From contig JAZDJU010000037.1 of the NCBI GenBank assembly GCA_043803685.1, positions 64,001-128,000 of the forward strand: 64,000 nt of DNA, written 5' to 3'. Positions within the stretch are counted from its first letter, which is position 1. Each line of letters opens with the position of its first letter. This document shows positions 1 to 64,000 of this stretch, one piece after another. The notes below the pieces were generated by a model, which was not told where the DNA came from, searched no databases, and saw nothing but the letters and a program-made list of their open reading frames with translations. Both the position numbers and the translations under genes were made by a program. The stretch comes from Candidatus Omnitrophota bacterium (lineage in GTDB: Bacteria > Omnitrophota > Omnitrophia > Omnitrophales > Aquincolibacteriaceae).

Positions 1-30
1 TGCTTCGTGTATTTCCTTTCGGTAACTACT

Positions 31-393
31 TTAGAATTGAATGCCGCCCTTACGGATGGCTTCAGCGACGGCCTTCACACGGCCATGGTAAAGATATCCG
101 CCGCGATCAAACGAAATTTTTTGAACGCCTTTTTTCTTAAGCTGTTCAGCAAAAAGCTGCCCCAGCTGCTCGGACACGTGGATCTTTCCTTTTTTCGTGG
201 CGGCTTTCGCAACCGTTTCATCCAAAGAAGACAACGAAGCGATGGTCTTCTGAGAAACATCATCGATCGCTTGCACGAAAATATTTTTCAGGGAACGGTG
301 CACGACCACCCGAGGCCTCTCGGACGACCCCGTGATCTTCACTCGGACCCGACGATGCCTTTGGATCCTTCCCCACTCTTTATCTTGCGACAT
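31..393 (-). CDS. rplR: 50S ribosomal protein L18
   Basis: RPRVVVHRS and FDRGGYLYHGRVKAVAEAIR motifs; spc operon position. Confidence 0.97.
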   Translation of the reverse strand: MSQDKEWGRIQRHRRVRVKITGSSERPRVVVHRSLKNIFVQAIDDVSQKTIASLSSLDETVAKAATKKGKIHVSEQLGQLFAEQLKKKGVQKISFDRGGYLYHGRVKAVAEAIRKGGIQF

Positions 394-493
394 AAGCTCT
401 TAACTCCTCTGCACTGCGTTACTATTGGGTCTATAGATTCGTGGTACAGCACCGCGATCTATAAAAATTTAACTATGACGGAACTCGCCTGGA

Positions 494-1030
494 TTAACTG
501 ACTGTTTTACCCTGTTTGCGACGCACATGCTCGCCCAGGTAGCGAATTCCCTTGCCTTTGTAAGGCTCGGGTTTCATAAAGCTTCGGATCTCCGCCGCTG
601 TCTGCCCCACGCGCTGTTTGTCAGCTCCGGTAATAACGATCGAAGTCGGCTTCGGACATTTGATCTCCACGTCTTTGCCGAACGCATAATCGATAGGATG
701 GGTAAATCCGAGCAAGAGTGTCAACATGGTATCTTTCACGGAAGCTTTCATGCCGACGCCGACGATCTCGAGTTCCTTGGAATAACCCTGCGTCACTCCA
801 ATGACCATATTCTGGATCAAACTGCGCGTCAGACCATGAAGCGCACGATCGGTGCGGATATCCGTGGGACGAGTGACCGTAACTTCCGTGCCATCGACCT
901 TGACCGTTATGCGCGGATGTACGTTCATGGCGAGTTCACCCTTCGGGCCTTGGACCTTGAGGGTTGTTCCTTGAACAGCCACTTTAACTTTTTCGGGGAT
1001 CGTTACTGGTTTTCTTCCGATGCGTGACAT
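494..1030 (-). CDS. rplF: 50S ribosomal protein L6
   Basis: MSRIGRKP start and PEPYKGKGIRY motif. Confidence 0.98.
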   Translation of the reverse strand: MSRIGRKPVTIPEKVKVAVQGTTLKVQGPKGELAMNVHPRITVKVDGTEVTVTRPTDIRTDRALHGLTRSLIQNMVIGVTQGYSKELEIVGVGMKASVKDTMLTLLLGFTHPIDYAFGKDVEIKCPKPTSIVITGADKQRVGQTAAEIRSFMKPEPYKGKGIRYLGEHVRRKQGKTVS

Positions 1031-1061
1031 AATTCCCTTTTGCTATCCGCTTAATGGATCT

Positions 1062-1463
1062 TTACCAAACTGTGCAAAGAATTTCACCGCCGGCCTTGGC
1101 TTCACGAGCCTGCCGTCCGGTTAAAACGCCCTTAGGCGTTGAAAGGATCGCCACCCCGAATCCTCCGAGAACTTTCGGAATCTCCTGATATCCGACATAA
1201 CGGCGCAACCCCGGCGTCGAGATGCGCTTCAGCCCCTGGATCGCTGCCTTTTTACCCCCAGGAAGATACTTCAGATGGATGCGCACAAAATTCTTATTCC
1301 CATCGTTGAACGGCTTCACGTTCTCGATGAAACCCTCTTTCTTCAAAAGCTCCGCGATCCGTACCGTGATCACCGAAGCCGGAGCGGTCAACTTCTCTTT
1401 ATGCGCCTTCGAGGCGTTGCGGATCGATGTTAAAAAATCTCCGATAAAATCATAGCGCGACAT
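1062..1463 (-). CDS. rpsH: 30S ribosomal protein S8
   Basis: D..GDFLTSIRNA, ISTPGLRRY and STPKGVLTG..AR...GGEILC motifs. Confidence 0.98.
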   Translation of the reverse strand: MSRYDFIGDFLTSIRNASKAHKEKLTAPASVITVRIAELLKKEGFIENVKPFNDGNKNFVRIHLKYLPGGKKAAIQGLKRISTPGLRRYVGYQEIPKVLGGFGVAILSTPKGVLTGRQAREAKAGGEILCTVW

Positions 1464-1481
1464 GAAAACCTTTCCTCCTGA

Positions 1482-1667
1482 TTACCAGCTGGATTTGACC
1501 ACGCCCGGCAGCATGCCCGTGTTAGCTAATTCCCGGAAACAGATACGGCAGATTGAAAATTTCCGGATATAGCCGCGCGGACGTCCACACCTCTGGCAGC
1601 GGTTGTACTTTCTGACCTTGAACTTCGGTTCGAGCCTCTGTTTGACGACCAAACAAGTCTTTGCCAT
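1482..1667 (-). CDS. rpsN: 30S ribosomal protein S14, Zn-binding (type Z)
   Basis: 61 aa with CQRC...CRIC and PGVVKSSW. Confidence 0.97.
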
Positions 1668-1677
1668 TTGAAATCCC

Positions 1678-2238
1678 TTATTTCCTGAAAGGAAAGCCCA
1701 TCAACTCAAGGAGCCGCTTTCCTTCTTTGCTGTTCTTGGCCGTGGTCACAAACGTGATGTCCATGCCCTGGGTCTTCTTCATCTTATCAAATTCAACTTC
1801 CGCGAAGATCGTCTGTTCAGTGAGACCGATCGTGAAATTCCCGCGTTGGTCAAAACTCTTATCCAGAAATCCTCGAAAGTCACGAATACGCGGCATGGCA
1901 AAGTTAAAAAGGCGGTCCATGAACTCGTACATACGGCTTCTCCGGAGCGTGACCTTCAGTCCGATCGGAGAACCTTCGCGAAGCTTGAACGCAGAAATCG
2001 ATTTTTTCGCGCGAGTCACCACCGGCTTTTGTCCGACGATACGCGAGAGCTCGATCGCAAGCTGATCCAGGATCTTGATATCCTCCTGACCTTCTTTCAC
2101 CCCCATATTGACAACGATCTTCACCATCTGAGGCGCTTGCATGTAATTCTCATAGCCGAACTCTTTAAGGAGAACAGGAGCTACGTCCGTGCGGTATTTC
2201 TCGAGCAATCTTGGGAGTACGGTCACTTTTTGATTCAT
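1678..2238 (-). CDS. rplE: 50S ribosomal protein L5
   Basis: [29 protein letters not shown] and PRIRDFRG motifs. Confidence 0.98.
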
Positions 2239-2243
2239 GTTGT

Positions 2244-2552
2244 TTATAAAACCTCACCTGACGCTTTAATAATACGGTGCTTGGTCCCGTCCGCAAGAAT
2301 GGAATACCCGACGCGGGACGGCTTCCCACTGCGCGGGCAAATGAGCTTCACGTTCGAAATATGGAGCTTCCCTTCCATCTTGGTAATCCCGCCCTTCGGA
2401 TTTTCCTGACTCTTACGCAGAAAACACGTCCGGTAATTGATCTTCTCGATCAAAAGCCTGCCCTCTTTCGGGAACGTGCGCATCACGCGGCCTTTTTTCC
2501 CGGCATCCTTCCCCTTGGTCACCATCACTTCATCACCTTTACGAATCTTCAT
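2244..2552 (-). CDS. rplX: 50S ribosomal protein L24
   Basis: KIRKGDEVMVTKGKDAGK KOW motif; HISNV. Confidence 0.97.
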   Translation of the reverse strand: MKIRKGDEVMVTKGKDAGKKGRVMRTFPKEGRLLIEKINYRTCFLRKSQENPKGGITKMEGKLHISNVKLICPRSGKPSRVGYSILADGTKHRIIKASGEVL

Positions 2553-2555
2553 AAC

Positions 2556-2924
2556 TTAAACGACCTCCGGCGCGAGTGAGATGATCTTGGAAAAATCGCA
2601 GTCGCGAAGCTCACGTGCCACGGGGCCAAAAATACGTGTGCCGCGCGGGTTCTTCTGGTTATCGATCAATACAATCGCGTTCGAAGAAAATTTCACGGAA
2701 GAGCCGTCCTTGCGACGGACCGGGGACTTCGTCCTCACGACCACCGCCCTCACAACCTCTCCTTTTTTGACCGCTCCGCTCGGAAGTGCTTCCTTGACCG
2801 ACGCGGTGATAATGTCTCCCACTTCGGCGGAACGCTTACTGTGACGTCCGATCACGCCGATCATTGCTGCTTTTTTCGCGCCGCTGTTATCGGCGATCTC
2901 AAGAACGCTTCGCATCTGGATCAT
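2556..2924 (-). CDS. rplN: 50S ribosomal protein L14
   Basis: ADNSGAK and [13 protein letters not shown] motifs; start trimmed to the MIQM ATG at 2924, which overlaps the rpsQ stop (ATGA). Confidence 0.98.
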
Positions 2925-3184
2925 GACGGCAGCACCTTTACGAGACGCCAACGCTTGGTTTTGGAAAGCGGCCGGGTCTCAACGATCTGGACGCGATCCC
3001 CTTCCTTCACCTCGTTCTTTTCATCATGCGCAAAATACTTCACGTGGCGTTTGATGATCTTTTTGAATTTGGAATGCGTCAACAGACGCGTCACAAGTAC
3101 CGAGATGGTCTTGTTCATCTTGGCGCTGACGACCACACCCTCGCGAATTCGCTTTCCTTGAGCATCCGTCTTGGTCTCGGTCAT
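2921..3184 (-). CDS. rpsQ: 30S ribosomal protein S17
   Basis: [12 protein letters not shown] and [11 protein letters not shown] motifs. Confidence 0.98.
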
Positions 3185-3387
3185 GACTTTTTCTCGCCTT
3201 TCATCTTTTCAGTGATCACGGTCTTGACACGCGCGATATCGCGCTTAGCTTCCTTGAGAGTGGAATGGCGTTCGAGCTTGCCGGTCTTATGTTGGAACCG
3301 GAGCTGCATCAAACCTTTCTTGAGGCCATTGACCTTCTCATTCAATTCCGTAACGCTTAGCTCTTTTAACTCCGCAACTTTTAACAT
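3181..3387 (-). CDS. rpmC: 50S ribosomal protein L29
   Basis: LRFQ...G.L...RDIARVKT motif; between rplP and rpsQ. Confidence 0.96.
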
Positions 3388-3388
3388 A

Positions 3389-3808
3389 TTAAACCGCTAC
3401 CTCACGTTTCACGAATTTTGTACGGAACGGGATCTTATGAGCGCAAAGCCTCATGGCGGAACGCGCCATCTCTTCAGGAACGCCCCCCATCTCAAAAAGG
3501 ATCTTGCCGGGCTTAACGACTGCGACGTAATGCGACGGAGCCGCTTTTCCTTTACCCATGCGCGTCTCAGCCGGTTTTTTTGAAACCGATTTATCCGGGA
3601 ACACACGCAGCCAGATCTTGCCGCCGCGTTTGACGTGACGCGTCAAAGCCACACGAGCCGCCTCGATCTGAACTCCCGTTAACCAATGACAGGAAAGCGC
3701 TTTTAGACCGAAATCCCCAAAAGACAGCTCACTCCCACGCGTGGCAACCCCGCGCATCCACCCGCGCTGCTGCTTTCGGAATTTAACCCTTTTAGGCTGT
3801 AGGGGCAT
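3389..3808 (-). CDS. rplP: 50S ribosomal protein L16
   Basis: [12 protein letters not shown] and ETRMGKGK motifs; start trimmed to ATG 3808 (MPLQPK). Confidence 0.97.
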
Positions 3809-4556
3809 CGCTCTTATTCTCCTGCGTCCCGCTATGAGGGGTCGCTTCCGTAGTTTCCGTTTTCTGGATCTCTTCTTCCACGACTTTAAATTTTTTCTCA
3901 AGCTCGAGCTTTTGAGCTTCCTGTTCTTTCTTCACAAGCACATCTCCCTTATAGATCCAGGTCTTGCAACCAATGGTCCCATAGGTCGTGAAGGCTTCGG
4001 CAAAACCGTAATCAATGTCTGCGCGGAAAGTGCTGAGCGGAACTTTTCCCTCATGATATTTCTCCTCGCGGGCGATCTCCGCTCCTCCGAGACGTCCCTT
4101 GCACTGAACTTTGATACCTAGGGCACCCTTCTGCATCGCGAGCTGAATGGATTTTTTCATCGCGCGACGGAAACCGATACGTTTTTCAAGCTGCAGGACG
4201 ATATTTTCGGCCACGAGCTGCGCATCGATCTGCGGCATCTTCACTTCCTTGATGTCTAGAAACACTTCATTCTTCGTCAAAGCCGCGAGATCTTCTTTGA
4301 TCTTATCGATCTCTTGCCCGCGGCGGCCAATGATCACACCGGGCTTGGCCGCAAAAATACGGATGCGAATACGGTTCGACGCACGGTCGATCTCGATCGA
4401 GGAGATGCCGGCAATAGCCAACTTCTTCTTCAAATAAGCTCGGATCTTAAGATCTTCCATGAGAATCGTCCCGGCATCACGCTTGGCGAACCAACGCGCT
4501 TTCCAGGGCTTGATATACCCAAGCCGTAAACCGTAAGGATGCACTTTCTGACCCAA
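3792..4556 (-). CDS. rpsC: 30S ribosomal protein S3
   Basis: [13 protein letters not shown] and [10 protein letters not shown] motifs; TTG start after a GGAGGT SD. Confidence 0.98.
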
Positions 4557-4583
4557 AATAACCTCCCTTAGACTTCGTTCTTT

Positions 4584-5043
4584 TTAAGCCGCAGTAGCGG
4601 TTTTTTTCTTACTTGTCGTTTTCGCGTCTTCCGGCGTTCTTCCGCACCAGATGTGTTCCCCTTCACGAACTTCCACCGTCAAGTGGGTAGTCCGTTTCAG
4701 GATCTTATCCGCACGCCCCATCGAACGGGTGAGGAACCGCTTGAACACTGGCCCACCGTCAGCGCGAACATTCGAAACATAAAGACGATTTTCATTCAGT
4801 CCCAGGTTCTTAGCATTCGCGATAGCGCTTTTCAGCGTCTTGACCGCAAGTTTCGCACCCTTTTTTTTTAAGAAGCATCAGGATCCCGACCGCTTCCAGA
4901 GCCGGCTGCCGGCGGATCGTATCGATCACAAGACGCATCTTTCGCGGGGCGATCCTAATATGCTTCGTGAGCGACCGGACCACGCGCGGCGACGGCGCGA
5001 CCATTTGTTTCACTTCTTTGATTTCTTTTTTTTCTTTAGCCAT
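4584..5043 (-). CDS. rplV: 50S ribosomal protein L22, interrupted by a +1 frameshift in an A9 run at 4861-4869 (probably an assembly error)
   Basis: N-half RIAPRKMRLVIDTIR. Removing one A gives ...LKKKGAKLAVKTLKSAIANA...ADGGPVFKRFLTRSMGRADKILKRTTHLTV...TAA*, 152 aa. Confidence 0.93.
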
Positions 5044-5057
5044 GATGTTCTTTCAGA

Positions 5058-5357
5058 TCAAGTCGTTGAGCCGGAGGCAAGGGCTTTCGCCTTATCGCCC
5101 GAAGCACTATGCTTTCTGAACGTTCGCGTCGGAGAGAATTCCCCGACCTTGTGTCCGACCATATTCTCAGTCACGAACACATTGATAAAAGTTTTTCCGT
5201 TATGGACCGACAGCGTCACGCCGATGAACTCCGGTGTGATCGTAGAACGCCGCGACCATGTTTTGATGGGGCGACGATCCTTCTTTTGATTTGCGGTCTG
5301 GACCTTGCCTAAAAGTCTGTCGTCAACGTAGACGCCTTTTTTTGCTGAACGGCTCAT
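5058..5357 (-). CDS. rpsS: 30S ribosomal protein S19
   Basis: [10 protein letters not shown] and [13 protein letters not shown] motifs. Confidence 0.98.
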
Positions 5358-6181
5358 TTTCTGCGATCCTTCACGATGTATTTGTTCGATGCCTTATAGC
5401 GCTTGCGCGTCTTGAGACCCTTCGACTTCTGCCCTGTCGGACTCTGGGGATGATTCCCGCCCTTTGACTTACCCTCACCGCCACCCAACGGATGGTCGAC
5501 TGGGTTACGCGCCACACCACGTGAAACAGGACGACGTCCCAACCACCGTGCACGTCCAGCTTTCCCAAGAACAATATTCTCATGGTCGATATTGGAGCAC
5601 TGCCCGATCGTCGCGTACGACTTTGCCGGGACAAGCCTCACTTCTCCCGAGGGAAGTTTAATATGCGCCATATTATTCTCCTTCGCAAGGATCTGTGCCA
5701 CGACACCCCCGGCACGCGCCAACTTACCTCCCAGTCCAGGACGAAGCTCGATATTGTGGATCATGGATCCTTCAGGGATCTTCTCAAGCGGCAAATGATT
5801 CCCAACCTTTACATCCACATCCGGCCCGCTCACAACTTTCTCGCCGACTTTGAGACCGTCCGGACAAAGAATATAGCTCTTGAGCCCGTCCGTATACTGG
5901 ACAAGCGCGATGCGTGCGCTTCGGTTAGGATCATATTCCACGGTCAAAACCGTGGCTTCCATACCGATACGATTCCGCCTGAAATCGATCAAACGAATAC
6001 GCCGCTTATGCCCGCCCCCAATGCGACGCGAAGTGATATGACCATGGTTGTTACGTCCGCCCGAGCCTTTTTTAATATAGGTCAAAGGTTTATAAGGACG
6101 ATCCGTGGTAATCTCCACAAAATCAGAAACGTTTCCGTATCGCCGCGTCGGTGTTGTTGGTTTAAATTTAATGAGTCCCAT
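5354..6181 (-). CDS. rplB: 50S ribosomal protein L2
   Basis: [21 protein letters not shown] and [12 protein letters not shown] motifs. Confidence 0.99.
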
Positions 6182-6197
6182 AAATCCTTTTCTCTTT

Positions 6198-6485
6198 TTA
6201 CTTCGTCAGATCGATCTTTTCGCCCTTTTTCAGGGTCACGATCGCCTTTTTCCAGGCCGCCGTCTGTCCGGGCACGTGACGCACGCGACGCCATTTCCCA
6301 GAAACATTCATCGTGTTCACACTTTCCACGTGGACCTCGAAGATCTTCTCGATGGCCGCTTTCACTTCTTTTTTATTCGCTTGCGGATGCACACGGAACC
6401 CATACTGGCTCGCAACCTCGGCAGCCTTGGACAGCTTCTCAGTGATCCAAGGCTCGATCACAACATCGTAAAGATTAAGCTTCAT
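6198..6485 (-). CDS. rplW: 50S ribosomal protein L23
   Basis: PWITEK, ANKKEVKAAIEKIF and WKKAIVTL motifs. Confidence 0.97.
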   Translation of the reverse strand: MKLNLYDVVIEPWITEKLSKAAEVASQYGFRVHPQANKKEVKAAIEKIFEVHVESVNTMNVSGKWRRVRHVPGQTAAWKKAIVTLKKGEKIDLTK

Positions 6486-7131
6486 TCGACTTCTCCTTCA
6501 CCGTTACCGCTAACCGCTTTTCAATCAATTCGATCGCGGCCTCATCGATCACAAGTTTTCCGCGCTGCATCACATCATACGCCGTGAAATCCGAAGCCTC
6601 TTTCACAGCGATCTTCTCGCGAAAATTGCGAGTCGCTCGTTTAAAAATCGGGGTCGCTTCCTTGACAATATAAAGAGCCCGCTTCTTCGAGATCGGCAAC
6701 GCTTTCACGATCGCTGCGAATTCCTTGGTTTTTGAAGTCTCGAGCTTCACCGCCTCAAGCAGGATCAGATTCTTTTCCTCAGCTCGCTTGCTCAGCATCA
6801 CCCTCAAAGCCAGGTTCCGGATCGTTTTGGATAAGTTAACGGTGTAATCCCTCTGATGAGGACCAAACACCGTACCTCCACCCACCCAGATCGGAGAACG
6901 GCTCGAACCAGCGCGCGCCCGTCCAGTCCCTTTTTGCTTCCAAGGCTTTTTTCCGCCACCACGCACCTCACCGCGTGTTTTGGTGTCGACAGTCCCCTTA
7001 CGGAGATTGCCCGAGTAAGCATTTCTCACAAGCTCCAAAAGGCGGTCGTTAGCCCGAACCCCGAAGATTTCGGGATTCAAAACCACCTCTTGTTTCTTCT
7101 TACCCTCTTTTGAGTAAAGAAGCACTTTCAT
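6475..7131 (-). CDS. rplD: 50S ribosomal protein L4
   Basis: [27 protein letters not shown] motif. Confidence 0.98.
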
Positions 7132-7214
7132 CTCTTATGCCTTTCTTTCGATCCTTAGATCGTTCAACCTGAGCTTAACTACTAGGAGCGTGCTTTCGTT
7201 CCGTCTTGAGGTTT

Positions 7215-7934
7215 TTAAGCTTTGGAAGTTTCCGAGGAAGTTTCCTTCGGGGACTCCTGCTTACCACTTCTCACTTTCCAGGAACTTTTCCTGCCGCGCT
7301 TAAGCGCGCTACGAATGATCAAATACCCACCTTCGGCGCCCGGGACACTACCGCTAAGCGCAAGCAAATGATTCTCCGCATCCACTTTCATAACCTTAAG
7401 ATTATGTATACAGATATTTTCGTCGCCCATATGACCGGGAAGCCCTTTGCCCTTACGGACTTTTTTACGGCAACCCACGCCGCCGGCTTTTGATCCGATA
7501 GAGCCCGGTACGCGACCAAACATGGAACCATGACTCGAACTCGCGCCGCCTTTATAATTGAGACGCTTTACGACACCCTGGAATCCTTTTCCGATGGAGA
7601 CGCCTTCAATGTCCACATATTCCCCGATCTCAAAGTTCTCTGCGCGGAGCTCGCTGCCGACACTTAAATTCGCAATGTCTTCCGTTCTGATCTCACGAAT
7701 AAATCTTACCGGCGGAACATTCGCCTTACGAAGCGCACCCAACTTGGGCTTGTTCAGGGTCTTCTCCCTGACAACATCAAATCCAAGCTGAACGCCAAGA
7801 TACCCATTCTTCTCCTTGGTGCGAAGCGCCGTCACAAAACACGGCCCCACCTCCACCACTGTCACCGGAATCTGCTGACCTTCGCCGTCGAAGATTTGGG
7901 ACATTCCGACTTTCTTACCTAGTAGACCGATCAT
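7215..7934 (-). CDS. rplC: 50S ribosomal protein L3
   Basis: [20 protein letters not shown] and PGHMG motifs. Confidence 0.98.
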
Positions 7935-7945
7935 AATTTTCTCTT

Positions 7946-8260
7946 TTACAGTTTAATTTCAACATCCACGCCTGCCGGGAGGTCGAGTTTCATCAACGCG
8001 TCCACGGTTCGGGAAGTCGGTTCTTCGAGTTCAATAAGACGCTTATGCGTCCGGATCTCAAATTGATCGCGAGCTTTTTTATCGATATGCGGCCCACGGA
8101 GCACCGTCGTTTTCCAAACATGCGTCGGAAGAGGGATCGGACCGATCACCTTCGCGCCGGTCTTCTTCGCAGTTCCCACGATCTCCTGGACCGACTGATC
8201 CAACACGCGGTGGTCATACGCTTTTAATTTGATACGGATCTTTTCTTTAGTTTGCGCCAT
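7946..8260 (-). CDS. rpsJ: 30S ribosomal protein S10
   Basis: [17 protein letters not shown] and [10 protein letters not shown] motifs. Confidence 0.99.
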
Positions 8261-8265
8261 TTTTT

Positions 8266-10347
<2,082 letters not shown>

Positions 10348-10356
10348 TTTAAATAC

Positions 10357-10440
10357 CGTATTTTGTAAGTCGTATATTGTATGTCGTTAAATGCTCTTTG
10401 ACCTTTTCACCGTATTTCGATATACGACATACGATTTACT
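10357..10440. repeat. Heptamer-array inverted repeat element (rpsG-fusA spacer)
   Basis: Left arm cgtattt/tgtaagt/cgtatat/tgtatgt; right arm atttcga/tatacga/catacga is the reverse-complement family. Confidence 0.7.
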
Positions 10441-10445
10441 TCCTT

Positions 10446-10913
10446 CTACCACCGATAATGCGCGAAAGCCCTATTCGCTTCCGCCATCTTGTGCATATCT
10501 TCCCGCTTCTTGATCGAAGGGCCCGTCTTATTAAAACCGTCGATGATCTCCTGCGCCAACTTTTCGTGCATAGGCTTTCCCTTGCGGTCACGGGAATAGC
10601 TGCGGATCCAACGAAGAGCTAGGGAGTAACCTCGATCTTCAGAAACGCTGACCGGCACCTGATACGTCGCCCCACCTACGCGCCGGGACTTTGTCTCCAG
10701 GAGAGGGCGCACATTATCTAACGCCGCGCGGAAAACTTCAAGAGGTTCTTTTGATGTTTTTTCTTTGACGATATCGAGGGCATCATACACGATTCTCTCG
10801 GCGGTGGACTTCTTGCCGCATTCCATCACGATGTTGATGAACTTAGCGATCAAGAGATCCCCGTAGCGCGGGTCCGGATCGATCAATCTTTTTTGAGCGC
10901 GTCTTCTTCTCAT
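10446..10913 (-). CDS. rpsG: 30S ribosomal protein S7
   Basis: [12 protein letters not shown] and [15 protein letters not shown] motifs. Confidence 0.99.
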
Positions 10914-11302
10914 GTTTTCTTAGCATCCTTTTTCGGGGTTTTCGCGCCGTACTTCGAACGCGATTTTTTGCGGTCCGCAACGCCGGAGGCATCCAGTTTC
11001 CCGCGAACAATATGATAACGAACGCCCGGAAGGTCCTTGACGCGACCGCCGCGCACGAGCACGATCGAGTGCTCCTGGAGGTTATGACCCACGCCCGGAA
11101 TGTATGCCGTCACTTCCTGCCCATTCGTCAGACGCACACGGGCGATCTTTCGGAGAGCCGAGTTCGGTTTTTTCGGAGTTTGGGTTCTGACGATCAAGCA
11201 CACGCCTTTGCGGAACGGAGAATTTTGCAATGCGGGTGACTTAGATTTTCCTTTAAACTTATTCCTTCCAAAACGGATCAACTGGTTGATGGTCGGCGCC
11301 AT
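10910..11302 (-). CDS. rpsL: 30S ribosomal protein S12
   Basis: [11 protein letters not shown] and [12 protein letters not shown] motifs. Confidence 0.99.
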
Positions 11303-14300
11303 TATGAAATCTCCTTGGATGCGCTGGCTTCTTCGGCAGCTTTTTCTTTCTTCCCGGCGTCAGGGTCCGGCAAAACATCAGAAAGATCTTTGATGAGGTC
11401 AATATTATGGTGGATCTTGAAACCCGTTCCCGCGGGGATCAAATGCCCCATAATGACATTCTCTTTGAGCCCTTGCAAAAAGTCCCGCTTGCCGGCAGAA
11501 GCCGCTTCCGTGAGCACGCGCGTGGTTTCCTGAAAACTCGCGGCCGAAATAAAACTGTCTGTCGTAAGCGACGCCTTGGTGATCCCCAGAAGGATCGAGG
11601 TGCCTTTGGCGGGCTCCTTACCTTTCTTGATCATCTTGGCATTCTCTTCCGCAAACTTAAGTTTCTCGACATGCGAACCGACGAGGAATTCCGTATCTCC
11701 TGAATCCTCAATGCGAACCTTGCGGAGCATCTGGCGGACGATCGCCTCCACGTGCTTGTCGTTCAGTTTGACCCCTTGCAAACGATAGACTTCCTGAACT
11801 TCGTCCACGAGATACTGCTGCAGATTTCTTTCCCCCGAAACACGGAGGATATCCTGCAACACGACAGGACCGTCCACGAGTTGCTGGCCGGCGAGGACCC
11901 TGTCCCCCTTGTACACGTTCAAGTGCTTACCGTGAGGAATCAAATATTCCTTAGCCATACCGGTCGAGCTCTTCACGATGATCTTGCGTTGCCCCTTCAC
12001 GATCTCACCGATTTCCACCACACCATCGATCTCGGAAATAACGGCCGGATTCTTTGGCTTGCGGGCTTCAAAAAGTTCCGCAACACGTGGAAGACCGCCT
12101 GTGATATCGCGGGTCTTGGCGATCTTGCGCGGCGTTTTCGCGAGAAGCGTTCCGCCCGTGATCGCTTGTCCATCCTTCACCACAATGTGCGCCCCTGTCG
12201 GGATCGGATAGAACGCGATAATCTCGTCCTTATCCCCAACCAAAAGCAATTGCGGATGCATGTCTTCTTTGTGCTCGATGATCACGCGCTCGGTCAAACC
12301 GGTGGTCGCGTCGAGCTCTTCATTCATCGTAACGCCAGCTTTAATGTCCTCGAAACGAACCTTTCCGGAAACCTCGGTCAAAATCGGAACTGTATACGGG
12401 TCCCACTTCACAAAGATCTCACCCTTCTTGACCTTTTCCCCGTCTTTAAAATGGATAAACGCCCCGGTCGGGATCGTGTATCGTTCGAGCTCGCGACCCG
12501 TTGCGTCGTGAAGCGACAGTTGGCCGTTACGATTAAGCACGACAGTTTCGTTCGTTTTCGTGACGACCGTTTTCAAATTGTGGGACTGTAAAAAGCCTTC
12601 ATTGCGTGCGCGGTAATAGGACTGCTCGACCACACGTGACGCCGTTCCACCGATATGGAACGTACGCATGGTCAACTGAGTCCCGGGTTCGCCGATGGAC
12701 TGTGCGGCAATAATACCGACCGCGGTCCCATGCTCCACAAGACGGCGCGTCGCAAGATCCCGTCCGTAACATCTCGCGCAAATACCTTTTTGAGATTCAC
12801 AGCAAAGCACCGAGCGAACGCGGATCTTCTCGATCCCCGCGCCTTCGATCTTCTTGACAATGTTTTCATCAATGAGATCGCCAGACTTAACGATTACCTG
12901 GTCAGTGATAACGTCCACAACGTTGTCCAAAGCCACGCGCCCGAGGATCCGGTCGTACAGGGACACGATCACTTCTTCACCCTCGTACACAGGTTCCATC
13001 ACGATCCCGTTCAAGGTGCCGCAATCGTCCAAGCTAATAATCACATCTTGCGCCACATCCACCAAACGACGGGTCAAATACCCAGAGTCTGCCGTCTTAA
13101 GCGCGGTATCAGCCAAACCTTTACGCGCACCGTGAGTGGAGATGAAATACTCAAGCACAGTCAAACCTTCGCGGAAATTGGCAGTGATCGGGCTTTCGAT
13201 GATCTCACCGGAAGGCTTCGCCACCAGTCCGCGCATACCGGCCAACTGGCGAATCTGCTGTTTCGAGCCACGGGCACCAGAGTCGGCCATCATAAAAATT
13301 GGATTGAAAGCATCAAGCGCTTCAAACATCACGTCCGAAACGCGGTCGGTGGTATGCGTCCAGACGTCGATGACTTTGTTGTAACGTTCACCGTCGGTAA
13401 TGACGCCCTGCTTATACTGACTCTCAATGGCTTTCACTTCTTTGCGGGCTTCATTTAAAATGCCCTCTTTAGCATCAGGGATCTGAATATCATCGATCCC
13501 GATGGAAAGACCGGCCTTAGTCGCTTCCGCAAAACCGAGCGCTTTCAATCTATCGAGAAGCATCACAACAGCTTCATGTCCGAACGTGTTGTAACATTCC
13601 GCAATAATCTTGGAAAGCTTGCCCTTATTCACAATGTCGTTTACGTGACGGAACCCCTCGGGAAGCTCTTCGTTAAAAATAATGCGCCCCATGGTCGTTT
13701 CCACGATCTCGCCGGTCTCCAAGCGAAGTTTGCACTTCGCGTGTTTATGGATCTGCCCGTCCTGATAAGCGAGCATCGCCTCTTCCGCGTCGCTGAACGC
13801 CAGACCTTCTCCGAGAACCTTATCGCGAACTTTGGTCAAATAATAGATCCCGAGGACGATGTCCTGCGTCGGCGTCATGATCGGCTGTCCGCTCGCGGGC
13901 GAAAAAATATTATTGGCAGAGAGCATCAGAATTCGCGCTTCCATCACAGCCTCCATGGAAAGCGGCACGTGAACGGCCATCTGGTCACCGTCAAAGTCGG
14001 CGTTGAAGGCCGTACAAACGAGTGGATGAATGCGGATAGCGTTGCCTTCAATCAGCATGGGCTCGAAAGCCTGAATGCCCAAGCGATGGAGCGTCGGCGC
14101 GCGGTTCAGCATTACCGGATGTTCTTTAATCACTTCTTCCAAAATATCCCATACTTCGGGCTTCACGCGCTCAACCATTTTTTTCGCAGAGCGAATGGTA
14201 TGCACATGCCCGCGTTCCTTGAGCTTGCGGATAATGAACGGTTCGAAAAGTTCGAGCGCCATTTTCTTAGGCAACCCGCACTGGTGGAGCTTGAGCTCGG

Positions 14301-15351
14301 GACCGATCACGATGACGGAACGGCCGGAATAGTCCACGCGTTTTCCAAGAAGATTCTGACGGAAACGTCCCTGCTTTCCTTTGAGCATATCGCTCAAGGA
14401 CTTAAGCGGACGATTCCCTGCGCCAAGCACCGGCCGACCGTGACGACCATTATCAAAAAGGGCGTCCACAGCTTCCTGAAGCATGCGCTTTTCGTTGCGA
14501 ATGATGACATCCGGCGCCTTGAGCTCGAGAAGCTTACGCAGACGGTTATTCCGATTGATCACGCGGCGATAAAGATCGTTCAAATCGCTCGTCGCGAAAC
14601 GACCGCCATCCAGGGCCACCAACGGACGAAGATCGGGCGGAATCACAGGAATCACTCGCATGATCATCCATTCCGGATGATTGCCAGATTTATAAAAAGC
14701 TTCGACGATCTTGAGAATCTTGACGGCGCGAGCGCGGGACTGCTTGGACTTGGCGGCTTTGAGCTGACGATGATATTTCGCCGTCAGTTTATCCAACTCC
14801 AACTCCGACAAAAGCGTCTGGACGGCTTCGGCGCCCATTTGTGCCACAAAATTTTCTGGCCCATACTGCTCCTGCGCCTTCAAATATTCATCTTCCGTCA
14901 AAAGCTGCCGCGGCTTAAGCGGAGTCTGCTTCGGATCGAGCACGATATATTCTTCATAATAGAGAACTTTCTCAAGAGCACGCACGCTCAGATCGAGCAA
15001 GTTCCCAATACGCGACGGCATGGTCTTAAAGAACCAGATGTGAGAGACCGGCGTCACAAGATCGATATGGCCCATTCGCTCGCGACGAACCCGAGCTTGG
15101 GTAACTTCCACGCCGCAACGGTCGCAAACGATCCCCTTGTGCTTGATGCGCTTATACTTGCCGCAGGCACATTCATAATCTTTCGTGGGGCCAAAAATTC
15201 GCTCGCAAAAAAGACCGTCTTTTTCCGGCTTAAGCGTACGATAGTTGATCGTTTCAGGCTTCTTAACCTCGCCCCGGGACCATTTACGGATCGATTCGGG
15301 CGACGCTATGCGGATTGAAACAGAATCAAAAGTATTCACGTTGTAGTTCAT
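11302..15351 (-). CDS. rpoC: DNA-directed RNA polymerase beta' subunit
   Basis: [10 protein letters not shown] catalytic motif; N-terminal Zn finger CACGKYK...CDRC. Confidence 0.99.
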
Positions 15352-18300
15352 ACTTTCAGTTTCTCCCTGGCTTCTTCCTGTTTATCTTCCGCGGATTTTT
15401 CTTTAGATTCATCGCTCAACAATTTTCCTCCCGCATTGCGCTCGGGATCAATATCCAGACCGAGAGCCTGAAGCTCTTTCACGAGAACGTTGAACGACTC
15501 CGGCGTCCCGGCATGTAGCGCGGGTTCACCCTTCACGATTGCTTCATAGACTCGCGTTCTGCCGACCACGTCATCGCTTTTCACAGTCAGCAGTTCCTGC
15601 AAAGTGAAAGCTGCGCCATAAGCTTCGAGCGCCCACACTTCCATTTCTCCGAAACGCTGTCCGCCGAATTGCGCCTTACCACCGAGGGGCTGCTGCGTCA
15701 CGAGCGAATAAGGCCCGATCGAGCGAGCGTGGATCTTGTCATCCGCGAGATGCGCGAGCTTTAACATATAGATGTAACCCACCGTGATCTTTTCATCGAG
15801 CTTGTCGCCGGTGCGTCCATCGCAAAGCGTCGTCTTCCCATCGCCTGGGATCATGGCATCTTTCATGACCTGACGGATCTCTTCTTCGGTAGCGCCACTA
15901 AAAACTGGCGTTTCAACGTGAAATCCGAGGATCTTGGCCGCCCACCCCAAATGGGTCTCAAGGATCTGTCCGACGTTCATACGAGAAGGAACACCAAGCG
16001 GATTCAAAATGATTTCCACCGGCGTCCCGTCCTCAAGGAACGGCATATCTTCTTCTGGAAGCACTTTCGCGATCACACCCTTGTTCCCGTGACGACCCGC
16101 CATCTTATCGCCGACGGATATCTTGCGTTTCGAGCAGACATACACCACCACTTTTTTGATGACCCCTGGAGGCAATTCATCGCCTTTCCTCACGCGGTCA
16201 ATCTCGCGAGTCCGTTCGGCCACGAGCTCATCAATCTCATCTCCCCAAACCCGAGCAATCTTCTTAATGCTTTCTTCAAGGTCCGGATCCTCGTCGATGC
16301 GAAGGGAATCCCAGTCGCAACCGTCCAATTTCTTAAGATCCGCCTTGGAGATCACGTGTCCACTCTTGATAAGCACTTCGCCCAAAATATCGTCGAGCAG
16401 GTCTTCAGAAAGCCTTCTTCCGACCACCATGTCCGCGACTTTGTTCAGGCGTTCGCGCTTCAGAAGATCAATGCGTTCGTTATAACGCTCCTTGATCTCA
16501 TTGATGTCTTTATTTTCCTGACGCCGCTCTTCTTTGGTCTTAGCGGCCGATTCCTTGCGAGCAAACACCTTCACGTCCACCACGACACCTTCAACACCCG
16601 GCGGCACGGAAAGGGACGCATCACGCACATCGCCGGCTTTTTCGCCAAAGATCGCACGGAGAAGTTTTTCCTCGGGAGAAAGTTCGATCTCGGATTTCGG
16701 CGTGATCTTACCGACAAGAATATCGCCGGGCTTCACTTCCGCACCAATGCGAATCACACCTTCTTCATCAAGATCCTTAAGAGCCTCTTCGCTCACGTTG
16801 GGGATATCACGAGTGATCTCCTCATTCCCAAGTTTCGTGTCACGCGCTTCGATATCGAACTCTTCAATGTGAAGGGAAGTATAAACGTCTTCCTTGCAGA
16901 ACTTTTCGCTCACGATGATGGCGTCTTCAAAGTTATACCCGCGCCACGGCATGAACGCTACAAGCACGTTACGCCCGAGGGCGAGCTCGCCGCCCTGGGT
17001 CGCTGCACCGTCCGCGAGAATGTCCCCACGCTTGACCTTATCACCAATCTCAACCAAAGGACGTTGATTGATGCAAGTGCCCGCATTGGAACGCTTGAAT
17101 TTGCGAAGTTTGTACACGAAATCGTCTACGACAATCTCTTCGGAAGTAACTGATTTCACAGTCCCCCGGGACTTGGCCTGAACCACAGCTCCGGAATCCA
17201 TCGCGACATGACGCTCCATCCCGGTCCCCACATAAGGAGCCTGGGGAATGAGAAGCGGCACGGCCTGGCGCTGCATGTTCGAACCCATCAACGCGCGGTT
17301 CGCGTCGTCGTGCTCCAGGAACGGTATCAGGGCGGCAGCCACGCTCACGAGCTGGCGCGGCGACACGTCCATGTAATCGATCTCTTCGGGCTTCTTTTTC
17401 GGAAAATCTCCACGGGAACGGCACGACACCGCATCCTGCGTAAAATTCCCTTTGCTATCGAGCGTCGCGTTGGCCTGGGCGATCACATACTTGTCTTCAA
17501 CGTCCGCCGTAAGAAAATCGATCTGTTCCGTCACACGGCCCTTTACGACCTTGCGATAAGGACTCTCGAGGAATCCGATATCATTGACACGCGCGAAGGT
17601 GCTCAAGGACGAGATCAAACCAATGTTCGGACCTTCCGGCGTTTCGATTGGACAAACACGTCCGTAGTGCGAAGGATGTACGTCGCGGACTTCAAATCCC
17701 GCACGTTCGCGCGAAAGACCCCCGGGCCCGAGCGCGGAGAGACGCCGTTTGTGCGTCAGCTCTGCCAGAGGATTCGTTTGGTCCATAAACTGGGACAGCT
17801 GACTGCGACCGAAGAAATCCTTGATGGCCGCGGAGATAAGCTTCGGATTGATCAGATTGTGCGGCATCGCAGCTTCCAGGTCATAGATCGACATACGTTC
17901 CACGCAAGAACGCTTCATACGCGCAAGCCCTACGCGGAACTGGTTCTGCAAAAGCTCGCCCACAGAACGCACGCGGCGATTGCCCAAATGGTCAATATCA
18001 TCGATGCCCACTTCCCCAGAACGGAGCTTGAGAAGTTTGCCGATCACCTTCATGACGTCATCGGGTCGAAGCGTTGTGTTTTTCGTCTCCGCAGCGCTAG
18101 TGCCGAGGCCCAGCTTCTTATTGAGCATGAAGCGGCCGACATGACCGAGATCATAACGCTGGGGATCAAAGAAAAGCTTCTGGATCAAGTCCTTGGCGCT
18201 AGCCTCGGTCGGAGGATCGCCCGGACGAACGCGGCGGTAGATCGCAAGCTGCGCATCCTGGGAGTTACGGTAAGGATCCCGCTCAAGCGTGTTAACCAGA

Positions 18301-19142
18301 GAACGGTCTTCCTTGGGAAGCTTGACGATCGAAAAAGTCGTCACATCATTGGAGAGAAAAGTCGCAAGCACTTCTTTGGTCAGCTTGCTCGCAGCAGCCG
18401 CGATCAGTTCCTTGCTGGCCGGATGAAAAATATCTTCCGCAAGAATTTCGTCTTCGCAATCTTTCATCTTGGAACGGTCAAACCCGCGAATCTTTTCGAC
18501 AGGATAAAGCTCTTTGCAAATATCATAGGTCGAAGAATAACCCAACGCTCGCAGGAGCGCCGTCGCCAGGATCTTCCGGCGGCGATCGATATAAGCGTAC
18601 AGCACATCGTTCGCGTCAGACTCAAACTCGAGCCATGCGCCGCGATACGGAATGATGCGAACGCTAAACATCTTCTTGCCGCTGGGATGGAGACTTTCCT
18701 CAAGCGACATGCCCGGAGAACGGTGCAACTGACTGACAATAACACGCTCAGCCCCGTTGATAATGAACGTCCCGGTTTCGGTCATAAGCGGCAACTCGCC
18801 GATGTAAACTTCCTGCTCCTTCGCTATTCCCTTACGAACGAGCCGGAGCTTTACCTTGAGCGGCGCCGCATAAGTCATGCTTCGCTTCTGACACTCCGGA
18901 ATGGAATACTTCGGCTTTCCGAGAGAATACCCCTGATACTCGAGCCTGCACGTCCCGTCAAAACTTTCGATGGGAAAACAGTCCGCAAACGCCGCTTCGA
19001 GCCCCTGGCTCTTGCGACGACGGTTGGAACGGCCGCTTTGCAAGAATTCCTCATACGACTTGATCTGGATCTCGACCAAATTCGGAAGGTCCATGGTATC
19101 CTGGATCTTCGTGAAGCTTCTTCTCTTGATCAAAGGCAGCAT
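15348..19142 (-). CDS. rpoB: DNA-directed RNA polymerase beta subunit
   Basis: [38 protein letters not shown] and [12 protein letters not shown] motifs. Confidence 0.99.
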
Positions 19143-19198
19143 TATTTTTCGTCCTCCTTAAGGACAGCGTTCCTGATTCACCCGTTAATTGCGGGGTC

Positions 19199-19612
19199 TT
19201 ACTTGATCTCGACTTTTGCTCCCTGAGCTTCCAAAACCTTCTTGATCTTCTCGGCTTCTTCTTTGGTCACATCTTCCTTGACCGTCTTTGGAGCGCCTTC
19301 CACGAGATCCTTGGCTTCCTTCAGCCCGAGGCTCGTGACCGTGCGGATCTCCTTGATCACGTTGATCTTCTTGTCGCCGGCGCTGGCAAGAATGACCGTG
19401 AAGCTGGTCTTCTCTTCCGCCGCTGCCGCGCCGCCTGCCGCTGCTGCACCGCCGCCCGCGATGGCCATAGGGGCCGCAGCTGCCGCGCTCACGCCGAACT
19501 TCACTTCAAGCGCTTTGACAAGCTCTGCGAGCTCCAACACCGTTAACGTTTCGATCGAGGTGAGAATACTCTGTAATTTGTCGGAAAGTTTTACTTCGGT
19601 TGCTTCTGTCAT
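19199..19612 (-). CDS. rplL: 50S ribosomal protein L7/L12
   Basis: Ala/Gly hinge; KINVIKEIR and [11 protein letters not shown] motifs. Confidence 0.98.
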
Positions 19613-19671
19613 GGCTGATGCCTCCTTGATTGAATTTCCTTTATCAGGACATTCGTTGTGTTCTGGCGTTC

Positions 19672-20205
19672 TTAGGACGCAGCGCCAGCGGCTGCTTTTT
19701 TCTTACGGACCTCTTCCAAAGCAACCACGAGATTGCGCGTGAGAGCTCCGAGGACGTTCGCGAAACCCTGGATCGGCGAGTTCATGCGCAGAACCAACTG
19801 CGTCAGGAGCTCTTTACGCGACGGGAGCTTCGCAAGCTGCTTGACGAAATCCTCGCCGTAGACCTGTCCTTCAAAGATCACCCCGGCGGGTTTCCACTTC
19901 TCATTCGTTTTGGAGAAATCAACGAGCCTCTTCGAAATCTCTTGCGGATCCTTGTCCCCGAAAGTGATGACGACGGAGCCATTGAGATATTTGTCGGCAC
20001 CCGCCACGTTGAACTGCGCAAAGATCTTGCGAGCCATCGCGTGCTTGACCATCAGCGAACGCCCGGAAACCTTTTCAAGACTTCTCCGCGCTTCCGAAGT
20101 GCTAAGGACTGAGATCCCGTTCAAATTGGAAATAAACGCATAAGGGCTCTTTTCGAACTCCTTAACGATCTCCTGGAACATCATTTTCTTTTCAAGTGAA
20201 GGCAT
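19672..20205 (-). CDS. rplJ: 50S ribosomal protein L10
   Basis: [11 protein letters not shown] motif; between rplA and rplL. Confidence 0.95.
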
Positions 20206-20208
20206 GAC

Positions 20209-20895
20209 TTAGAGCGCTCCCGTATTCAGTTTAAGACCCGGACCGTGGGTCGTCGCGATATGAATGGCCCGGAGATATTCCCCTTTGCTCGTCGCGGGCT
20301 TGGAATCCTTTACGGCCTTGATCACCGTCCGCGCATTCTCCAAAAGAGCTTCTTCCGTGAAAGACAACTTGCCGCACACCGCGTGCAACCCCGCGGTTTT
20401 GTCGCTTTTAAATTCAATGCGGCCACCCTTGACTTCCTTGACCGCTTTCCCAACCTGCGGCGTTACGGTGCCGGTCTTCGGCGTCGGCATAAGACCCTTA
20501 GGCCCCAACACGCGTCCGAGTTTACTGACCTCACGCATCATATCCGGGTGCGCGACAACCACGTCAAAATCAAGAAATCCATTTTTCACTTTTTCAACGA
20601 GCTCTTCAGCGCCAACAAAATCCGCCCCGGCCGTCTCAGCGTCCCGTGCGCTTTCGCCCTTCGCAAAGCAAAGCACACGCAAGGAGCGTCCGCTTCCGTG
20701 AGGAAGACTCACCGTGCCGCGAACGTTTTCATCACCCTGCTCCGCGCGAACACCCAACTGAAAATTCAGCGAAATCGTCTCGTCCGCCTTGCTTTTTTCA
20801 ACTTTTTTCAGGATCTTCACGGCGTCCGGCAAAGAATAGATCTTGCCTTCCTCTACCAGCGTTGCTCTTTTCTGATACCGTTTGCTACTTTTCAT
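20209..20895 (-). CDS. rplA: 50S ribosomal protein L1
   Basis: VRGTVSLPHG and LGRVLGPKGLMPTPKTGTVT motifs. Confidence 0.98.
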   Translation of the reverse strand: MKSSKRYQKRATLVEEGKIYSLPDAVKILKKVEKSKADETISLNFQLGVRAEQGDENVRGTVSLPHGSGRSLRVLCFAKGESARDAETAGADFVGAEELVEKVKNGFLDFDVVVAHPDMMREVSKLGRVLGPKGLMPTPKTGTVTPQVGKAVKEVKGGRIEFKSDKTAGLHAVCGKLSFTEEALLENARTVIKAVKDSKPATSKGEYLRAIHIATTHGPGLKLNTGAL

Positions 20896-20909
20896 CTTTT
20901 ATCCCGTTC

Positions 20910-21341
20910 TTACTTTGATTTCACGACTTCGATGCCCATGCTGCGAGCCGCACCTTCGACGATGCGGGCCGCGCTTTCGATCTTGGTCGTATTGAGATCC
21001 ACCATTTTTTTGCGTGCGATTTCGAGAACCTGTTCGCGAGTGATCTTGCCGATGATCACACGTCCGGGCTCCGATGAAGCCTTCGCGAGTCCCACAGCCT
21101 TCTTGATCTCCGCCGCGACCGGCGGGGATTTCAGAATGAACGTAAAAGACTTGTCCTTGTAAACAGTGAGCACCGCCGGAAGGATCGTGCCCGGACGGTC
21201 TTTAGTACGCTCATTGAATTGCTTGCAGAACTCCATAATGTTAACGCCATGCTGGCCAAGCGCGGGGCCGATCGGCGGCGCGGGATTTGCTTGCCCGCCC
21301 GGAATTTGCAATTTGATTTTTGTTTTGATTTCTTTTGCCAT
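20910..21341 (-). CDS. rplK: 50S ribosomal protein L11
   Basis: [26 protein letters not shown] motif. Confidence 0.99.
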
Positions 21342-21342
21342 T

Positions 21343-21876
21343 TTAGATTTTTTCCACTTGCCAGTATTCCAGCTCTACGGGTGTCGACCGACCGAAGATC
21401 GTTACCATCACGCGCATCTTGCCGCGGTCCGGATTGATCTGCTCGATCGTGCCGTTAAAATTAGCGAAAGAGCCCTCTTTCACACGAACGCTTTCGCCCT
21501 CTTCAAATTCAACTTTTGGCTTCGGCTTTGTTTGCTTCTCTTCCTGTTCACGGATGATCGCGCCGACCTCTTTTTCCGTGAGCGGGATCGGATTTTTTCC
21601 CGACCCGATAAACCCCGAGATCCCAGGAGTATTCCGGACCAGATACCAACTCTCGTCGGTCAACTCCATCTTGACCAGGATATAACCCGGAAAAAACTTC
21701 CGCTCCGTGATCCTTTTCTTTCCGCCCTTGACCTCGCTGATCTTCTCCAGAGGAATCAACACCTCATGGACCAAGTGCGACAGCCCTGCGGTCTCCGCAT
21801 GACTGATCAAACTCGCGCGTGCCTTTGTTTCCACGCCCGTCTGCGTATGAACCACATACCACTTTGCGTCGGCCAT
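21343..21876 (-). CDS. nusG: Transcription termination/antitermination factor NusG
   Basis: [17 protein letters not shown] domain and [10 protein letters not shown]. Confidence 0.98.
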
Positions 21877-21880
21877 AAAA

Positions 21881-22063
21881 TTAGCTGATCACTATCCGGA
21901 GAATATTCGAGATGCAAAAATCTACAAACGCGATAAATGCCGCCGTAAAGAATGTCACAACGATAACAACGACCGCCGCTTGCCACAACTCATTCCAGGT
22001 CGGCCAAGTGACCTTTTTGAGTTCCTGCTGCGTCTCTTTTAAAAAATTCGTCGCCTTCTCCAT
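21881..22063 (-). CDS. secE: Preprotein translocase subunit SecE
   Basis: ELKKVTWP motif plus one TM helix; start uncertain (22063, 22072 or 22099). Confidence 0.93.
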   Translation of the reverse strand: MEKATNFLKETQQELKKVTWPTWNELWQAAVVVIVVTFFTAAFIAFVDFCISNILRIVIS

Positions 22064-22115
22064 ACCGAACATCCCTTTGTTATTTCGAGTTTCCGTCACC
22101 CCGCCCGCATCAAAA

Positions 22116-22189
22116 CAGGCCTGGCAGGACTCGAACCTGCAACATGCGGTTTTGGAGACCGCCGCTCTACCAATTGGAGCTACAGGCCT
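22116..22189 (-). tRNA. tRNA-Trp (CCA)
   Basis: AGGCCTG acceptor stem, TAGCTCCAATTGGTAGAGC D-arm, CTCCAAA anticodon loop, GGTTCGAGTCC T-arm; 3' CCA not encoded. Confidence 0.97.
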
Positions 22190-22211
22190 CTATCCCGAGT
22201 GCTCCGAAAAA

Positions 22212-22361
22212 TTATTTTTTCTCCCGAAAAAGAACGCGCTTCCGACAACTCGGACAATATTTCTTCCGCTCGATCTTGTCCGGATTCTGCTTCTTGTTCT
22301 TCCGCGTCCAGTAAGTCGACTTATGCTCACAAGACGACACGAGGGAAATGATCTCTTGCAT
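22212..22361 (-). CDS. rpmG: 50S ribosomal protein L33 (below the ORF-track size cut-off)
   Basis: Hand translation MQEIISLVSSCEHKSTYWTRKNKKQNPDKIERKKYCPSCRKRVLFREKK*; canonical tuf-rpmG-tRNA-Trp-secE position. Confidence 0.95.
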   Translation of the reverse strand: MQEIISLVSSCEHKSTYWTRKNKKQNPDKIERKKYCPSCRKRVLFREKK

Positions 22362-22516
22362 CGGGATAAAACCTTTTCCTTTGTCTTAAAAAAACCGCGC
22401 CAAAGACACGGCTTTCGATATTTTATTTCGGCTTGCAAGGCTTCTTACGGCGAAAATAAACGCCTTACAGCCAGCAGGGCTTCGCCAAAAATGCTAGACT
22501 TGGGCCAACCGAGATG

Positions 22517-23715
22517 TTACGCGATGATCTCGCTGACAACGCCGGCACCGACCGTTTTTCCACCCTCACGGATGGCGAATCGGAGCTCTTTTTCCATTGC
22601 GACCGGCATGATCAGTTCCGCTTCGATTGCAACGTTATCGCCCGGCATGACCATCTCAACGCCGGCCGGCAAAGTCACGATCCCCGTAACATCGGTAGTG
22701 CGGAAATAAAACTGAGGCCGATACCCTTTGAAGAACGGCGTATGACGGCCGCCCTCCTCCTTGCTTAACACATAGATCTGCGCTTTGAACTTTTTGTGAG
22801 GGGTCACGGAGCCAGGCTTCGCGATAACCATCCCTCTTTCGATCTGATCCTTTTCAACGCCGCGCAAGAGAAGACCGACGTTATCGCCGGCACGCGCATC
22901 ATCAAGCAGCTTGCGGAACATTTCAACGCCCGTCACCGTGGTCTTCATCGCACCTTCTCGAAAACCGATGATCTCGGCATCATCTCCAACCTTGACCACG
23001 CCGCGCTCAATACGACCGGTGGCAACCGTTCCACGACCGGAGATGGAAAACACGTCTTCCACCGGCATCAAAAACGGCTTTTCAATATCACGCTTCGGCT
23101 CGGGATGGCTTCATCCAACGCCTTAACGAGATCCATAATGCACTTGTTGGCTTTTTCATCCGTAGGATTCTGGACCGCGGGAAGGCTGGAACCGCGAACG
23201 ATGGGAATCGTGTCACCCGGAAAATCGTATTTCTTAAGAAGATCCCGGACTTCCATCTCGACGAGGTCGAGAAGTTCGGTGTCTTCGACAAGGTCACATT
23301 TATTGAGGAACACCACAACCGCAGGCACACCGACCTGGCGGGCGAGCAGAATGTGCTCACGAGTCTGGGGCATCGGTCCATCCACGGCAGAAACGACCAG
23401 GACCGCACCGTCCATCTGCGCAGCGCCCGTGATCATGTTCTTGATGTAGTCTGCGTGTCCCGGGCAGTCGACGTGGGCATAATGGCGTTTTTCCGATTCA
23501 TACTCCACATGGGAGACCGCGATCGTTACGATCTTGGAATCGTCACGAACCGTTCCACCCTTGGCGATATCCGCATATTCACGAACCGTCGCCATCCCCT
23601 TCGCCGACAACACCTTCGTCAAAGCGCAGGTCAAAGTTGTTTTTCCGTGGTCCACGTGTCCGATCGTTCCGACGTTCACGTGAGGCTTGGTACGTTTAAA
23701 TTGCTCTTTTGCCAT
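22517..23715 (-). CDS. tuf: Elongation factor Tu, split by a 1-nt deletion near 23100-23104 (probably an assembly error)
   Basis: [17 protein letters not shown] and NKCD in the 5' [18 protein letters not shown]...GAGVV in the 3' ORF. Adding one base restores [18 protein letters not shown] and a 399-aa protein. Confidence 0.96.
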
Positions 23716-23755
23716 AGGAGTTCTCCCTTATTGAAGTTTTGTTTTTCACATCCTA

Positions 23756-23828
23756 AGCTGGAGATGGGAATTGAACCCATGACCTCATCCTTACCAAGGA
23801 TGTGCTCTACCAACTGAGCTACTCCAGC
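23756..23828 (-). tRNA. tRNA-Thr (GGT)
   Basis: GCTGGAG acceptor stem, TAGCTCAGTTGGTAGAGC, TTGGTAA anticodon loop, GGTTCAATTCC. Confidence 0.97.
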
Positions 23829-23970
23829 GCTTGACTCTGCTCAGCGCTTTCGATCGCTCGCCACAACATGCTAACCACAGCAAAAAAATAAAACCTTAAA
23901 AGAAATCGCCTCACATGAAGACAAAAATCACCTTACGCGGAGACAGCTCTTCTCTGAGGAAAGAGTGGAC

Positions 23971-23998
23971 ATTCTATTGAAAACGAAAATCGTGTCAA
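23971..23998 (-). promoter_or_regulatory. Sigma70-type promoter for the tRNA-Thr/tuf cluster
   Basis: TTGACA-16 nt-TAGAAT on the minus strand. Confidence 0.7.
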
Positions 23999-24050
23999 GC
24001 TTTTTTAAAACTATTTTTCACACTCACATAAGGCGCTGCGGCAATCAAAC

Positions 24051-24800
24051 CTATTCCCCCCTGAGGGTCGCCATAACCTTACTGAAAAGACCGGACTTTT
24101 TTGCGGCGGTTGGAATGGAACGGCTCTGAAATTTCTCAAATTGCGTTTCAAGATATCCCATCCCCATCTTTTTCAAAACTTCCTGGACCACGATCGCGAC
24201 CACGTCCTGAATCCCGCGGATATCGTAATAAGTGGCGCCGCGGATCCCAGCCTGGTAACTATTTCTTCTAAGGGCCGGACCGCTCGTATCCAAATAACTG
24301 ATCTCCCCGACCGAGAGAATCAGTTCATCAATGATAAGTTCGGGCGCGCGCTTTCGGATCTGAGCCATGACAGCTTTCTCAGAGGAAGACTTCTGTTCCT
24401 CAGCGCTTTTCTGTAAGGGCTTCAACGCTAGGATATTCAGCCCTTTCCGCGAAGCGTTGATGACCTGCATCTCCCGGAGATCGATTCCTAGCGCTTTGAG
24501 ACGGAAAACCCCTTTTGGGATACTGGGAAGATCCACTGAAACGATCAGCAGCGGAATGCGCGCGAGCGTCCCTTTCGGAAAATCGTAAGGGTTCCCGATC
24601 TCAAGACCCTGGATCTCAAAGCCCGAATTCTTCCAGTCCATTTTTACGCTTTGCACGGAAACATCCGCGCCAAGTTGATACCCGAGAGATAAAATAACGG
24701 CTTGTTTGATCACCCATCCGTGAAAGATGACAAGAAGGAGCAAAAGAAATATCGCGAGACGCAGCAACCCAAAAATGAATTTAAACATTCCTTTGATCAT
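24051..24800 (-). CDS. AsmA-family-like membrane-anchored protein
   Basis: N-terminal TM helix followed by GADVSVQSV...EIQGLEIGNP..F, resembling an AsmA N-terminus. Confidence 0.55.
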   Translation of the reverse strand: MIKGMFKFIFGLLRLAIFLLLLLVIFHGWVIKQAVILSLGYQLGADVSVQSVKMDWKNSGFEIQGLEIGNPYDFPKGTLARIPLLIVSVDLPSIPKGVFRLKALGIDLREMQVINASRKGLNILALKPLQKSAEEQKSSSEKAVMAQIRKRAPELIIDELILSVGEISYLDTSGPALRRNSYQAGIRGATYYDIRGIQDVVAIVVQEVLKKMGMGYLETQFEKFQSRSIPTAAKKSGLFSKVMATLRGE

Positions 24801-24875
24801 GACACTCCTCTCCCGTTTTCGGGACCTTCACTTTATCGGCACGCAGTCGGAAAATCCAGAATAAAATATTAAAAT

Positions 24876-24952
24876 CGGGAAACGTGGAACGGGCAACGAA
24901 AATGAGAAATCTTTTTCCGTTCAACATTCGCCGCTAGCCGTTTTCCCGTTTT
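24876..24952. repeat. Heptamer-array inverted repeat element (degenerate), upstream of the atp promoter
   Basis: cgggaaa/cgtggaa/cgggcaa ... cgttcaa/cattcgc/cgctagc/cgttttc. Confidence 0.55.
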
Positions 24953-24964
24953 CTGCATCTTGCC

Positions 24965-24994
24965 TTGACAAAGAAAGAGGCTTTGAAAGATAAT
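24965..24994 (+). promoter_or_regulatory. Putative sigma70 promoter of the atp operon
   Basis: TTGACA-18 nt-GATAAT. It overlaps the ORF-track ATG at 24993, so the true start may be TTG 25059. Confidence 0.5.
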
Positions 24995-25304
24995 GTCGCC
25001 CGTCAAGTTCCATGCTCGGAAACAGCATGACAAGCAGGGTAAATTCCCCCCGGACCCCTTGGATACCATCAAGAAAGATCTTCAGAAGCTCTTTTGGATG
25101 CTCGGACTGGCGCTGACCCTGCCCACGGTTCTTTTGAGCGGCCCCTTCGCAGGTTATCTGATCAGCCGTTGGTTGATCGTGAAATGGGGTTGGGCCCCCG
25201 GCACCACACTGGTACTTGTCCTGTTGGGGCTTGTCGGTTCGGCCGTCCAGACGGTACGGGTTTTGAGGCTTCTATATAAAGGTAGCGAAAAGAAGGATCT
25301 ATGA
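24993..25304 (+). CDS. AtpZ/AtpI-family ATP synthase accessory protein
   Basis: Two TM helices with a G..AGY...W pattern; first gene of the atp operon; start may be 25059. Confidence 0.7.
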   Translation: MSPVKFHARKQHDKQGKFPPDPLDTIKKDLQKLFWMLGLALTLPTVLLSGPFAGYLISRWLIVKWGWAPGTTLVLVLLGLVGSAVQTVRVLRLLYKGSEKKDL

Positions 25305-26164
25305 GCGTCATAAACGAACAGCACGTTACAGCCGCCGTACAAGCCGTCGCACAGGCCCACGAACAGACCGCTGAGGAGCTCCCAAACTTCATTTCGTTGC
25401 TCGAACATTTTTTCCCGAAGTCCCCTCTGGTCCATTTCCTGTTCAGCTGGGAAAATCTCATTTTTTCATTTCTGGTCCTGGGCTTTATCGCGATCCGGTC
25501 AATCCAGGCCGCTCGCAAAAACGAATTCCTTCCCGGTGGTCTCCAGAACCGGTGGGAACTTGTTTTTGAAGGCCTCTCCGAATTCGTCACTAGCATCCTT
25601 GGACCTCGCGGGATGAAACATGTTCCCTTCCTCGGCACGATGTTCCTTTATATTCTTCTTCAGAACTGGCTCGGGCTGCTTCCACTGATGAAATCGCCAA
25701 CTAGCGCGTGGAGCACCACGATCGCCCTGGCGCTCATCACCACGGTTTATATTCAATGGATCGGTATCAAAGAGCACGGCTTTGCCGGCTACGCAAAACA
25801 TCTCGCGGGAAATCCCACCGGCATCCTGGGGATCGTCCTCGTCCCCCTGATGCTTGTCATCAACCTGAGCATCGAGTTCTTCGCCGTGCCCCTGAGCCTC
25901 TCGCTTCGTCTTTTCGCCAACGTCTCGAGCGAAGACAAGCTTCTGTACAAGTTCGCGGAGCTCAACGCGATGTATCATTGGCTCCCCTTCTTTTTCCAGC
26001 TCTTCGCTAATGTTCTTGTCATTCTCTTTAGCTTCATCCAGGCTTTTGTTTTTCTTTTACTCTCGACCGTGTATATTTCACTGATCCTGCCGCACGAACA
26101 CGACGAGGAACACAACGCGGCATCCGAAACATCATCCGATTCTGTTCATTCACACTCAACGTAA
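25301..26164 (+). CDS. atpB: F0F1 ATP synthase subunit a
   Basis: PLSLSLRLFAN (essential Arg) and FIQAFVFLLLSTVYI motifs. Confidence 0.97.
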   Translation: MSVINEQHVTAAVQAVAQAHEQTAEELPNFISLLEHFFPKSPLVHFLFSWENLIFSFLVLGFIAIRSIQAARKNEFLPGGLQNRWELVFEGLSEFVTSILGPRGMKHVPFLGTMFLYILLQNWLGLLPLMKSPTSAWSTTIALALITTVYIQWIGIKEHGFAGYAKHLAGNPTGILGIVLVPLMLVINLSIEFFAVPLSLSLRLFANVSSEDKLLYKFAELNAMYHWLPFFFQLFANVLVILFSFIQAFVFLLLSTVYISLILPHEHDEEHNAASETSSDSVHSHST

Positions 26165-26175
26165 GGAGAATTAAC

Positions 26176-26406
26176 ATGGATTCACACGTCGCATTAGGTT
26201 TCGCACTTCCGATCGGTCTTGCCATCACAGCATTCGGCTCTGCGCTCGGTCTCGGTAAAGCCGTCGCCTCCGCGATGGACGCCACAGGCCGCCAGCCCGA
26301 AGCTTCCCAGAAGATCCTGGTCAACATGATGGCCGGTTGCGCGCTGATCGAAGCGCTCACGCTTTATGTGCTGATCTTCGGTTTCGTATTAATGGGCAAG
26401 ATCTAG
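26176..26406 (+). CDS. atpE: F0F1 ATP synthase subunit c (H+-type)
   Basis: GRQPE loop, ion-binding Glu in LIEALTLY; lacks the Q/ES(T) Na+ signature. Confidence 0.97.
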   Translation: MDSHVALGFALPIGLAITAFGSALGLGKAVASAMDATGRQPEASQKILVNMMAGCALIEALTLYVLIFGFVLMGKI

Positions 26407-26419
26407 ACCCCGAGCGTTT

Positions 26420-26920
26420 ATGGAATTCTTTCAAGAGAACATCCACCTCACCGAGGTCCTGGTCCAGCTCGTCGCCTTTCTGATCGTGTTCTTCACGCTC
26501 AAGAAGTTCGCCTGGAAACCGCTTCTCGCCATTATCCGGACACGGCGTGAAAAGTTCGAAAGCGAATGGAGCGGGATCGAGAAGACCAAACAGGAGGTCG
26601 CCCTCCTGCAAAAGGATTACCTCACGCACCTTCAGAAGATCGAAGAAGAAGCGCGCGCAAAGATGCAGGAAGCGATCCAGGAAGGACGCCGCCTCGCCCG
26701 GGAGATCCAGGAGAAAGCGCGCCTGGAATCCCAGACCTCATTCGAGAAGGCGAAAGCCAACATCGAACTCGAGGTCCAGAAGGCGCGGCTCACGCTCCGT
26801 CAAGACGTCGCCGATCTTTCGATCCGCGTCGCCGAAAAGATCCTGGCGGAAAAAATGGACGCCTCCCAACAGGAGAAAAAAGCGCTCGAGATCCTCGGGG
26901 AGCTTGAGAAAAAACTATGA
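26420..26920 (+). CDS. atpF: F0F1 ATP synthase subunit b
   Basis: N-terminal TM, FAWKPL..I..R motif, coiled coil. Confidence 0.95.
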   Translation: MEFFQENIHLTEVLVQLVAFLIVFFTLKKFAWKPLLAIIRTRREKFESEWSGIEKTKQEVALLQKDYLTHLQKIEEEARAKMQEAIQEGRRLAREIQEKARLESQTSFEKAKANIELEVQKARLTLRQDVADLSIRVAEKILAEKMDASQQEKKALEILGELEKKL

Positions 26921-27474
26921 AGAGTGACATTGCCGCGGGCCGCTACACCCGCGCCTTATTCCAGCTCGCGGAGAAGGAAAAACATCTCGCCGAGATCGAT
27001 TCCGGACTCGACGCGCTCGTCAAGGTCCTCGCGACCCAGCCGAAGATCCTGCGTTTGATGGAGAATCCCGTACTCACGAACGCGGAGAAGTACTGCCTGG
27101 CGCTGGCGGCCCTTGCCGGAGACAAGACAGGACTTTTCGCAAGATTTCTCCGCCTCCTGATCGAGAAAAAACGTTTTGCCCTTCTGCCCGAGATCCAGAA
27201 GGATTTTCACGAACGCTTTGAGAAGAAACAGGGCATCCAGGAAGTGGAGATGCTCTCGGCCGTGCCGTTCTCCACCAAGGCGCTCGAAAAATTCAAGGCG
27301 ACGCTTACAAAAAAACTCAACTCCAAGATCCGTTTGATCCCCAGGACCGACCGCGGGCTCCTGGGAGGATTCGTTCTGCGTTTCGCCGGCAAAGAGATCG
27401 ATTGCAGTTTCAAGAACCGTCTTCATGAGATCCGTCAAAAACTTTTCAGCTCCGCCGAAGAAGGGGTCATTTAA
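26917..27474 (+). CDS. atpH: F0F1 ATP synthase subunit delta
   Basis: AGRYTRALF and LLGGFVL...IDCS motifs. Confidence 0.95.
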   Translation: MKSDIAAGRYTRALFQLAEKEKHLAEIDSGLDALVKVLATQPKILRLMENPVLTNAEKYCLALAALAGDKTGLFARFLRLLIEKKRFALLPEIQKDFHERFEKKQGIQEVEMLSAVPFSTKALEKFKATLTKKLNSKIRLIPRTDRGLLGGFVLRFAGKEIDCSFKNRLHEIRQKLFSSAEEGVI

Positions 27475-28977
27475 ATGCTCAAACCTGAGGAAGTCACGCA
27501 AGTCATCCAAAAAGAGATACAGAAATACGAGACCAAGCTCGAAATGCAGTCGGTCGGTTACGTGCTGCAGGTCGGCGACGGCATCGCCCGCGTTTATGGC
27601 CTCGACGAGGTCATGGCCGGCGAACTGGTCACGTTCCACGAGGGAACGACGGGCCTCGTGCTGAACCTCGAGCCGCACCACGTCGGCGTGGTCATTCTGG
27701 GCGAAGACAGCAACATCAAGGAAGGCGACCAGGTCAAGCGCACGGGCAAGATCGCGCAGGTCCCTGTCGGCGAGGCCCTGAAGGGTCGCGTCATTAATCC
27801 GCTCGGAGTACCGCTCGACGGCAAAGGGCCGATCGTCTCGCAAAAGACGCGCCCGATCGAATCCCTGCCTCCCTCAGTCGTCCAGCGTCAACCCGTCAAG
27901 GAACCTTTGCAGACCGGCATCAAGTCGATCGACGCGATGATCCCCATCGGTCGCGGCCAGCGCGAGCTCATCATCGGCGACCGCCAGACCGGGAAGACCG
28001 CCATCCTGATCGATACGATCTTGAACCAGAAGACGACCGGCGTGCATTGCATTTATGTCGAGATCGGACAGAAATTGTCGAGTGTCGTGGCGCTTGCGGA
28101 TACGCTCGAAAAACAAGGCGCGATGGAATACACCACGATCGTGTCCGCCTCTTCCGACGATCCCGCTCCACTTCAATACCTCGCGCCTTATGCCGGCGCC
28201 GCGATCGGCGAGGAATCCCTTTTTAATGGAAAGCATGCCCTGGTGGTCTACGACGACCTTTCGAAACACGCCGTCGCTTATCGTCAGCTGTCGCTCCTCC
28301 TTCAAAGACCTCCGGGACGCGAAGCCTATCCGGGCGACGTTTTTTATCTTCATTCACGCCTGCTCGAGCGCGCGGCCAAACTGCGCGAAGACCTGGGCGG
28401 CGGCTCGCTCACCGCGCTTCCCGTGATCGAAACACAACTCGGCGATATCTCGGCTTATATTCCGACGAATGTCATTTCCATCACCGACGGACAGATCTAT
28501 CTGGAAAGCGATCTTTTTTACGCGGGCGTGCGGCCGGCCATTAACGTCGGTCTTTCGGTTTCGCGCGTCGGCGGAAATGCCCAGACCAAAGCCATGAAAC
28601 AGGTCGCTGGCATGTTGCGCCTTTCACTCGCGCAGTACCGGGAACTCCAGGCGTTCGCCCAACTCGCGACCGACCTCGACAAAGCCACCAAAGATCAGCT
28701 CACCCGTGGCGAGCGCATGGTCGAGATCCTGAAACAGACCGACCTTCATCCGCTCCCCCTTGAAAAACAGGTCGTGAGCATTTTCGCCGGGAACGAAGGC
28801 TTTCTGGATGATGTTCCCGTCACCAAGGTGCGGGACTTCGAGACGAAGCTCTTGGACTTCATCGACAAGAACTATCATGAGGTCCTGCTCGAGATCGCGG
28901 AGAAAAAGGTCCTTTCGGACGCGCTGAAAGAAACCATGAAGCAAGCGGTCGTTAAATTTAAACAAACCTTTAAATGA
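27475..28977 (+). CDS. atpA: F0F1 ATP synthase subunit alpha
   Basis: GDRQTGKT Walker [22 protein letters not shown]. Confidence 0.99.
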
Positions 28978-29052
28978 CGGATAACGGATGGAGGATGGAG
29001 GATGACGACAGGCAAGGTTTTTCGCCTTCCGCCATCCGCCTTCCGCCATCCA
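28976..29052. repeat. Heptamer-array inverted repeat element (atpA-atpG)
   Basis: gacggat/aacggat/ggaggat/ggaggat ... ttccgcc/atccgcc/ttccgcc. Confidence 0.8.
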
Positions 29053-29062
29053 TAGCGAAGCT

Positions 29063-29929
29063 ATGAGTGGACAGCTGAGAGCTTTAAAAAACAGGATCCG
29101 CGGCGTCGAGAGCACGAAGAAGATCACCAAAGCCATGGAAATGGTGGCCGCGGCGAAGCTCAAGCGCTTTCAAAGATTGCGGGAGCAGTCGACCCCCTAC
29201 GTCCTGGCCGTGGAAGGGGTCCTGGACCGGCTTCTCGCGACCGATGTTCCGCTCGAGCATCCTTTGCTCGAGATCCGTGAAGAGAAAAACGCCGCGCTTC
29301 TCGTGGTCACTTCCGACACGGGGCTCTGCGGGTCCTTTAACCAACTCCTCATCGAGGAAGCCAGGAAATTTCTCCGGAATAGTTCCAAGGCGCCCCTTTT
29401 GATCGGCGTCGGCAAGCAGGGCGTAAACGCCCTTTCGCGCGCGGGTCACACGTGGCACCAGACTTTCACGGACACCAAGACCTCGCAGGTCGAGTCGGTT
29501 ATTTCGCAAGCGAGCGCCCTGATCGAAACGCTTTTCACGGAAAAAAAGGTCGATGCCGTTTACGCGGTCTATACTCATTTCATGGGAAAATCCATCTACC
29601 GCGTCACGACCGAAAAACTTCTTCCGTTCACCCTAGCCTCTTCTCAAAAAGAAGAGGATGCGGGGGACGACACCCATTACATCCTGGAACCCAGCCGCGA
29701 AGCGCTTTTTACAAGGCTCATTCCGCTCGTTTTTGCGGCCAAGGCACGCATGATGTTCATGGAATCCTTGATCTCGGAGCAAATGGCGCGAATGAACGCC
29801 ATGTACCAGGCCACCGAGAACGCGAAAGAACTGATCGACACGCTGGTCCTTTTACGGAACAAGGTCCGGCAGGCCGCCATTACCAAAGAACTTATTGAGA
29901 TCGTTTCGGGCTCGAAGGCTTTAAAACAA

Positions 29930-29932
<3 letters not shown>
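29063..29932 (+). CDS. atpG: F0F1 ATP synthase subunit gamma
   Basis: KITKAMEMVAAAK, SDTGLCGSFN and RQAAITKELIEI motifs. Confidence 0.98.
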
Positions 29933-31426
<1,494 letters not shown>

Positions 31427-31429
31427 ACA

Positions 31430-31500
31430 CAACGAGCCACGTTCCACGAGCCACGAGCCACGGATTTTAGAGTCCGTGGTCCTTGGCCCGTGGCCCCTGG
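31430..31500. repeat. Heptamer-array inverted repeat element (atpD-atpC)
   Basis: caacgag/ccacgtt/ccacgag/ccacgag/ccacgga ... tccgtgg/tccttgg/cccgtgg/cccctgg. Confidence 0.85.
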
Positions 31501-31510
31501 CACAGGTTTA

Positions 31511-31786
31511 ATGATGGCCGCGACTTACTCTCTGAAGATCATCACACCGCAAGGGATCGCCTACGAAGGAACCGTGTTCCATACGTTCCTTCCCACGGAG
31601 AACGGCTTTGTCGGCGTGCTCGCGCATCACGCGCCGTATCTGGTGTCGTCTAAAGGCGGGAAAATCACGGCCAAGGAAAGCATCGGCCTTGAAAAAACCT
31701 TTCAGGTCGGCCCGGGCTTCTTCGAGGTCCACCACGACCAGGCCGTGTTCCTCACCACAACATTCCAAGAAGAAGGACTATCATAA
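31511..31786 (+). CDS. atpC: F0F1 ATP synthase subunit epsilon (N-terminal beta-sandwich only)
   Basis: LKIITP, G.VGVLAHHAP and GFFEV motifs; start ATG 31511 or 31514. Confidence 0.9.
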   Translation: MMAATYSLKIITPQGIAYEGTVFHTFLPTENGFVGVLAHHAPYLVSSKGGKITAKESIGLEKTFQVGPGFFEVHHDQAVFLTTTFQEEGLS

Positions 31787-31864
31787 AAGTTGTGGTTGTC
31801 CTGATTTCTTTTGATAAGAAATAAAAAGATCAGGGCACCACGACCTTCTCCGAACAAAGCTAAA

Positions 31865-31910
31865 AGGGACAGTCCCCCTAAAATTTAAGGGGACTGTCCC
31901 TCTTTTTTTT
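31865..31910 (+). terminator. Palindromic GGGACAGTCCCC...GGGGACTGTCCC hairpin with a T-run; likely intrinsic (possibly bidirectional) terminator after the atp operon
   Basis: Perfect 12-13 bp inverted repeat followed by tctttttttt, between convergent genes. Confidence 0.75.
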
Positions 31911-31919
31911 CGCGAATCT

Positions 31920-32312
31920 TTAAAAGAAGATCCCCATCACGAGGAGCGCCACGCCCACAGACGCGGAACTGAGCGCCACCACACGAAGCGCGAGCGGCTC
32001 GGCCACAAGCGCCATCAGGAATTCCCGGGATTTTTTGTAGAAGAAGACCATCGGCGCGACCTTCATGAGCGCGAGACTCATCACGAGCGTCACCACAAAG
32101 TTCTCCATACTCGCCGCTCTTGCGAATTCAATCCAGGTCCACAACACAAGCACTAGCACAACCATCCCCACGACCGGCATCCAACGGGGCCGGGTTTCGG
32201 GATAAACCTTCATCGTAAGACGCCTCAGACTTTCCACCGAAAGGGCCGCCCACGCTCCCCCGAGCACCATCCACGCACCGAGTGCAACGCTCAGGATCTC
32301 AAAATAGATCAT
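31920..32312 (-). CDS. Hypothetical membrane protein (about 4 TM)
   Basis: Hydrophobic helices; GGAGG SD before ATG 32312. Confidence 0.7.
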   Translation of the reverse strand: MIYFEILSVALGAWMVLGGAWAALSVESLRRLTMKVYPETRPRWMPVVGMVVLVLVLWTWIEFARAASMENFVVTLVMSLALMKVAPMVFFYKKSREFLMALVAEPLALRVVALSSASVGVALLVMGIFF

Positions 32313-32337
32313 AAAACCTCCGTCTACGACGTGCGCT

Positions 32338-33015
32338 CTATGCGCTGAAATATTTCCGAAGGATGACTTTCGGATCCATCGCGAGAAACTCAATAAAAGT
32401 CTGGGTTTTCAGGTAGGCGTTCCTGAATGCGTCGCTACGGCACATCACCGTAAGCCGTTTGATACAACTCTTGGACGTTTCGGTGACGTGTTCGCGAAGT
32501 TCGGCGATCACACGATCCGCCTCGGCCGGATGATCCCGGTGGATCCAGAAAACGTTCATCGCCAGCCGTACGATCGCTTCTTCCAGGCTCATAAGCGGCA
32601 CGATCCCTTTGAAATAAGGCTGGTATCGCTGGACGTCTTCGCAATACTCAAAAAGAGCCATGTTCGTGACATACTGGAGGGCATGTTGGAGATCGGTCTC
32701 CGAGATCGTGATCTTGCCGTCGCCTTGAACATAGATGGCCGTCACATAATCGCACGAAAGATACTTTTCCATTTGTTCGAGGAACGGCAGAAGTGGTTTC
32801 ATCGCCGAGCAGAGCACGTCCTGTCCCCGGTGAGGACAGACCTTGCAGGTCTTGAAATCGTCATGTTGCCGCATTGCAAGAGGCAGGCGATGAGGATCCT
32901 TCCAGAACTCTTCGCTCAATTTTTGGATGTTCTCGACGGAAAGATCCAGGGTCTCCCCATTCTGGAAGGAAAGGTACATCCCTTCTTTTTTGTATTGCTC
33001 CGTCTTCAGTTGCAT
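32338..33015 (-). CDS. Hypothetical Cys-containing protein (resembles DUF6901)
   Basis: CKVCPH...C motif; GGAG SD before ATG 33015; family resemblance is from memory and unverified. Confidence 0.55.
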   Translation of the reverse strand: MQLKTEQYKKEGMYLSFQNGETLDLSVENIQKLSEEFWKDPHRLPLAMRQHDDFKTCKVCPHRGQDVLCSAMKPLLPFLEQMEKYLSCDYVTAIYVQGDGKITISETDLQHALQYVTNMALFEYCEDVQRYQPYFKGIVPLMSLEEAIVRLAMNVFWIHRDHPAEADRVIAELREHVTETSKSCIKRLTVMCRSDAFRNAYLKTQTFIEFLAMDPKVILRKYFSA

Positions 33016-33063
33016 ATCCGAACTCCTTGTGAAAAACATTCGCTACAGGCTTTGAGCTCTTGA

Positions 33064-33261
33064 CTAGAGTCTTCGGTCTTCTGTCTTAGGTCTTCCATCC
33101 TTAGCCTTCTTCCATCCTTCAATGATCAGCGTGACACCCACGAGAAAGAACGAAAGGAACCCCAGAAATGAAAAGACCATGCTAGGAAGCGTTCCCACCC
33201 AGAACGCGCAAAGAATAAGAACGGCCCCGGGAAGGAAATATTGCCAAAGATAGCTTCTCAT
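33064..33261 (-). CDS. Small hypothetical membrane protein (2 TM)
   Basis: 65 aa, two hydrophobic segments; the C-terminal tail is encoded by a gtcttnn heptamer array. Confidence 0.55.
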   Translation of the reverse strand: MRSYLWQYFLPGAVLILCAFWVGTLPSMVFSFLGFLSFFLVGVTLIIEGWKKAKDGRPKTEDRRL

Positions 33262-33397
33262 AGAAGCTCATTCTCGCAGAACTGATCCCCCACCGCAAGC
33301 GGGACGACTAACCGTCCTGCGTGAGACGTACGCTCACTCAGCCTCCTTGATTTTGAAGGCGATCCCAAGTAACATTCCCCATCAAAGGAGATGAGAA

Positions 33398-34276
33398 ATG
33401 ATCGAGGTCTTGCTGGACGCTTTCAAAGATACGTTGGCCATGGCGCCGTGGCTTCTGGGGATCTATATCGCGCTCGAGTTCCTGGAAAACCGGTCGGAGT
33501 CCTTCATCGGCGAGAAGATCAGCCACCGGATGGGCGCGGCGCCTCTCCTGGGCGCGCTCTTCGGCTGTATCCCCCAATGCGGCTTCTCGGTCATCGCCGC
33601 CACGCTTTTTGCCCGCCGGTGCATTTCACTCGGAACTCTCATTGCCGTTTTTATTTCGACCTCGGATGAAGCAGTCCCGGTTATCCTCGCCCAACACGAC
33701 AAGGCGCCGCTCGTCCTCTGGCTCCTGTTTGTAAAAGTGATCCTCGCAACGGTCGCGGGCTACGCAGTCGACTTTTTTTGTAGAAAAGATAATCCCCGGG
33801 AACCGCATTCGTCCCACGCCCCCGTCGTCCCTCAGGGAGGATACCGCCACTGCAGCTGTCACGCCCACGGCCGGGAAATTCCCCGGTGGAAAACATTCTT
33901 TCTCTTCCCGCTCAAACACACGCTCAAAGTCCTTTTCTTCATTTTCGCGGTGTCGCTGTCGATCGGTCTTCTTGTCGCGAGATCCGGAGAAGCGGGCCTG
34001 GAGCACCTTTTTTTTTCAGGCACGCTCCTGCAACCATTCTTTTCCGTCCTTGTCGGCCTGATCCCGAACTGCGCGGCTTCGGTCGCGATCACCGAGATCT
34101 ATCTGAAAGGCGGCATCACTTTCGGCTCCGCCGTCGCGGGCCTTTCGGCAAGCGGCGGTCTGGGCTTCCTGGTCCTTCTCAAAGAGAACAAGGACCGGAA
34201 AGAGAACGCACTCGTCATCGGACTTCTCGTGCTGATCAGTCTTACCGCCGGAATTCTTCTGAATATATTGACCTGA
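33398..34276 (+). CDS. Putative metal/metalloid transporter ('putative manganese transporter' family)
   Basis: Duplicated G.IPQCGFS / GLIPNCAAS motifs, STSDEA, His/Cys-rich central loop (HSSH...HCSCHAH); AAGGAG SD. Confidence 0.75.
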   Translation: MIEVLLDAFKDTLAMAPWLLGIYIALEFLENRSESFIGEKISHRMGAAPLLGALFGCIPQCGFSVIAATLFARRCISLGTLIAVFISTSDEAVPVILAQHDKAPLVLWLLFVKVILATVAGYAVDFFCRKDNPREPHSSHAPVVPQGGYRHCSCHAHGREIPRWKTFFLFPLKHTLKVLFFIFAVSLSIGLLVARSGEAGLEHLFFSGTLLQPFFSVLVGLIPNCAASVAITEIYLKGGITFGSAVAGLSASGGLGFLVLLKENKDRKENALVIGLLVLISLTAGILLNILT

Positions 34277-34354
34277 CGTACGGCGCAAGGCGTACATCCT
34301 ATCGCGAAGAACATTTTCTTTTTCTCCGCACGCCGTGCTCCGTATGCGTAACGC
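34275..34354. repeat. Heptamer-array inverted repeat element (degenerate)
   Basis: gacgtac/ggcgcaa/ggcgtac ... ccgcacg/ccgtgct/ccgtatg. Confidence 0.55.
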
Positions 34355-34358
34355 TTTG

Positions 34359-34367
34359 TGATATAAT
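34359..34367 (+). promoter_or_regulatory. Extended -10 promoter element upstream of the UPF0016 gene
   Basis: TGaTATAAT. Confidence 0.55.
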
Positions 34368-34447
34368 CCGCCGACCGATACGAAGCTGTAATGGGTCAGG
34401 CACCAAGGTGCCCGACCCCCTCCTTCAGTCATTAAAAGGAAAATTCT

Positions 34448-34720
34448 ATGGATTGGAAGATCTTCTTAGCAACTTTAAGCGCTATTTTTTTCGCGGAACT
34501 GGCCGACAAAACCCAGCTCGTGAGTATCACGATGGCCTCCAAGACCGGGAAGCCTCTTTCCGTGTTCCTGGGATCGATCGCGGGCTACGCGCTCGTAACC
34601 CTCATTTCGGTCATACTCGGAACTCTTCTGGCGAAATACGTAAAACCCGAGTTCATACGCTACTGCGGCGCGACGGCGTTCGTGGTCATCGGGACGTTGA
34701 TGTTTTTTAACAAACTGTAG
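34448..34720 (+). CDS. TMEM165/GDT1 (UPF0016) family protein, single repeat (3 TM)
   Basis: FFAELADKTQL variant of the E-x-G-D-K-T motif; 90 aa. Confidence 0.88.
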   Translation: MDWKIFLATLSAIFFAELADKTQLVSITMASKTGKPLSVFLGSIAGYALVTLISVILGTLLAKYVKPEFIRYCGATAFVVIGTLMFFNKL

Positions 34721-34727
34721 ATAACTG

Positions 34728-34796
34728 CATAACGCGCAACGGGCAACGCACAACGGAAATGGTTTCGTTGCGCTTTGAACGTTGTACGTTGAGCGT
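34728..34796. repeat. Heptamer-array inverted repeat element
   Basis: cataacg/cgcaacg/ggcaacg/cacaacg ... cgttgcg/ctttgaa/cgttgta/cgttgag. Confidence 0.85.
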
Positions 34797-34811
34797 AAAA
34801 AGGAGTGTTCC

Positions 34812-34892
34812 ATGGCCAAGAAAGCGAAAAAAGTTGCAAAAAAGAAAGTAACCAAGAAGAAAGCCGCAAAGAAATCCTGCTGCTGCCGTTAA
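34812..34892 (+). CDS. Small Lys/Ala-rich peptide ending in CCCR (26 aa)
   Basis: MAKKAKKVAKKKVTKKKAAKKSCCCR*; strong AAGGAG SD 6 nt upstream; absent from the ORF track. Confidence 0.65.
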   Translation: MAKKAKKVAKKKVTKKKAAKKSCCCR

Positions 34893-34955
34893 TCATTCCG
34901 ACGCCTCCGCGGAAGCTGGATCTTCTCCTCTTCCGCGGGGGAAGAGGTTCCCCCT

Positions 34956-35117
34956 ATGGAAAATACGAATTCTAAAAAAGAAAAGAAAAAAGGGTTTTTC
35001 GCGAAACTCTTCGAAAAGATCGACAAGAAGCTGGAAGACAAGGCGAAAAAATCCGGTTGCTGTTGCGCCCCTTCCAAGGATAAAAAAGACTCGGACGGAG
35101 ATTCATGCTGCGGGTAG
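34956..35117 (+). CDS. Small Cys-rich putative metal(loid)-binding protein (53 aa)
   Basis: MENTNSKKEKKKGFFAKLFEKIDKKLEDKAKKSGCCCAPSKDKKDSDGDSCCG*; GAGG SD; overlaps the permease start. Confidence 0.7.
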   Translation: MENTNSKKEKKKGFFAKLFEKIDKKLEDKAKKSGCCCAPSKDKKDSDGDSCCG

Positions 35118-36064
35118 CCGCAGACTGGTGGGTCTACTCCGTTCTGAGGCTTCCGCACGACACGCTCAGGGCCGAGGCCCTTTCCTTTTTCATCTACGAT
35201 TCCCTCAAAATTCTCATTCTGCTCTTCGTCATGATCGCGGGGATCGGCTTCCTCCGAACATTTCTTCCTCACGAAAGGATCAAGGGATGGCTGGAAAAAA
35301 AGACGGGGTGGGGGAATTTCCTGGCCGCTCTTTTCGGGGCCGTCACTCCGTTCTGTTCATGTTCCTCGATCCCGATCTTCCTGGGATTCATCAAGGCCGG
35401 GATCCCTCTGGGGATCACGTTCTCGTTCTTGATCACTTCCCCGCTGATCAATGAATACCTGGTGGTGGTCATGCTCGGTTTTTTCGGATGGAAGATCACG
35501 GCGGTTTATATCCTGAGCGGCATGTTCCTCGGGACCGTGTGCGGCATACTGCTCGGAAAAATGAAGCTCGAGGCCCATCTGGTGAATGATATACGGCCCG
35601 CCGACGGCCCGGTCGAGGCCTATCCGAATTCCACCGGTTTCGGATCGAGGATCGCCTTCGGGATCGGCGAGGCCGTCTCGGTCATCAAAAAACTCTGGCT
35701 TTGGATATTGATCGGGGTCGGGATCGGCGCCGTCATCCATAACTATGTCCCGGAAACCACGATCCAGAACTTGATCAGCAAGACCGGCGTTTTTTCCGTT
35801 CCCCTCGCGACCTTGCTCGGCGTCCCGATGTACGGAAGCTGCGCGGCGATCGTTCCGATCGCGGTCGTTCTCTTTCAAAAAGGTGTTCCGCTCGGCACCG
35901 CGCTCGCGTTCATGATGGCGGTTTCAGCCCTGAGCCTTCCCGAGGCCGTGATGCTCCGCCGGGCCATGAAACTGCCGCTCATCATGATCTTTTTCGGTAT
36001 CACGACGGCGGGGATCATTCTCACGGGTTATCTTATTAATGCCCTGCAACCGTTCCTGACCTGA
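35105..36064 (+). CDS. ArsP/DUF318-family permease
   Basis: TPFCSCSSIP motif, FLITSPLINE, GTALAFMMAVSALSLPE. Confidence 0.88.
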   Translation: MLRVAADWWVYSVLRLPHDTLRAEALSFFIYDSLKILILLFVMIAGIGFLRTFLPHERIKGWLEKKTGWGNFLAALFGAVTPFCSCSSIPIFLGFIKAGIPLGITFSFLITSPLINEYLVVVMLGFFGWKITAVYILSGMFLGTVCGILLGKMKLEAHLVNDIRPADGPVEAYPNSTGFGSRIAFGIGEAVSVIKKLWLWILIGVGIGAVIHNYVPETTIQNLISKTGVFSVPLATLLGVPMYGSCAAIVPIAVVLFQKGVPLGTALAFMMAVSALSLPEAVMLRRAMKLPLIMIFFGITTAGIILTGYLINALQPFLT

Positions 36065-36068
36065 ACCC

Positions 36069-36803
36069 ATGACGCATTCTCCTTACACCCAATGCCCGGT
36101 GCTCTTTGAAGACGCGGACCTTCTCGTCATCAACAAACCCGAAGGGGTTCTATCGCACCCGAATCCGGGAGGCAAAGGTCCCGGCGCGGCTTTCGAAGGT
36201 CCTTATGATCTCGGAGACAGGCGTTTTCAGACCCCCGGAGGTCCCCTCTGGTTGATCCACCGCTTGGATCAGGATACGTCCGGAACCCTTCTCGCCGCGA
36301 AAAACAAGAAAAGCGCCGCGGCCTGCCGTAACGCTTTTGACAAAAGAGAGGTCAAAAAAAATTACGTCGCCCTGGTCTCCAGGAAACCGATGCCACCCCA
36401 CGGGATTTGGCGCGATACCCTCATGGAACAGCGATCCTCCGGCGGCGTCCGTTCGGCGATCAATTACGCGGGAAAGCCCAACGCTTTTTTGAATTACAAA
36501 ATGAAGGAACATTTTCCGAAATATAATCTCTCGCTCCTCGAGATCGAACTGTTGACCGGAAAAACGCACCAGATCCGTGTGCAGTCGACCTACCGCGGTC
36601 ATCCCGTAGCCGGCGACCGGATCTACGGAAATTTCACTCTGAACAAGGAATTGCGACAGGCGCTGGATCTTCACCGGATGTTCCTTCATGCCTGGCGGCT
36701 AGCCCTTCCTCATCCGGCAAGCGGCAAACTTCTCACAATCGAATCCCCGCTTCCCGAGGACCTTGAAGACTGCCTTCTCAGGGTCTCTTCCTCGAAACGA
36801 TGA
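36069..36803 (+). CDS. RluA-family pseudouridine synthase
   Basis: INKPEG, HRLDQDTSG (catalytic Asp), TGKTHQIRV and LHAWRL motifs. Confidence 0.93.
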   Translation: MTHSPYTQCPVLFEDADLLVINKPEGVLSHPNPGGKGPGAAFEGPYDLGDRRFQTPGGPLWLIHRLDQDTSGTLLAAKNKKSAAACRNAFDKREVKKNYVALVSRKPMPPHGIWRDTLMEQRSSGGVRSAINYAGKPNAFLNYKMKEHFPKYNLSLLEIELLTGKTHQIRVQSTYRGHPVAGDRIYGNFTLNKELRQALDLHRMFLHAWRLALPHPASGKLLTIESPLPEDLEDCLLRVSSSKR

Positions 36804-38440
36804 AGGTCCTGCTTTTACAGCCTCCGGTTCAGGACTTCTATAATACGGACATCCGTCTGCAACCAATCGGTCTGGCGTATCTCAAGGCCGCCGCCAAAAA
36901 ACATCTTCCGGACGTTCACGTCACGATCAAGGACTATCACCACGGGTGGGGCCGAAGAACGATCGCGCTTCCCCGGGAACTCGCCTACTTAAAAGATTTT
37001 TACGCCAAGGACGACAAAAGCCCGTTCTCGACCTTCCATCATTATTATCATTTCGGCGTGGACTTTGAGACGGTCGCCCGAGAGGTCGCGAAAGCGAAGC
37101 CCGATCTCGTAGGTATCGCTGCCCTTTTCGCCCCTTATCACCGCGAGGTTCTCCGCTGCGCGGAAGCTATTAAAAAACTCTGCCAGGTCCCCATTCTGCT
37201 CGGAGGCAGCCAGGTCTCCGCCATGCCTGAACACATGCTTGAGCATCCTGCGGTCGATTTCGTGATCCAGGGCGAGGGCGAAAAACCGTTCGTGGAACTT
37301 TTGAAGGCGCTAAAAAAGGGCGGGAATCCCAAGAAAGTGCAAAATCTTGGATACAAAAAACGCGAGCAACTGTTCTTAAATCCCCGGGAGGAGAACTATC
37401 CGGTCGAGAGCCTACCTTTTCCCGATCTCACCGACCTGCCTCAAAGTCATTATCTCTTCGAAAAAAAACCTCTTTGCTTCATCATCACTTCCCGCGGCTG
37501 TCCCTACCGCTGCGCCTTCTGTTCCGTCCATAAAACATTCGGGCACAAATGCCGCCGCCGTTCCGCGAAGAACATTCTGGCCGAGATCAAACAACGTTAC
37601 GCCGAGGGCTACCGTGTCTTTGACTTTGAGGATGATAATCTCACGTTCGACCGGAATGAAATGACGGCTCTTTGCCAAGAACTCATCCGGTTATTCCCCC
37701 AAAAGGATATCCAGCTGCTTGCGATGAATGGCGTCTGCTACTGGACGCTCGACCGCACGATCCTCAAGCTCATGCGACAGGCGGGATTCACGCACCTGAA
37801 CCTTTCGCTCGTAAGCACGAACACCCAACTGCTCAAAACAGTCCAGAGGCCCGCCCCGCTCAAAAAATACCGCGAGGTGATCGGTCACGCGACCGCGCTT
37901 GGTTTCAAAACCGTTGCTTACCAGATCCTCGGTCTTCCGGGAGACACGCTCGCTTCGATGATCCGGACACTTATCTTTAATGCGGGACTTCCCGTGCTCT
38001 TGGGAGCCTCTCCCTTCTATCTCATTCCCCGTTCTCCCATCGCGCGGCACTTCGACGAGCCGTCGGAGGCGGATATCTACAAAGCTCGCCTGACAGCGAT
38101 GGCCGTTGAAACAAAGGATTTCAAACGCGAGGACCTTTACACGCTCCTTATCACGACCCGCATTTTGAATTTCTTCAAAGGTCTGCCCCTTGCCGGAAGA
38201 TCCGTGCCTCTCTCCAAGGCCCTCGCGATCGCCGAAATGCAGGACAAGCGGTCAGCGACAGGCGCTGAGATTCTGAAGAGACTTCTAAAAGAAAAGGTTC
38301 TCTATGCGGCGACCTCCAAAGGCCTGGAGCCTCTTCCGCGTTTCCGGCCGGAACTTTTCTTCCGGCTGTGGCATAAGCTTGATATTATAAAAACTCAGTC
38401 CATGATCTCGATCCAAATTAAGGGAGGCCTGCGATGCTGA
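36800..38440 (+). CDS. B12-binding domain radical SAM protein
   Basis: N-terminal cobalamin-binding-like domain (PIGLAYL, PDLVGI, DFVIQGEGE); SRGCPYRCAFC CxxxCxxC; FEDDN. Confidence 0.9.
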   Translation: MKVLLLQPPVQDFYNTDIRLQPIGLAYLKAAAKKHLPDVHVTIKDYHHGWGRRTIALPRELAYLKDFYAKDDKSPFSTFHHYYHFGVDFETVAREVAKAKPDLVGIAALFAPYHREVLRCAEAIKKLCQVPILLGGSQVSAMPEHMLEHPAVDFVIQGEGEKPFVELLKALKKGGNPKKVQNLGYKKREQLFLNPREENYPVESLPFPDLTDLPQSHYLFEKKPLCFIITSRGCPYRCAFCSVHKTFGHKCRRRSAKNILAEIKQRYAEGYRVFDFEDDNLTFDRNEMTALCQELIRLFPQKDIQLLAMNGVCYWTLDRTILKLMRQAGFTHLNLSLVSTNTQLLKTVQRPAPLKKYREVIGHATALGFKTVAYQILGLPGDTLASMIRTLIFNAGLPVLLGASPFYLIPRSPIARHFDEPSEADIYKARLTAMAVETKDFKREDLYTLLITTRILNFFKGLPLAGRSVPLSKALAIAEMQDKRSATGAEILKRLLKEKVLYAATSKGLEPLPRFRPELFFRLWHKLDIIKTQSMISIQIKGGLRC

Positions 38441-38898
38441 TCAAGCTCATGTTTTGTGTCCTTTTATGTCTTTCGGCCGGCGGCATCGGATCCGCCTTTA
38501 CCGCGTCCGCGATCCCCGGGTGGTACGCCACGCTCCAGAAGCCATTTTTCTCACCGCCCAATTGGATATTCGCTCCCGTTTGGACGCTCCTTTATATCCT
38601 GATGGGCATTGCGGCCGCGCTTGTCTGGAAAAAAGGGCTCCGGGCCCCCCAGGTCCGCACAGCACTCGTGATTTTTCTCGTTCAGCTCACGCTGAACACG
38701 GTCTGGTCGGTCCTTTTCTTCGGTCTCCGGTCGCCCCTGCTCGGGCTCATCGATATTCTGTTCCTTTGGGTCGCGATCTTGGTTACAATAGCGCGTTTTT
38801 CCAGGGTCTCGGTCCCGGCCGCCTTGCTCCTCATTCCCTATATACTTTGGGTAACTTTTGCGAGTGGGCTTAACTTTGGGATCTTTCTTTTAAACTGA
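38434..38898 (+). CDS. tspO: TspO/MBR family protein
   Basis: WYATLQKPFFSPPNWIFAPVWTLLY, LNTVWS.LFF and PYILWVTFA motifs. Confidence 0.93.
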   Translation: MLIKLMFCVLLCLSAGGIGSAFTASAIPGWYATLQKPFFSPPNWIFAPVWTLLYILMGIAAALVWKKGLRAPQVRTALVIFLVQLTLNTVWSVLFFGLRSPLLGLIDILFLWVAILVTIARFSRVSVPAALLLIPYILWVTFASGLNFGIFLLN

Positions 38899-38907
38899 CA
38901 AGAACAT

Positions 38908-38957
38908 CGGGAAACGTTGAACGTGGAACGCAGAGAAATTCCGTTACCCGTCCCCCG
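38908..38957. repeat. Heptamer-array inverted repeat element (short)
   Basis: cgggaaa/cgttgaa/cgtggaa ... ttacccg/tcccccg. Confidence 0.55.
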
Positions 38958-38975
38958 AGGAAACGGTATTTAAAC

Positions 38976-39605
38976 ATGGAATGGTTGCAGGAATTTTTTT
39001 CGCGGCTTTATAACTTCCAGGAACTTATCCGCTGGGGCGGCTATCTTGGCCTCGTGATCATCATCTACGCCGAAACAGGACTGCTGGCCGGCTTCTTTCT
39101 TCCCGGCGATTCCCTGCTCGTCACCGCCGGCCTCTTCGCGGCGGTGGACGGAGCCTTGAACATCTGGATCCTCATCCCGCTTTTGTCGGCGGCCGCCATT
39201 GTCGGCGACAGCACCGGTTACTGGGTCGGATATCACTTCGGCCCGAGGCTTTTCAGCCGCACCGATTCTTTTTTCTTTCACAAAGACCATTTGGCCCGGA
39301 CGCAGAAATTTTATGATAAATACGGGCCTAAAACGATCGTGCTCGCCCGTTTCGTCCCGATCGTCAGGACCTTTGCCCCTACGGTCACGGGCGTCGGGAA
39401 AATGGCCTACGGAAAATTCCTTTTTTATAATGTCGCGGGCGGCATCCTCTGGATCGCCAGCATGACGCTCCTGGGGTTCTTTCTCGGGAAACAGATCCCC
39501 CACATCGAAAAGAACGTTCACTACGTCATTGCCGTCGTGATCATCCTGTCGGTCCTGCCGATCCTCAGGGAATGGCTCCATTCGAGGAAAAAGCCTCAGC
39601 CATGA
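38976..39605 (+). CDS. DedA family (VTT domain) membrane protein
   Basis: ETGLLAGFFLPGDSLL and ARFVPIVRTFAP motifs. Confidence 0.95.
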   Translation: MEWLQEFFSRLYNFQELIRWGGYLGLVIIIYAETGLLAGFFLPGDSLLVTAGLFAAVDGALNIWILIPLLSAAAIVGDSTGYWVGYHFGPRLFSRTDSFFFHKDHLARTQKFYDKYGPKTIVLARFVPIVRTFAPTVTGVGKMAYGKFLFYNVAGGILWIASMTLLGFFLGKQIPHIEKNVHYVIAVVIILSVLPILREWLHSRKKPQP

Positions 39606-39937
39606 AAGTTTGGACCGTCGCGCTTCTGATCGTTTCCAATATTTTCATGACGGCAGCGTGGTACGGGCATCTGCGTTTTAAAAATACAGCTCTTTGGACC
39701 GTCATTCTCGTTAGCTGGCTGATCGCCTTCGTGGAATACTGCTTCCAGGTGCCCGCCAACAGGATCGGGTCCTACCATTTCTCGACGGCGGAACTCAAAA
39801 CGATCCAGGAAGTGATCACGCTCGTGGTATTCTGCGGTTTTTCTGTTCTTTATCTCAAAGAAGAATTAAAATGGAACTATCTCGTGGGCTTCGGTTTCAT
39901 GATCGTCGCTGTCTTCTTTGTCTTTAAAAAGTGGTAA
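39602..39937 (+). CDS. DMT family protein (DUF486-like)
   Basis: SNIFMTAAWYGHL, EYCFQVPANRIG and LKTIQEVITL motifs; ATG overlaps the DedA stop. Confidence 0.88.
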   Translation: MKVWTVALLIVSNIFMTAAWYGHLRFKNTALWTVILVSWLIAFVEYCFQVPANRIGSYHFSTAELKTIQEVITLVVFCGFSVLYLKEELKWNYLVGFGFMIVAVFFVFKKW

Positions 39938-39960
39938 TCCGGATAACTTGAAAGGTCTTT

Positions 39961-40707
39961 ATGGCTCTCAAAGAAACTTATGAAAAACAGGGCGCGTTCC
40001 TTTTCCGCCACCGAAGCTATCTCCCGCTCCTCGTCGCGCCTCTTGTCGTAGTCGCCTTCTTAAGCCCGTCCTATACTCATCCGCTCTTTAGCGGGTTCGC
40101 CGGCGGCCTCTGGAAAACCATCTGCATCCTGGTTTCCTTCGCGGGACTCCTCGTCCGCTGCCTTGTGGCCGGCTACGTGCCGCGCGGCACCTCCGGGCGC
40201 AACACGCAGACCCAGGTCGCGGAAAGCCTGAACACCCTGGGCCTTTATTCGATGGTCCGGAACCCGCTCTATCTCGGCAACTTCCTCATCATCCTGGGAC
40301 TTCTGCTCTTGATCCAGGTTTGGTGGTTCACACTCGCCGGAGTCCTCATTTTCTGGATCTTTTACGAGCGCATCATCTTTACGGAAGAAGAATTCCTCCG
40401 CCAAAAGTTTGGCGCCACGTTCGTGGAATGGTCCATGAAGACGCCTGTCTTCATCCCCAAATTCTCGAACTGGCAGAAACCGGCGCTCCCTTACGCGTGG
40501 AAGACCGTCCTGCGACGTGAACACTCCACGCAGTTCGGAATGATCTCTTCTCTCACGCTTCTCGGGATCGCCTCCGACCTGTTCACGAAGCCTGATCACA
40601 AGATCGCAACTTTCTGGTGGATCTTTTGGGGAACTTCCCTTTTGGTTTATGTCGTCTTCCGTTTTCTGAAGAAGAAGACCCACGTTCTTGATCTGGAAGG
40701 AAGATAA
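39961..40707 (+). CDS. ICMT/PEMT-family membrane methyltransferase, LmtA-like (lipid A 1-phosphate O-methyltransferase)
   Basis: G.FLFR.RSY, GTSGRNT..QVA, GLYSMVRNPLYLGNF and EEEFLRQKFG motifs. Confidence 0.75.
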   Translation: MALKETYEKQGAFLFRHRSYLPLLVAPLVVVAFLSPSYTHPLFSGFAGGLWKTICILVSFAGLLVRCLVAGYVPRGTSGRNTQTQVAESLNTLGLYSMVRNPLYLGNFLIILGLLLLIQVWWFTLAGVLIFWIFYERIIFTEEEFLRQKFGATFVEWSMKTPVFIPKFSNWQKPALPYAWKTVLRREHSTQFGMISSLTLLGIASDLFTKPDHKIATFWWIFWGTSLLVYVVFRFLKKKTHVLDLEGR

Positions 40708-40720
40708 CTTCCTTTAAAGA

Positions 40721-40774
40721 GGAAGCGTGGAACGGTTCTCGGGGAACGGATCGTTCTACGCGGCACGTTCCCCG
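40721..40774. repeat. Heptamer-array inverted repeat element (degenerate)
   Basis: ggaagcg/tggaacg/gttctcg/gggaacg ... cgttcta/cgcggca/cgttccc. Confidence 0.55.
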
Positions 40775-40793
40775 GCCTTTCAGGAGGTGCTCT

Positions 40794-41360
40794 ATGAAAA
40801 AATCGCTCGGTGCAAGAACGCTCCTTTTCCCCACGCCGGTCCTGATCGTCGGCTCCTATGACGCGAAGGGCGTCCCTAACGCCATGAATGCGGCCTGGGG
40901 CGGCATCGCCAGTTCGGAACCGCCTTCCGTCACGGTCTCAATTCGCAAGAGCCGGAAAACCTACGAGAACATCCTGCTGACCAAGGCCTTCACCGTGAGC
41001 ATCCCCTCCGAGAAATATATGAAAGAGGCGGATTATCTCGGGATCGTTTCCGGCAAGACCGAGGACAAGTTCAAAGCCACGGGCCTTACGCCCGTTAAAA
41101 GCGACCTTGTGAACGCCCCGTACGTCGCGGAATTCCCGCTTGTGCTCGAATGCGTCCTTAAAGAGACCCATGATCTCGGCGCCCACATACAATTTATCGG
41201 GGAGATCAAGGACGTGAAAGGGGACGAGACGGTCCTGAACGCTAAAGGATTCCCAGACCCTGAAAAGATGAAAGCGTTCATGTTCGACCCTTGCACGGGC
41301 GCTTATTACGCGACCGGAAGATTTCTCGGACAAGCGTTCACCGCAACAAAGAAATCCTAG
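40794..41360 (+). CDS. Flavin reductase-like (flavoredoxin) protein
   Basis: PTPVLIVGSYD..G.PNAM, AFTVSIP, NAPYVAEFPLVLEC and H..FIGEI motifs. Confidence 0.92.
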   Translation: MKKSLGARTLLFPTPVLIVGSYDAKGVPNAMNAAWGGIASSEPPSVTVSIRKSRKTYENILLTKAFTVSIPSEKYMKEADYLGIVSGKTEDKFKATGLTPVKSDLVNAPYVAEFPLVLECVLKETHDLGAHIQFIGEIKDVKGDETVLNAKGFPDPEKMKAFMFDPCTGAYYATGRFLGQAFTATKKS

Positions 41361-41373
41361 GACAACCATTCCT

Positions 41374-41748
41374 ATGACGAAATGGATCGGATTGGCGGCA
41401 GGTGGTATTCTCGGAACTTTCGCCCGCTATTTTCTTTCGGGGGCCGTACATCGTGCTTTCGGGCCCTCCTTCCCCCTGGGCACTCTCATCGTGAATCTCG
41501 TGGGATGCTTCGCGGTCGGGTTCCTAGCTGTTCTCGCGGAAGAAAAATTCCTGCTGGGACCGGCGGCCCGCGTCTTCCTGATGATCGGCTTTTGCGGCGC
41601 CTTCACGACCTTTTCAAGCCTGATCCTTGAGACGTCCAATCTTGCCAAAGCGGGTGAGAATCTTTTCGCTTTTATGAATATCGTAGTGAGCGTGATCCTG
41701 GGCCTTCTGGTCTTCCGCCTGGGCGTCATGCTTGCACGATCGATCTGA
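41374..41748 (+). CDS. crcB: Fluoride efflux channel CrcB/FluC
   Basis: GG.LG...RY, FPLGTLIVN and GFCGAFTTFS motifs. Confidence 0.96.
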   Translation: MTKWIGLAAGGILGTFARYFLSGAVHRAFGPSFPLGTLIVNLVGCFAVGFLAVLAEEKFLLGPAARVFLMIGFCGAFTTFSSLILETSNLAKAGENLFAFMNIVVSVILGLLVFRLGVMLARSI

Positions 41749-41766
41749 TCTAAACCGGAGGCATTC

Positions 41767-42099
41767 ATGAAAATACCAGAGGACGGAAAGCTTTTAAGGG
41801 TCTTCATCGGCGAAGCGGATAAATGGCAGGGACAGCCACTTTATGAGGCGATTGTGCTTCTGGCCAAAAAGGAAGGCATGGCGGGAGCCACGGCTATTAA
41901 GGGTTTCATGGGCTTCGGCTGTAAGAGCCACATGCACACGACCAAGATCCTGCGCCTGTCCGAAGACCTTCCCATCGTGATTGAGATCGTCGACAGCGAG
42001 GAAAAGATCGCGAAGTTCCTTCCGCTCCTCGACCCGATGGTAAAAGAAGGCCTCGTGACCCTCGAAAAAGCGAACGTCCTTCTTTACCGCGCGGGGTGA
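41767..42099 (+). CDS. DUF190 (PII-like) protein
   Basis: LRVFIGEAD, GATAIKG.MGFG and LSEDLPIVIEIVD motifs; usual crcB neighbour. Confidence 0.92.
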   Translation: MKIPEDGKLLRVFIGEADKWQGQPLYEAIVLLAKKEGMAGATAIKGFMGFGCKSHMHTTKILRLSEDLPIVIEIVDSEEKIAKFLPLLDPMVKEGLVTLEKANVLLYRAG

Positions 42100-42710
42100 T
42101 TGTCCCCCGAGCGCTTCGAGAGATTCCGGCGAATGGATTCCCGGAGAGAATAAAGACAGCCGCAGTAATTCTGGCGATAAAGACCTTCCTCTTTGCTAAT
42201 CCGTTCCATCCCCTCCTGACCGCCGCCGAGCCGCCAGTTATGCTCCCAGTAAATTAGCCCGGGAAACAGAGAGGCGGCGCGCCGTCCCGCGCGATTCACC
42301 TGCTCGAGATCCTTCCAACGGGAAATGCCGAGACTGGTCGCGAAAACCTTAAAACCGTTCGACGTCGCATAGGCCGCGGTCTTCCCGAGACGCATCTCAA
42401 AGCAGATCGTGCAGCGTCTTCCCCGTTCCGCTTCCTCCTCATGACCTTCCACGGCCTGGAGCCACCCATCAACCTCATAGTCCGCATCAACGAACGGGAT
42501 CTTCATTTTCTGGGCGTAACGGATCACTTCTCTCTTGCGATGCTCGTACTCCTCCGGCGGATTGATGTTGGGATTGTAGAAATAGACCGTGGGCGTGATC
42601 CTGCTCTCGATCATGCGCTGGAGGATCGAACAGGAGCAGGGCGCGCAGCACGTGTGAAGCAGGACTTTCTTTTCGTTCTGGGGCGCTTGCAATTTCGGAA
42701 AGTCTGTCAT
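42084..42710 (-). CDS. queH: Epoxyqueuosine reductase QueH
   Basis: LLHTCCAPCS, YNPNI.P..EY, RC..CF..RL and YRQNYCGC.YS motifs. Confidence 0.94.
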   Translation of the reverse strand: MTDFPKLQAPQNEKKVLLHTCCAPCSCSILQRMIESRITPTVYFYNPNINPPEEYEHRKREVIRYAQKMKIPFVDADYEVDGWLQAVEGHEEEAERGRRCTICFEMRLGKTAAYATSNGFKVFATSLGISRWKDLEQVNRAGRRAASLFPGLIYWEHNWRLGGGQEGMERISKEEGLYRQNYCGCLYSLRESIRRNLSKRSGDNHPAR

Positions 42711-42735
42711 AAGGAACGCCCCGGAAGGCGCGGGA

Positions 42736-42993
42736 TCACAGGATCCCGGCGATGGGAATAGCTTCGTCGATCAACATCAGCGGGATGTCCTGCCGGATCG
42801 CGTAGAGATACTTTTTATCCGCGCGGACAAGCCCACCTTCGATCTTCTGAGTAATGGCCGCGCCGCCCCGGTTCTTAAGCTCGCCCCGGGCGATCTTTTG
42901 ATTGATCTTCTCGACGAGAGACGCGTCGGCCACAGCAAGTTCCTGCTTCGTTTCGGGACAGCACAGAATGGAGATCAAGTCGCTAGATAACAT
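42736..42993 (-). CDS. Trm112-family protein
   Basis: ILCCPETKQ.L and Y.IRQDIPLMLIDEAI motifs. Confidence 0.88.
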   Translation of the reverse strand: MLSSDLISILCCPETKQELAVADASLVEKINQKIARGELKNRGGAAITQKIEGGLVRADKKYLYAIRQDIPLMLIDEAIPIAGIL

Positions 42994-43127
42994 AGTCCCT
43001 AGACCTTTCGGTTTTTAAAATGTGAAGTTCGCATTAACGGCGGCATTATACAGAAAAAATCGACTGGGGGAAACGGGTAACGGTGAACGATCTAGCTTTA
43101 CGTTCAGCGCGACACGTTTCCCGAGCT

Positions 43128-45584
43128 TTAAACGTTCTCGTCGTCGCCGGAGCTGGATTCAGCTTCAACGGGGGTGGCCTCGGTGTAATCGCCGGCGGGA
43201 TTCGGGAGAAGGATCTCACGGGGTTTCGCGCCATCCTGAGGACCGATCACGCCCGCGGCTTCCAGTTGGTCCACCACACGCGCGGCCCGCGAATAGCCGA
43301 GTCTCAGGCGTCTTTGTAAATAGGAGGTCGAAGCCTGACGCGTGGTGAGCACAATGCGCTTGGCTTCTTCAAACATATCATCTTTTTCTCCAGCGCCCCC
43401 GGGCATCGAACTATTCTGAGCCGCCTGGATCTCATTGTGATATTCCGGCTTGCCCTGGCTTGCGACAAAAGCCACGACCCCGTTGATCTCCTCGTCCTCA
43501 ATGAGCGGCGCTTGTCCACGGATCATGTTGTCGCTTCCGGGCTGCACAAAAAGCATGTCCCCGCGTCCCAAAAGTTTGTCGGCGCCCTTATTGTCGAGGA
43601 TCGTACGGGAATCGACGACCGAAGCCACTTTGAAAGCCACGCGTGCGGGAAAATTCGCTTTAATGACGCCGGTAATGACGTCCACCGAAGGACGCTGGGT
43701 CGCGAGGATCAAATGGATACCGACCGCGCGCGAGAGTTGCGCGAGCCGTGTGATCGCCGTTTCCACCTTGTCCTGCGCCACGAGCATGAGATCCGCGAGT
43801 TCGTCGATAATGACCACAATGTAAGGGATCGTCGCCGGAACCACATTCTCGGAATCTCCTGCCGCAGCCACCTGCTTTTTGCTTTCTTCGGAGAGCTCGC
43901 GGGTGTTAAAACCGACAATATTCCTCACGCCGATCGTGGCGAAAAGACGGTACCGTTTTTCCATTTCCATCACGACCCAATTAAGCGTATTGGCCGCCTT
44001 GCGCACGTCCGTCACCACGGGGGAAAGCATGTGGGGGATCTTGTTATAGACGGCAAGCTCCACCATCTTGGGGTCCACCATGACCAGCTTCAGTTGGGAA
44101 GGCGTGCAGTGATAAAGGAATCCGGTGATAATGGAATTGATGCAAACCGTCTTGCCACTGCCGGTGGTCCCGGCGATCAGGATATGAGGCATGGACGCCA
44201 GGTCCGCGATCATCGGCTTCCCGCCCGTATCTTTCCCGAGGATCAGGGGCAGCATACATTTCTGGGAACGAAAATCGGAATTCTCGATCATCTCGCGCAC
44301 CAGGATCGGCCGCGACACGGTGTTCGGCACTTCGATCCCGATCGTCTGCTTCCCCGGGATCGGAATGATCATGCGGATGCTCGTCGCGCGGAGCGCCATG
44401 GAAATATCGTCCTCGTAAGCCGCGATCGAATTGGCGCGAACGCCGGGCGCGGGAAGGATCTCGTAGAGCGTGATCTTCGGGCCCTGCTCCACCTCGACCA
44501 CCTTCACCTCGATCTCAAACTCGGCTAGTGTCGCCTCGATGGCCTTGGAGTTGGCCTCGAGATCATCGCCTGCCCCGGGCAGATCACCCTTCGGTCTCTT
44601 CAAAAGATCCACGGAAGGAAACTGGTACTGAGCGTCCGCCTTGATCTGCGAACCGATCACTCCTTTGAACGACGGCTCGTCCTCGCCACCAGACGATGCT
44701 TCTTTTCCTTTAGCGGGATTGTCCGTCTTGATCGTTAGGGGCGGCACTATTGGCTTTTTGACAGGTTCCTTGATTTCTTCTTTCAATTTCTTTTCGACCT
44801 TGGTCTTATCGTCAGCCATCCCCGCCGTGGGTTGATAGGTCTTGATCTTGAGTGGGATGTCCGGCATCCGGGGCGCTGTCTTCTCTTTTTCTCTGCCTGC
44901 CAGAAGGACCGCTTTGCCATTTTCCTTTTCCTTGGCCTTCTCTTTTTCCTTCTCCCTCTGTTTGAGCTCCTTGAGTTGTTTCTCCTGTTCCTTTTTCAGA
45001 AAGGCGGCATTCCCGTTCTTTTGAGGTTCCCGGGCAAACCGCTCGGAAACGCTTTCAAAGAACGCACGCAATTTTTCAAGAAGTCCGCGGAACAGAGGAT
45101 AAAGGAGAAAATCCGTTGCCAGAAGAAGCGACAAGAGAAGCGCGGAACCGGCAAGGATGTAGCTTCCGAGACGCCCGAAATACCGCAGAAGATGATTGCC
45201 GACCACGTATCCGAACGCGCCACCGTAGATAAAACGCTGCTGAGGTCCGGCGGAGATCGAAACGAGGGTCGCGATGGAAAGAAGCGCGATCGCAAGCCCG
45301 GCGAACTTGAAGATCTTGCGCTCAGGAACCTTCTGGAGAAAGAAGCACTCCGCCCAGAGCAGGAAAACGAAAGGGATCACAAAGGCGCTAACGCCAAAGA
45401 CAAGGAAAAGGCCGAACGCGACATACGCCCCAAAAACGCCCGCGTAATTCGCGACAGGGACTGCCGGTTGGGACGTGTAGAAAGCGATGTCCTCCGCGTG
45501 GTAAAAAAAGAGGCTCGCGAAGGTGAAAAGCCCCAGCAAAAGGAAAAAAACTCCCCAGATCTCGTTGACTCGTTCTTTTTTCAT
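43128..45584 (-). CDS. ftsK: DNA translocase FtsK/SpoIIIE
   Basis: N-terminal 4-TM domain, GTTGSGKT Walker A, IDELADLM, QRPSVDVITG and gamma domain LQRRLRLGYSRAAR. Confidence 0.97.
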   Translation of the reverse strand: MKKERVNEIWGVFFLLLGLFTFASLFFYHAEDIAFYTSQPAVPVANYAGVFGAYVAFGLFLVFGVSAFVIPFVFLLWAECFFLQKVPERKIFKFAGLAIALLSIATLVSISAGPQQRFIYGGAFGYVVGNHLLRYFGRLGSYILAGSALLLSLLLATDFLLYPLFRGLLEKLRAFFESVSERFAREPQKNGNAAFLKKEQEKQLKELKQREKEKEKAKEKENGKAVLLAGREKEKTAPRMPDIPLKIKTYQPTAGMADDKTKVEKKLKEEIKEPVKKPIVPPLTIKTDNPAKGKEASSGGEDEPSFKGVIGSQIKADAQYQFPSVDLLKRPKGDLPGAGDDLEANSKAIEATLAEFEIEVKVVEVEQGPKITLYEILPAPGVRANSIAAYEDDISMALRATSIRMIIPIPGKQTIGIEVPNTVSRPILVREMIENSDFRSQKCMLPLILGKDTGGKPMIADLASMPHILIAGTTGSGKTVCINSIITGFLYHCTPSQLKLVMVDPKMVELAVYNKIPHMLSPVVTDVRKAANTLNWVVMEMEKRYRLFATIGVRNIVGFNTRELSEESKKQVAAAGDSENVVPATIPYIVVIIDELADLMLVAQDKVETAITRLAQLSRAVGIHLILATQRPSVDVITGVIKANFPARVAFKVASVVDSRTILDNKGADKLLGRGDMLFVQPGSDNMIRGQAPLIEDEEINGVVAFVASQGKPEYHNEIQAAQNSSMPGGAGEKDDMFEEAKRIVLTTRQASTSYLQRRLRLGYSRAARVVDQLEAAGVIGPQDGAKPREILLPNPAGDYTEATPVEAESSSGDDENV

Positions 45585-45588
45585 AATT

Positions 45589-45696
45589 TAAAGCGGTCGG
45601 CGTTAAGCGGACAGCGTAAAGAATATTAAGTGAATGATAGGTGAACGATTATATTTTCAGCCGTTCTGAACGCTTAGCGCTTGACGCTGTACGCTA
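45589..45696. repeat. Heptamer-array inverted repeat element (dut-ftsK)
   Basis: taaagcg/gtcggcg/ttaagcg/gacagcg ... cgcttag/cgcttga/cgctgta/cgcta. Confidence 0.8.
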
Positions 45697-45700
45697 CGGT

Positions 45701-46150
45701 TCAATGGCCCGTATGACCGAAACCGCCGGCACCCCGGCGTGTTCCGTCGAGATTATCGACTACTTCGAGGTTCGCCTTAACCACCTCGGCAAGGACCATT
45801 TGAGCGATCCGCATTCCTCGCGTCACGGTAAAAGCTTCTTTCGCGTGATTGATCAAAATGACTTGGATCTCGCCGCGATAATCGGAGTCGATCGTTCCCG
45901 GCGTGTTGAGGAGTGTGATCCCGTGCTTGATCGCGAGACCGCTCCGGGGACGAACCTGGGCCTCCATCTGCTTGGGAAGAGCGATCTGGATCCCCGTGGG
46001 CACCAGGACACGATCCCCCGGTTGAAGCGTGATGGGGTCCGAGCAGGCGGCCAGAAGATCGATGCCGCTCGCGCCTTCGGTCTGGTATTGCGGAAGTGGA
46101 AGGCCTTCGAAATGAGGCAGTGTTTTGATCTGAATGTTCAGTTCGTACAT
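45701..46150 (-). CDS. dut: dUTP diphosphatase
   Basis: [22 protein letters not shown] and [10 protein letters not shown] motifs. Confidence 0.98.
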
Positions 46151-46165
46151 ATTTTTGAGTAAAAA

Positions 46166-46245
46166 AAGTCGTAAGTTATAAGCGATAAGTTGTAAGAAAT
46201 GCGTCAGAGCAAAAACTTACAACTTACCGCTTACCCCTTACAGCT
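46166..46245. repeat. Heptamer-array inverted repeat element (pnp-dut)
   Basis: aagtcgt/aagttat/aagcgat/aagttgt ... cttacaa/cttaccg/cttaccc/cttacag. Confidence 0.85.
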
Positions 46246-46248
46246 ATC

Positions 46249-48432
46249 TTAGCGGCGGGGCCGTCCGCGTCCGCCACGATCATCGCGGTCGCGTCTCGGA
46301 GGCGCTGCCTCAACGACCGTCCTCTGATCTTCGGGAAGGATCGGGAGAGGTTCGGTCATCGCTTGCTTGATGCTCAGGCTGATCTTGCCCCGCTCATCAA
46401 CGCTCAGGACCTTCACCTTCACTTTGTCGCCCACGCGGAGATAATCCCCGGCGCTCTTCACGAACCCTTCGGTGATCTCGGACACGTGACAAAGACCATC
46501 CTTGCCCGGCAACACTTCACAGAACGCGCCGAACGGCATCAGCTTCTGGACCGTGCTGTCATAGATCTTGCCGATCTCGGCATCTTCGGTGACCGCTTGA
46601 ACGCGCGCGATAGCCGCTTGCGAGGATTCATTGCTCATCGCCGCGATGAAGACACGCCCGTCATCTTCGATATCGATCTTGGCGCCGGTTTCTTCCACGA
46701 TCTTGCGGATGTTCTTGCCTCCGGGACCGATCAACATGCCGATCTTTTCAGGATCGATCTTAAGCGTCGTAATGCGCGGCGCGAATTCCGACAGTTCCTT
46801 CGGCGTCTTGATGCAACCCGCGATCAGGTCCAGGATCTTGAAACGCGCCTGTTTCGCCTGATCGAACGCTTCCTTGAGCTGAGGTTCCGTAATGCCGTCG
46901 ATCTTCATATCCATTTGAAGCGCTGTGAGTCCTTCGCGCGTTCCCGCAGCTTTGAGATCCATATCGCCCAAATGATCTTCGATCCCAGCGATATCCGTCA
47001 GGACCTTCCAGCGATTCTTATCCGTCACAAGTCCGATCGCGATACCCGCCACCGGCGCCTTGATCGGAACCCCGGCGTCCATCAGCGCGAGCGTTCCACC
47101 GCAAACCGTCGCCATGGAACTCGAACCGTTGGATTCCATGATCTCGGAAACGAGACGAATGGTGTAAGGAAAATCTTCCTGCGACGGGAGAATGGCTTCC
47201 AGCGCACGTGACGCGAGCGCCCCGTGACCGATCTCACGACGTCCGGTCCCGCGATTAGGCCCGACCTCGCCCACGCTGTAGTGAGGAAAATTGTAATGGA
47301 GCATGAAACGCCTGGAATAGTTCTTTTCCAGGGCGTCAATGGTCTGTTCGTCATCGCCCGTGCCGAGCGTGGTCACGCTCAAACTCTGGGTCTGTCCGCG
47401 CGTAAAAAGCGAAGACCCGTGGGTCCTCGGCAAAATGCCGATCTCACAGGTGATCTGTCGAATGTCGCGCTCCCCTCGTCCGTCCGGGCGTTTCCCGGTG
47501 GAAAGAACGAAATCACGGATCTTTTCGTGTTCGAGTCGCGCAAACGCAATCTTCACGAGCGCCTCATCAAAACCTTCGGCTTTGGTATCGCACACCGCGA
47601 GGGCCTTTTCATAAAGACCTTTCAGGAACGCTTCCTGCGCTTCCTTGCCTGACTGCGAAAACATTTTCTCGAATTCATTTCCGATCGCGGCCTTGATCTT
47701 CTCTTCCATGCCCGCCGCAAAAGCGAGGGGCTTCACGGCCTTTTTGGTCTTGCCTGCTTTTTTCACAAGATCGAGTTGGAGTTGCACGGCCTTCTTGACC
47801 GCTTCATGCCCCACCTTAAGAGCCTCAAGCATCTGTTCTTCGGAGATCTCCTTCGCGCCCGCTTCGATCATCACGATCTTTTCGAGTGTGCCGGCGACCA
47901 CGAGATCCAAGGCACTTGCCTCGAGTTCCTGATGCGTGGGATTCACAATGAACTGCCCGTCCACGAGCCCGACGCGCGCGGCGCCGAGAGCGGTCGTGTA
48001 AGGAATATCGGAGATCATAAGCGCCGCCGAAGCCGCGTTCATAGCAAAGACCTCAGTCATGTTCTCGCCATCGATCGAGAGCACCGTGACTGAGACTTGC
48101 ACTTCGTTCAGATAATCTTCAGGGAAAAGGGGGCGGATGGGCCGATCGATCAGACGTGAGGTCAGGATCTCCTTTTCGGAAGGGCGTCCTTCCCGCTTGA
48201 AAAAACCGCCCGGGATCTTCCCGGCGGCGTAAGTGCGTTCGCGGTAATCCACGGTAAGCGGAAAGAAATCGCGGATCTCTTTTTTGTCCGCCGCGGCAAC
48301 CACGGCAGCCAGGACCACTGTCCCGCCACTTTGAATGAGTACGGCGCCATGGGCCTGTTTGGCCATGCGTCCGGTTTCCAGGGACACTTCGCGTCCCCCG
48401 ATCTGAGTTGAGACTTTTTCGAGCTTTGTCAT
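46249..48432 (-). CDS. pnp: Polyribonucleotide nucleotidyltransferase (PNPase)
   Basis: DFFPLTVDY, RREIGHG and SNGSSSMA motifs; KH and S1 domains. Confidence 0.98.
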   Translation of the reverse strand: MTKLEKVSTQIGGREVSLETGRMAKQAHGAVLIQSGGTVVLAAVVAAADKKEIRDFFPLTVDYRERTYAAGKIPGGFFKREGRPSEKEILTSRLIDRPIRPLFPEDYLNEVQVSVTVLSIDGENMTEVFAMNAASAALMISDIPYTTALGAARVGLVDGQFIVNPTHQELEASALDLVVAGTLEKIVMIEAGAKEISEEQMLEALKVGHEAVKKAVQLQLDLVKKAGKTKKAVKPLAFAAGMEEKIKAAIGNEFEKMFSQSGKEAQEAFLKGLYEKALAVCDTKAEGFDEALVKIAFARLEHEKIRDFVLSTGKRPDGRGERDIRQITCEIGILPRTHGSSLFTRGQTQSLSVTTLGTGDDEQTIDALEKNYSRRFMLHYNFPHYSVGEVGPNRGTGRREIGHGALASRALEAILPSQEDFPYTIRLVSEIMESNGSSSMATVCGGTLALMDAGVPIKAPVAGIAIGLVTDKNRWKVLTDIAGIEDHLGDMDLKAAGTREGLTALQMDMKIDGITEPQLKEAFDQAKQARFKILDLIAGCIKTPKELSEFAPRITTLKIDPEKIGMLIGPGGKNIRKIVEETGAKIDIEDDGRVFIAAMSNESSQAAIARVQAVTEDAEIGKIYDSTVQKLMPFGAFCEVLPGKDGLCHVSEITEGFVKSAGDYLRVGDKVKVKVLSVDERGKISLSIKQAMTEPLPILPEDQRTVVEAAPPRRDRDDRGGRGRPRR

Positions 48433-48503
48433 GTGAGGTTACACCTTTCGCTTGTGAGATTGGGACTTCTTCAAGATAAGAGCAAAAAACTGAAACGAGG
48501 AAA

Positions 48504-48773
48504 TTACTTCCTCAGATCGAGGCGCACGAGGATCTGCTTGTATTTCTCAGGAGCCTCGCTCTCAAGGTGCTTCAGTAGCTTTTTGCGGCGGCTGACCATC
48601 TTGATAAGCCCGTAGCGCGAATGGTGATCTTTGACATTCTTTGCAAAATGTCCGGAAAGACCGTTGATGCGCTCTGTGAGAAGGGCGATCTGTACTTCAT
48701 CGGACCCTGAATCATTCTTGGTGGTCTTGTATTTCGTGATGATCTCTTTTTTCTTCGTCTTTGCTAATGCCAT
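48504..48773 (-). CDS. rpsO: 30S ribosomal protein S15
   Basis: DSGSDEVQIALLT and KDHHSRYGL motifs. Confidence 0.98.
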   Translation of the reverse strand: MALAKTKKKEIITKYKTTKNDSGSDEVQIALLTERINGLSGHFAKNVKDHHSRYGLIKMVSRRKKLLKHLESEAPEKYKQILVRLDLRK

Positions 48774-48920
48774 TTTCTTCCTAACTCCTTGTGCTTTCGT
48801 CGGTTATGTCGTTTATCTCATCTCTGAGGTTGCGGGAGTATACTCTACCCCCCCTCCTTTTGTCCAGATTTTTCGACCGGCCCCCTATTTTCAAAATCCC
48901 GCCGCGCCTCACCCGATCCG

Positions 48921-49967
48921 TTAAGGATTGGGATGGGAGACCCGCCATAACTTCCCATGACACCGCCTTGCGGCTAAAACATCGTTCCGGATCTTGGCCT
49001 TGAGCGCCTCTTCCGACTGGAATTTCTTCTCAGGGCGAAGAAAGCGATGGAGGGCCACTTCCATCATCTCGCCATAGACCTGCCCTTTAAAATCAAGAAG
49101 GTGCAGCTCCAGGACGGGACGCGGCGTCTCTCCCTTGGGATAGGTCGGCCGCTTTCCAAAATTCATGACGCCGGGAAGCCAATCCCCTGTGCCACGGGAC
49201 ACGGGACACGGGACACGTAAAGCCCAAGGACTTTTTCGTGGCTCGTGGTGCGTGGCACGTGTCCCGGAAGCTAAGAACCTCGCCGAAGCGACATACACCC
49301 CTAGCGGCAGCAGAACTTCCGAATGGACCTCGAGATTCGCCGTCGGGAACCCGAGGTGAGCTCCGTGGCCTTTTCCGTGAATGACTTTGCCGTACATGCT
49401 GAAAGGCCGGCCGAGGCATGCCTGGGCTTTCTCGACCTCTCCCTTCATAAGAAGCTCACGAACCCTGGAGCTGGAAATCGGTTTACCTCCTAGCATCACG
49501 GGTTTCATTTTTTTAAAAAGGAATCCGTTCGAGCGCGCGAGCCGTGCCATGAGACCCGTGTCCCCCTTCCGCCCGCGGCCGAAGTGAGCATCGTAGCCCA
49601 TGCATATCTCGCGAATGTGAAGCCGCTTCACGAGGATCTTCTTCGCGAAATCTTCGGGCGTCATTTTCGCAAAGGCCGGCGTAAAAGACTGAAGGAAACA
49701 AAGATCGATCCCGGCTTGCGCCAGATAAAAAAGTTTCTGCTCGACGCTCATGAGCATCATGGGTTTGCGTGACGGATGGAGCATGCTATGCGGGTGCTCG
49801 GGAAACGTCAGAACTGCGGCGAGGGCGCGTTCCTTTTTCGCCTGCCGGACCACGTAACGCAGGAGTTTTTGATGGCCGAGGTGAAAGCCGTCGAAATTCC
49901 CCAACGCAAGAACGATGGGCCGCGACGAACAGGCTTTATACTTTCGAAGGTCCGGGAGGATCTGCAT
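48921..49967 (-). CDS. ribF: Bifunctional riboflavin kinase/FAD synthetase with a repeat-derived in-frame insertion
   Basis: GNFDGFHLGH, ISSSRVR, GFPTAN, G.RPT and LRPEKKF motifs. Confidence 0.96.
   Translation of the reverse strand: MQILPDLRKYKACSSRPIVLALGNFDGFHLGHQKLLRYVVRQAKKERALAAVLTFPEHPHSMLHPSRKPMMLMSVEQKLFYLAQAGIDLCFLQSFTPAFAKMTPEDFAKKILVKRLHIREICMGYDAHFGRGRKGDTGLMARLARSNGFLFKKMKPVMLGGKPISSSRVRELLMKGEVEKAQACLGRPFSMYGKVIHGKGHGAHLGFPTANLEVHSEVLLPLGVYVASARFLASGTRATHHEPRKSPWALRVPCPVSRGTGDWLPGVMNFGKRPTYPKGETPRPVLELHLLDFKGQVYGEMMEVALHRFLRPEKKFQSEEALKAKIRNDVLAARRCHGKLWRVSHPNP
49186..49267. repeat. Heptamer-array inverted repeat element inside ribF
   Basis: cacggga x3 + cacg ... cgtggct/cgtggtg/cgtggca/cgtgtcc. 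Confidence 0.85.
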
Positions 49968-50676
49968 GGACTAAGGTGGCGCTCAAAGGGAGCACTTTGG
50001 TGCGAAGTTCGACCGGCGTGAAATTCTTCAGGTCGTCGATCGTGACGCTTTGTTCCAACCTGAACGGGCCGCTCCGAAGACGGCGCAGACGCGCGAGCGT
50101 GGCATAACAACCCAGCGATTCGCCAAGATCGTTCACGAGCGTGCGAACATAAGTACCTTTGGAAACATGCGCAAGGAACTCCACGAACTTGCCTTCCATT
50201 TTTTCAAAACGGAATTCATACACCATGACCGGCCGGCCGTCACGCTCCACGGTCTTGCCTTGGCGCGCGAGCTTGTAGAGACGGGTCCCCTCATGTTTAA
50301 GGGCTGAGACCATGGGCGGCACCTGAACAATATCACCCGTGAACTCCTTCGCGGCTTTGGCGCGAATGGCTTCAAGCGTGATGTGCTCCCAAGGCGCTTC
50401 CGCGGTCACCTTCCCTTGCCGGTCGTGGGAATCGGTTTGCACGCCAAGCTCCAACGCCCCAAAATATTCCTTGTTGCAGGCGCTGAGTTGCATGGAGCTC
50501 TTGGTCGCCTTGCCAAGGAGGAGTACGAGAAGCCCCGTCGCGAGAGGATCGAGCGTCCCTGCATGCCCGACTTTTTTGATGCCGAAGCGCCGGCGCACGA
50601 ACGCGCACACATCATGCGACGTCCAGTTCTCGGGTTTATCGACGAGCAGAACGCCGTCGATGAAATTCACATCCAT
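49936..50676 (-). CDS. truB: tRNA pseudouridine(55) synthase TruB
   Basis: DKP..WTSHD, GHAGTLDPLATG and SKGTYVRTL motifs. Confidence 0.97.
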   Translation of the reverse strand: MDVNFIDGVLLVDKPENWTSHDVCAFVRRRFGIKKVGHAGTLDPLATGLLVLLLGKATKSSMQLSACNKEYFGALELGVQTDSHDRQGKVTAEAPWEHITLEAIRAKAAKEFTGDIVQVPPMVSALKHEGTRLYKLARQGKTVERDGRPVMVYEFRFEKMEGKFVEFLAHVSKGTYVRTLVNDLGESLGCYATLARLRRLRSGPFRLEQSVTIDDLKNFTPVELRTKVLPLSATLVHADPPGPSKV

Positions 50677-51032
50677 TAGGAAGTTTTGTCCTTTTCTTCG
50701 ATCTTGCGAATGACCTGTCCTATCTCGAAATCCTTGTCGAGCGAGTCGTCCAGTTCAAATTGGAGCTTCGGCGTGTAACGCATCTTGATCGCCAGACCCA
50801 CCTCGTGCTGAAGGAACCCAGCCGCACGCTCGAGGACCTTGAGCGTTTCCTCTTTCTTTTTCTTGTCACCCATCACGCTAATGAACACGACGGCGGATTT
50901 GAGATCCGGAGTGATCTTCACGTGCATGACGGTCACGAACCCAAGGCGCGGGTCCTTGATCCGTTCCAGAATAAGACTGCCCAACTCCATCTGAAGGAGC
51001 GACGCCACGCGTTCCGTCCGTTTCCCTTGCAT
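50676..51032 (-). CDS. rbfA: Ribosome-binding factor A
   Basis: DPRLGFVTV, TPDLK.A and RYTPKLQF..D.S motifs. Confidence 0.96.
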   Translation of the reverse strand: MQGKRTERVASLLQMELGSLILERIKDPRLGFVTVMHVKITPDLKSAVVFISVMGDKKKKEETLKVLERAAGFLQHEVGLAIKMRYTPKLQFELDDSLDKDFEIGQVIRKIEEKDKTS

Positions 51033-51048
51033 ACGCTGCCCTCCAATT

Positions 51049-51107
51049 AAAAAGGCGTCACTGAAAGCGCCAGAACCAGGGCCCGGCTTTCTTTTTCAGT
51101 GACGCCT
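51049..51107 (-). terminator. Hairpin/terminator-like structure between infB and rbfA
   Basis: 14-bp inverted repeat aggcgtcactgaaa/tttcagtgacgcct followed by a T-run on the minus strand. Confidence 0.55.
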
Positions 51108-51120
51108 CCGTGATGGATGA

Positions 51121-53361
51121 TTATAATTTTGCGGCGAATTTGTCGATGCGATAAGATTCCAACAAGTCCCCTTCGCGAAGATCGTTGAAACCTTCCAGGG
51201 CGACCCCGCATTCGTAACCTTCCGCGACTTCCTTGACATCGTCCTTGAAACGTTTGAGGGACGACAACTTCCCATCGAAGATCACGACGTTATCGCGCAC
51301 GAGCCTCACGCGATGCTGCCGCGTAATGCGTCCTTTCATCACGATCGCCCCGCCGATATTTCCGACCCTTGAAGATTTGAAGATCTGGCGGACCTTGGTC
51401 TTGCCTTCGACCACTTCCTTGAGGTCTGGCTCCAGAATGCCTTCCATGGCTTTGCGGATCTTCTCGACCGCTTCATAAATGATGCTGTAAAAACGGATGT
51501 CCACGCCCTCTTTTTCCGCAAGGACTTGAGCTTTCGGATCGGCTTTGACATGAAAACCGATGATGATCGCATCAGAGGCCGCCGCGAGCATTACGTCCGA
51601 TTCGTTGATCCCGCCGACAATACCGTGGATCACGTGGAGCCGGCACTTTTCGGAGCTGATCTTTTCAAGCGACTGCGTGAGCGCCTCGATCGAGCCTTGC
51701 ATGTCCGCCTTGATGATGATCTTGAGCTCTTTGAAATTCCCTTCCGAAAGTTTCGAATAGAGACTTTCAAGCGACATGTGTTTCGGCGTCCCGCGCATCT
51801 GCCGTTCCCGGAGCTCCAGGACCTTTTGCTCCGTGATCGTTCTCGCGGTCTTCTCATCGGCTACCGCATAGACTGTCTCTCCCGCTTCGGGCACGCCGTT
51901 CAGGCCGCTCAATTCCACCGCATAGGCGGGACCGGCCTCGCGCACCATTTTCGCGCGGTCATTTTTCATGGCGCGGATCCGCCCCGTATACTGGCCTGCC
52001 ACCACAATATCGCCAAGCTTTAAGGTCCCCTTCTGGACGACCACGCTCGCGACAGGTCCACTTCCCTTTGAAATATGACTTTCGATCACAATGCCCACGG
52101 CCAGGCGATCGGGATTGGCTTTCAGTTCCAGGACTTCGGCCTCAAGAAGCAACATGTCCAGAAGATCCTCAATCCCTTTTCCGGTTTTCGCGGAAACTTT
52201 TACGACGATCGTCTTGCCGCCCCATTCTTCAGGCACGAGCCCGATCTTTTGCAGCTCTCCAAGAACTTTGGCGGGATTCGCGGCCGGAAGATCGATCTTG
52301 TTCATCGCCACCACAATCGGGCAACCCGCCTCACGCGCGTGGTCAATGGCCTCGATCGTTTGCGGCATCACGCCGTCATCGGCCGCCACCACGAGAACGA
52401 CCACGTCCGTCACGTTCGCGCCTCGGGCGCGCATGGCGGTAAAGGCCTCATGGCCCGGCGTGTCGAGAAACGTCACATGTCCTTTGCCCGGGATATCGAC
52501 GCCGTAAGCGCCGATGTGCTGGGTAATAAAACCTTTTTCTTTGGCCGCAACGTTCGTACTGCGGATCGCGTCAAGAAGCGATGTCTTGCCGTGGTCAACA
52601 TGTCCCATCATCGTCACGACCGGAGGCCGCGGCTTCAGCTGCGTGGGATCTTCGACCTCTCCACTCTTGATGATCTCCCGAGCCTCGTCTTCCATCTTGG
52701 TAATTTCGATCCCGAGAGCCCCACCGGCCGCGTAAACGATCTCTTCGTTCAAAAGCTGGTTCACATTCGCGAAAATGCCGATGCCCATCAGCGCCTTGAT
52801 CACTTCCGGAAGCCTCCGGTTCATCTTCTGAGCTAAGTCCCCGACGGTGATCGGAAACCGGATCGCGATCGTAGGCTTGGCGGGCGGAGGCGGCACCACT
52901 GGCTTTGGAGCGGGAACGACCGAGATCTCCGGCTTTGCTTTAGGTGTTTCCACGACAGGCGCAACCTTAACCTGAGTAACTTCGGGAGCCTTAGGCGCCA
53001 CCGGTTTCACCTCAGGCTTTTTCTCAACAACGGGAGGTGCGGAAGGTTTTTCTTCTTTTTTAACAGGGGCAGCCACGGCGACTTTGGGAACGACGCCCGC
53101 AACGACCGGTTTCGGAACCTGCGCTTTGACGACCGCAACAGGTTTCGCCTCTTCAACGGAAGGCTTGTCCACGGACTTAGTCTCTGCGAGAACTTTGGTC
53201 TTGGCCGGAGCCTTAGCAGTAACTTTTTTTTCTTTGACGACTTTGGTTGCAGGAGCTTTTACAGATGTCTTTTTGGGCAACTCGATCTTCTCGGTGGAAG
53301 CCTTCACAGTTTTTTTGACCGGCGTTTTTTTCTCTTTGGCTTTTTCTTTTTTTTCGGGCAT
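51121..53361 (-). CDS. infB: Translation initiation factor IF-2
   Basis: [20 protein letters not shown] and NKID motifs; Lys/Pro/Val-rich N-terminus; start trimmed to ATG 53361 just after the nusA stop. Confidence 0.97.
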   Translation of the reverse strand: MPEKKEKAKEKKTPVKKTVKASTEKIELPKKTSVKAPATKVVKEKKVTAKAPAKTKVLAETKSVDKPSVEEAKPVAVVKAQVPKPVVAGVVPKVAVAAPVKKEEKPSAPPVVEKKPEVKPVAPKAPEVTQVKVAPVVETPKAKPEISVVPAPKPVVPPPPAKPTIAIRFPITVGDLAQKMNRRLPEVIKALMGIGIFANVNQLLNEEIVYAAGGALGIEITKMEDEAREIIKSGEVEDPTQLKPRPPVVTMMGHVDHGKTSLLDAIRSTNVAAKEKGFITQHIGAYGVDIPGKGHVTFLDTPGHEAFTAMRARGANVTDVVVLVVAADDGVMPQTIEAIDHAREAGCPIVVAMNKIDLPAANPAKVLGELQKIGLVPEEWGGKTIVVKVSAKTGKGIEDLLDMLLLEAEVLELKANPDRLAVGIVIESHISKGSGPVASVVVQKGTLKLGDIVVAGQYTGRIRAMKNDRAKMVREAGPAYAVELSGLNGVPEAGETVYAVADEKTARTITEQKVLELRERQMRGTPKHMSLESLYSKLSEGNFKELKIIIKADMQGSIEALTQSLEKISSEKCRLHVIHGIVGGINESDVMLAAASDAIIIGFHVKADPKAQVLAEKEGVDIRFYSIIYEAVEKIRKAMEGILEPDLKEVVEGKTKVRQIFKSSRVGNIGGAIVMKGRITRQHRVRLVRDNVVIFDGKLSSLKRFKDDVKEVAEGYECGVALEGFNDLREGDLLESYRIDKFAAKL

Positions 53362-53362
53362 G

Positions 53363-54586
53363 TTATCCACCTGTCTCTTCCCGCCCTTCTTCAATAACGT
53401 CAGGGGCTTTTTCTCTCGCTCCTTCTTCCGCAGAAACTGATTTTTCGGTCGGGTGACTTGCGCTGCCTTTGGGAGCCATAGCTTCTTTGGCTGACGCGAG
53501 GATCTTTTCGGCCGTTTTAGGACCGATCCCCGGGATCTCGGAAAGCTCTTCCACCGTTTTTTTGAGAAGTTCCCGGAGCCCCTGGATCCCGGCTTCCTTA
53601 AGGATCTGCTCCGTCTTTTCTCCAATGCCTTCCAGCGAAGCGAGGGGGATCTTTTGCGCGGCACTGCGCACATCAAGCTCCCAACCGATCAACTTTGAAG
53701 CAAGGCGCACGTTCTGTCCCCTCTTTCCGATCGCAAGCGACAACTGGTCGTCCTCGACCAGAATCTCCGCGCTTTGCCGTTCGGGATTCAAGGTGATCTT
53801 CTTGAGTTCCGCAGGCGCCATGGCGTTCCTGATATAAGTTTCAATGTCATCGCTGTGGCGGATAATATCGATCTTCTCGCCCCCGAGTTCGCGAACGATG
53901 CTTTTAACGCGCTGCCCCCGAACCCCCACGCACGAACCCACACAATCGATTTTTTCGTCCATCGAAGTCACGGCGATCTTGGTGCGGGATCCGGCTTCGC
54001 GCGCCACACCCTTGACCTTCACGAGCCCATCGTGGATCTCCGGCACTTCCATTTCAAAGAATTGCGTCACAAGGTCCGGATGCGTCCTCGATAAAATGAC
54101 CTCCGGTCCCTTGGCTGTTTTCTTGACTTCCATCACGTACGCGCGCACCACATTCCCTTGGCGAAAACTGTCGAGGGGCGATTGCTCCCGCGCGGGCAAA
54201 ATTCCTTCTGTTTTTCCGAAATCCACGATGATCGCTTTGGACTCGATCCGGTGGACGCTTCCGGAAACGATGTCGCCCTGCTTGTGGCTGTATTCGTTAA
54301 AAATGGATTCCCGCTCCGCTTCGCGGATCTTTTGAATAATAACCTGTTTGGCGGTCTGCGCGGCAATGCGTCCAAAACGGGGATCGTTGATCTCTTTGCC
54401 GTCCAGGAACATGGTAATGCGAAAGGTCTTCGGATCGATCTGCACATCAAAGACGTCACCCTTTTCGGGTGAACCTTTGCGGCAGGCGGAAATGAGGGCA
54501 TGACGAAGGGCATCCAGGAGAACTTCCTTGGTGATCCCCTTTTCTTTTTCGATATATTCCAGCGAAGCTAGCAAATCCTGTGACAT
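53363..54586 (-). CDS. nusA: Transcription termination factor NusA
   Basis: FGRIAAQTAKQVI, FEMEVPEI, AREAGSRTKIAV and AIGKRGQNVRLA motifs; C-terminal HhH repeats. Confidence 0.97.
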   Translation of the reverse strand: MSQDLLASLEYIEKEKGITKEVLLDALRHALISACRKGSPEKGDVFDVQIDPKTFRITMFLDGKEINDPRFGRIAAQTAKQVIIQKIREAERESIFNEYSHKQGDIVSGSVHRIESKAIIVDFGKTEGILPAREQSPLDSFRQGNVVRAYVMEVKKTAKGPEVILSRTHPDLVTQFFEMEVPEIHDGLVKVKGVAREAGSRTKIAVTSMDEKIDCVGSCVGVRGQRVKSIVRELGGEKIDIIRHSDDIETYIRNAMAPAELKKITLNPERQSAEILVEDDQLSLAIGKRGQNVRLASKLIGWELDVRSAAQKIPLASLEGIGEKTEQILKEAGIQGLRELLKKTVEELSEIPGIGPKTAEKILASAKEAMAPKGSASHPTEKSVSAEEGAREKAPDVIEEGREETGG

Positions 54587-54615
54587 TTTGTCCCTGATCC
54601 CTTCCGTGTCCCGAG

Positions 54616-54649
54616 AAAAAAAAGAAGTGGGTTTGTGCGCCCACTTCTT
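54616..54649 (-). promoter_or_regulatory. Terminator/attenuator hairpin in the nusA leader
   Basis: aagaagtggg-cgcacaaa-cccacttctt followed by a T-run, between the promoter and nusA. Confidence 0.7.
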
Positions 54650-54673
54650 CGCATTCCTAAAATTGATGACCGT

Positions 54674-54701
54674 ATTATATGGAGAATCTCGTGGAAGTCA
54701 A
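54674..54701 (-). promoter_or_regulatory. Sigma70-type promoter of the nusA-infB operon
   Basis: TTGACT-16 nt-TATAAT on the minus strand. Confidence 0.7.
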
Positions 54702-54819
54702 CGAGAGTATCTTGAGCCCTCTTCGGCGGCACTCTAATGGAACGAGGTCTATTGAGGGTCTAACCTATTTCCAAAAAAAGAGTTACACGTGAGACGCTTC
54801 GTTGGGGCAGCTTCTCTAT

Positions 54820-55713
54820 TTACTCCGGACGGGTTCGCCAACGCCGATGGGCCCATAGCCAATCGCCGGGACGCTTGCGGATCTCTTCTTCGATCTTCGC
54901 AACGTATTGCTGGGTGTTGGCTAAAAGATCAGCCTGAAGGTCCCCGGTTTTGATCAGGGGGAACAAAGGGCCATACTGGATCTTCGAGCAACCGCTTTCG
55001 TCGCGATAAAAGAACGCTGGCAGTACCGGATAATCATACTTGAGAGCAAGCATCGCCGGCAACGTACTCGTCGCCGCCTTGCGCCCGAAAAAATCCACCC
55101 ACACGGACCCGCGGCTTTCATGCTGATCGATCAGGACCGCCAGGATCCCGCGTTTTTTGAGAACCTCGATGGAGGATCTCACGGCGCCTGATTTTTCGAT
55201 ATTGGTCAGATTCGCCGCCTCGCGCATTTTCCGGACATAGCGGTAAAGATAAGGATTCTTCAGGGGGCGCCCAACAGCATGGACATGGAGCCCGTATTTC
55301 TGGATGGGGATCGCGAGCCACTCCCAATTTCCGAAATGGGAGACGATCGCGATGAAACCGCCCTTTTTTTTCACCGCTTCCATGAGCGGCGCTACCTCAG
55401 GCGGCGTGATGTATCGCTCGGGAAACGCGGACGCTTCGGGCGTGCGCAGAAACTCGAAAGCGAGCTTGAAAATATTCCGGATCGATCGCTCCGCGATCCC
55501 GAGAAGTTCCGCCTCAGTCCTTTCGCCGCTAAAGGCTAGGCGAAGATTCTTGAGCATGGTCTCCCTCCGAACACCGAAAAAGCGGACCGCGCAGATCCCG
55601 AGAGCATCTGCGATCTTGTAGCTAATGCGAAGAGGAATGAGACGAAGCAGGAATGCCAGGAGTCTGAAGATGGCGTATTCGAGAAGAAAGCAGGCCTTTT
55701 TGAGAGGATTCAT
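54820..55713 (-). CDS. Lipid A acyltransferase (LpxL/HtrB) family lysophospholipid acyltransferase
   Basis: HFGNWE, LIDQ, FFG..A.T and PGDWLWAHRRWR motifs. Confidence 0.9.
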   Translation of the reverse strand: MNPLKKACFLLEYAIFRLLAFLLRLIPLRISYKIADALGICAVRFFGVRRETMLKNLRLAFSGERTEAELLGIAERSIRNIFKLAFEFLRTPEASAFPERYITPPEVAPLMEAVKKKGGFIAIVSHFGNWEWLAIPIQKYGLHVHAVGRPLKNPYLYRYVRKMREAANLTNIEKSGAVRSSIEVLKKRGILAVLIDQHESRGSVWVDFFGRKAATSTLPAMLALKYDYPVLPAFFYRDESGCSKIQYGPLFPLIKTGDLQADLLANTQQYVAKIEEEIRKRPGDWLWAHRRWRTRPE

Positions 55714-55893
55714 AAAAAGAATCTTATTGATTAAGAGTGGGAATGCCAAAGCCCACGCTTTGGCACTGCAAAAAAATCGAAACTTGTGGTTTCGATTTGC
55801 TGTCGCCGCCTTTTAAAAGAACCTTAAAAGAGCGCGGTCGCCGTACACGGCCTTCCTTAAAAGTGACGGCGCCGTGCTGATTCATTAGGAATC

Positions 55894-55964
55894 AGCGGGC
55901 AGCGGGAATCGAACCCGCATGACTAGCTTGGAAGGCTAGGACATTACCATTATGCTATGCCCGC
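55894..55964 (-). tRNA. tRNA-Gly (TCC)
   Basis: GCGGGCA acceptor stem, CTTCCAA anticodon loop, GGTTCGATTCC. Confidence 0.96.
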
Positions 55965-56040
55965 ATGGTCGGCCTTGAAAACGGGGGCCATTCTAACGGA
56001 GGAATAAAGGACGCGCTACTTTTTTTAGCTCCCCAAAAAG

Positions 56041-56106
56041 CACAACGATCAACGCGCGACGTTCGACGAAAAATCCTTCGCTGACCGTTATGCGTCGCGC
56101 GTTGCG
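56041..56106. repeat. Heptamer-array inverted repeat element overlapping the SDR stop codon
   Basis: cacaacg/atcaacg/cgcgacg/ttcgacg ... cgctgac/cgttatg/cgtcgcg/cgttgcg. Confidence 0.75.
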
Positions 56107-56891
56107 CCACTACGGTACATCAACCCTGTGAAGAACACGGTCAGGCGTCTTGGACTCAGCCTCTCCGCGTAGATCATGAGCTTGTTCCAGAATCCGTAGA
56201 TCGCTGAAGGCTGATTGGATCCCAAGAATTTTCTGAGCGCGAACCGCGCAACATCCGGCGCCGAAGCGCTGAAAAACATCCTCTGCCGGTCGATCCCGGC
56301 GCTCTGATGAAAACGGGTGATCGTGTTGCCTGGGCAAAGACAAAAAACGCGAACGCCGCTTCCTTTGCATTCCGCCCACAACGCTTCCGAAAAATTGAGC
56401 ACGAACGCCTTCGTCGCGGCATAAACAGAAAGACAAGGAAGAGGCTGAAATCCCGCGGTCGAGGCTACGTTCAGAACACCGCCCTTTTTCCTTTCAAGCA
56501 TTCCGGGAAGATAAAGCTTCGTCAGGTGCGTCAGCGCCTGGATATTAAGATCCAGCATCGCGCTCACGTCCTCAGCTTTCATCTCATGGAAGGTGCCGTA
56601 ATGGGCAAGGCCCGCGTTATTGATGAGAACGTCCACCGTGATGCCGCTCTTTTCCGTCCACGCGAAAAGTTCCAACCGTTCTTCCAGACGCGTCAGGTCC
56701 TCGGGAAAAACATAGACCGTCACACCGAAGCGAACCCTAAGATCTTCCGCTTCCTGTTCCAGCCGCTGGGCATTGCGCGAAACAAGGACGAGATCGGCGC
56801 CCTGCGCGGCCAACTCGCGCGCCAAGGCCTTGCCAATCCCAGAGGAAGCGCCGGTCACGAGCGCGGTGATGTTTTTGAAGGACTGTATCAT
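56088..56891 (-). CDS. Short-chain dehydrogenase/reductase (SDR)
   Basis: TGASSGIG, NNAG and YAATK catalytic motifs; start trimmed to ATG 56891 after recR. Confidence 0.94.
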   Translation of the reverse strand: MIQSFKNITALVTGASSGIGKALARELAAQGADLVLVSRNAQRLEQEAEDLRVRFGVTVYVFPEDLTRLEERLELFAWTEKSGITVDVLINNAGLAHYGTFHEMKAEDVSAMLDLNIQALTHLTKLYLPGMLERKKGGVLNVASTAGFQPLPCLSVYAATKAFVLNFSEALWAECKGSGVRVFCLCPGNTITRFHQSAGIDRQRMFFSASAPDVARFALRKFLGSNQPSAIYGFWNKLMIYAERLSPRRLTVFFTGLMYRSGATRDA

Positions 56892-56895
56892 GGGT

Positions 56896-57498
56896 TTAAT
56901 GAAAATCATGCCGACCGGCGAAGGCGCGGGAAAGAGTGGCCTGGTCCGTGTATTCGATATGACTGCCGACCGAAATGCCTCGGGCAAGACGCGTCACCTT
57001 CACTTTGGAAGGCGCCAGGACCTTCGCAAGATAGAGCGCGGTCGTATCGCCTTCGGTGTTGGGATTGGTCGCGAGAATGATCTCCCGGACCTTTTTTTGT
57101 TTCACACGTTCAAGCAGGTCCTGAATGCAGATCTGATCCGGACCGATCCCGTCGAGCGGCGACAGGGCGCCAAGGAGGACATGATAGACGCCGCGATGGC
57201 TCCCTGTTTTTTCGATCGCGACGACATCCTTGGGATCCTCGACCACGCAAATGAGCCCCTGCTCACGCCCCGGGTCCGAACAGATGTGGCAAAGTTTCTG
57301 GTCCGAAAAGTTATGGCAAACACTGCAGAAAACAACGCTTTCGCGAAGCTGGCGGATGAGCTCCCCGAGATTCAGGGCCTCTTCCTTCTTTGTTTTGAGG
57401 AGATAAAAAACCATGCGCTCGGCCGAGCGTTTCCCTATGCCGGGAAGTTTGGAAAGCGCCTCGACCAGCTTTGTCATTAATTCCGAGTAGGCTTTCAT
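56896..57498 (-). CDS. recR: Recombination mediator RecR
   Basis: LPGIGKRSAER, C4 Zn finger CSVC...CHIC, Toprim ATNPNTEGDTTA. Confidence 0.98.
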   Translation of the reverse strand: MKAYSELMTKLVEALSKLPGIGKRSAERMVFYLLKTKKEEALNLGELIRQLRESVVFCSVCHNFSDQKLCHICSDPGREQGLICVVEDPKDVVAIEKTGSHRGVYHVLLGALSPLDGIGPDQICIQDLLERVKQKKVREIILATNPNTEGDTTALYLAKVLAPSKVKVTRLARGISVGSHIEYTDQATLSRAFAGRHDFH

Positions 57499-57517
57499 GG
57501 CGGGGTCTCCGGACGCG

Positions 57518-59194
57518 TCAGTCCTTGCGGATCACTTTGGAGCCGTCAAAAATCTCCAGGGCTTTCGCGACGATGTCCGGGACACTCCCATCCTGGGCTG
57601 GCGCCACTTCGGCGTCAGCATCCTGGGTCGTTCCTTCACGTTCCGTCACGACACATTGGACCCGGACTTTTTTGCCAAGCGCCTGCGCGAACGCGTCCTC
57701 GATCACCTGCTTGTTCGATTCTTTCTCGAGCGTTTCTTTATGAAAGCGGAACTCCGAAGGAAGTCCAAGCACAATCACGGAACCCTCCACCTCCGCGGGC
57801 TCGGCTTCGGAAAGATAAAGGCTGAGGGACATGCGCTTGGCTTTCACAAACTCAATCACCTGGGGCCAAACTTTTTCTACGCTGTTGAGCGTGAGACCTT
57901 CTCCGGAAGGAGATGCGGCGCTTTCTTCGTGCGTATTCTGCTGCGGAACTTTCACGGAAAGGCTTGGAGAAGACGGGTTATCGGCCTTTTTAAAGTTCTC
58001 GACTGGTTTTACCGTTTTTTTTTCAACGACCGGAACTGGGGCTGCAGAACTTTCTTTTCTCACCGAAGACGCGCTCTGAATGAGACCTTCCACAGGTCTT
58101 AGTTCATCCACATAGACAAGCTTAAGAAGCGCCGCTTCCACAAGAAGTTTGGCCCGGGCCACGGGCCTGCGCAGCTGGACCTGCAGGTTCTGCAAGATCG
58201 AAAGAGCTAAAAGCAGTTCCCCTTGAGAAAAATCAGCTGAGAGTTTCCGCAACTTCGCGACCGTTTCAGAGCTCGCTTCAATAAGTGACTCAGCCTTCGG
58301 TGCGGTCTTGAGGACCAGAAGATGCCGGAAGGTCTCAAACAAACCCTTGGCGAATTGAGCAAGATCGGCGCCTTCCTCATAAAGTTTTTTTACCAACCCG
58401 AAGATCTCGTCCCCTTTTTTCCCGCGAATAGCAGCAAGCACCGAGACATACATCTCTTCCGGCGCAAGCCCGAGAAGCGTCAGGACGTCCTCCTCCTTGA
58501 TCTTTCCCTCGGAAAAACTGGCCAGCTGGTCCAAAAGACTTTCCGCGTCACGGAGCGCGCCTTCCGCCGCCTTCGCGATCATGAAAAGCGCGTTCTTCTC
58601 GCATTTCAATTTTTCTTTCTGCGCGATCGCATCAAGTTTTTCGACCGTTTCAGGGACCGAGATCCTTTTGAACTGAAGCCTTTGGCAACGCGAGAGGATC
58701 GTGAGCGGCACCTTGTGAGACTCGGTGGTGGCAAAAATGAATTTTACGTGAGACGGCGGTTCTTCGAGTGTTTTCAGGAGCGCGTTGAAAGCATCCCCGG
58801 TCAGAGAGTGGACTTCGTCGATAATGTAAACCTTGTAGCGGCCCGCCGACGGCTTGAACTTCACGTTCTCGCGAAGCGTCCGGATCTCCTCAATGCCACG
58901 ATTCGACGCCCCGTCGACCTCCAACACATCCATGGAATTCCCCTGCTCGATCTCTTTGCAGGAGATGCATTTGCCACAAGGTTTTTCCGTGGGGCCTTCC
59001 TTGCAGTTCAAGGCTTTGGCGAGAATACGCGCTGTCGAGGTCTTTCCAACGCCGCGGGGGCCCGAGAAAAGAAAGCTTTGTGGAACGCGTTCCTGACGGA
59101 TCGCGTTCTTGAGTGTCGTAGTGATCGTTTCCTGCCCCACGATCTCTTCGAACGTTTGCGGTCTGAATTTCCTTGCGAAGATCAGATATTCCAT
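57518..59194 (-). CDS. dnaX: DNA polymerase III subunit gamma/tau
   Basis: ARKFRPQTF, GPRGVGKT, IIDEVH, NALLKTLEEP and SRC motifs. Confidence 0.98.
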   Translation of the reverse strand: MEYLIFARKFRPQTFEEIVGQETITTTLKNAIRQERVPQSFLFSGPRGVGKTSTARILAKALNCKEGPTEKPCGKCISCKEIEQGNSMDVLEVDGASNRGIEEIRTLRENVKFKPSAGRYKVYIIDEVHSLTGDAFNALLKTLEEPPSHVKFIFATTESHKVPLTILSRCQRLQFKRISVPETVEKLDAIAQKEKLKCEKNALFMIAKAAEGALRDAESLLDQLASFSEGKIKEEDVLTLLGLAPEEMYVSVLAAIRGKKGDEIFGLVKKLYEEGADLAQFAKGLFETFRHLLVLKTAPKAESLIEASSETVAKLRKLSADFSQGELLLALSILQNLQVQLRRPVARAKLLVEAALLKLVYVDELRPVEGLIQSASSVRKESSAAPVPVVEKKTVKPVENFKKADNPSSPSLSVKVPQQNTHEESAASPSGEGLTLNSVEKVWPQVIEFVKAKRMSLSLYLSEAEPAEVEGSVIVLGLPSEFRFHKETLEKESNKQVIEDAFAQALGKKVRVQCVVTEREGTTQDADAEVAPAQDGSVPDIVAKALEIFDGSKVIRKD

Positions 59195-59316
59195 GATGGC
59201 TCTATAGGAGAAAAAAATCCGGTTTTTGGGGGTTGCGAGGCCCCATGATGGGGGAAAAGGGGCGGGATTTCAAGTAGTACTTACCCCGGCCCGGGATCGG
59301 AGATCTTCCAGAGGAT

Positions 59317-59946
59317 CTAATCCTTGAATTTGAACGTCCTAAGGACCATCTCGAAAGCGGCGGCATGGTCCTTCCATGGCTCAGCAAGCGAATGGAGGGA
59401 GAACCGGTAGAGCTTGTCTTTCCTTGCGAGGAAGAGCGTCTGCTGTTTGATCATGACCGGCTTTGCTTTCAGGTCTTCCATCGGAAGCCGCGCCTCAGAT
59501 TCATGGATCGCGGAAAAAGCCTTTTCTCCCCCAAGGTCGACTTCTCTTTGATTTAAAACCTTGAATTTAGGCCGATTGCCAGCTCTTTTCAAAAAAGCTC
59601 CGAGCAGCTCCGCAGGCCCTCCCGTGGCGGGGAGTGGCTTCACCACGATCTCGATCAGGGTTCTGAACCGTGTGGACTCATCCACGGATCCTCTCAAATA
59701 GAGAGCGTCATATTTTTCCGTCCTTCCCTGGGATTCGTCGAGAGACCAACCTGCAATGGGATATTCGAATGTAAAATTGAACGCTGGATTTCCACCGGAG
59801 AAAACCGTGCTTTTTCGCATATCCCCGCCTTCCGCTAAAGGATGGTTACAAAATAAATACCCGGCAACCCCTGCCATTATAAAAAGACTGACGACCCAAA
59901 AAATGCTTTTTTCTCTAGAGGCCATGATCTTTTTCCATTCCAGCAC
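59317..59946 (-). CDS. Membrane-anchored PsbP/Mog1/DcrB-like protein
   Basis: N-terminal TM, FTFEYPIAGW start and F..VLRTFKF end typical of the PsbP-like fold; family call is inference. Confidence 0.55.
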   Translation of the reverse strand: MLEWKKIMASREKSIFWVVSLFIMAGVAGYLFCNHPLAEGGDMRKSTVFSGGNPAFNFTFEYPIAGWSLDESQGRTEKYDALYLRGSVDESTRFRTLIEIVVKPLPATGGPAELLGAFLKRAGNRPKFKVLNQREVDLGGEKAFSAIHESEARLPMEDLKAKPVMIKQQTLFLARKDKLYRFSLHSLAEPWKDHAAAFEMVLRTFKFKD

Positions 59947-60016
59947 TGTTCTCCATTAAGTTTTAGGGGTTAACAGTACCGTACCGCATACCCCTAATTT
60001 CAAATTTCATGCGGTA

Positions 60017-61198
60017 CTAGTATTCGTTGTCGAAACTGTAACCATATTCAGAGGTAAGATACCCCTTCGCTTCATCTTCCGGAACCCCGACAAAATACTG
60101 CTCATCGGCCTCCAACTGCAGATAAAGGTCATCATCGTCCTGGACGAGATCCCCAAATTCCGCTTTCAGATCGACCCAGATCTCACCACCCGCCAGCTTG
60201 GTATTATACTCCTGGTCCTCGGAATAAGAGTTCCTTATCCCTCCTCCCGGGATCGGCATGCCAATGACCGGTTCATCTTGCGTGTGCAGATAGAAATAAT
60301 CCGCGTAATCCTTCCACCAAACCGCGTGCAGGGCCTCGTGACCCAGGATCGCCGCGGCCGCGTACTTGTTCCCTTTGTAAGTGTCCAGAAGATAGATCGC
60401 GCTGGTTCCATCGTCGTAAGACTCGTGACAACCAAGCGCCGTTTCGCATCCGACGGGCATGCCTCCCGCGGCAACGAAGGTGACCGGGATTTCATTGTCC
60501 TCAATAAACTGCGCCAGAGCTTTTCCAGTGGTCGCCCCGTCCGAAGTCAACGCCGCCTCTGATAATTGCAACATATCAATGACCGCTTGTTCATCCTCTG
60601 CATATCCCGTAAAGGCCGCTTTGCTGGCACTATCCTGAACGGCCGTAACGTCCGATGCCACCACCCTACCCCCGCCACCGCCACCGCTACTTCCGCTACT
60701 CCCCCCAGAACCACTGCCGGAGCCACCGCCAGAACCGCCGCCTCCCGAACCACCTCCTCCTCCGCCGCCACCACCGCCGGAACCACTGCCTCCTGAACCA
60801 TCACTATAACCGGATCCCACAAAACCGTCTTTATTGATCGCGAGATTCTCGAGCCAATTTTCCAGAAACCCAAGCGGGGTCGCGACCGCGAGAAAATTAT
60901 CCTCGCCCTCTTCAAGGATCTTGTAGCTATAAAATAATCCCTTGATCGAAAGACCGAGTACGGATTCGATCTCTGCCACATCTTCCGCCGCAACAAATTT
61001 TCCGGTCAAATTATGGCGAAGCACTTCGGCGGAACGAATGGCTCCGAGATTGGTGACCGCTTCAGCTTCTTTGGATTTTTCGAACTTTGTGAGAATGCGT
61101 GGAGTCACGATGGCGGCAAGCGACGCGATGATCGTGATCGCAATCAAGGCTTCAAGGAGCGTAAATCCTCGGGATTTATTGAGGGGCCGTTTTGTCAT
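60017..61198 (-). CDS. Type IV pilin-like protein fused via a Gly/Ser linker to an HExxH metallopeptidase-like domain
   Basis: Class III signal KSRG|FTLLEALIAITII; about 50-aa poly-Gly/Ser tract; GHEALH followed by EDQE; start trimmed to ATG 61198. Confidence 0.8.
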   Translation of the reverse strand: MTKRPLNKSRGFTLLEALIAITIIASLAAIVTPRILTKFEKSKEAEAVTNLGAIRSAEVLRHNLTGKFVAAEDVAEIESVLGLSIKGLFYSYKILEEGEDNFLAVATPLGFLENWLENLAINKDGFVGSGYSDGSGGSGSGGGGGGGGGGSGGGGSGGGSGSGSGGSSGSSGGGGGGRVVASDVTAVQDSASKAAFTGYAEDEQAVIDMLQLSEAALTSDGATTGKALAQFIEDNEIPVTFVAAGGMPVGCETALGCHESYDDGTSAIYLLDTYKGNKYAAAAILGHEALHAVWWKDYADYFYLHTQDEPVIGMPIPGGGIRNSYSEDQEYNTKLAGGEIWVDLKAEFGDLVQDDDDLYLQLEADEQYFVGVPEDEAKGYLTSEYGYSFDNEY

Positions 61199-62543
61199 TC
61201 TGGTTCCCTTGCATTTCATTCTCCAACAACTTTTTATTGCGGAGCGCCGGCTCAAGTTTGGGATCCAACTCAAGTGCGCGGTTCCATTCCATTAAGGCGT
61301 TATCGGCATCGTTCATCAAAGCATAAGCCAACCCGGCATTCGTGTGCGTTTTCGCGTCCAGGTCGTTGCGGGCAAGGATCTTCCGGAACACCTCCAGAGC
61401 GGTCTTCGGTTGGTCCATCTTCAGGTAAACCATTCCAAGACTGCTGAGAACAGCCGGATCGTCGGGTTTTTTTTCCGCCAATCGTCCGTACTGGGTGATC
61501 GCTTTCTGGAATTCCCCTCGCTCGGTAAAGACCTTTGCCAGGCCCTGCATCGCCCCTACAGACGCGGGATCCTTCGCTAGGGCTTCATTAAAAACCGCCT
61601 CGGCCTTGTCAAGCTCCTTCACATCAAGGTAGAGTCTCCCAAGACCGATCTTCACATTCGCAACATCAGGATCGCTCCTCAAAGCTTTCTCGTATAAATT
61701 TTCGGCACCGCTAAAGTCCTTTCTTAAGCGCGAGATCTCCGCCATGAGAAGATAGGCCCGCGGGACCGGGAAAGGCTTTTCGAGCAGGCCTGCGAGAAGC
61801 GCGGAAGCCCGATCGATCTCGCCGGCCTGGACATAAGCGGCAGCCGCATTGGAAACAGCGACGTCATCGTTCCTCTTGCCAAGCTCCTCAAAAATTTCCC
61901 CGGCACCGGAATAATCCCCTAGCATATAAAGACAATACGCCAAACTTCTTTTCGCTTTAAAATCATCCGGTTTCAGGGTCATTACTTTTTGATAATAGAC
62001 CGATGCTTCCCTGTAGTTCTTCAAACCCTCATAAAAATGCGCGAGATTCAAAAGAATATCGGGCTTGTTGGGATTTCCCTCGAGCGCTCTGAGAAAATTC
62101 TCCTCAGCCTTCTTGGCATCCCCCAGAGAAGCGTAAACACTCCCCAGATTGGCATAGATGATGGGATTGATGGCGCTAGGCCCCAGAGCGCTCTCAAAAG
62201 CACCCGCGGCGTCCTCGAACTGGCCGTTCCCGTAAAGCTTGACCCCCTTGGAAAAAGAGGCCTGCTTCCCCTGGGCTACAGCAAGCTCCTCGGGCGACCC
62301 GCGCCAGATCATCCGGATATCGCTCTTGGGGATCTTCACCTTGCCGCCCGGTGCCTGGACGGTTACGAACCGCTCATCTTCTTTAAGGATCGTCGTCTCA
62401 ATCGCGTTGCCATTCTTGAGCTGAATGATCTCGGCGCGCAGGAAAATCGGAAGAAAAAATAAAGCGGGGAAAAGAAATAAAACGAGGAGAAAAATCAACT
62501 TTGCCGTCTTCCGTTCCAAATTCAAAGCCTCCATCAGGGGCAT
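61176..62543 (-). CDS. Secreted or membrane-anchored tetratricopeptide-repeat protein
   Basis: Hydrophobic N-terminal segment, IQLKNG..I domain, then about 10 TPR motifs (NLGSVY...AL..NP). Confidence 0.88.
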   Translation of the reverse strand: MPLMEALNLERKTAKLIFLLVLFLFPALFFLPIFLRAEIIQLKNGNAIETTILKEDERFVTVQAPGGKVKIPKSDIRMIWRGSPEELAVAQGKQASFSKGVKLYGNGQFEDAAGAFESALGPSAINPIIYANLGSVYASLGDAKKAEENFLRALEGNPNKPDILLNLAHFYEGLKNYREASVYYQKVMTLKPDDFKAKRSLAYCLYMLGDYSGAGEIFEELGKRNDDVAVSNAAAAYVQAGEIDRASALLAGLLEKPFPVPRAYLLMAEISRLRKDFSGAENLYEKALRSDPDVANVKIGLGRLYLDVKELDKAEAVFNEALAKDPASVGAMQGLAKVFTERGEFQKAITQYGRLAEKKPDDPAVLSSLGMVYLKMDQPKTALEVFRKILARNDLDAKTHTNAGLAYALMNDADNALMEWNRALELDPKLEPALRNKKLLENEMQGNQNDKTAPQ

Positions 62544-62651
62544 TTCATTTCGAAAGAATCGCCGCGCTTACTCAGATCGAAAATATGGCGGCGATCATCG
62601 TACGAGACCTTCCTTGGGTCTCGACGATGTCGTCGTTTTTCACAAGAAAAA

Positions 62652-62738
62652 CGGAGAGGATAGGATTCGAACCTATGAGGCCCTTGCGAGCCTAACGGTT
62701 TTCGAGACCGCCGCATTCGACCACTCTGCCACCTCTCC
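62652..62738 (-). tRNA. tRNA-Ser (CGA)
   Basis: GGAGAGG acceptor stem, CTCGAAA anticodon loop, long variable arm, GGTTCGAATCC. Confidence 0.97.
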
Positions 62739-62899
62739 ATCAAAAAATGCATCGGAAAGGTGTGCTGCCCCAATTTCTGCTCGGCAGAAATTATTATGCA
62801 TTGGGACTGCCACCTCTCCCCATAGAGTCATCCGACGCCCAGGAAATCGGAGTCTATTGTTTTCCGCGTCTCAGGTCAAGGCGAGAGAGGGTTCGAACT

Positions 62900-64000
62900 T
62901 TATAGATGCTTGAGACCCTTGAGAGCAGACATGTTCTTTGGATTGACCCTCAGGGATTGATCAAAAAATGATCGCGCTCTTGCCCTGTTCTTTCTATATA
63001 ATTCCAACCAGCCCATTTGGGCAAGAGCTTCATCATTTTTCGGATTGAACCGTATCGCATGCGACAATAACCCCTCAGCATCAACAAATCTCCCCTGTCT
63101 GGAATAAATAGCCGCAAGGCTAACAACGGCCTTCTGATCGCGGGGATTTAACAGCAATTCTTTTTTATATTGATCAACCTTCAAAGCGCTCAAGAATGCC
63201 CTGACCTTCGGATTGTCAGGTTTCAAATCTAGCGTCTTTTGAAAATATTCCTGGGCCTTGGACGAATTCCCCTGCTTGAAATGGAGCTCCCCAAGCGCGG
63301 CGCAAGCGTGGTCGTTTTTAGGATCCAATTCGAACGTCTTCTGGAAATACGCCTGAGCCTTCGACAAATTCCCCTGCTTCAAATAGAGATCCCCAAGCGC
63401 GGTGCTAGCATGATCGTTTTTAGGATTCAATTCGAGAGACTTCTGGAAATACTCCTCGGCCTTCGACGAATCCCCCTGCTTCAAATAGAGATCCCCAAGC
63501 ACGGCGCTAGCATGATCGTTTTTAGGATTCAATTTGAACGTCTTCTGATAATATTCCTGAGCCTTCGACAGATCCCCCTGCTTCAAATAGAGATTCGCAA
63601 GCGCAACGCAAGCATTATAGTTTTCCGGATTCAACTCGAACGCCTTCTGAAAATATTCCTGAGCCTTGGGCGAATCCCCCTGCCGCGAATAGAGATCCCC
63701 AAGCACGCTGCAAGCCCTATCATTCTGAGGATTCACATCTAAGGCCTTCGTTAAATATTCCCGAGCCCTGGACAAATCTCCTTGCTGAAAAAAGAAAGCC
63801 CCGAGCACAAGGCAAACGTAGTCATCGTTAGGATTCAAATCAACAGCCTTCTGAAAATATTCCTGGGCCTTGGACGAATCTCCTCGCCGCGAATAGAGAT
63901 TCGCAAGCGCAACGCAAGCATTAGCGTTTTTGGGATTCAACTCGAACGCCTTCTGAAAATATTCCTGAGCCTTGGACGAATCCCTCCCGAAATAGAGATC
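62900..64000 (-). CDS. Tandem-TPR protein (5' end outside the window)
   Basis: Frame stays open to the window end; near-identical 34-aa (102-nt) repeats LGDLYLKQGD.SKAQEYFQK..ELNPKND. Confidence 0.9.
   Translation of the reverse strand, partial: DLYFGRDSSKAQEYFQKAFELNPKNANACVALANLYSRRGDSSKAQEYFQKAVDLNPNDDYVCLVLGAFFFQQGDLSRAREYLTKALDVNPQNDRACSVLGDLYSRQGDSPKAQEYFQKAFELNPENYNACVALANLYLKQGDLSKAQEYYQKTFKLNPKNDHASAVLGDLYLKQGDSSKAEEYFQKSLELNPKNDHASTALGDLYLKQGNLSKAQAYFQKTFELDPKNDHACAALGELHFKQGNSSKAQEYFQKTLDLKPDNPKVRAFLSALKVDQYKKELLLNPRDQKAVVSLAAIYSRQGRFVDAEGLLSHAIRFNPKNDEALAQMGWLELYRKNRARARSFFDQSLRVNPKNMSALKGLKHL

Follow-up and report, generated by a model that had tools for sequence, protein, structure and literature searches.

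STRR sequences of heterocystous cyanobacteria are tandem heptamers that are scattered over non-coding DNA, belong to several sequence families and are known mainly as direct arrays. Rickettsia palindromic elements (RPEs) and REP/RAYT systems are dispersed palindromes, likewise of several families; protein-coding genes tolerate RPEs as in-frame insertions, and REP families go together with a cognate enclosed gene. In the portions of Rehm et al. (2015, PMC4692102) used here, the STRR of Calothrix PCC 7601 is cited as three tandem heptanucleotides, Nostoc has only a few inverted heptamer pairs, and the GGGAATC heptamers of Xanthomonas campestris and X. axonopodis consist of (GGGANTN)n units, mostly four per array, with 70–75 "convergent" inverted pairs per genome, mostly intergenic. 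Inverted heptamer pairs as such are already published. In Geobacter metallireducens, heptanucleotides with the consensus GGACCGG or MTYCTGA form families of arrays, four or five units in tandem, which the pages cited annotate as putative binding sites of regulators or putative regulatory RNA (PMC2700814). The TAACTGA repeats of marine Beggiatoaceae adjoin start codons in 2–6 copies and sometimes lie inside ORFs, according to the cited parts of MacGregor (2015, PMC4679880). The 23S rRNA intervening sequences (IVSs) of Coxiella burnetii and Leptospira are regarded as selfish and of suspected mobile origin; RNase III excises the Coxiella IVS, whose GACAGAT heptamer repeats vary in copy number, and Xanthomonas S23p is described as a homopentameric toroid (Warrier et al., 2016, PMC4990558, in the sections cited).

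We analyzed a 64,000-nt stretch of a Candidatus Omnitrophota draft genome (the window), in which an earlier note had listed 13 paired elements and one solo arm as period-7 inverted arrays. All 14 loci were read at sequence level (Table 1), the lag-7 score being compared with 1000 shuffles and the RNA fold with 200 dinucleotide shuffles per locus. The best lag was 7 at 12 of the 14 loci, the exceptions being those at 40719 and 45587 (at the latter, lag 11 scored 11 vs. 10 for lag 7). At most 11 shuffles matched the lag-7 score at 12 of the 14 loci (all except 34275 and 40721), and the fold z-score was ≤ −1.9 in 11 of the 13 paired elements. The observation is confirmed, with 38908 and 40721 as weak members of the listed set. 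When the window was scanned strictly (≥15 lag-7 matches per 21-nt frame), 12 arrays emerged, every one within the listed loci, and other lags gave 0–6 arrays; the listing of the window is therefore complete. As had been noted, the elements tend to start at or near a stop codon (≤14 nt, coding strand, in about 9–10 of 13 by the gene map and sequence reading).

TABLE 1. Heptamer elements of the window, with RNA fold z-score and the number of shuffles (per 1000) that match the lag-7 score.
Element	Position	Context	Fold z	Shuffles per 1000
CGTATnn-type heptamer hairpin	10357..10440	rpsG stop to fusA start, operon on − strand	−2.85	11
GGAACG-type hairpin	24876..24960	divergent spacer upstream of atp operon	−1.72	8
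GGATGG-family hairpin	28973..29053	fills atpA|atpG spacer, begins within atpA stop codon	−4.45	0
TAGCG/TAGGG-family hairpin	29930..30009	fills atpG|atpD spacer, unit 1 is the atpG stop codon	−4.60	0
CCACG-family hairpin	31430..31504	atpD|atpC spacer	−5.94	0
Solo arrays, GTCT units then CATCC units, no partner arm	33065..33120	upstream of − strand gene 32338–33039	+1.65, no hairpin	3
GTACG-like-unit hairpin	34275..34347	after stop of gene 33398–34276	−3.24	58, weak periodicity
CAACG-family hairpin	34727..34798	upstream of small lysine-rich ORF	−4.13	0
GGAACG-type left array, right arm decayed	38908..38965	after tspO stop	+0.56, no stable hairpin	1, left arm only
Plain hairpin with GGAACG motifs	40721..40785		−2.20	458, period 7 not significant
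TAAGCG-family hairpin, long AT-rich loop	45589..45700	dut stop to ftsK start, − strand	−2.43	11
GTAAGT-family hairpin	46166..46245	pnp stop to dut start, − strand	−8.55	0
CCACG-family hairpin	49183..49264	in frame within ribF (flavokinase domain)	−1.95	
CAACG/CGACG-type hairpin	56041..56106	overlaps end of short-chain dehydrogenase gene 56088–56987 (− strand)	−2.51	4

Genome-wide enrichment, for which the earlier note had proposed a scan, was evident: 203 lag-7 arrays were found in the 2.9 Mb draft genome vs. 2 in a shuffled genome, and other lags gave 0–44 arrays except lag 14, with 86. An inverted partner (reverse-complement match ≥15/21 within 110 nt) was present for 130 of the 203 arrays, vs. 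11 reversed, 28 complemented and 20 direct partners in controls. The partnered arrays merge into 103 hairpins, of which 27 have CCACG, 24 AGAC and 14 GGATGG cores. There are about ten recurrent core families, the unit being a ∼5-nt core plus 2 unconstrained nucleotides; variation is limited to ∼2 of 7 positions, and the 5-nt cores themselves are found unchanged at dozens of loci and across several genomes. Polarity is fixed per family (22:0, 24:0, and 7:0, or 53:0 over three families), and A exceeds T in the left arm of 85 of 100 elements. The proposal that the hairpin register can slip by 7 nt agrees with the arm pairing, which is 0.69 in register, 0.59–0.66 when slipped 7 nt, 0.48–0.60 when slipped 14 nt, and ∼0.25 at other shifts.

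The earlier interpretation is partly supported. The heptamer does mostly differ between copies within the window, but genome-wide the same cores return many times, so that a period and symmetry conserved without sequence had to be abandoned in favor of families with conserved cores. The placement inside essential operons holds in the window, whereas about a quarter of the genome's copies are within open reading frames, with at least 8 hairpins in ordinary genes and 18 in very long open frames; the in-frame copies in ribF, valS, nadE and other genes are an RPE-like feature. The prediction that similarity-based repeat finders would miss the family failed, since Tandem Repeats Finder recovers most arrays and pattern searches also find the elements.

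The elements resemble STRR in having tandem heptamers of several families and differ from them in the mainly direct arrays of the latter. With the Xanthomonas repeats they share conserved and free positions, inverted pairs and a mostly intergenic location; those repeats, however, are one G-rich family read as a G-quadruplex former, whereas most of the families here are unable to form G4, and the cited portion of Rehm et al. (2015, PMC4692102) draws no link to an enclosed gene. The Geobacter elements also occur between and within genes, one class being drawn as a strand-switching hairpin (PMC2700814, as far as cited). The Beggiatoaceae arrays, too, are sometimes within ORFs and have a patchy phylogenetic spread, but they comprise 169 direct sets vs. 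one indirect repeat of a single heptamer in the cited text (PMC4679880).

All five PF05635 (S23p/23S-IVS) genes of the host genome are flanked by inverted short-period arrays, four with period 7 and one with period 8, and 59 of 94 PF05635 loci in 27 genomes (own and related) passed strict criteria on both arms. Together with the atpG|atpD junction, which holds a filled cassette in the relative G021 and an empty hairpin in the host, these are the filled elements, with an ORF as cargo between their arms, that the note had proposed to look for. The gene product of ∼105–120 aa is a four-helix bundle (Pfam 23S_rRNA_IVP/S23p) homologous to the pentameric XCC0516, with a match to PDB 2gsc (E 2.8e-20, entry with 5 chains). 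The bundle has no known catalytic motif, a difference from REP/RAYT systems. The full cassette is the kind of element known as a 23S rRNA IVS, with which it shares a PF05635-family ORF enclosed by terminal inverted repeats that pair into a long stem, and variable-copy tandem heptamers adjoining the ORF (PMC4990558, sections cited). The 23S IVS lies in helix 45 of 23S rRNA, whereas the cassettes and gene-less forms here are in mRNA spacers and inside ORFs; the Coxiella ORF is described there as decaying, whereas the gene here is under purifying selection (pN 0.08–0.18 vs. pS 0.41–0.94), at 1–7 copies per genome among genomes having it.

Clades in the cassette protein tree follow the heptamer family. 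Cassette pairs with ≥70% protein identity match at 5.86 of 7 heptamer positions and pairs below 50% at ∼3.4 of 7, and none of 1000 Mantel permutations reached the observed correlation; joint divergence of protein and arms is also expected from simple cassette co-inheritance and is no proof of recognition. An intact cognate cassette exists in this genome for two families, CCACG and AGAC, which are also the two commonest gene-less ones here. CCACG arrays are most numerous in G000 (85) and G007 (62), the two genomes with a CCACG-flanked gene, and genomes without a PF05635 match had 2 arrays in 257.6 kb sampled vs. 32 in 400 kb for genomes with matches, all these counts coming from related and hence not independent genomes. 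The cognate association is loose: no matching cassette was found for the 67 CAACG pattern matches of G001 or the 24 CCACG matches of G014, and G021 has four PF05635 genes yet one array per 100 kb sampled.

We also compared orthologous junctions in relatives. On each side of atpG, period-7 arrays occur at 10 of 19 readable junctions, the others being empty, with at least seven distinct consensus heptamers per side. At atpA|atpG, the unrelated families GGATG, AGAC, GGGACTC, GTACG, CAACG, and CCACG alternate. Presence, absence and family thus change between congeners at the same junction, rather than following plain vertical inheritance, the outcome that would have spoken for ordinary terminators. 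Among these relatives, with just 61–80% AtpG identity, we saw neither an insertion event nor a target duplication, nor near-identical genomes that differ as an empty/filled pair, and for this reason we infer mobility from the turnover. In ribF, a 90-nt insert lies between the conserved ARFL and WLPGV.NFGKRPT motifs, and the Pfam stretch 185–335 spans 124 profile positions. The insert was aligned in 17 congeners and is 90 nt long in 8 of them; site and length of the hairpin stay constant as the core shifts among the related CCACG, CAACG and GGAACG, a pattern that in situ concerted change explains no less well than re-insertion.

We propose, with a probability of about 60%, that the elements are gene-less, MITE-like versions of an IVS-type cassette, small and palindromic, whose full form carries an S23p gene between inverted heptamer arrays. 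New copies would come from insertion into, or replacement of, spacers or existing hairpins, and their arms would afterwards lengthen or shorten through 7-nt slippage. The cores may be kept because each subunit of a resident S23p pentamer reads one core, a function that we infer and that would explain the period, the usual 4–5 units and the free 2-nt spacers.

An unlikely alternative is a pure mutational by-product lacking mobility, protein partner and function: polymerase slippage at intergenic hairpins that already existed would create the heptamers in place, and slippage together with hairpin-templated correction would homogenize them. It would account for perfect recent expansions such as the six identical AGACCAC units at C72:89640, for arms that pair in slipped registers and for the behavior of the ribF hairpin. 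In many bacteria, heptanucleotides are reportedly the commonest of the long simple repeats, and a 7-nt contact of the polymerase has been proposed (Mrazek, 2007, as summarized in the cited part of MacGregor, 2015, PMC4679880). Slippage alone fits poorly with changes confined to the two free positions, with the fixed polarity, and with the swapping of unrelated families at atpA|atpG. Arrays that flank PF05635 genes and track the protein tree, and the near absence of arrays from sampled genomes without the gene, also argue against it.

Ribbon-helix-helix proteins bind heptad sites in DNA. We consider it improbable that the units are operator- or centromere-like dsDNA sites, each 7-bp unit bound by a dimeric protein unrelated to S23p that regulates or organizes the chromosome. 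The strict period with free spacers and the equal conservation of cores in both arms would suit such sites, as would wobble pairs without strand asymmetry: G.U-type mismatches numbered 123 sense vs. 123 antisense in 69 elements, with no sign of selection for sense-RNA pairing, a point that also tells against our own reading, and the equal counts fit either RNA or DNA as the active form. However, about ten different cores coexist in one 2.9 Mb genome, the family at a given site changes between congeners, some copies separate co-transcribed cistrons of the atp and ribosomal operons or are embedded in frame in genes, and we identified no candidate for the binding protein. It is very improbable that the elements are ordinary intrinsic terminators or attenuators, repetitive by chance: many elements do begin directly after stop codons and fold stably, but a T-rich tail follows the 3′ arm, on either strand, in only 15 of 103, and they separate cistrons that need co-expression (atpA|G|D|C, rpsG|fusA) or lie within genes. 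Least credible of all are REP/BIME-like palindromes mobilized by a RAYT (Y1 transposase), which would match dispersed intergenic palindromes of several families and the three Y1_Tnp genes of the genome, but heptamer arrays flank none of the three (one carries an inverted repeat of its own that is unrelated), and the arms here are tandem arrays rather than a single short palindrome, enclose PF05635, and have no sequence or protein relation to REP/RAYT or to RPEs, whose arms are not tandem short-period arrays either.

If the elements are gene-less S23p cassettes, their transcribed stem may be an RNase III substrate, as in 23S IVSs, and would give processed or protected mRNA ends within operons. 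The 23S rRNA gene is absent from the assembly; RNase III is encoded in the genome. Cassettes and empty hairpins share one niche: transcribed spacers that run from a stop codon up to the ribosome-binding site that follows.

Of the 14 loci of the earlier note (13 paired elements and one solo arm), 10 contain arrays to which Tandem Repeats Finder assigns a period of 7 or 14. When the 7-nt self-match was scored locus by locus, the best lag was 7 at 12 of the 14 loci. The observed lag-7 score was matched by at most 11 of 1000 shuffles at 12/14 loci, the exceptions being the loci at 34275 (58/1000 shuffles) and 40721 (458/1000 shuffles). A strict scan of the window gave 12 lag-7 arrays, every one of them within the listed loci, and 0-6 arrays at other lags, in agreement with the earlier inventory. 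RNA folding compared with dinucleotide shuffles yielded z ≤ -1.9 for 11 of the 13 paired elements, and the strongest values were -8.55, -5.94, and -4.60. Element 24876 folded with z of -1.72, and element 38908 folded no better than its dinucleotide shuffles (z +0.56). The arm at 33069 had been described as solo and indeed gave no hairpin (z +1.65). The 13 window elements have no ORF of their own. Rfam matches at the gathering score were limited to four tRNAs in the window, and the hairpins match no family.

The draft genome that contains the window (G000; 2.89 Mb in 133 contigs, 52% G+C; window at C37:64001-128000) was scanned in 21-nt segments, and an array was called at ≥16 matches at a given lag. 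The dispersed family claimed from the window held at this scale, as 203 lag-7 arrays were found vs. 2 in the shuffled genome. The remaining lags from 4 to 15 gave 0-44 arrays, save lag 14 with 86. An inverted partner (≥15/21 matches to the reverse complement at a distance of up to 110 nt) was present for 130 of the 203 arrays; control searches for reversed, complemented, and direct partners gave 11, 28, and 20, respectively. Merging resulted in 103 paired elements with a length of 50-217 nt (median 74 nt). Four to five units were found in 152 of the 203 arrays (four units is the detection floor).

Each unit consists of a core of ∼5 nt and 2 variable nt. The earlier note described the heptamer as mostly differing between copies; over the 103 elements, the cores recur and are not arbitrary. 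CCACG accounts for 27 elements, AGAC for 24, GGATGG/GGAGGG for 14, TAAGCG/GTAAG for 7, TAGCG/TAGGG/ATAGC for 6, GGAACG for 5, GAGT for 3, CAACG and GTACGG for 2 each, and GGTAGT for 1; 12 elements fall in none of these families. The polarity is fixed, with the CCACG arm before the CGTGG arm (22:0), AGAC before GTCT (24:0), and GGATG before CATCC (7:0). With all families taken together, A exceeds T in the 5′ arm of 85/100 elements. The loop often reads as an A-tract, a few bases and a T-tract, and loop centers like AAAGCTTT recur across families. Pairing of the arms runs through the cores only. Arm complementarity was 0.69 in the symmetric register, whereas a slip of 7 nt gave 0.59-0.66, a slip of 14 nt 0.48-0.60, and the remaining shifts 0.22-0.30; the register can slip by 7 nt, as suggested before. 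G.U-type transition mismatches numbered 123 in the sense and 123 in the antisense transcript (69 elements, relative to the host gene direction), and beyond the cores no sign of selection for folding of the sense RNA was seen. Arrays of different families that are chimeric or lie side by side, and that may be nested or neighboring elements, were seen on contig C31 and at loci L117, L118, and L124 of the comparison (for example, a CAACG left arm opposite a CGTGG right arm).

The S23p protein of 23S rRNA IVS (PF05635), a pentamer-forming four-helix bundle, has five matches in G000, and all five genes are enclosed by inverted short-period arrays. These are filled versions of the kind envisaged in the earlier note, with a cargo ORF between the arms. 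PF05635 is present in 27 of 31 same-order genomes with ∼100 matches in total. Among 94 PF05635 loci examined (relatives and own), 59 reached ≥14/21 at lag 7 on each flank together with arm complementarity of at least 11/14. The S23p ORF is co-oriented with the host genes wherever the flanking genes are recognizable. By eye, the neighbors of the C103 cassette were recognized as the end of a sensor kinase and the start of a response regulator, and those of the C47 cassette as the end of an ArgRS-like and the start of a MiaA-like gene. Architecture and niche are common to the cassettes and the gene-less hairpins. Period-8 arrays flank a few S23p cassettes (that on C47 and those at L160, L166, and L170), which matches the presence of 28 lag-8 arrays in G000, 22 of them outside crude gene calls (the caller over-called ORFs across elements).

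Coordinates of the features discussed; C numbers are contigs of G000
Feature	Sequence	Position	Strand	Arms or content
S23p cassette	C100	14316-14630		CCACG
S23p cassette	C103	50822-51139		AGAC
S23p cassette	C79	9048		GCNCAAA
S23p cassette	C47	6245-6559		octamer GTATCANA, period 8
S23p cassette	C129	31868		AAATTTG-like
Chimeric or adjacent arrays	C31	18825-18890		
Hairpin	C117	27096-27164		GTACG family
RNase III gene	C117	27340-27720		
RVT_1 region	C24	900-2422		RVT_1 gene preceded by A-rich stretch resembling a DGR template repeat
Hairpin	C24	1457-1519		between RVT_1 gene and A-rich stretch
GT9 frame	C79	23490-25730		747 codons, two GT9 (heptosyltransferase) domains, GGAGGG-family hairpin between
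Very long stop-free frame	C98	3356-16108		4251 codons, PAS/histidine-kinase/receiver modules and glycogen synthase (GT5+GT1)
Element inside ribF	window	49183-49264		
EF-Tu gene	window	22517-23715	-	split into two overlapping ORFs
Tandem repeat	window	63218-64000		∼7.5 copies of 102 nt (34 aa)
Gene with TPR array	window	62900-63940	-	TPR array formed by the 102-nt repeat

Protein and arms diverge together. The clades in a tree of 34 S23p proteins track the heptamer family. Different-genome pairs among 57 cassettes had 5.86/7 heptamer positions in common at protein identity of at least 70%, and ∼3.4/7 at identity below 50%; the protein-heptamer correlation was reached by 0 of 1000 Mantel-type permutations. 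The S23p gene is under purifying selection, with pN of 0.08-0.18 vs. pS of 0.41-0.94 in ten close pairs and dN/dS of 0.03-0.14 where dS was estimable. The cassette protein matches PDB 2gsc (XCC0516, five chains) with an E-value of 2.8e-20.

For the junctions on both sides of atpG, the comparison covered two genomes of the same order and 18 congeners whose AtpG is 61-80% identical; AtpG relatives of 33-37% identity were left out. Lag 7 reached at least 14/21 at 10 of 19 readable atpA-atpG junctions and at 10 of 19 readable atpG-atpD junctions. The consensus heptamers differ by species, GGATG, AGAC, GTACG, CAACG, CCACG, and CGAC-type being among those at atpA-atpG, and TAGSG, CAACG, GTACG, GGAACG, and GTAAGT among those at atpG-atpD. 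Junctions without arrays also exist, e.g., both sides of atpG in the related genome G013. An AGAC-family array stands in place of the atpA stop codon in G010 (L082, G010:C6); its translation lengthens AtpA by ∼9 residues at the C terminus. The atpG-atpD spacer of G021 is a complete cassette composed of arrays, S23p ORF, and inverted arrays. Orthologous junctions, whose comparison the earlier note had called for, show turnover, with presence, absence, differing heptamers and one filled version. No target-site duplication was visible at the atp junctions. Set against a MITE, the elements have inverted ends and a gene-carrying partner; S23p is not known to have transposase activity.

Patterns were counted in each genome in forward and reverse orientation together and set beside the cognate genes. 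Three CCACG units were matched 85 times in G000, 62 in G007, 24 in G014, 11 in G016, 2-7 in six genomes, and 0 in 21 genomes. Four AGAC units were matched 108 times in G010, 82 in G002, 59 in G000, and 54 in G016, followed by further genomes. For three CAACG units the counts were 127 in G006, 110 in G017, 100 in G002, 83 in G004, 67 in G001, 54 in G011, and 5 in G000. The CCACG-flanked S23p gene occurs in exactly the two CCACG-richest genomes (G000 and G007), and the seven genomes in which an AGAC-flanked gene was found have 12-108 AGAC matches each. Despite their arrays, no matching cassette was found in G001 (many CAACG), G014 (CCACG), and G016 and G028 (AGAC). In sample contigs C1-C5, four genomes without PF05635 contained 2 lag-7 arrays in 257.6 kb, and four genomes with PF05635 contained 32 in 400 kb (4, 14, 13, and 1 per 100 kb). 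That hairpin load follows S23p gene presence is suggestive and not proven, because these genomes are related to one another and not all of them are complete.

Essential enzymes tolerate hairpins in frame, and so do very long ORFs at the joints of their modules; intragenic status was judged from Pfam stretches. The flavokinase stretch of ribF, which contains a window element, covers 151 residues vs. 124 profile positions. Between two conserved anchors of ribF, a hairpin was found in 16 of 17 congeners, and the insert length in nt is divisible by 3 in every case (90 nt in 8 genomes). The hairpin is of CCACG type in G000, G007, G004, and G014, of CAACG type in G017, G006, G010, G001, and G002, GGGGAACG in G003, GGCAACG in G011, and of a plain G+C type in five genomes; the insert of G013 is 27 nt without a hairpin. 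The ribF series shows that a hairpin can also change family in place, so that any insertion must be accompanied by concerted change or by adaptation to the resident protein. Single Pfam stretches span elements in four further gene kinds (a MiaB-like radical-SAM enzyme, ValRS, NadE, and two DUF1016/SNase paralogues), and the surplus is close to the element length. The GT9 frame on C79 may represent two genes fused via a stop-free element.

Frames that run without a stop for ≥2000 codons hold 18 of the 103 elements and make up 10% of the genome. The elements have 3.16/6 open frames vs. 2.17/6 in shuffles of the same elements. Six heptamer hairpins are located at or between modules of the very long C98 frame, and the joint between the sensor kinase module and glycogen synthase is occupied by hairpins. 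Near-identical peptide flanks surround several hairpins of this frame. Term searches in two papers on Omnitrophota giant genes gave no mention of such repeats (10.1101/2023.11.21.568195; 10.64898/2026.06.07.730766, a preprint with 176 complete Omnitrophota genomes).

The best-supported reading takes the elements for relatives of IVS-type S23p cassettes that lack the gene. Intrinsic terminators were considered for these hairpins and rejected, as a T-rich tail was detected in only 15 of 103 elements. REP/BIME elements with a RAYT were rejected as well: the genome has three Y1_Tnp genes, and heptamer arrays flank none of them. A link to reverse transcriptase would rest on one RT gene in the genome, too few for ∼100 hairpins. 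S23p is related to Avd of DGRs. The RVT_1 region on C24 includes a heptamer hairpin, and no S23p/Avd match was found on this 5.2 kb contig. The cores CCACG, AGAC, CAACG, GTAAG, and TAGCG contain no G-tracts, which speaks against the G-quadruplex type.

Like the heptamer pairs of Xanthomonas and Geobacter, the elements have tandem 7-nt units (typically 4-5) with conserved and free positions, and two close convergent arrays able to form a stem-loop. The Xanthomonas (GGGANTN)n repeats have mostly four units with 70-75 convergent pairs per genome and are read by the authors as G-quadruplex formers (Rehm et al., 2015, PMC4692102). Geobacter metallireducens has heptanucleotide families in tandem sets of four or five, located in genes as well as between them (PMC2700814). 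Another paper describes TAACTGA direct repeats and summarizes a 2007 finding that the heptanucleotide is the commonest long simple repeat (MacGregor, 2015, PMC4679880). Neither the G-rich heptamer of the Xanthomonas pairs nor their potential to form G-quadruplexes was found here. The full cassettes, and only these, resemble the IVS type in that a PF05635 ORF is enclosed by inverted repeats. The Coxiella IVS is excised by RNase III and has GACAGAT heptamer repeats in variable number adjoining the S23p ORF, and the Xanthomonas S23p structure is cited as a pentameric toroid (Warrier et al., 2016, PMC4990558). Unlike the classical IVS, the cassettes seen here are located in mRNA spacers and not in a 23S rRNA helix; the G000 assembly gave no LSU rRNA match and is without a 23S gene, so that an additional copy in rRNA may exist. 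In the literature searched, largely outside subscription journals, no paper tying genome-wide heptamer hairpins to S23p cassettes was found, and the sole related item was the heptamer repeats inside the Coxiella IVS (PMC4990558).

As relatives of S23p cassettes, the elements may have spread by insertion or replacement and changed by slippage in 7-nt steps. The cores could be conserved through recognition by the S23p pentamer, and the transcribed stem might be processed by RNase III, whose gene (rnc) is present in G000. A GTACG-family hairpin is found directly upstream of the RNase III gene, which could be chance given 103 elements among ∼2600 genes. A more far-reaching proposal, which we regard as improbable, is that S23p pentamers would be sequence-specific heptad readers, each paralogue with its own 5-nt core and one core per subunit, acting on its own cassette's stems as well as on those of dozens of hairpins without a gene. 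This would amount to a genome-wide protein-repeat network used or tolerated by the host in operon mRNAs. The same proposal would have the hairpins weld neighboring genes because they are poor in stop codons, adding to the very long ORFs typical of Omnitrophota (e.g., the 4251-codon C98 frame). The over-representation of heptanucleotide repeats in bacterial genomes has been noted since at least 2007 and is still without explanation. To our knowledge, no function has been assigned to S23p/IVS proteins, whose structure has been solved since 2006. In G000 and the related genomes the two are connected, and the connection makes testable predictions: paralogue-specific pentamers should bind paralogue-specific cores, and hairpin load should track gene presence. 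The in-frame tolerance bears on operon mRNA processing and the possible assembly of giant genes.

Two other features of the window were noted. The frame of the EF-Tu gene shifts directly after '...LDEAIP', and the remainder of the protein is in another frame; the split may reflect a real frameshift or an indel in the assembly. The tandem repeat at 63218-64000 belongs to a TPR gene on the same strand as EF-Tu.
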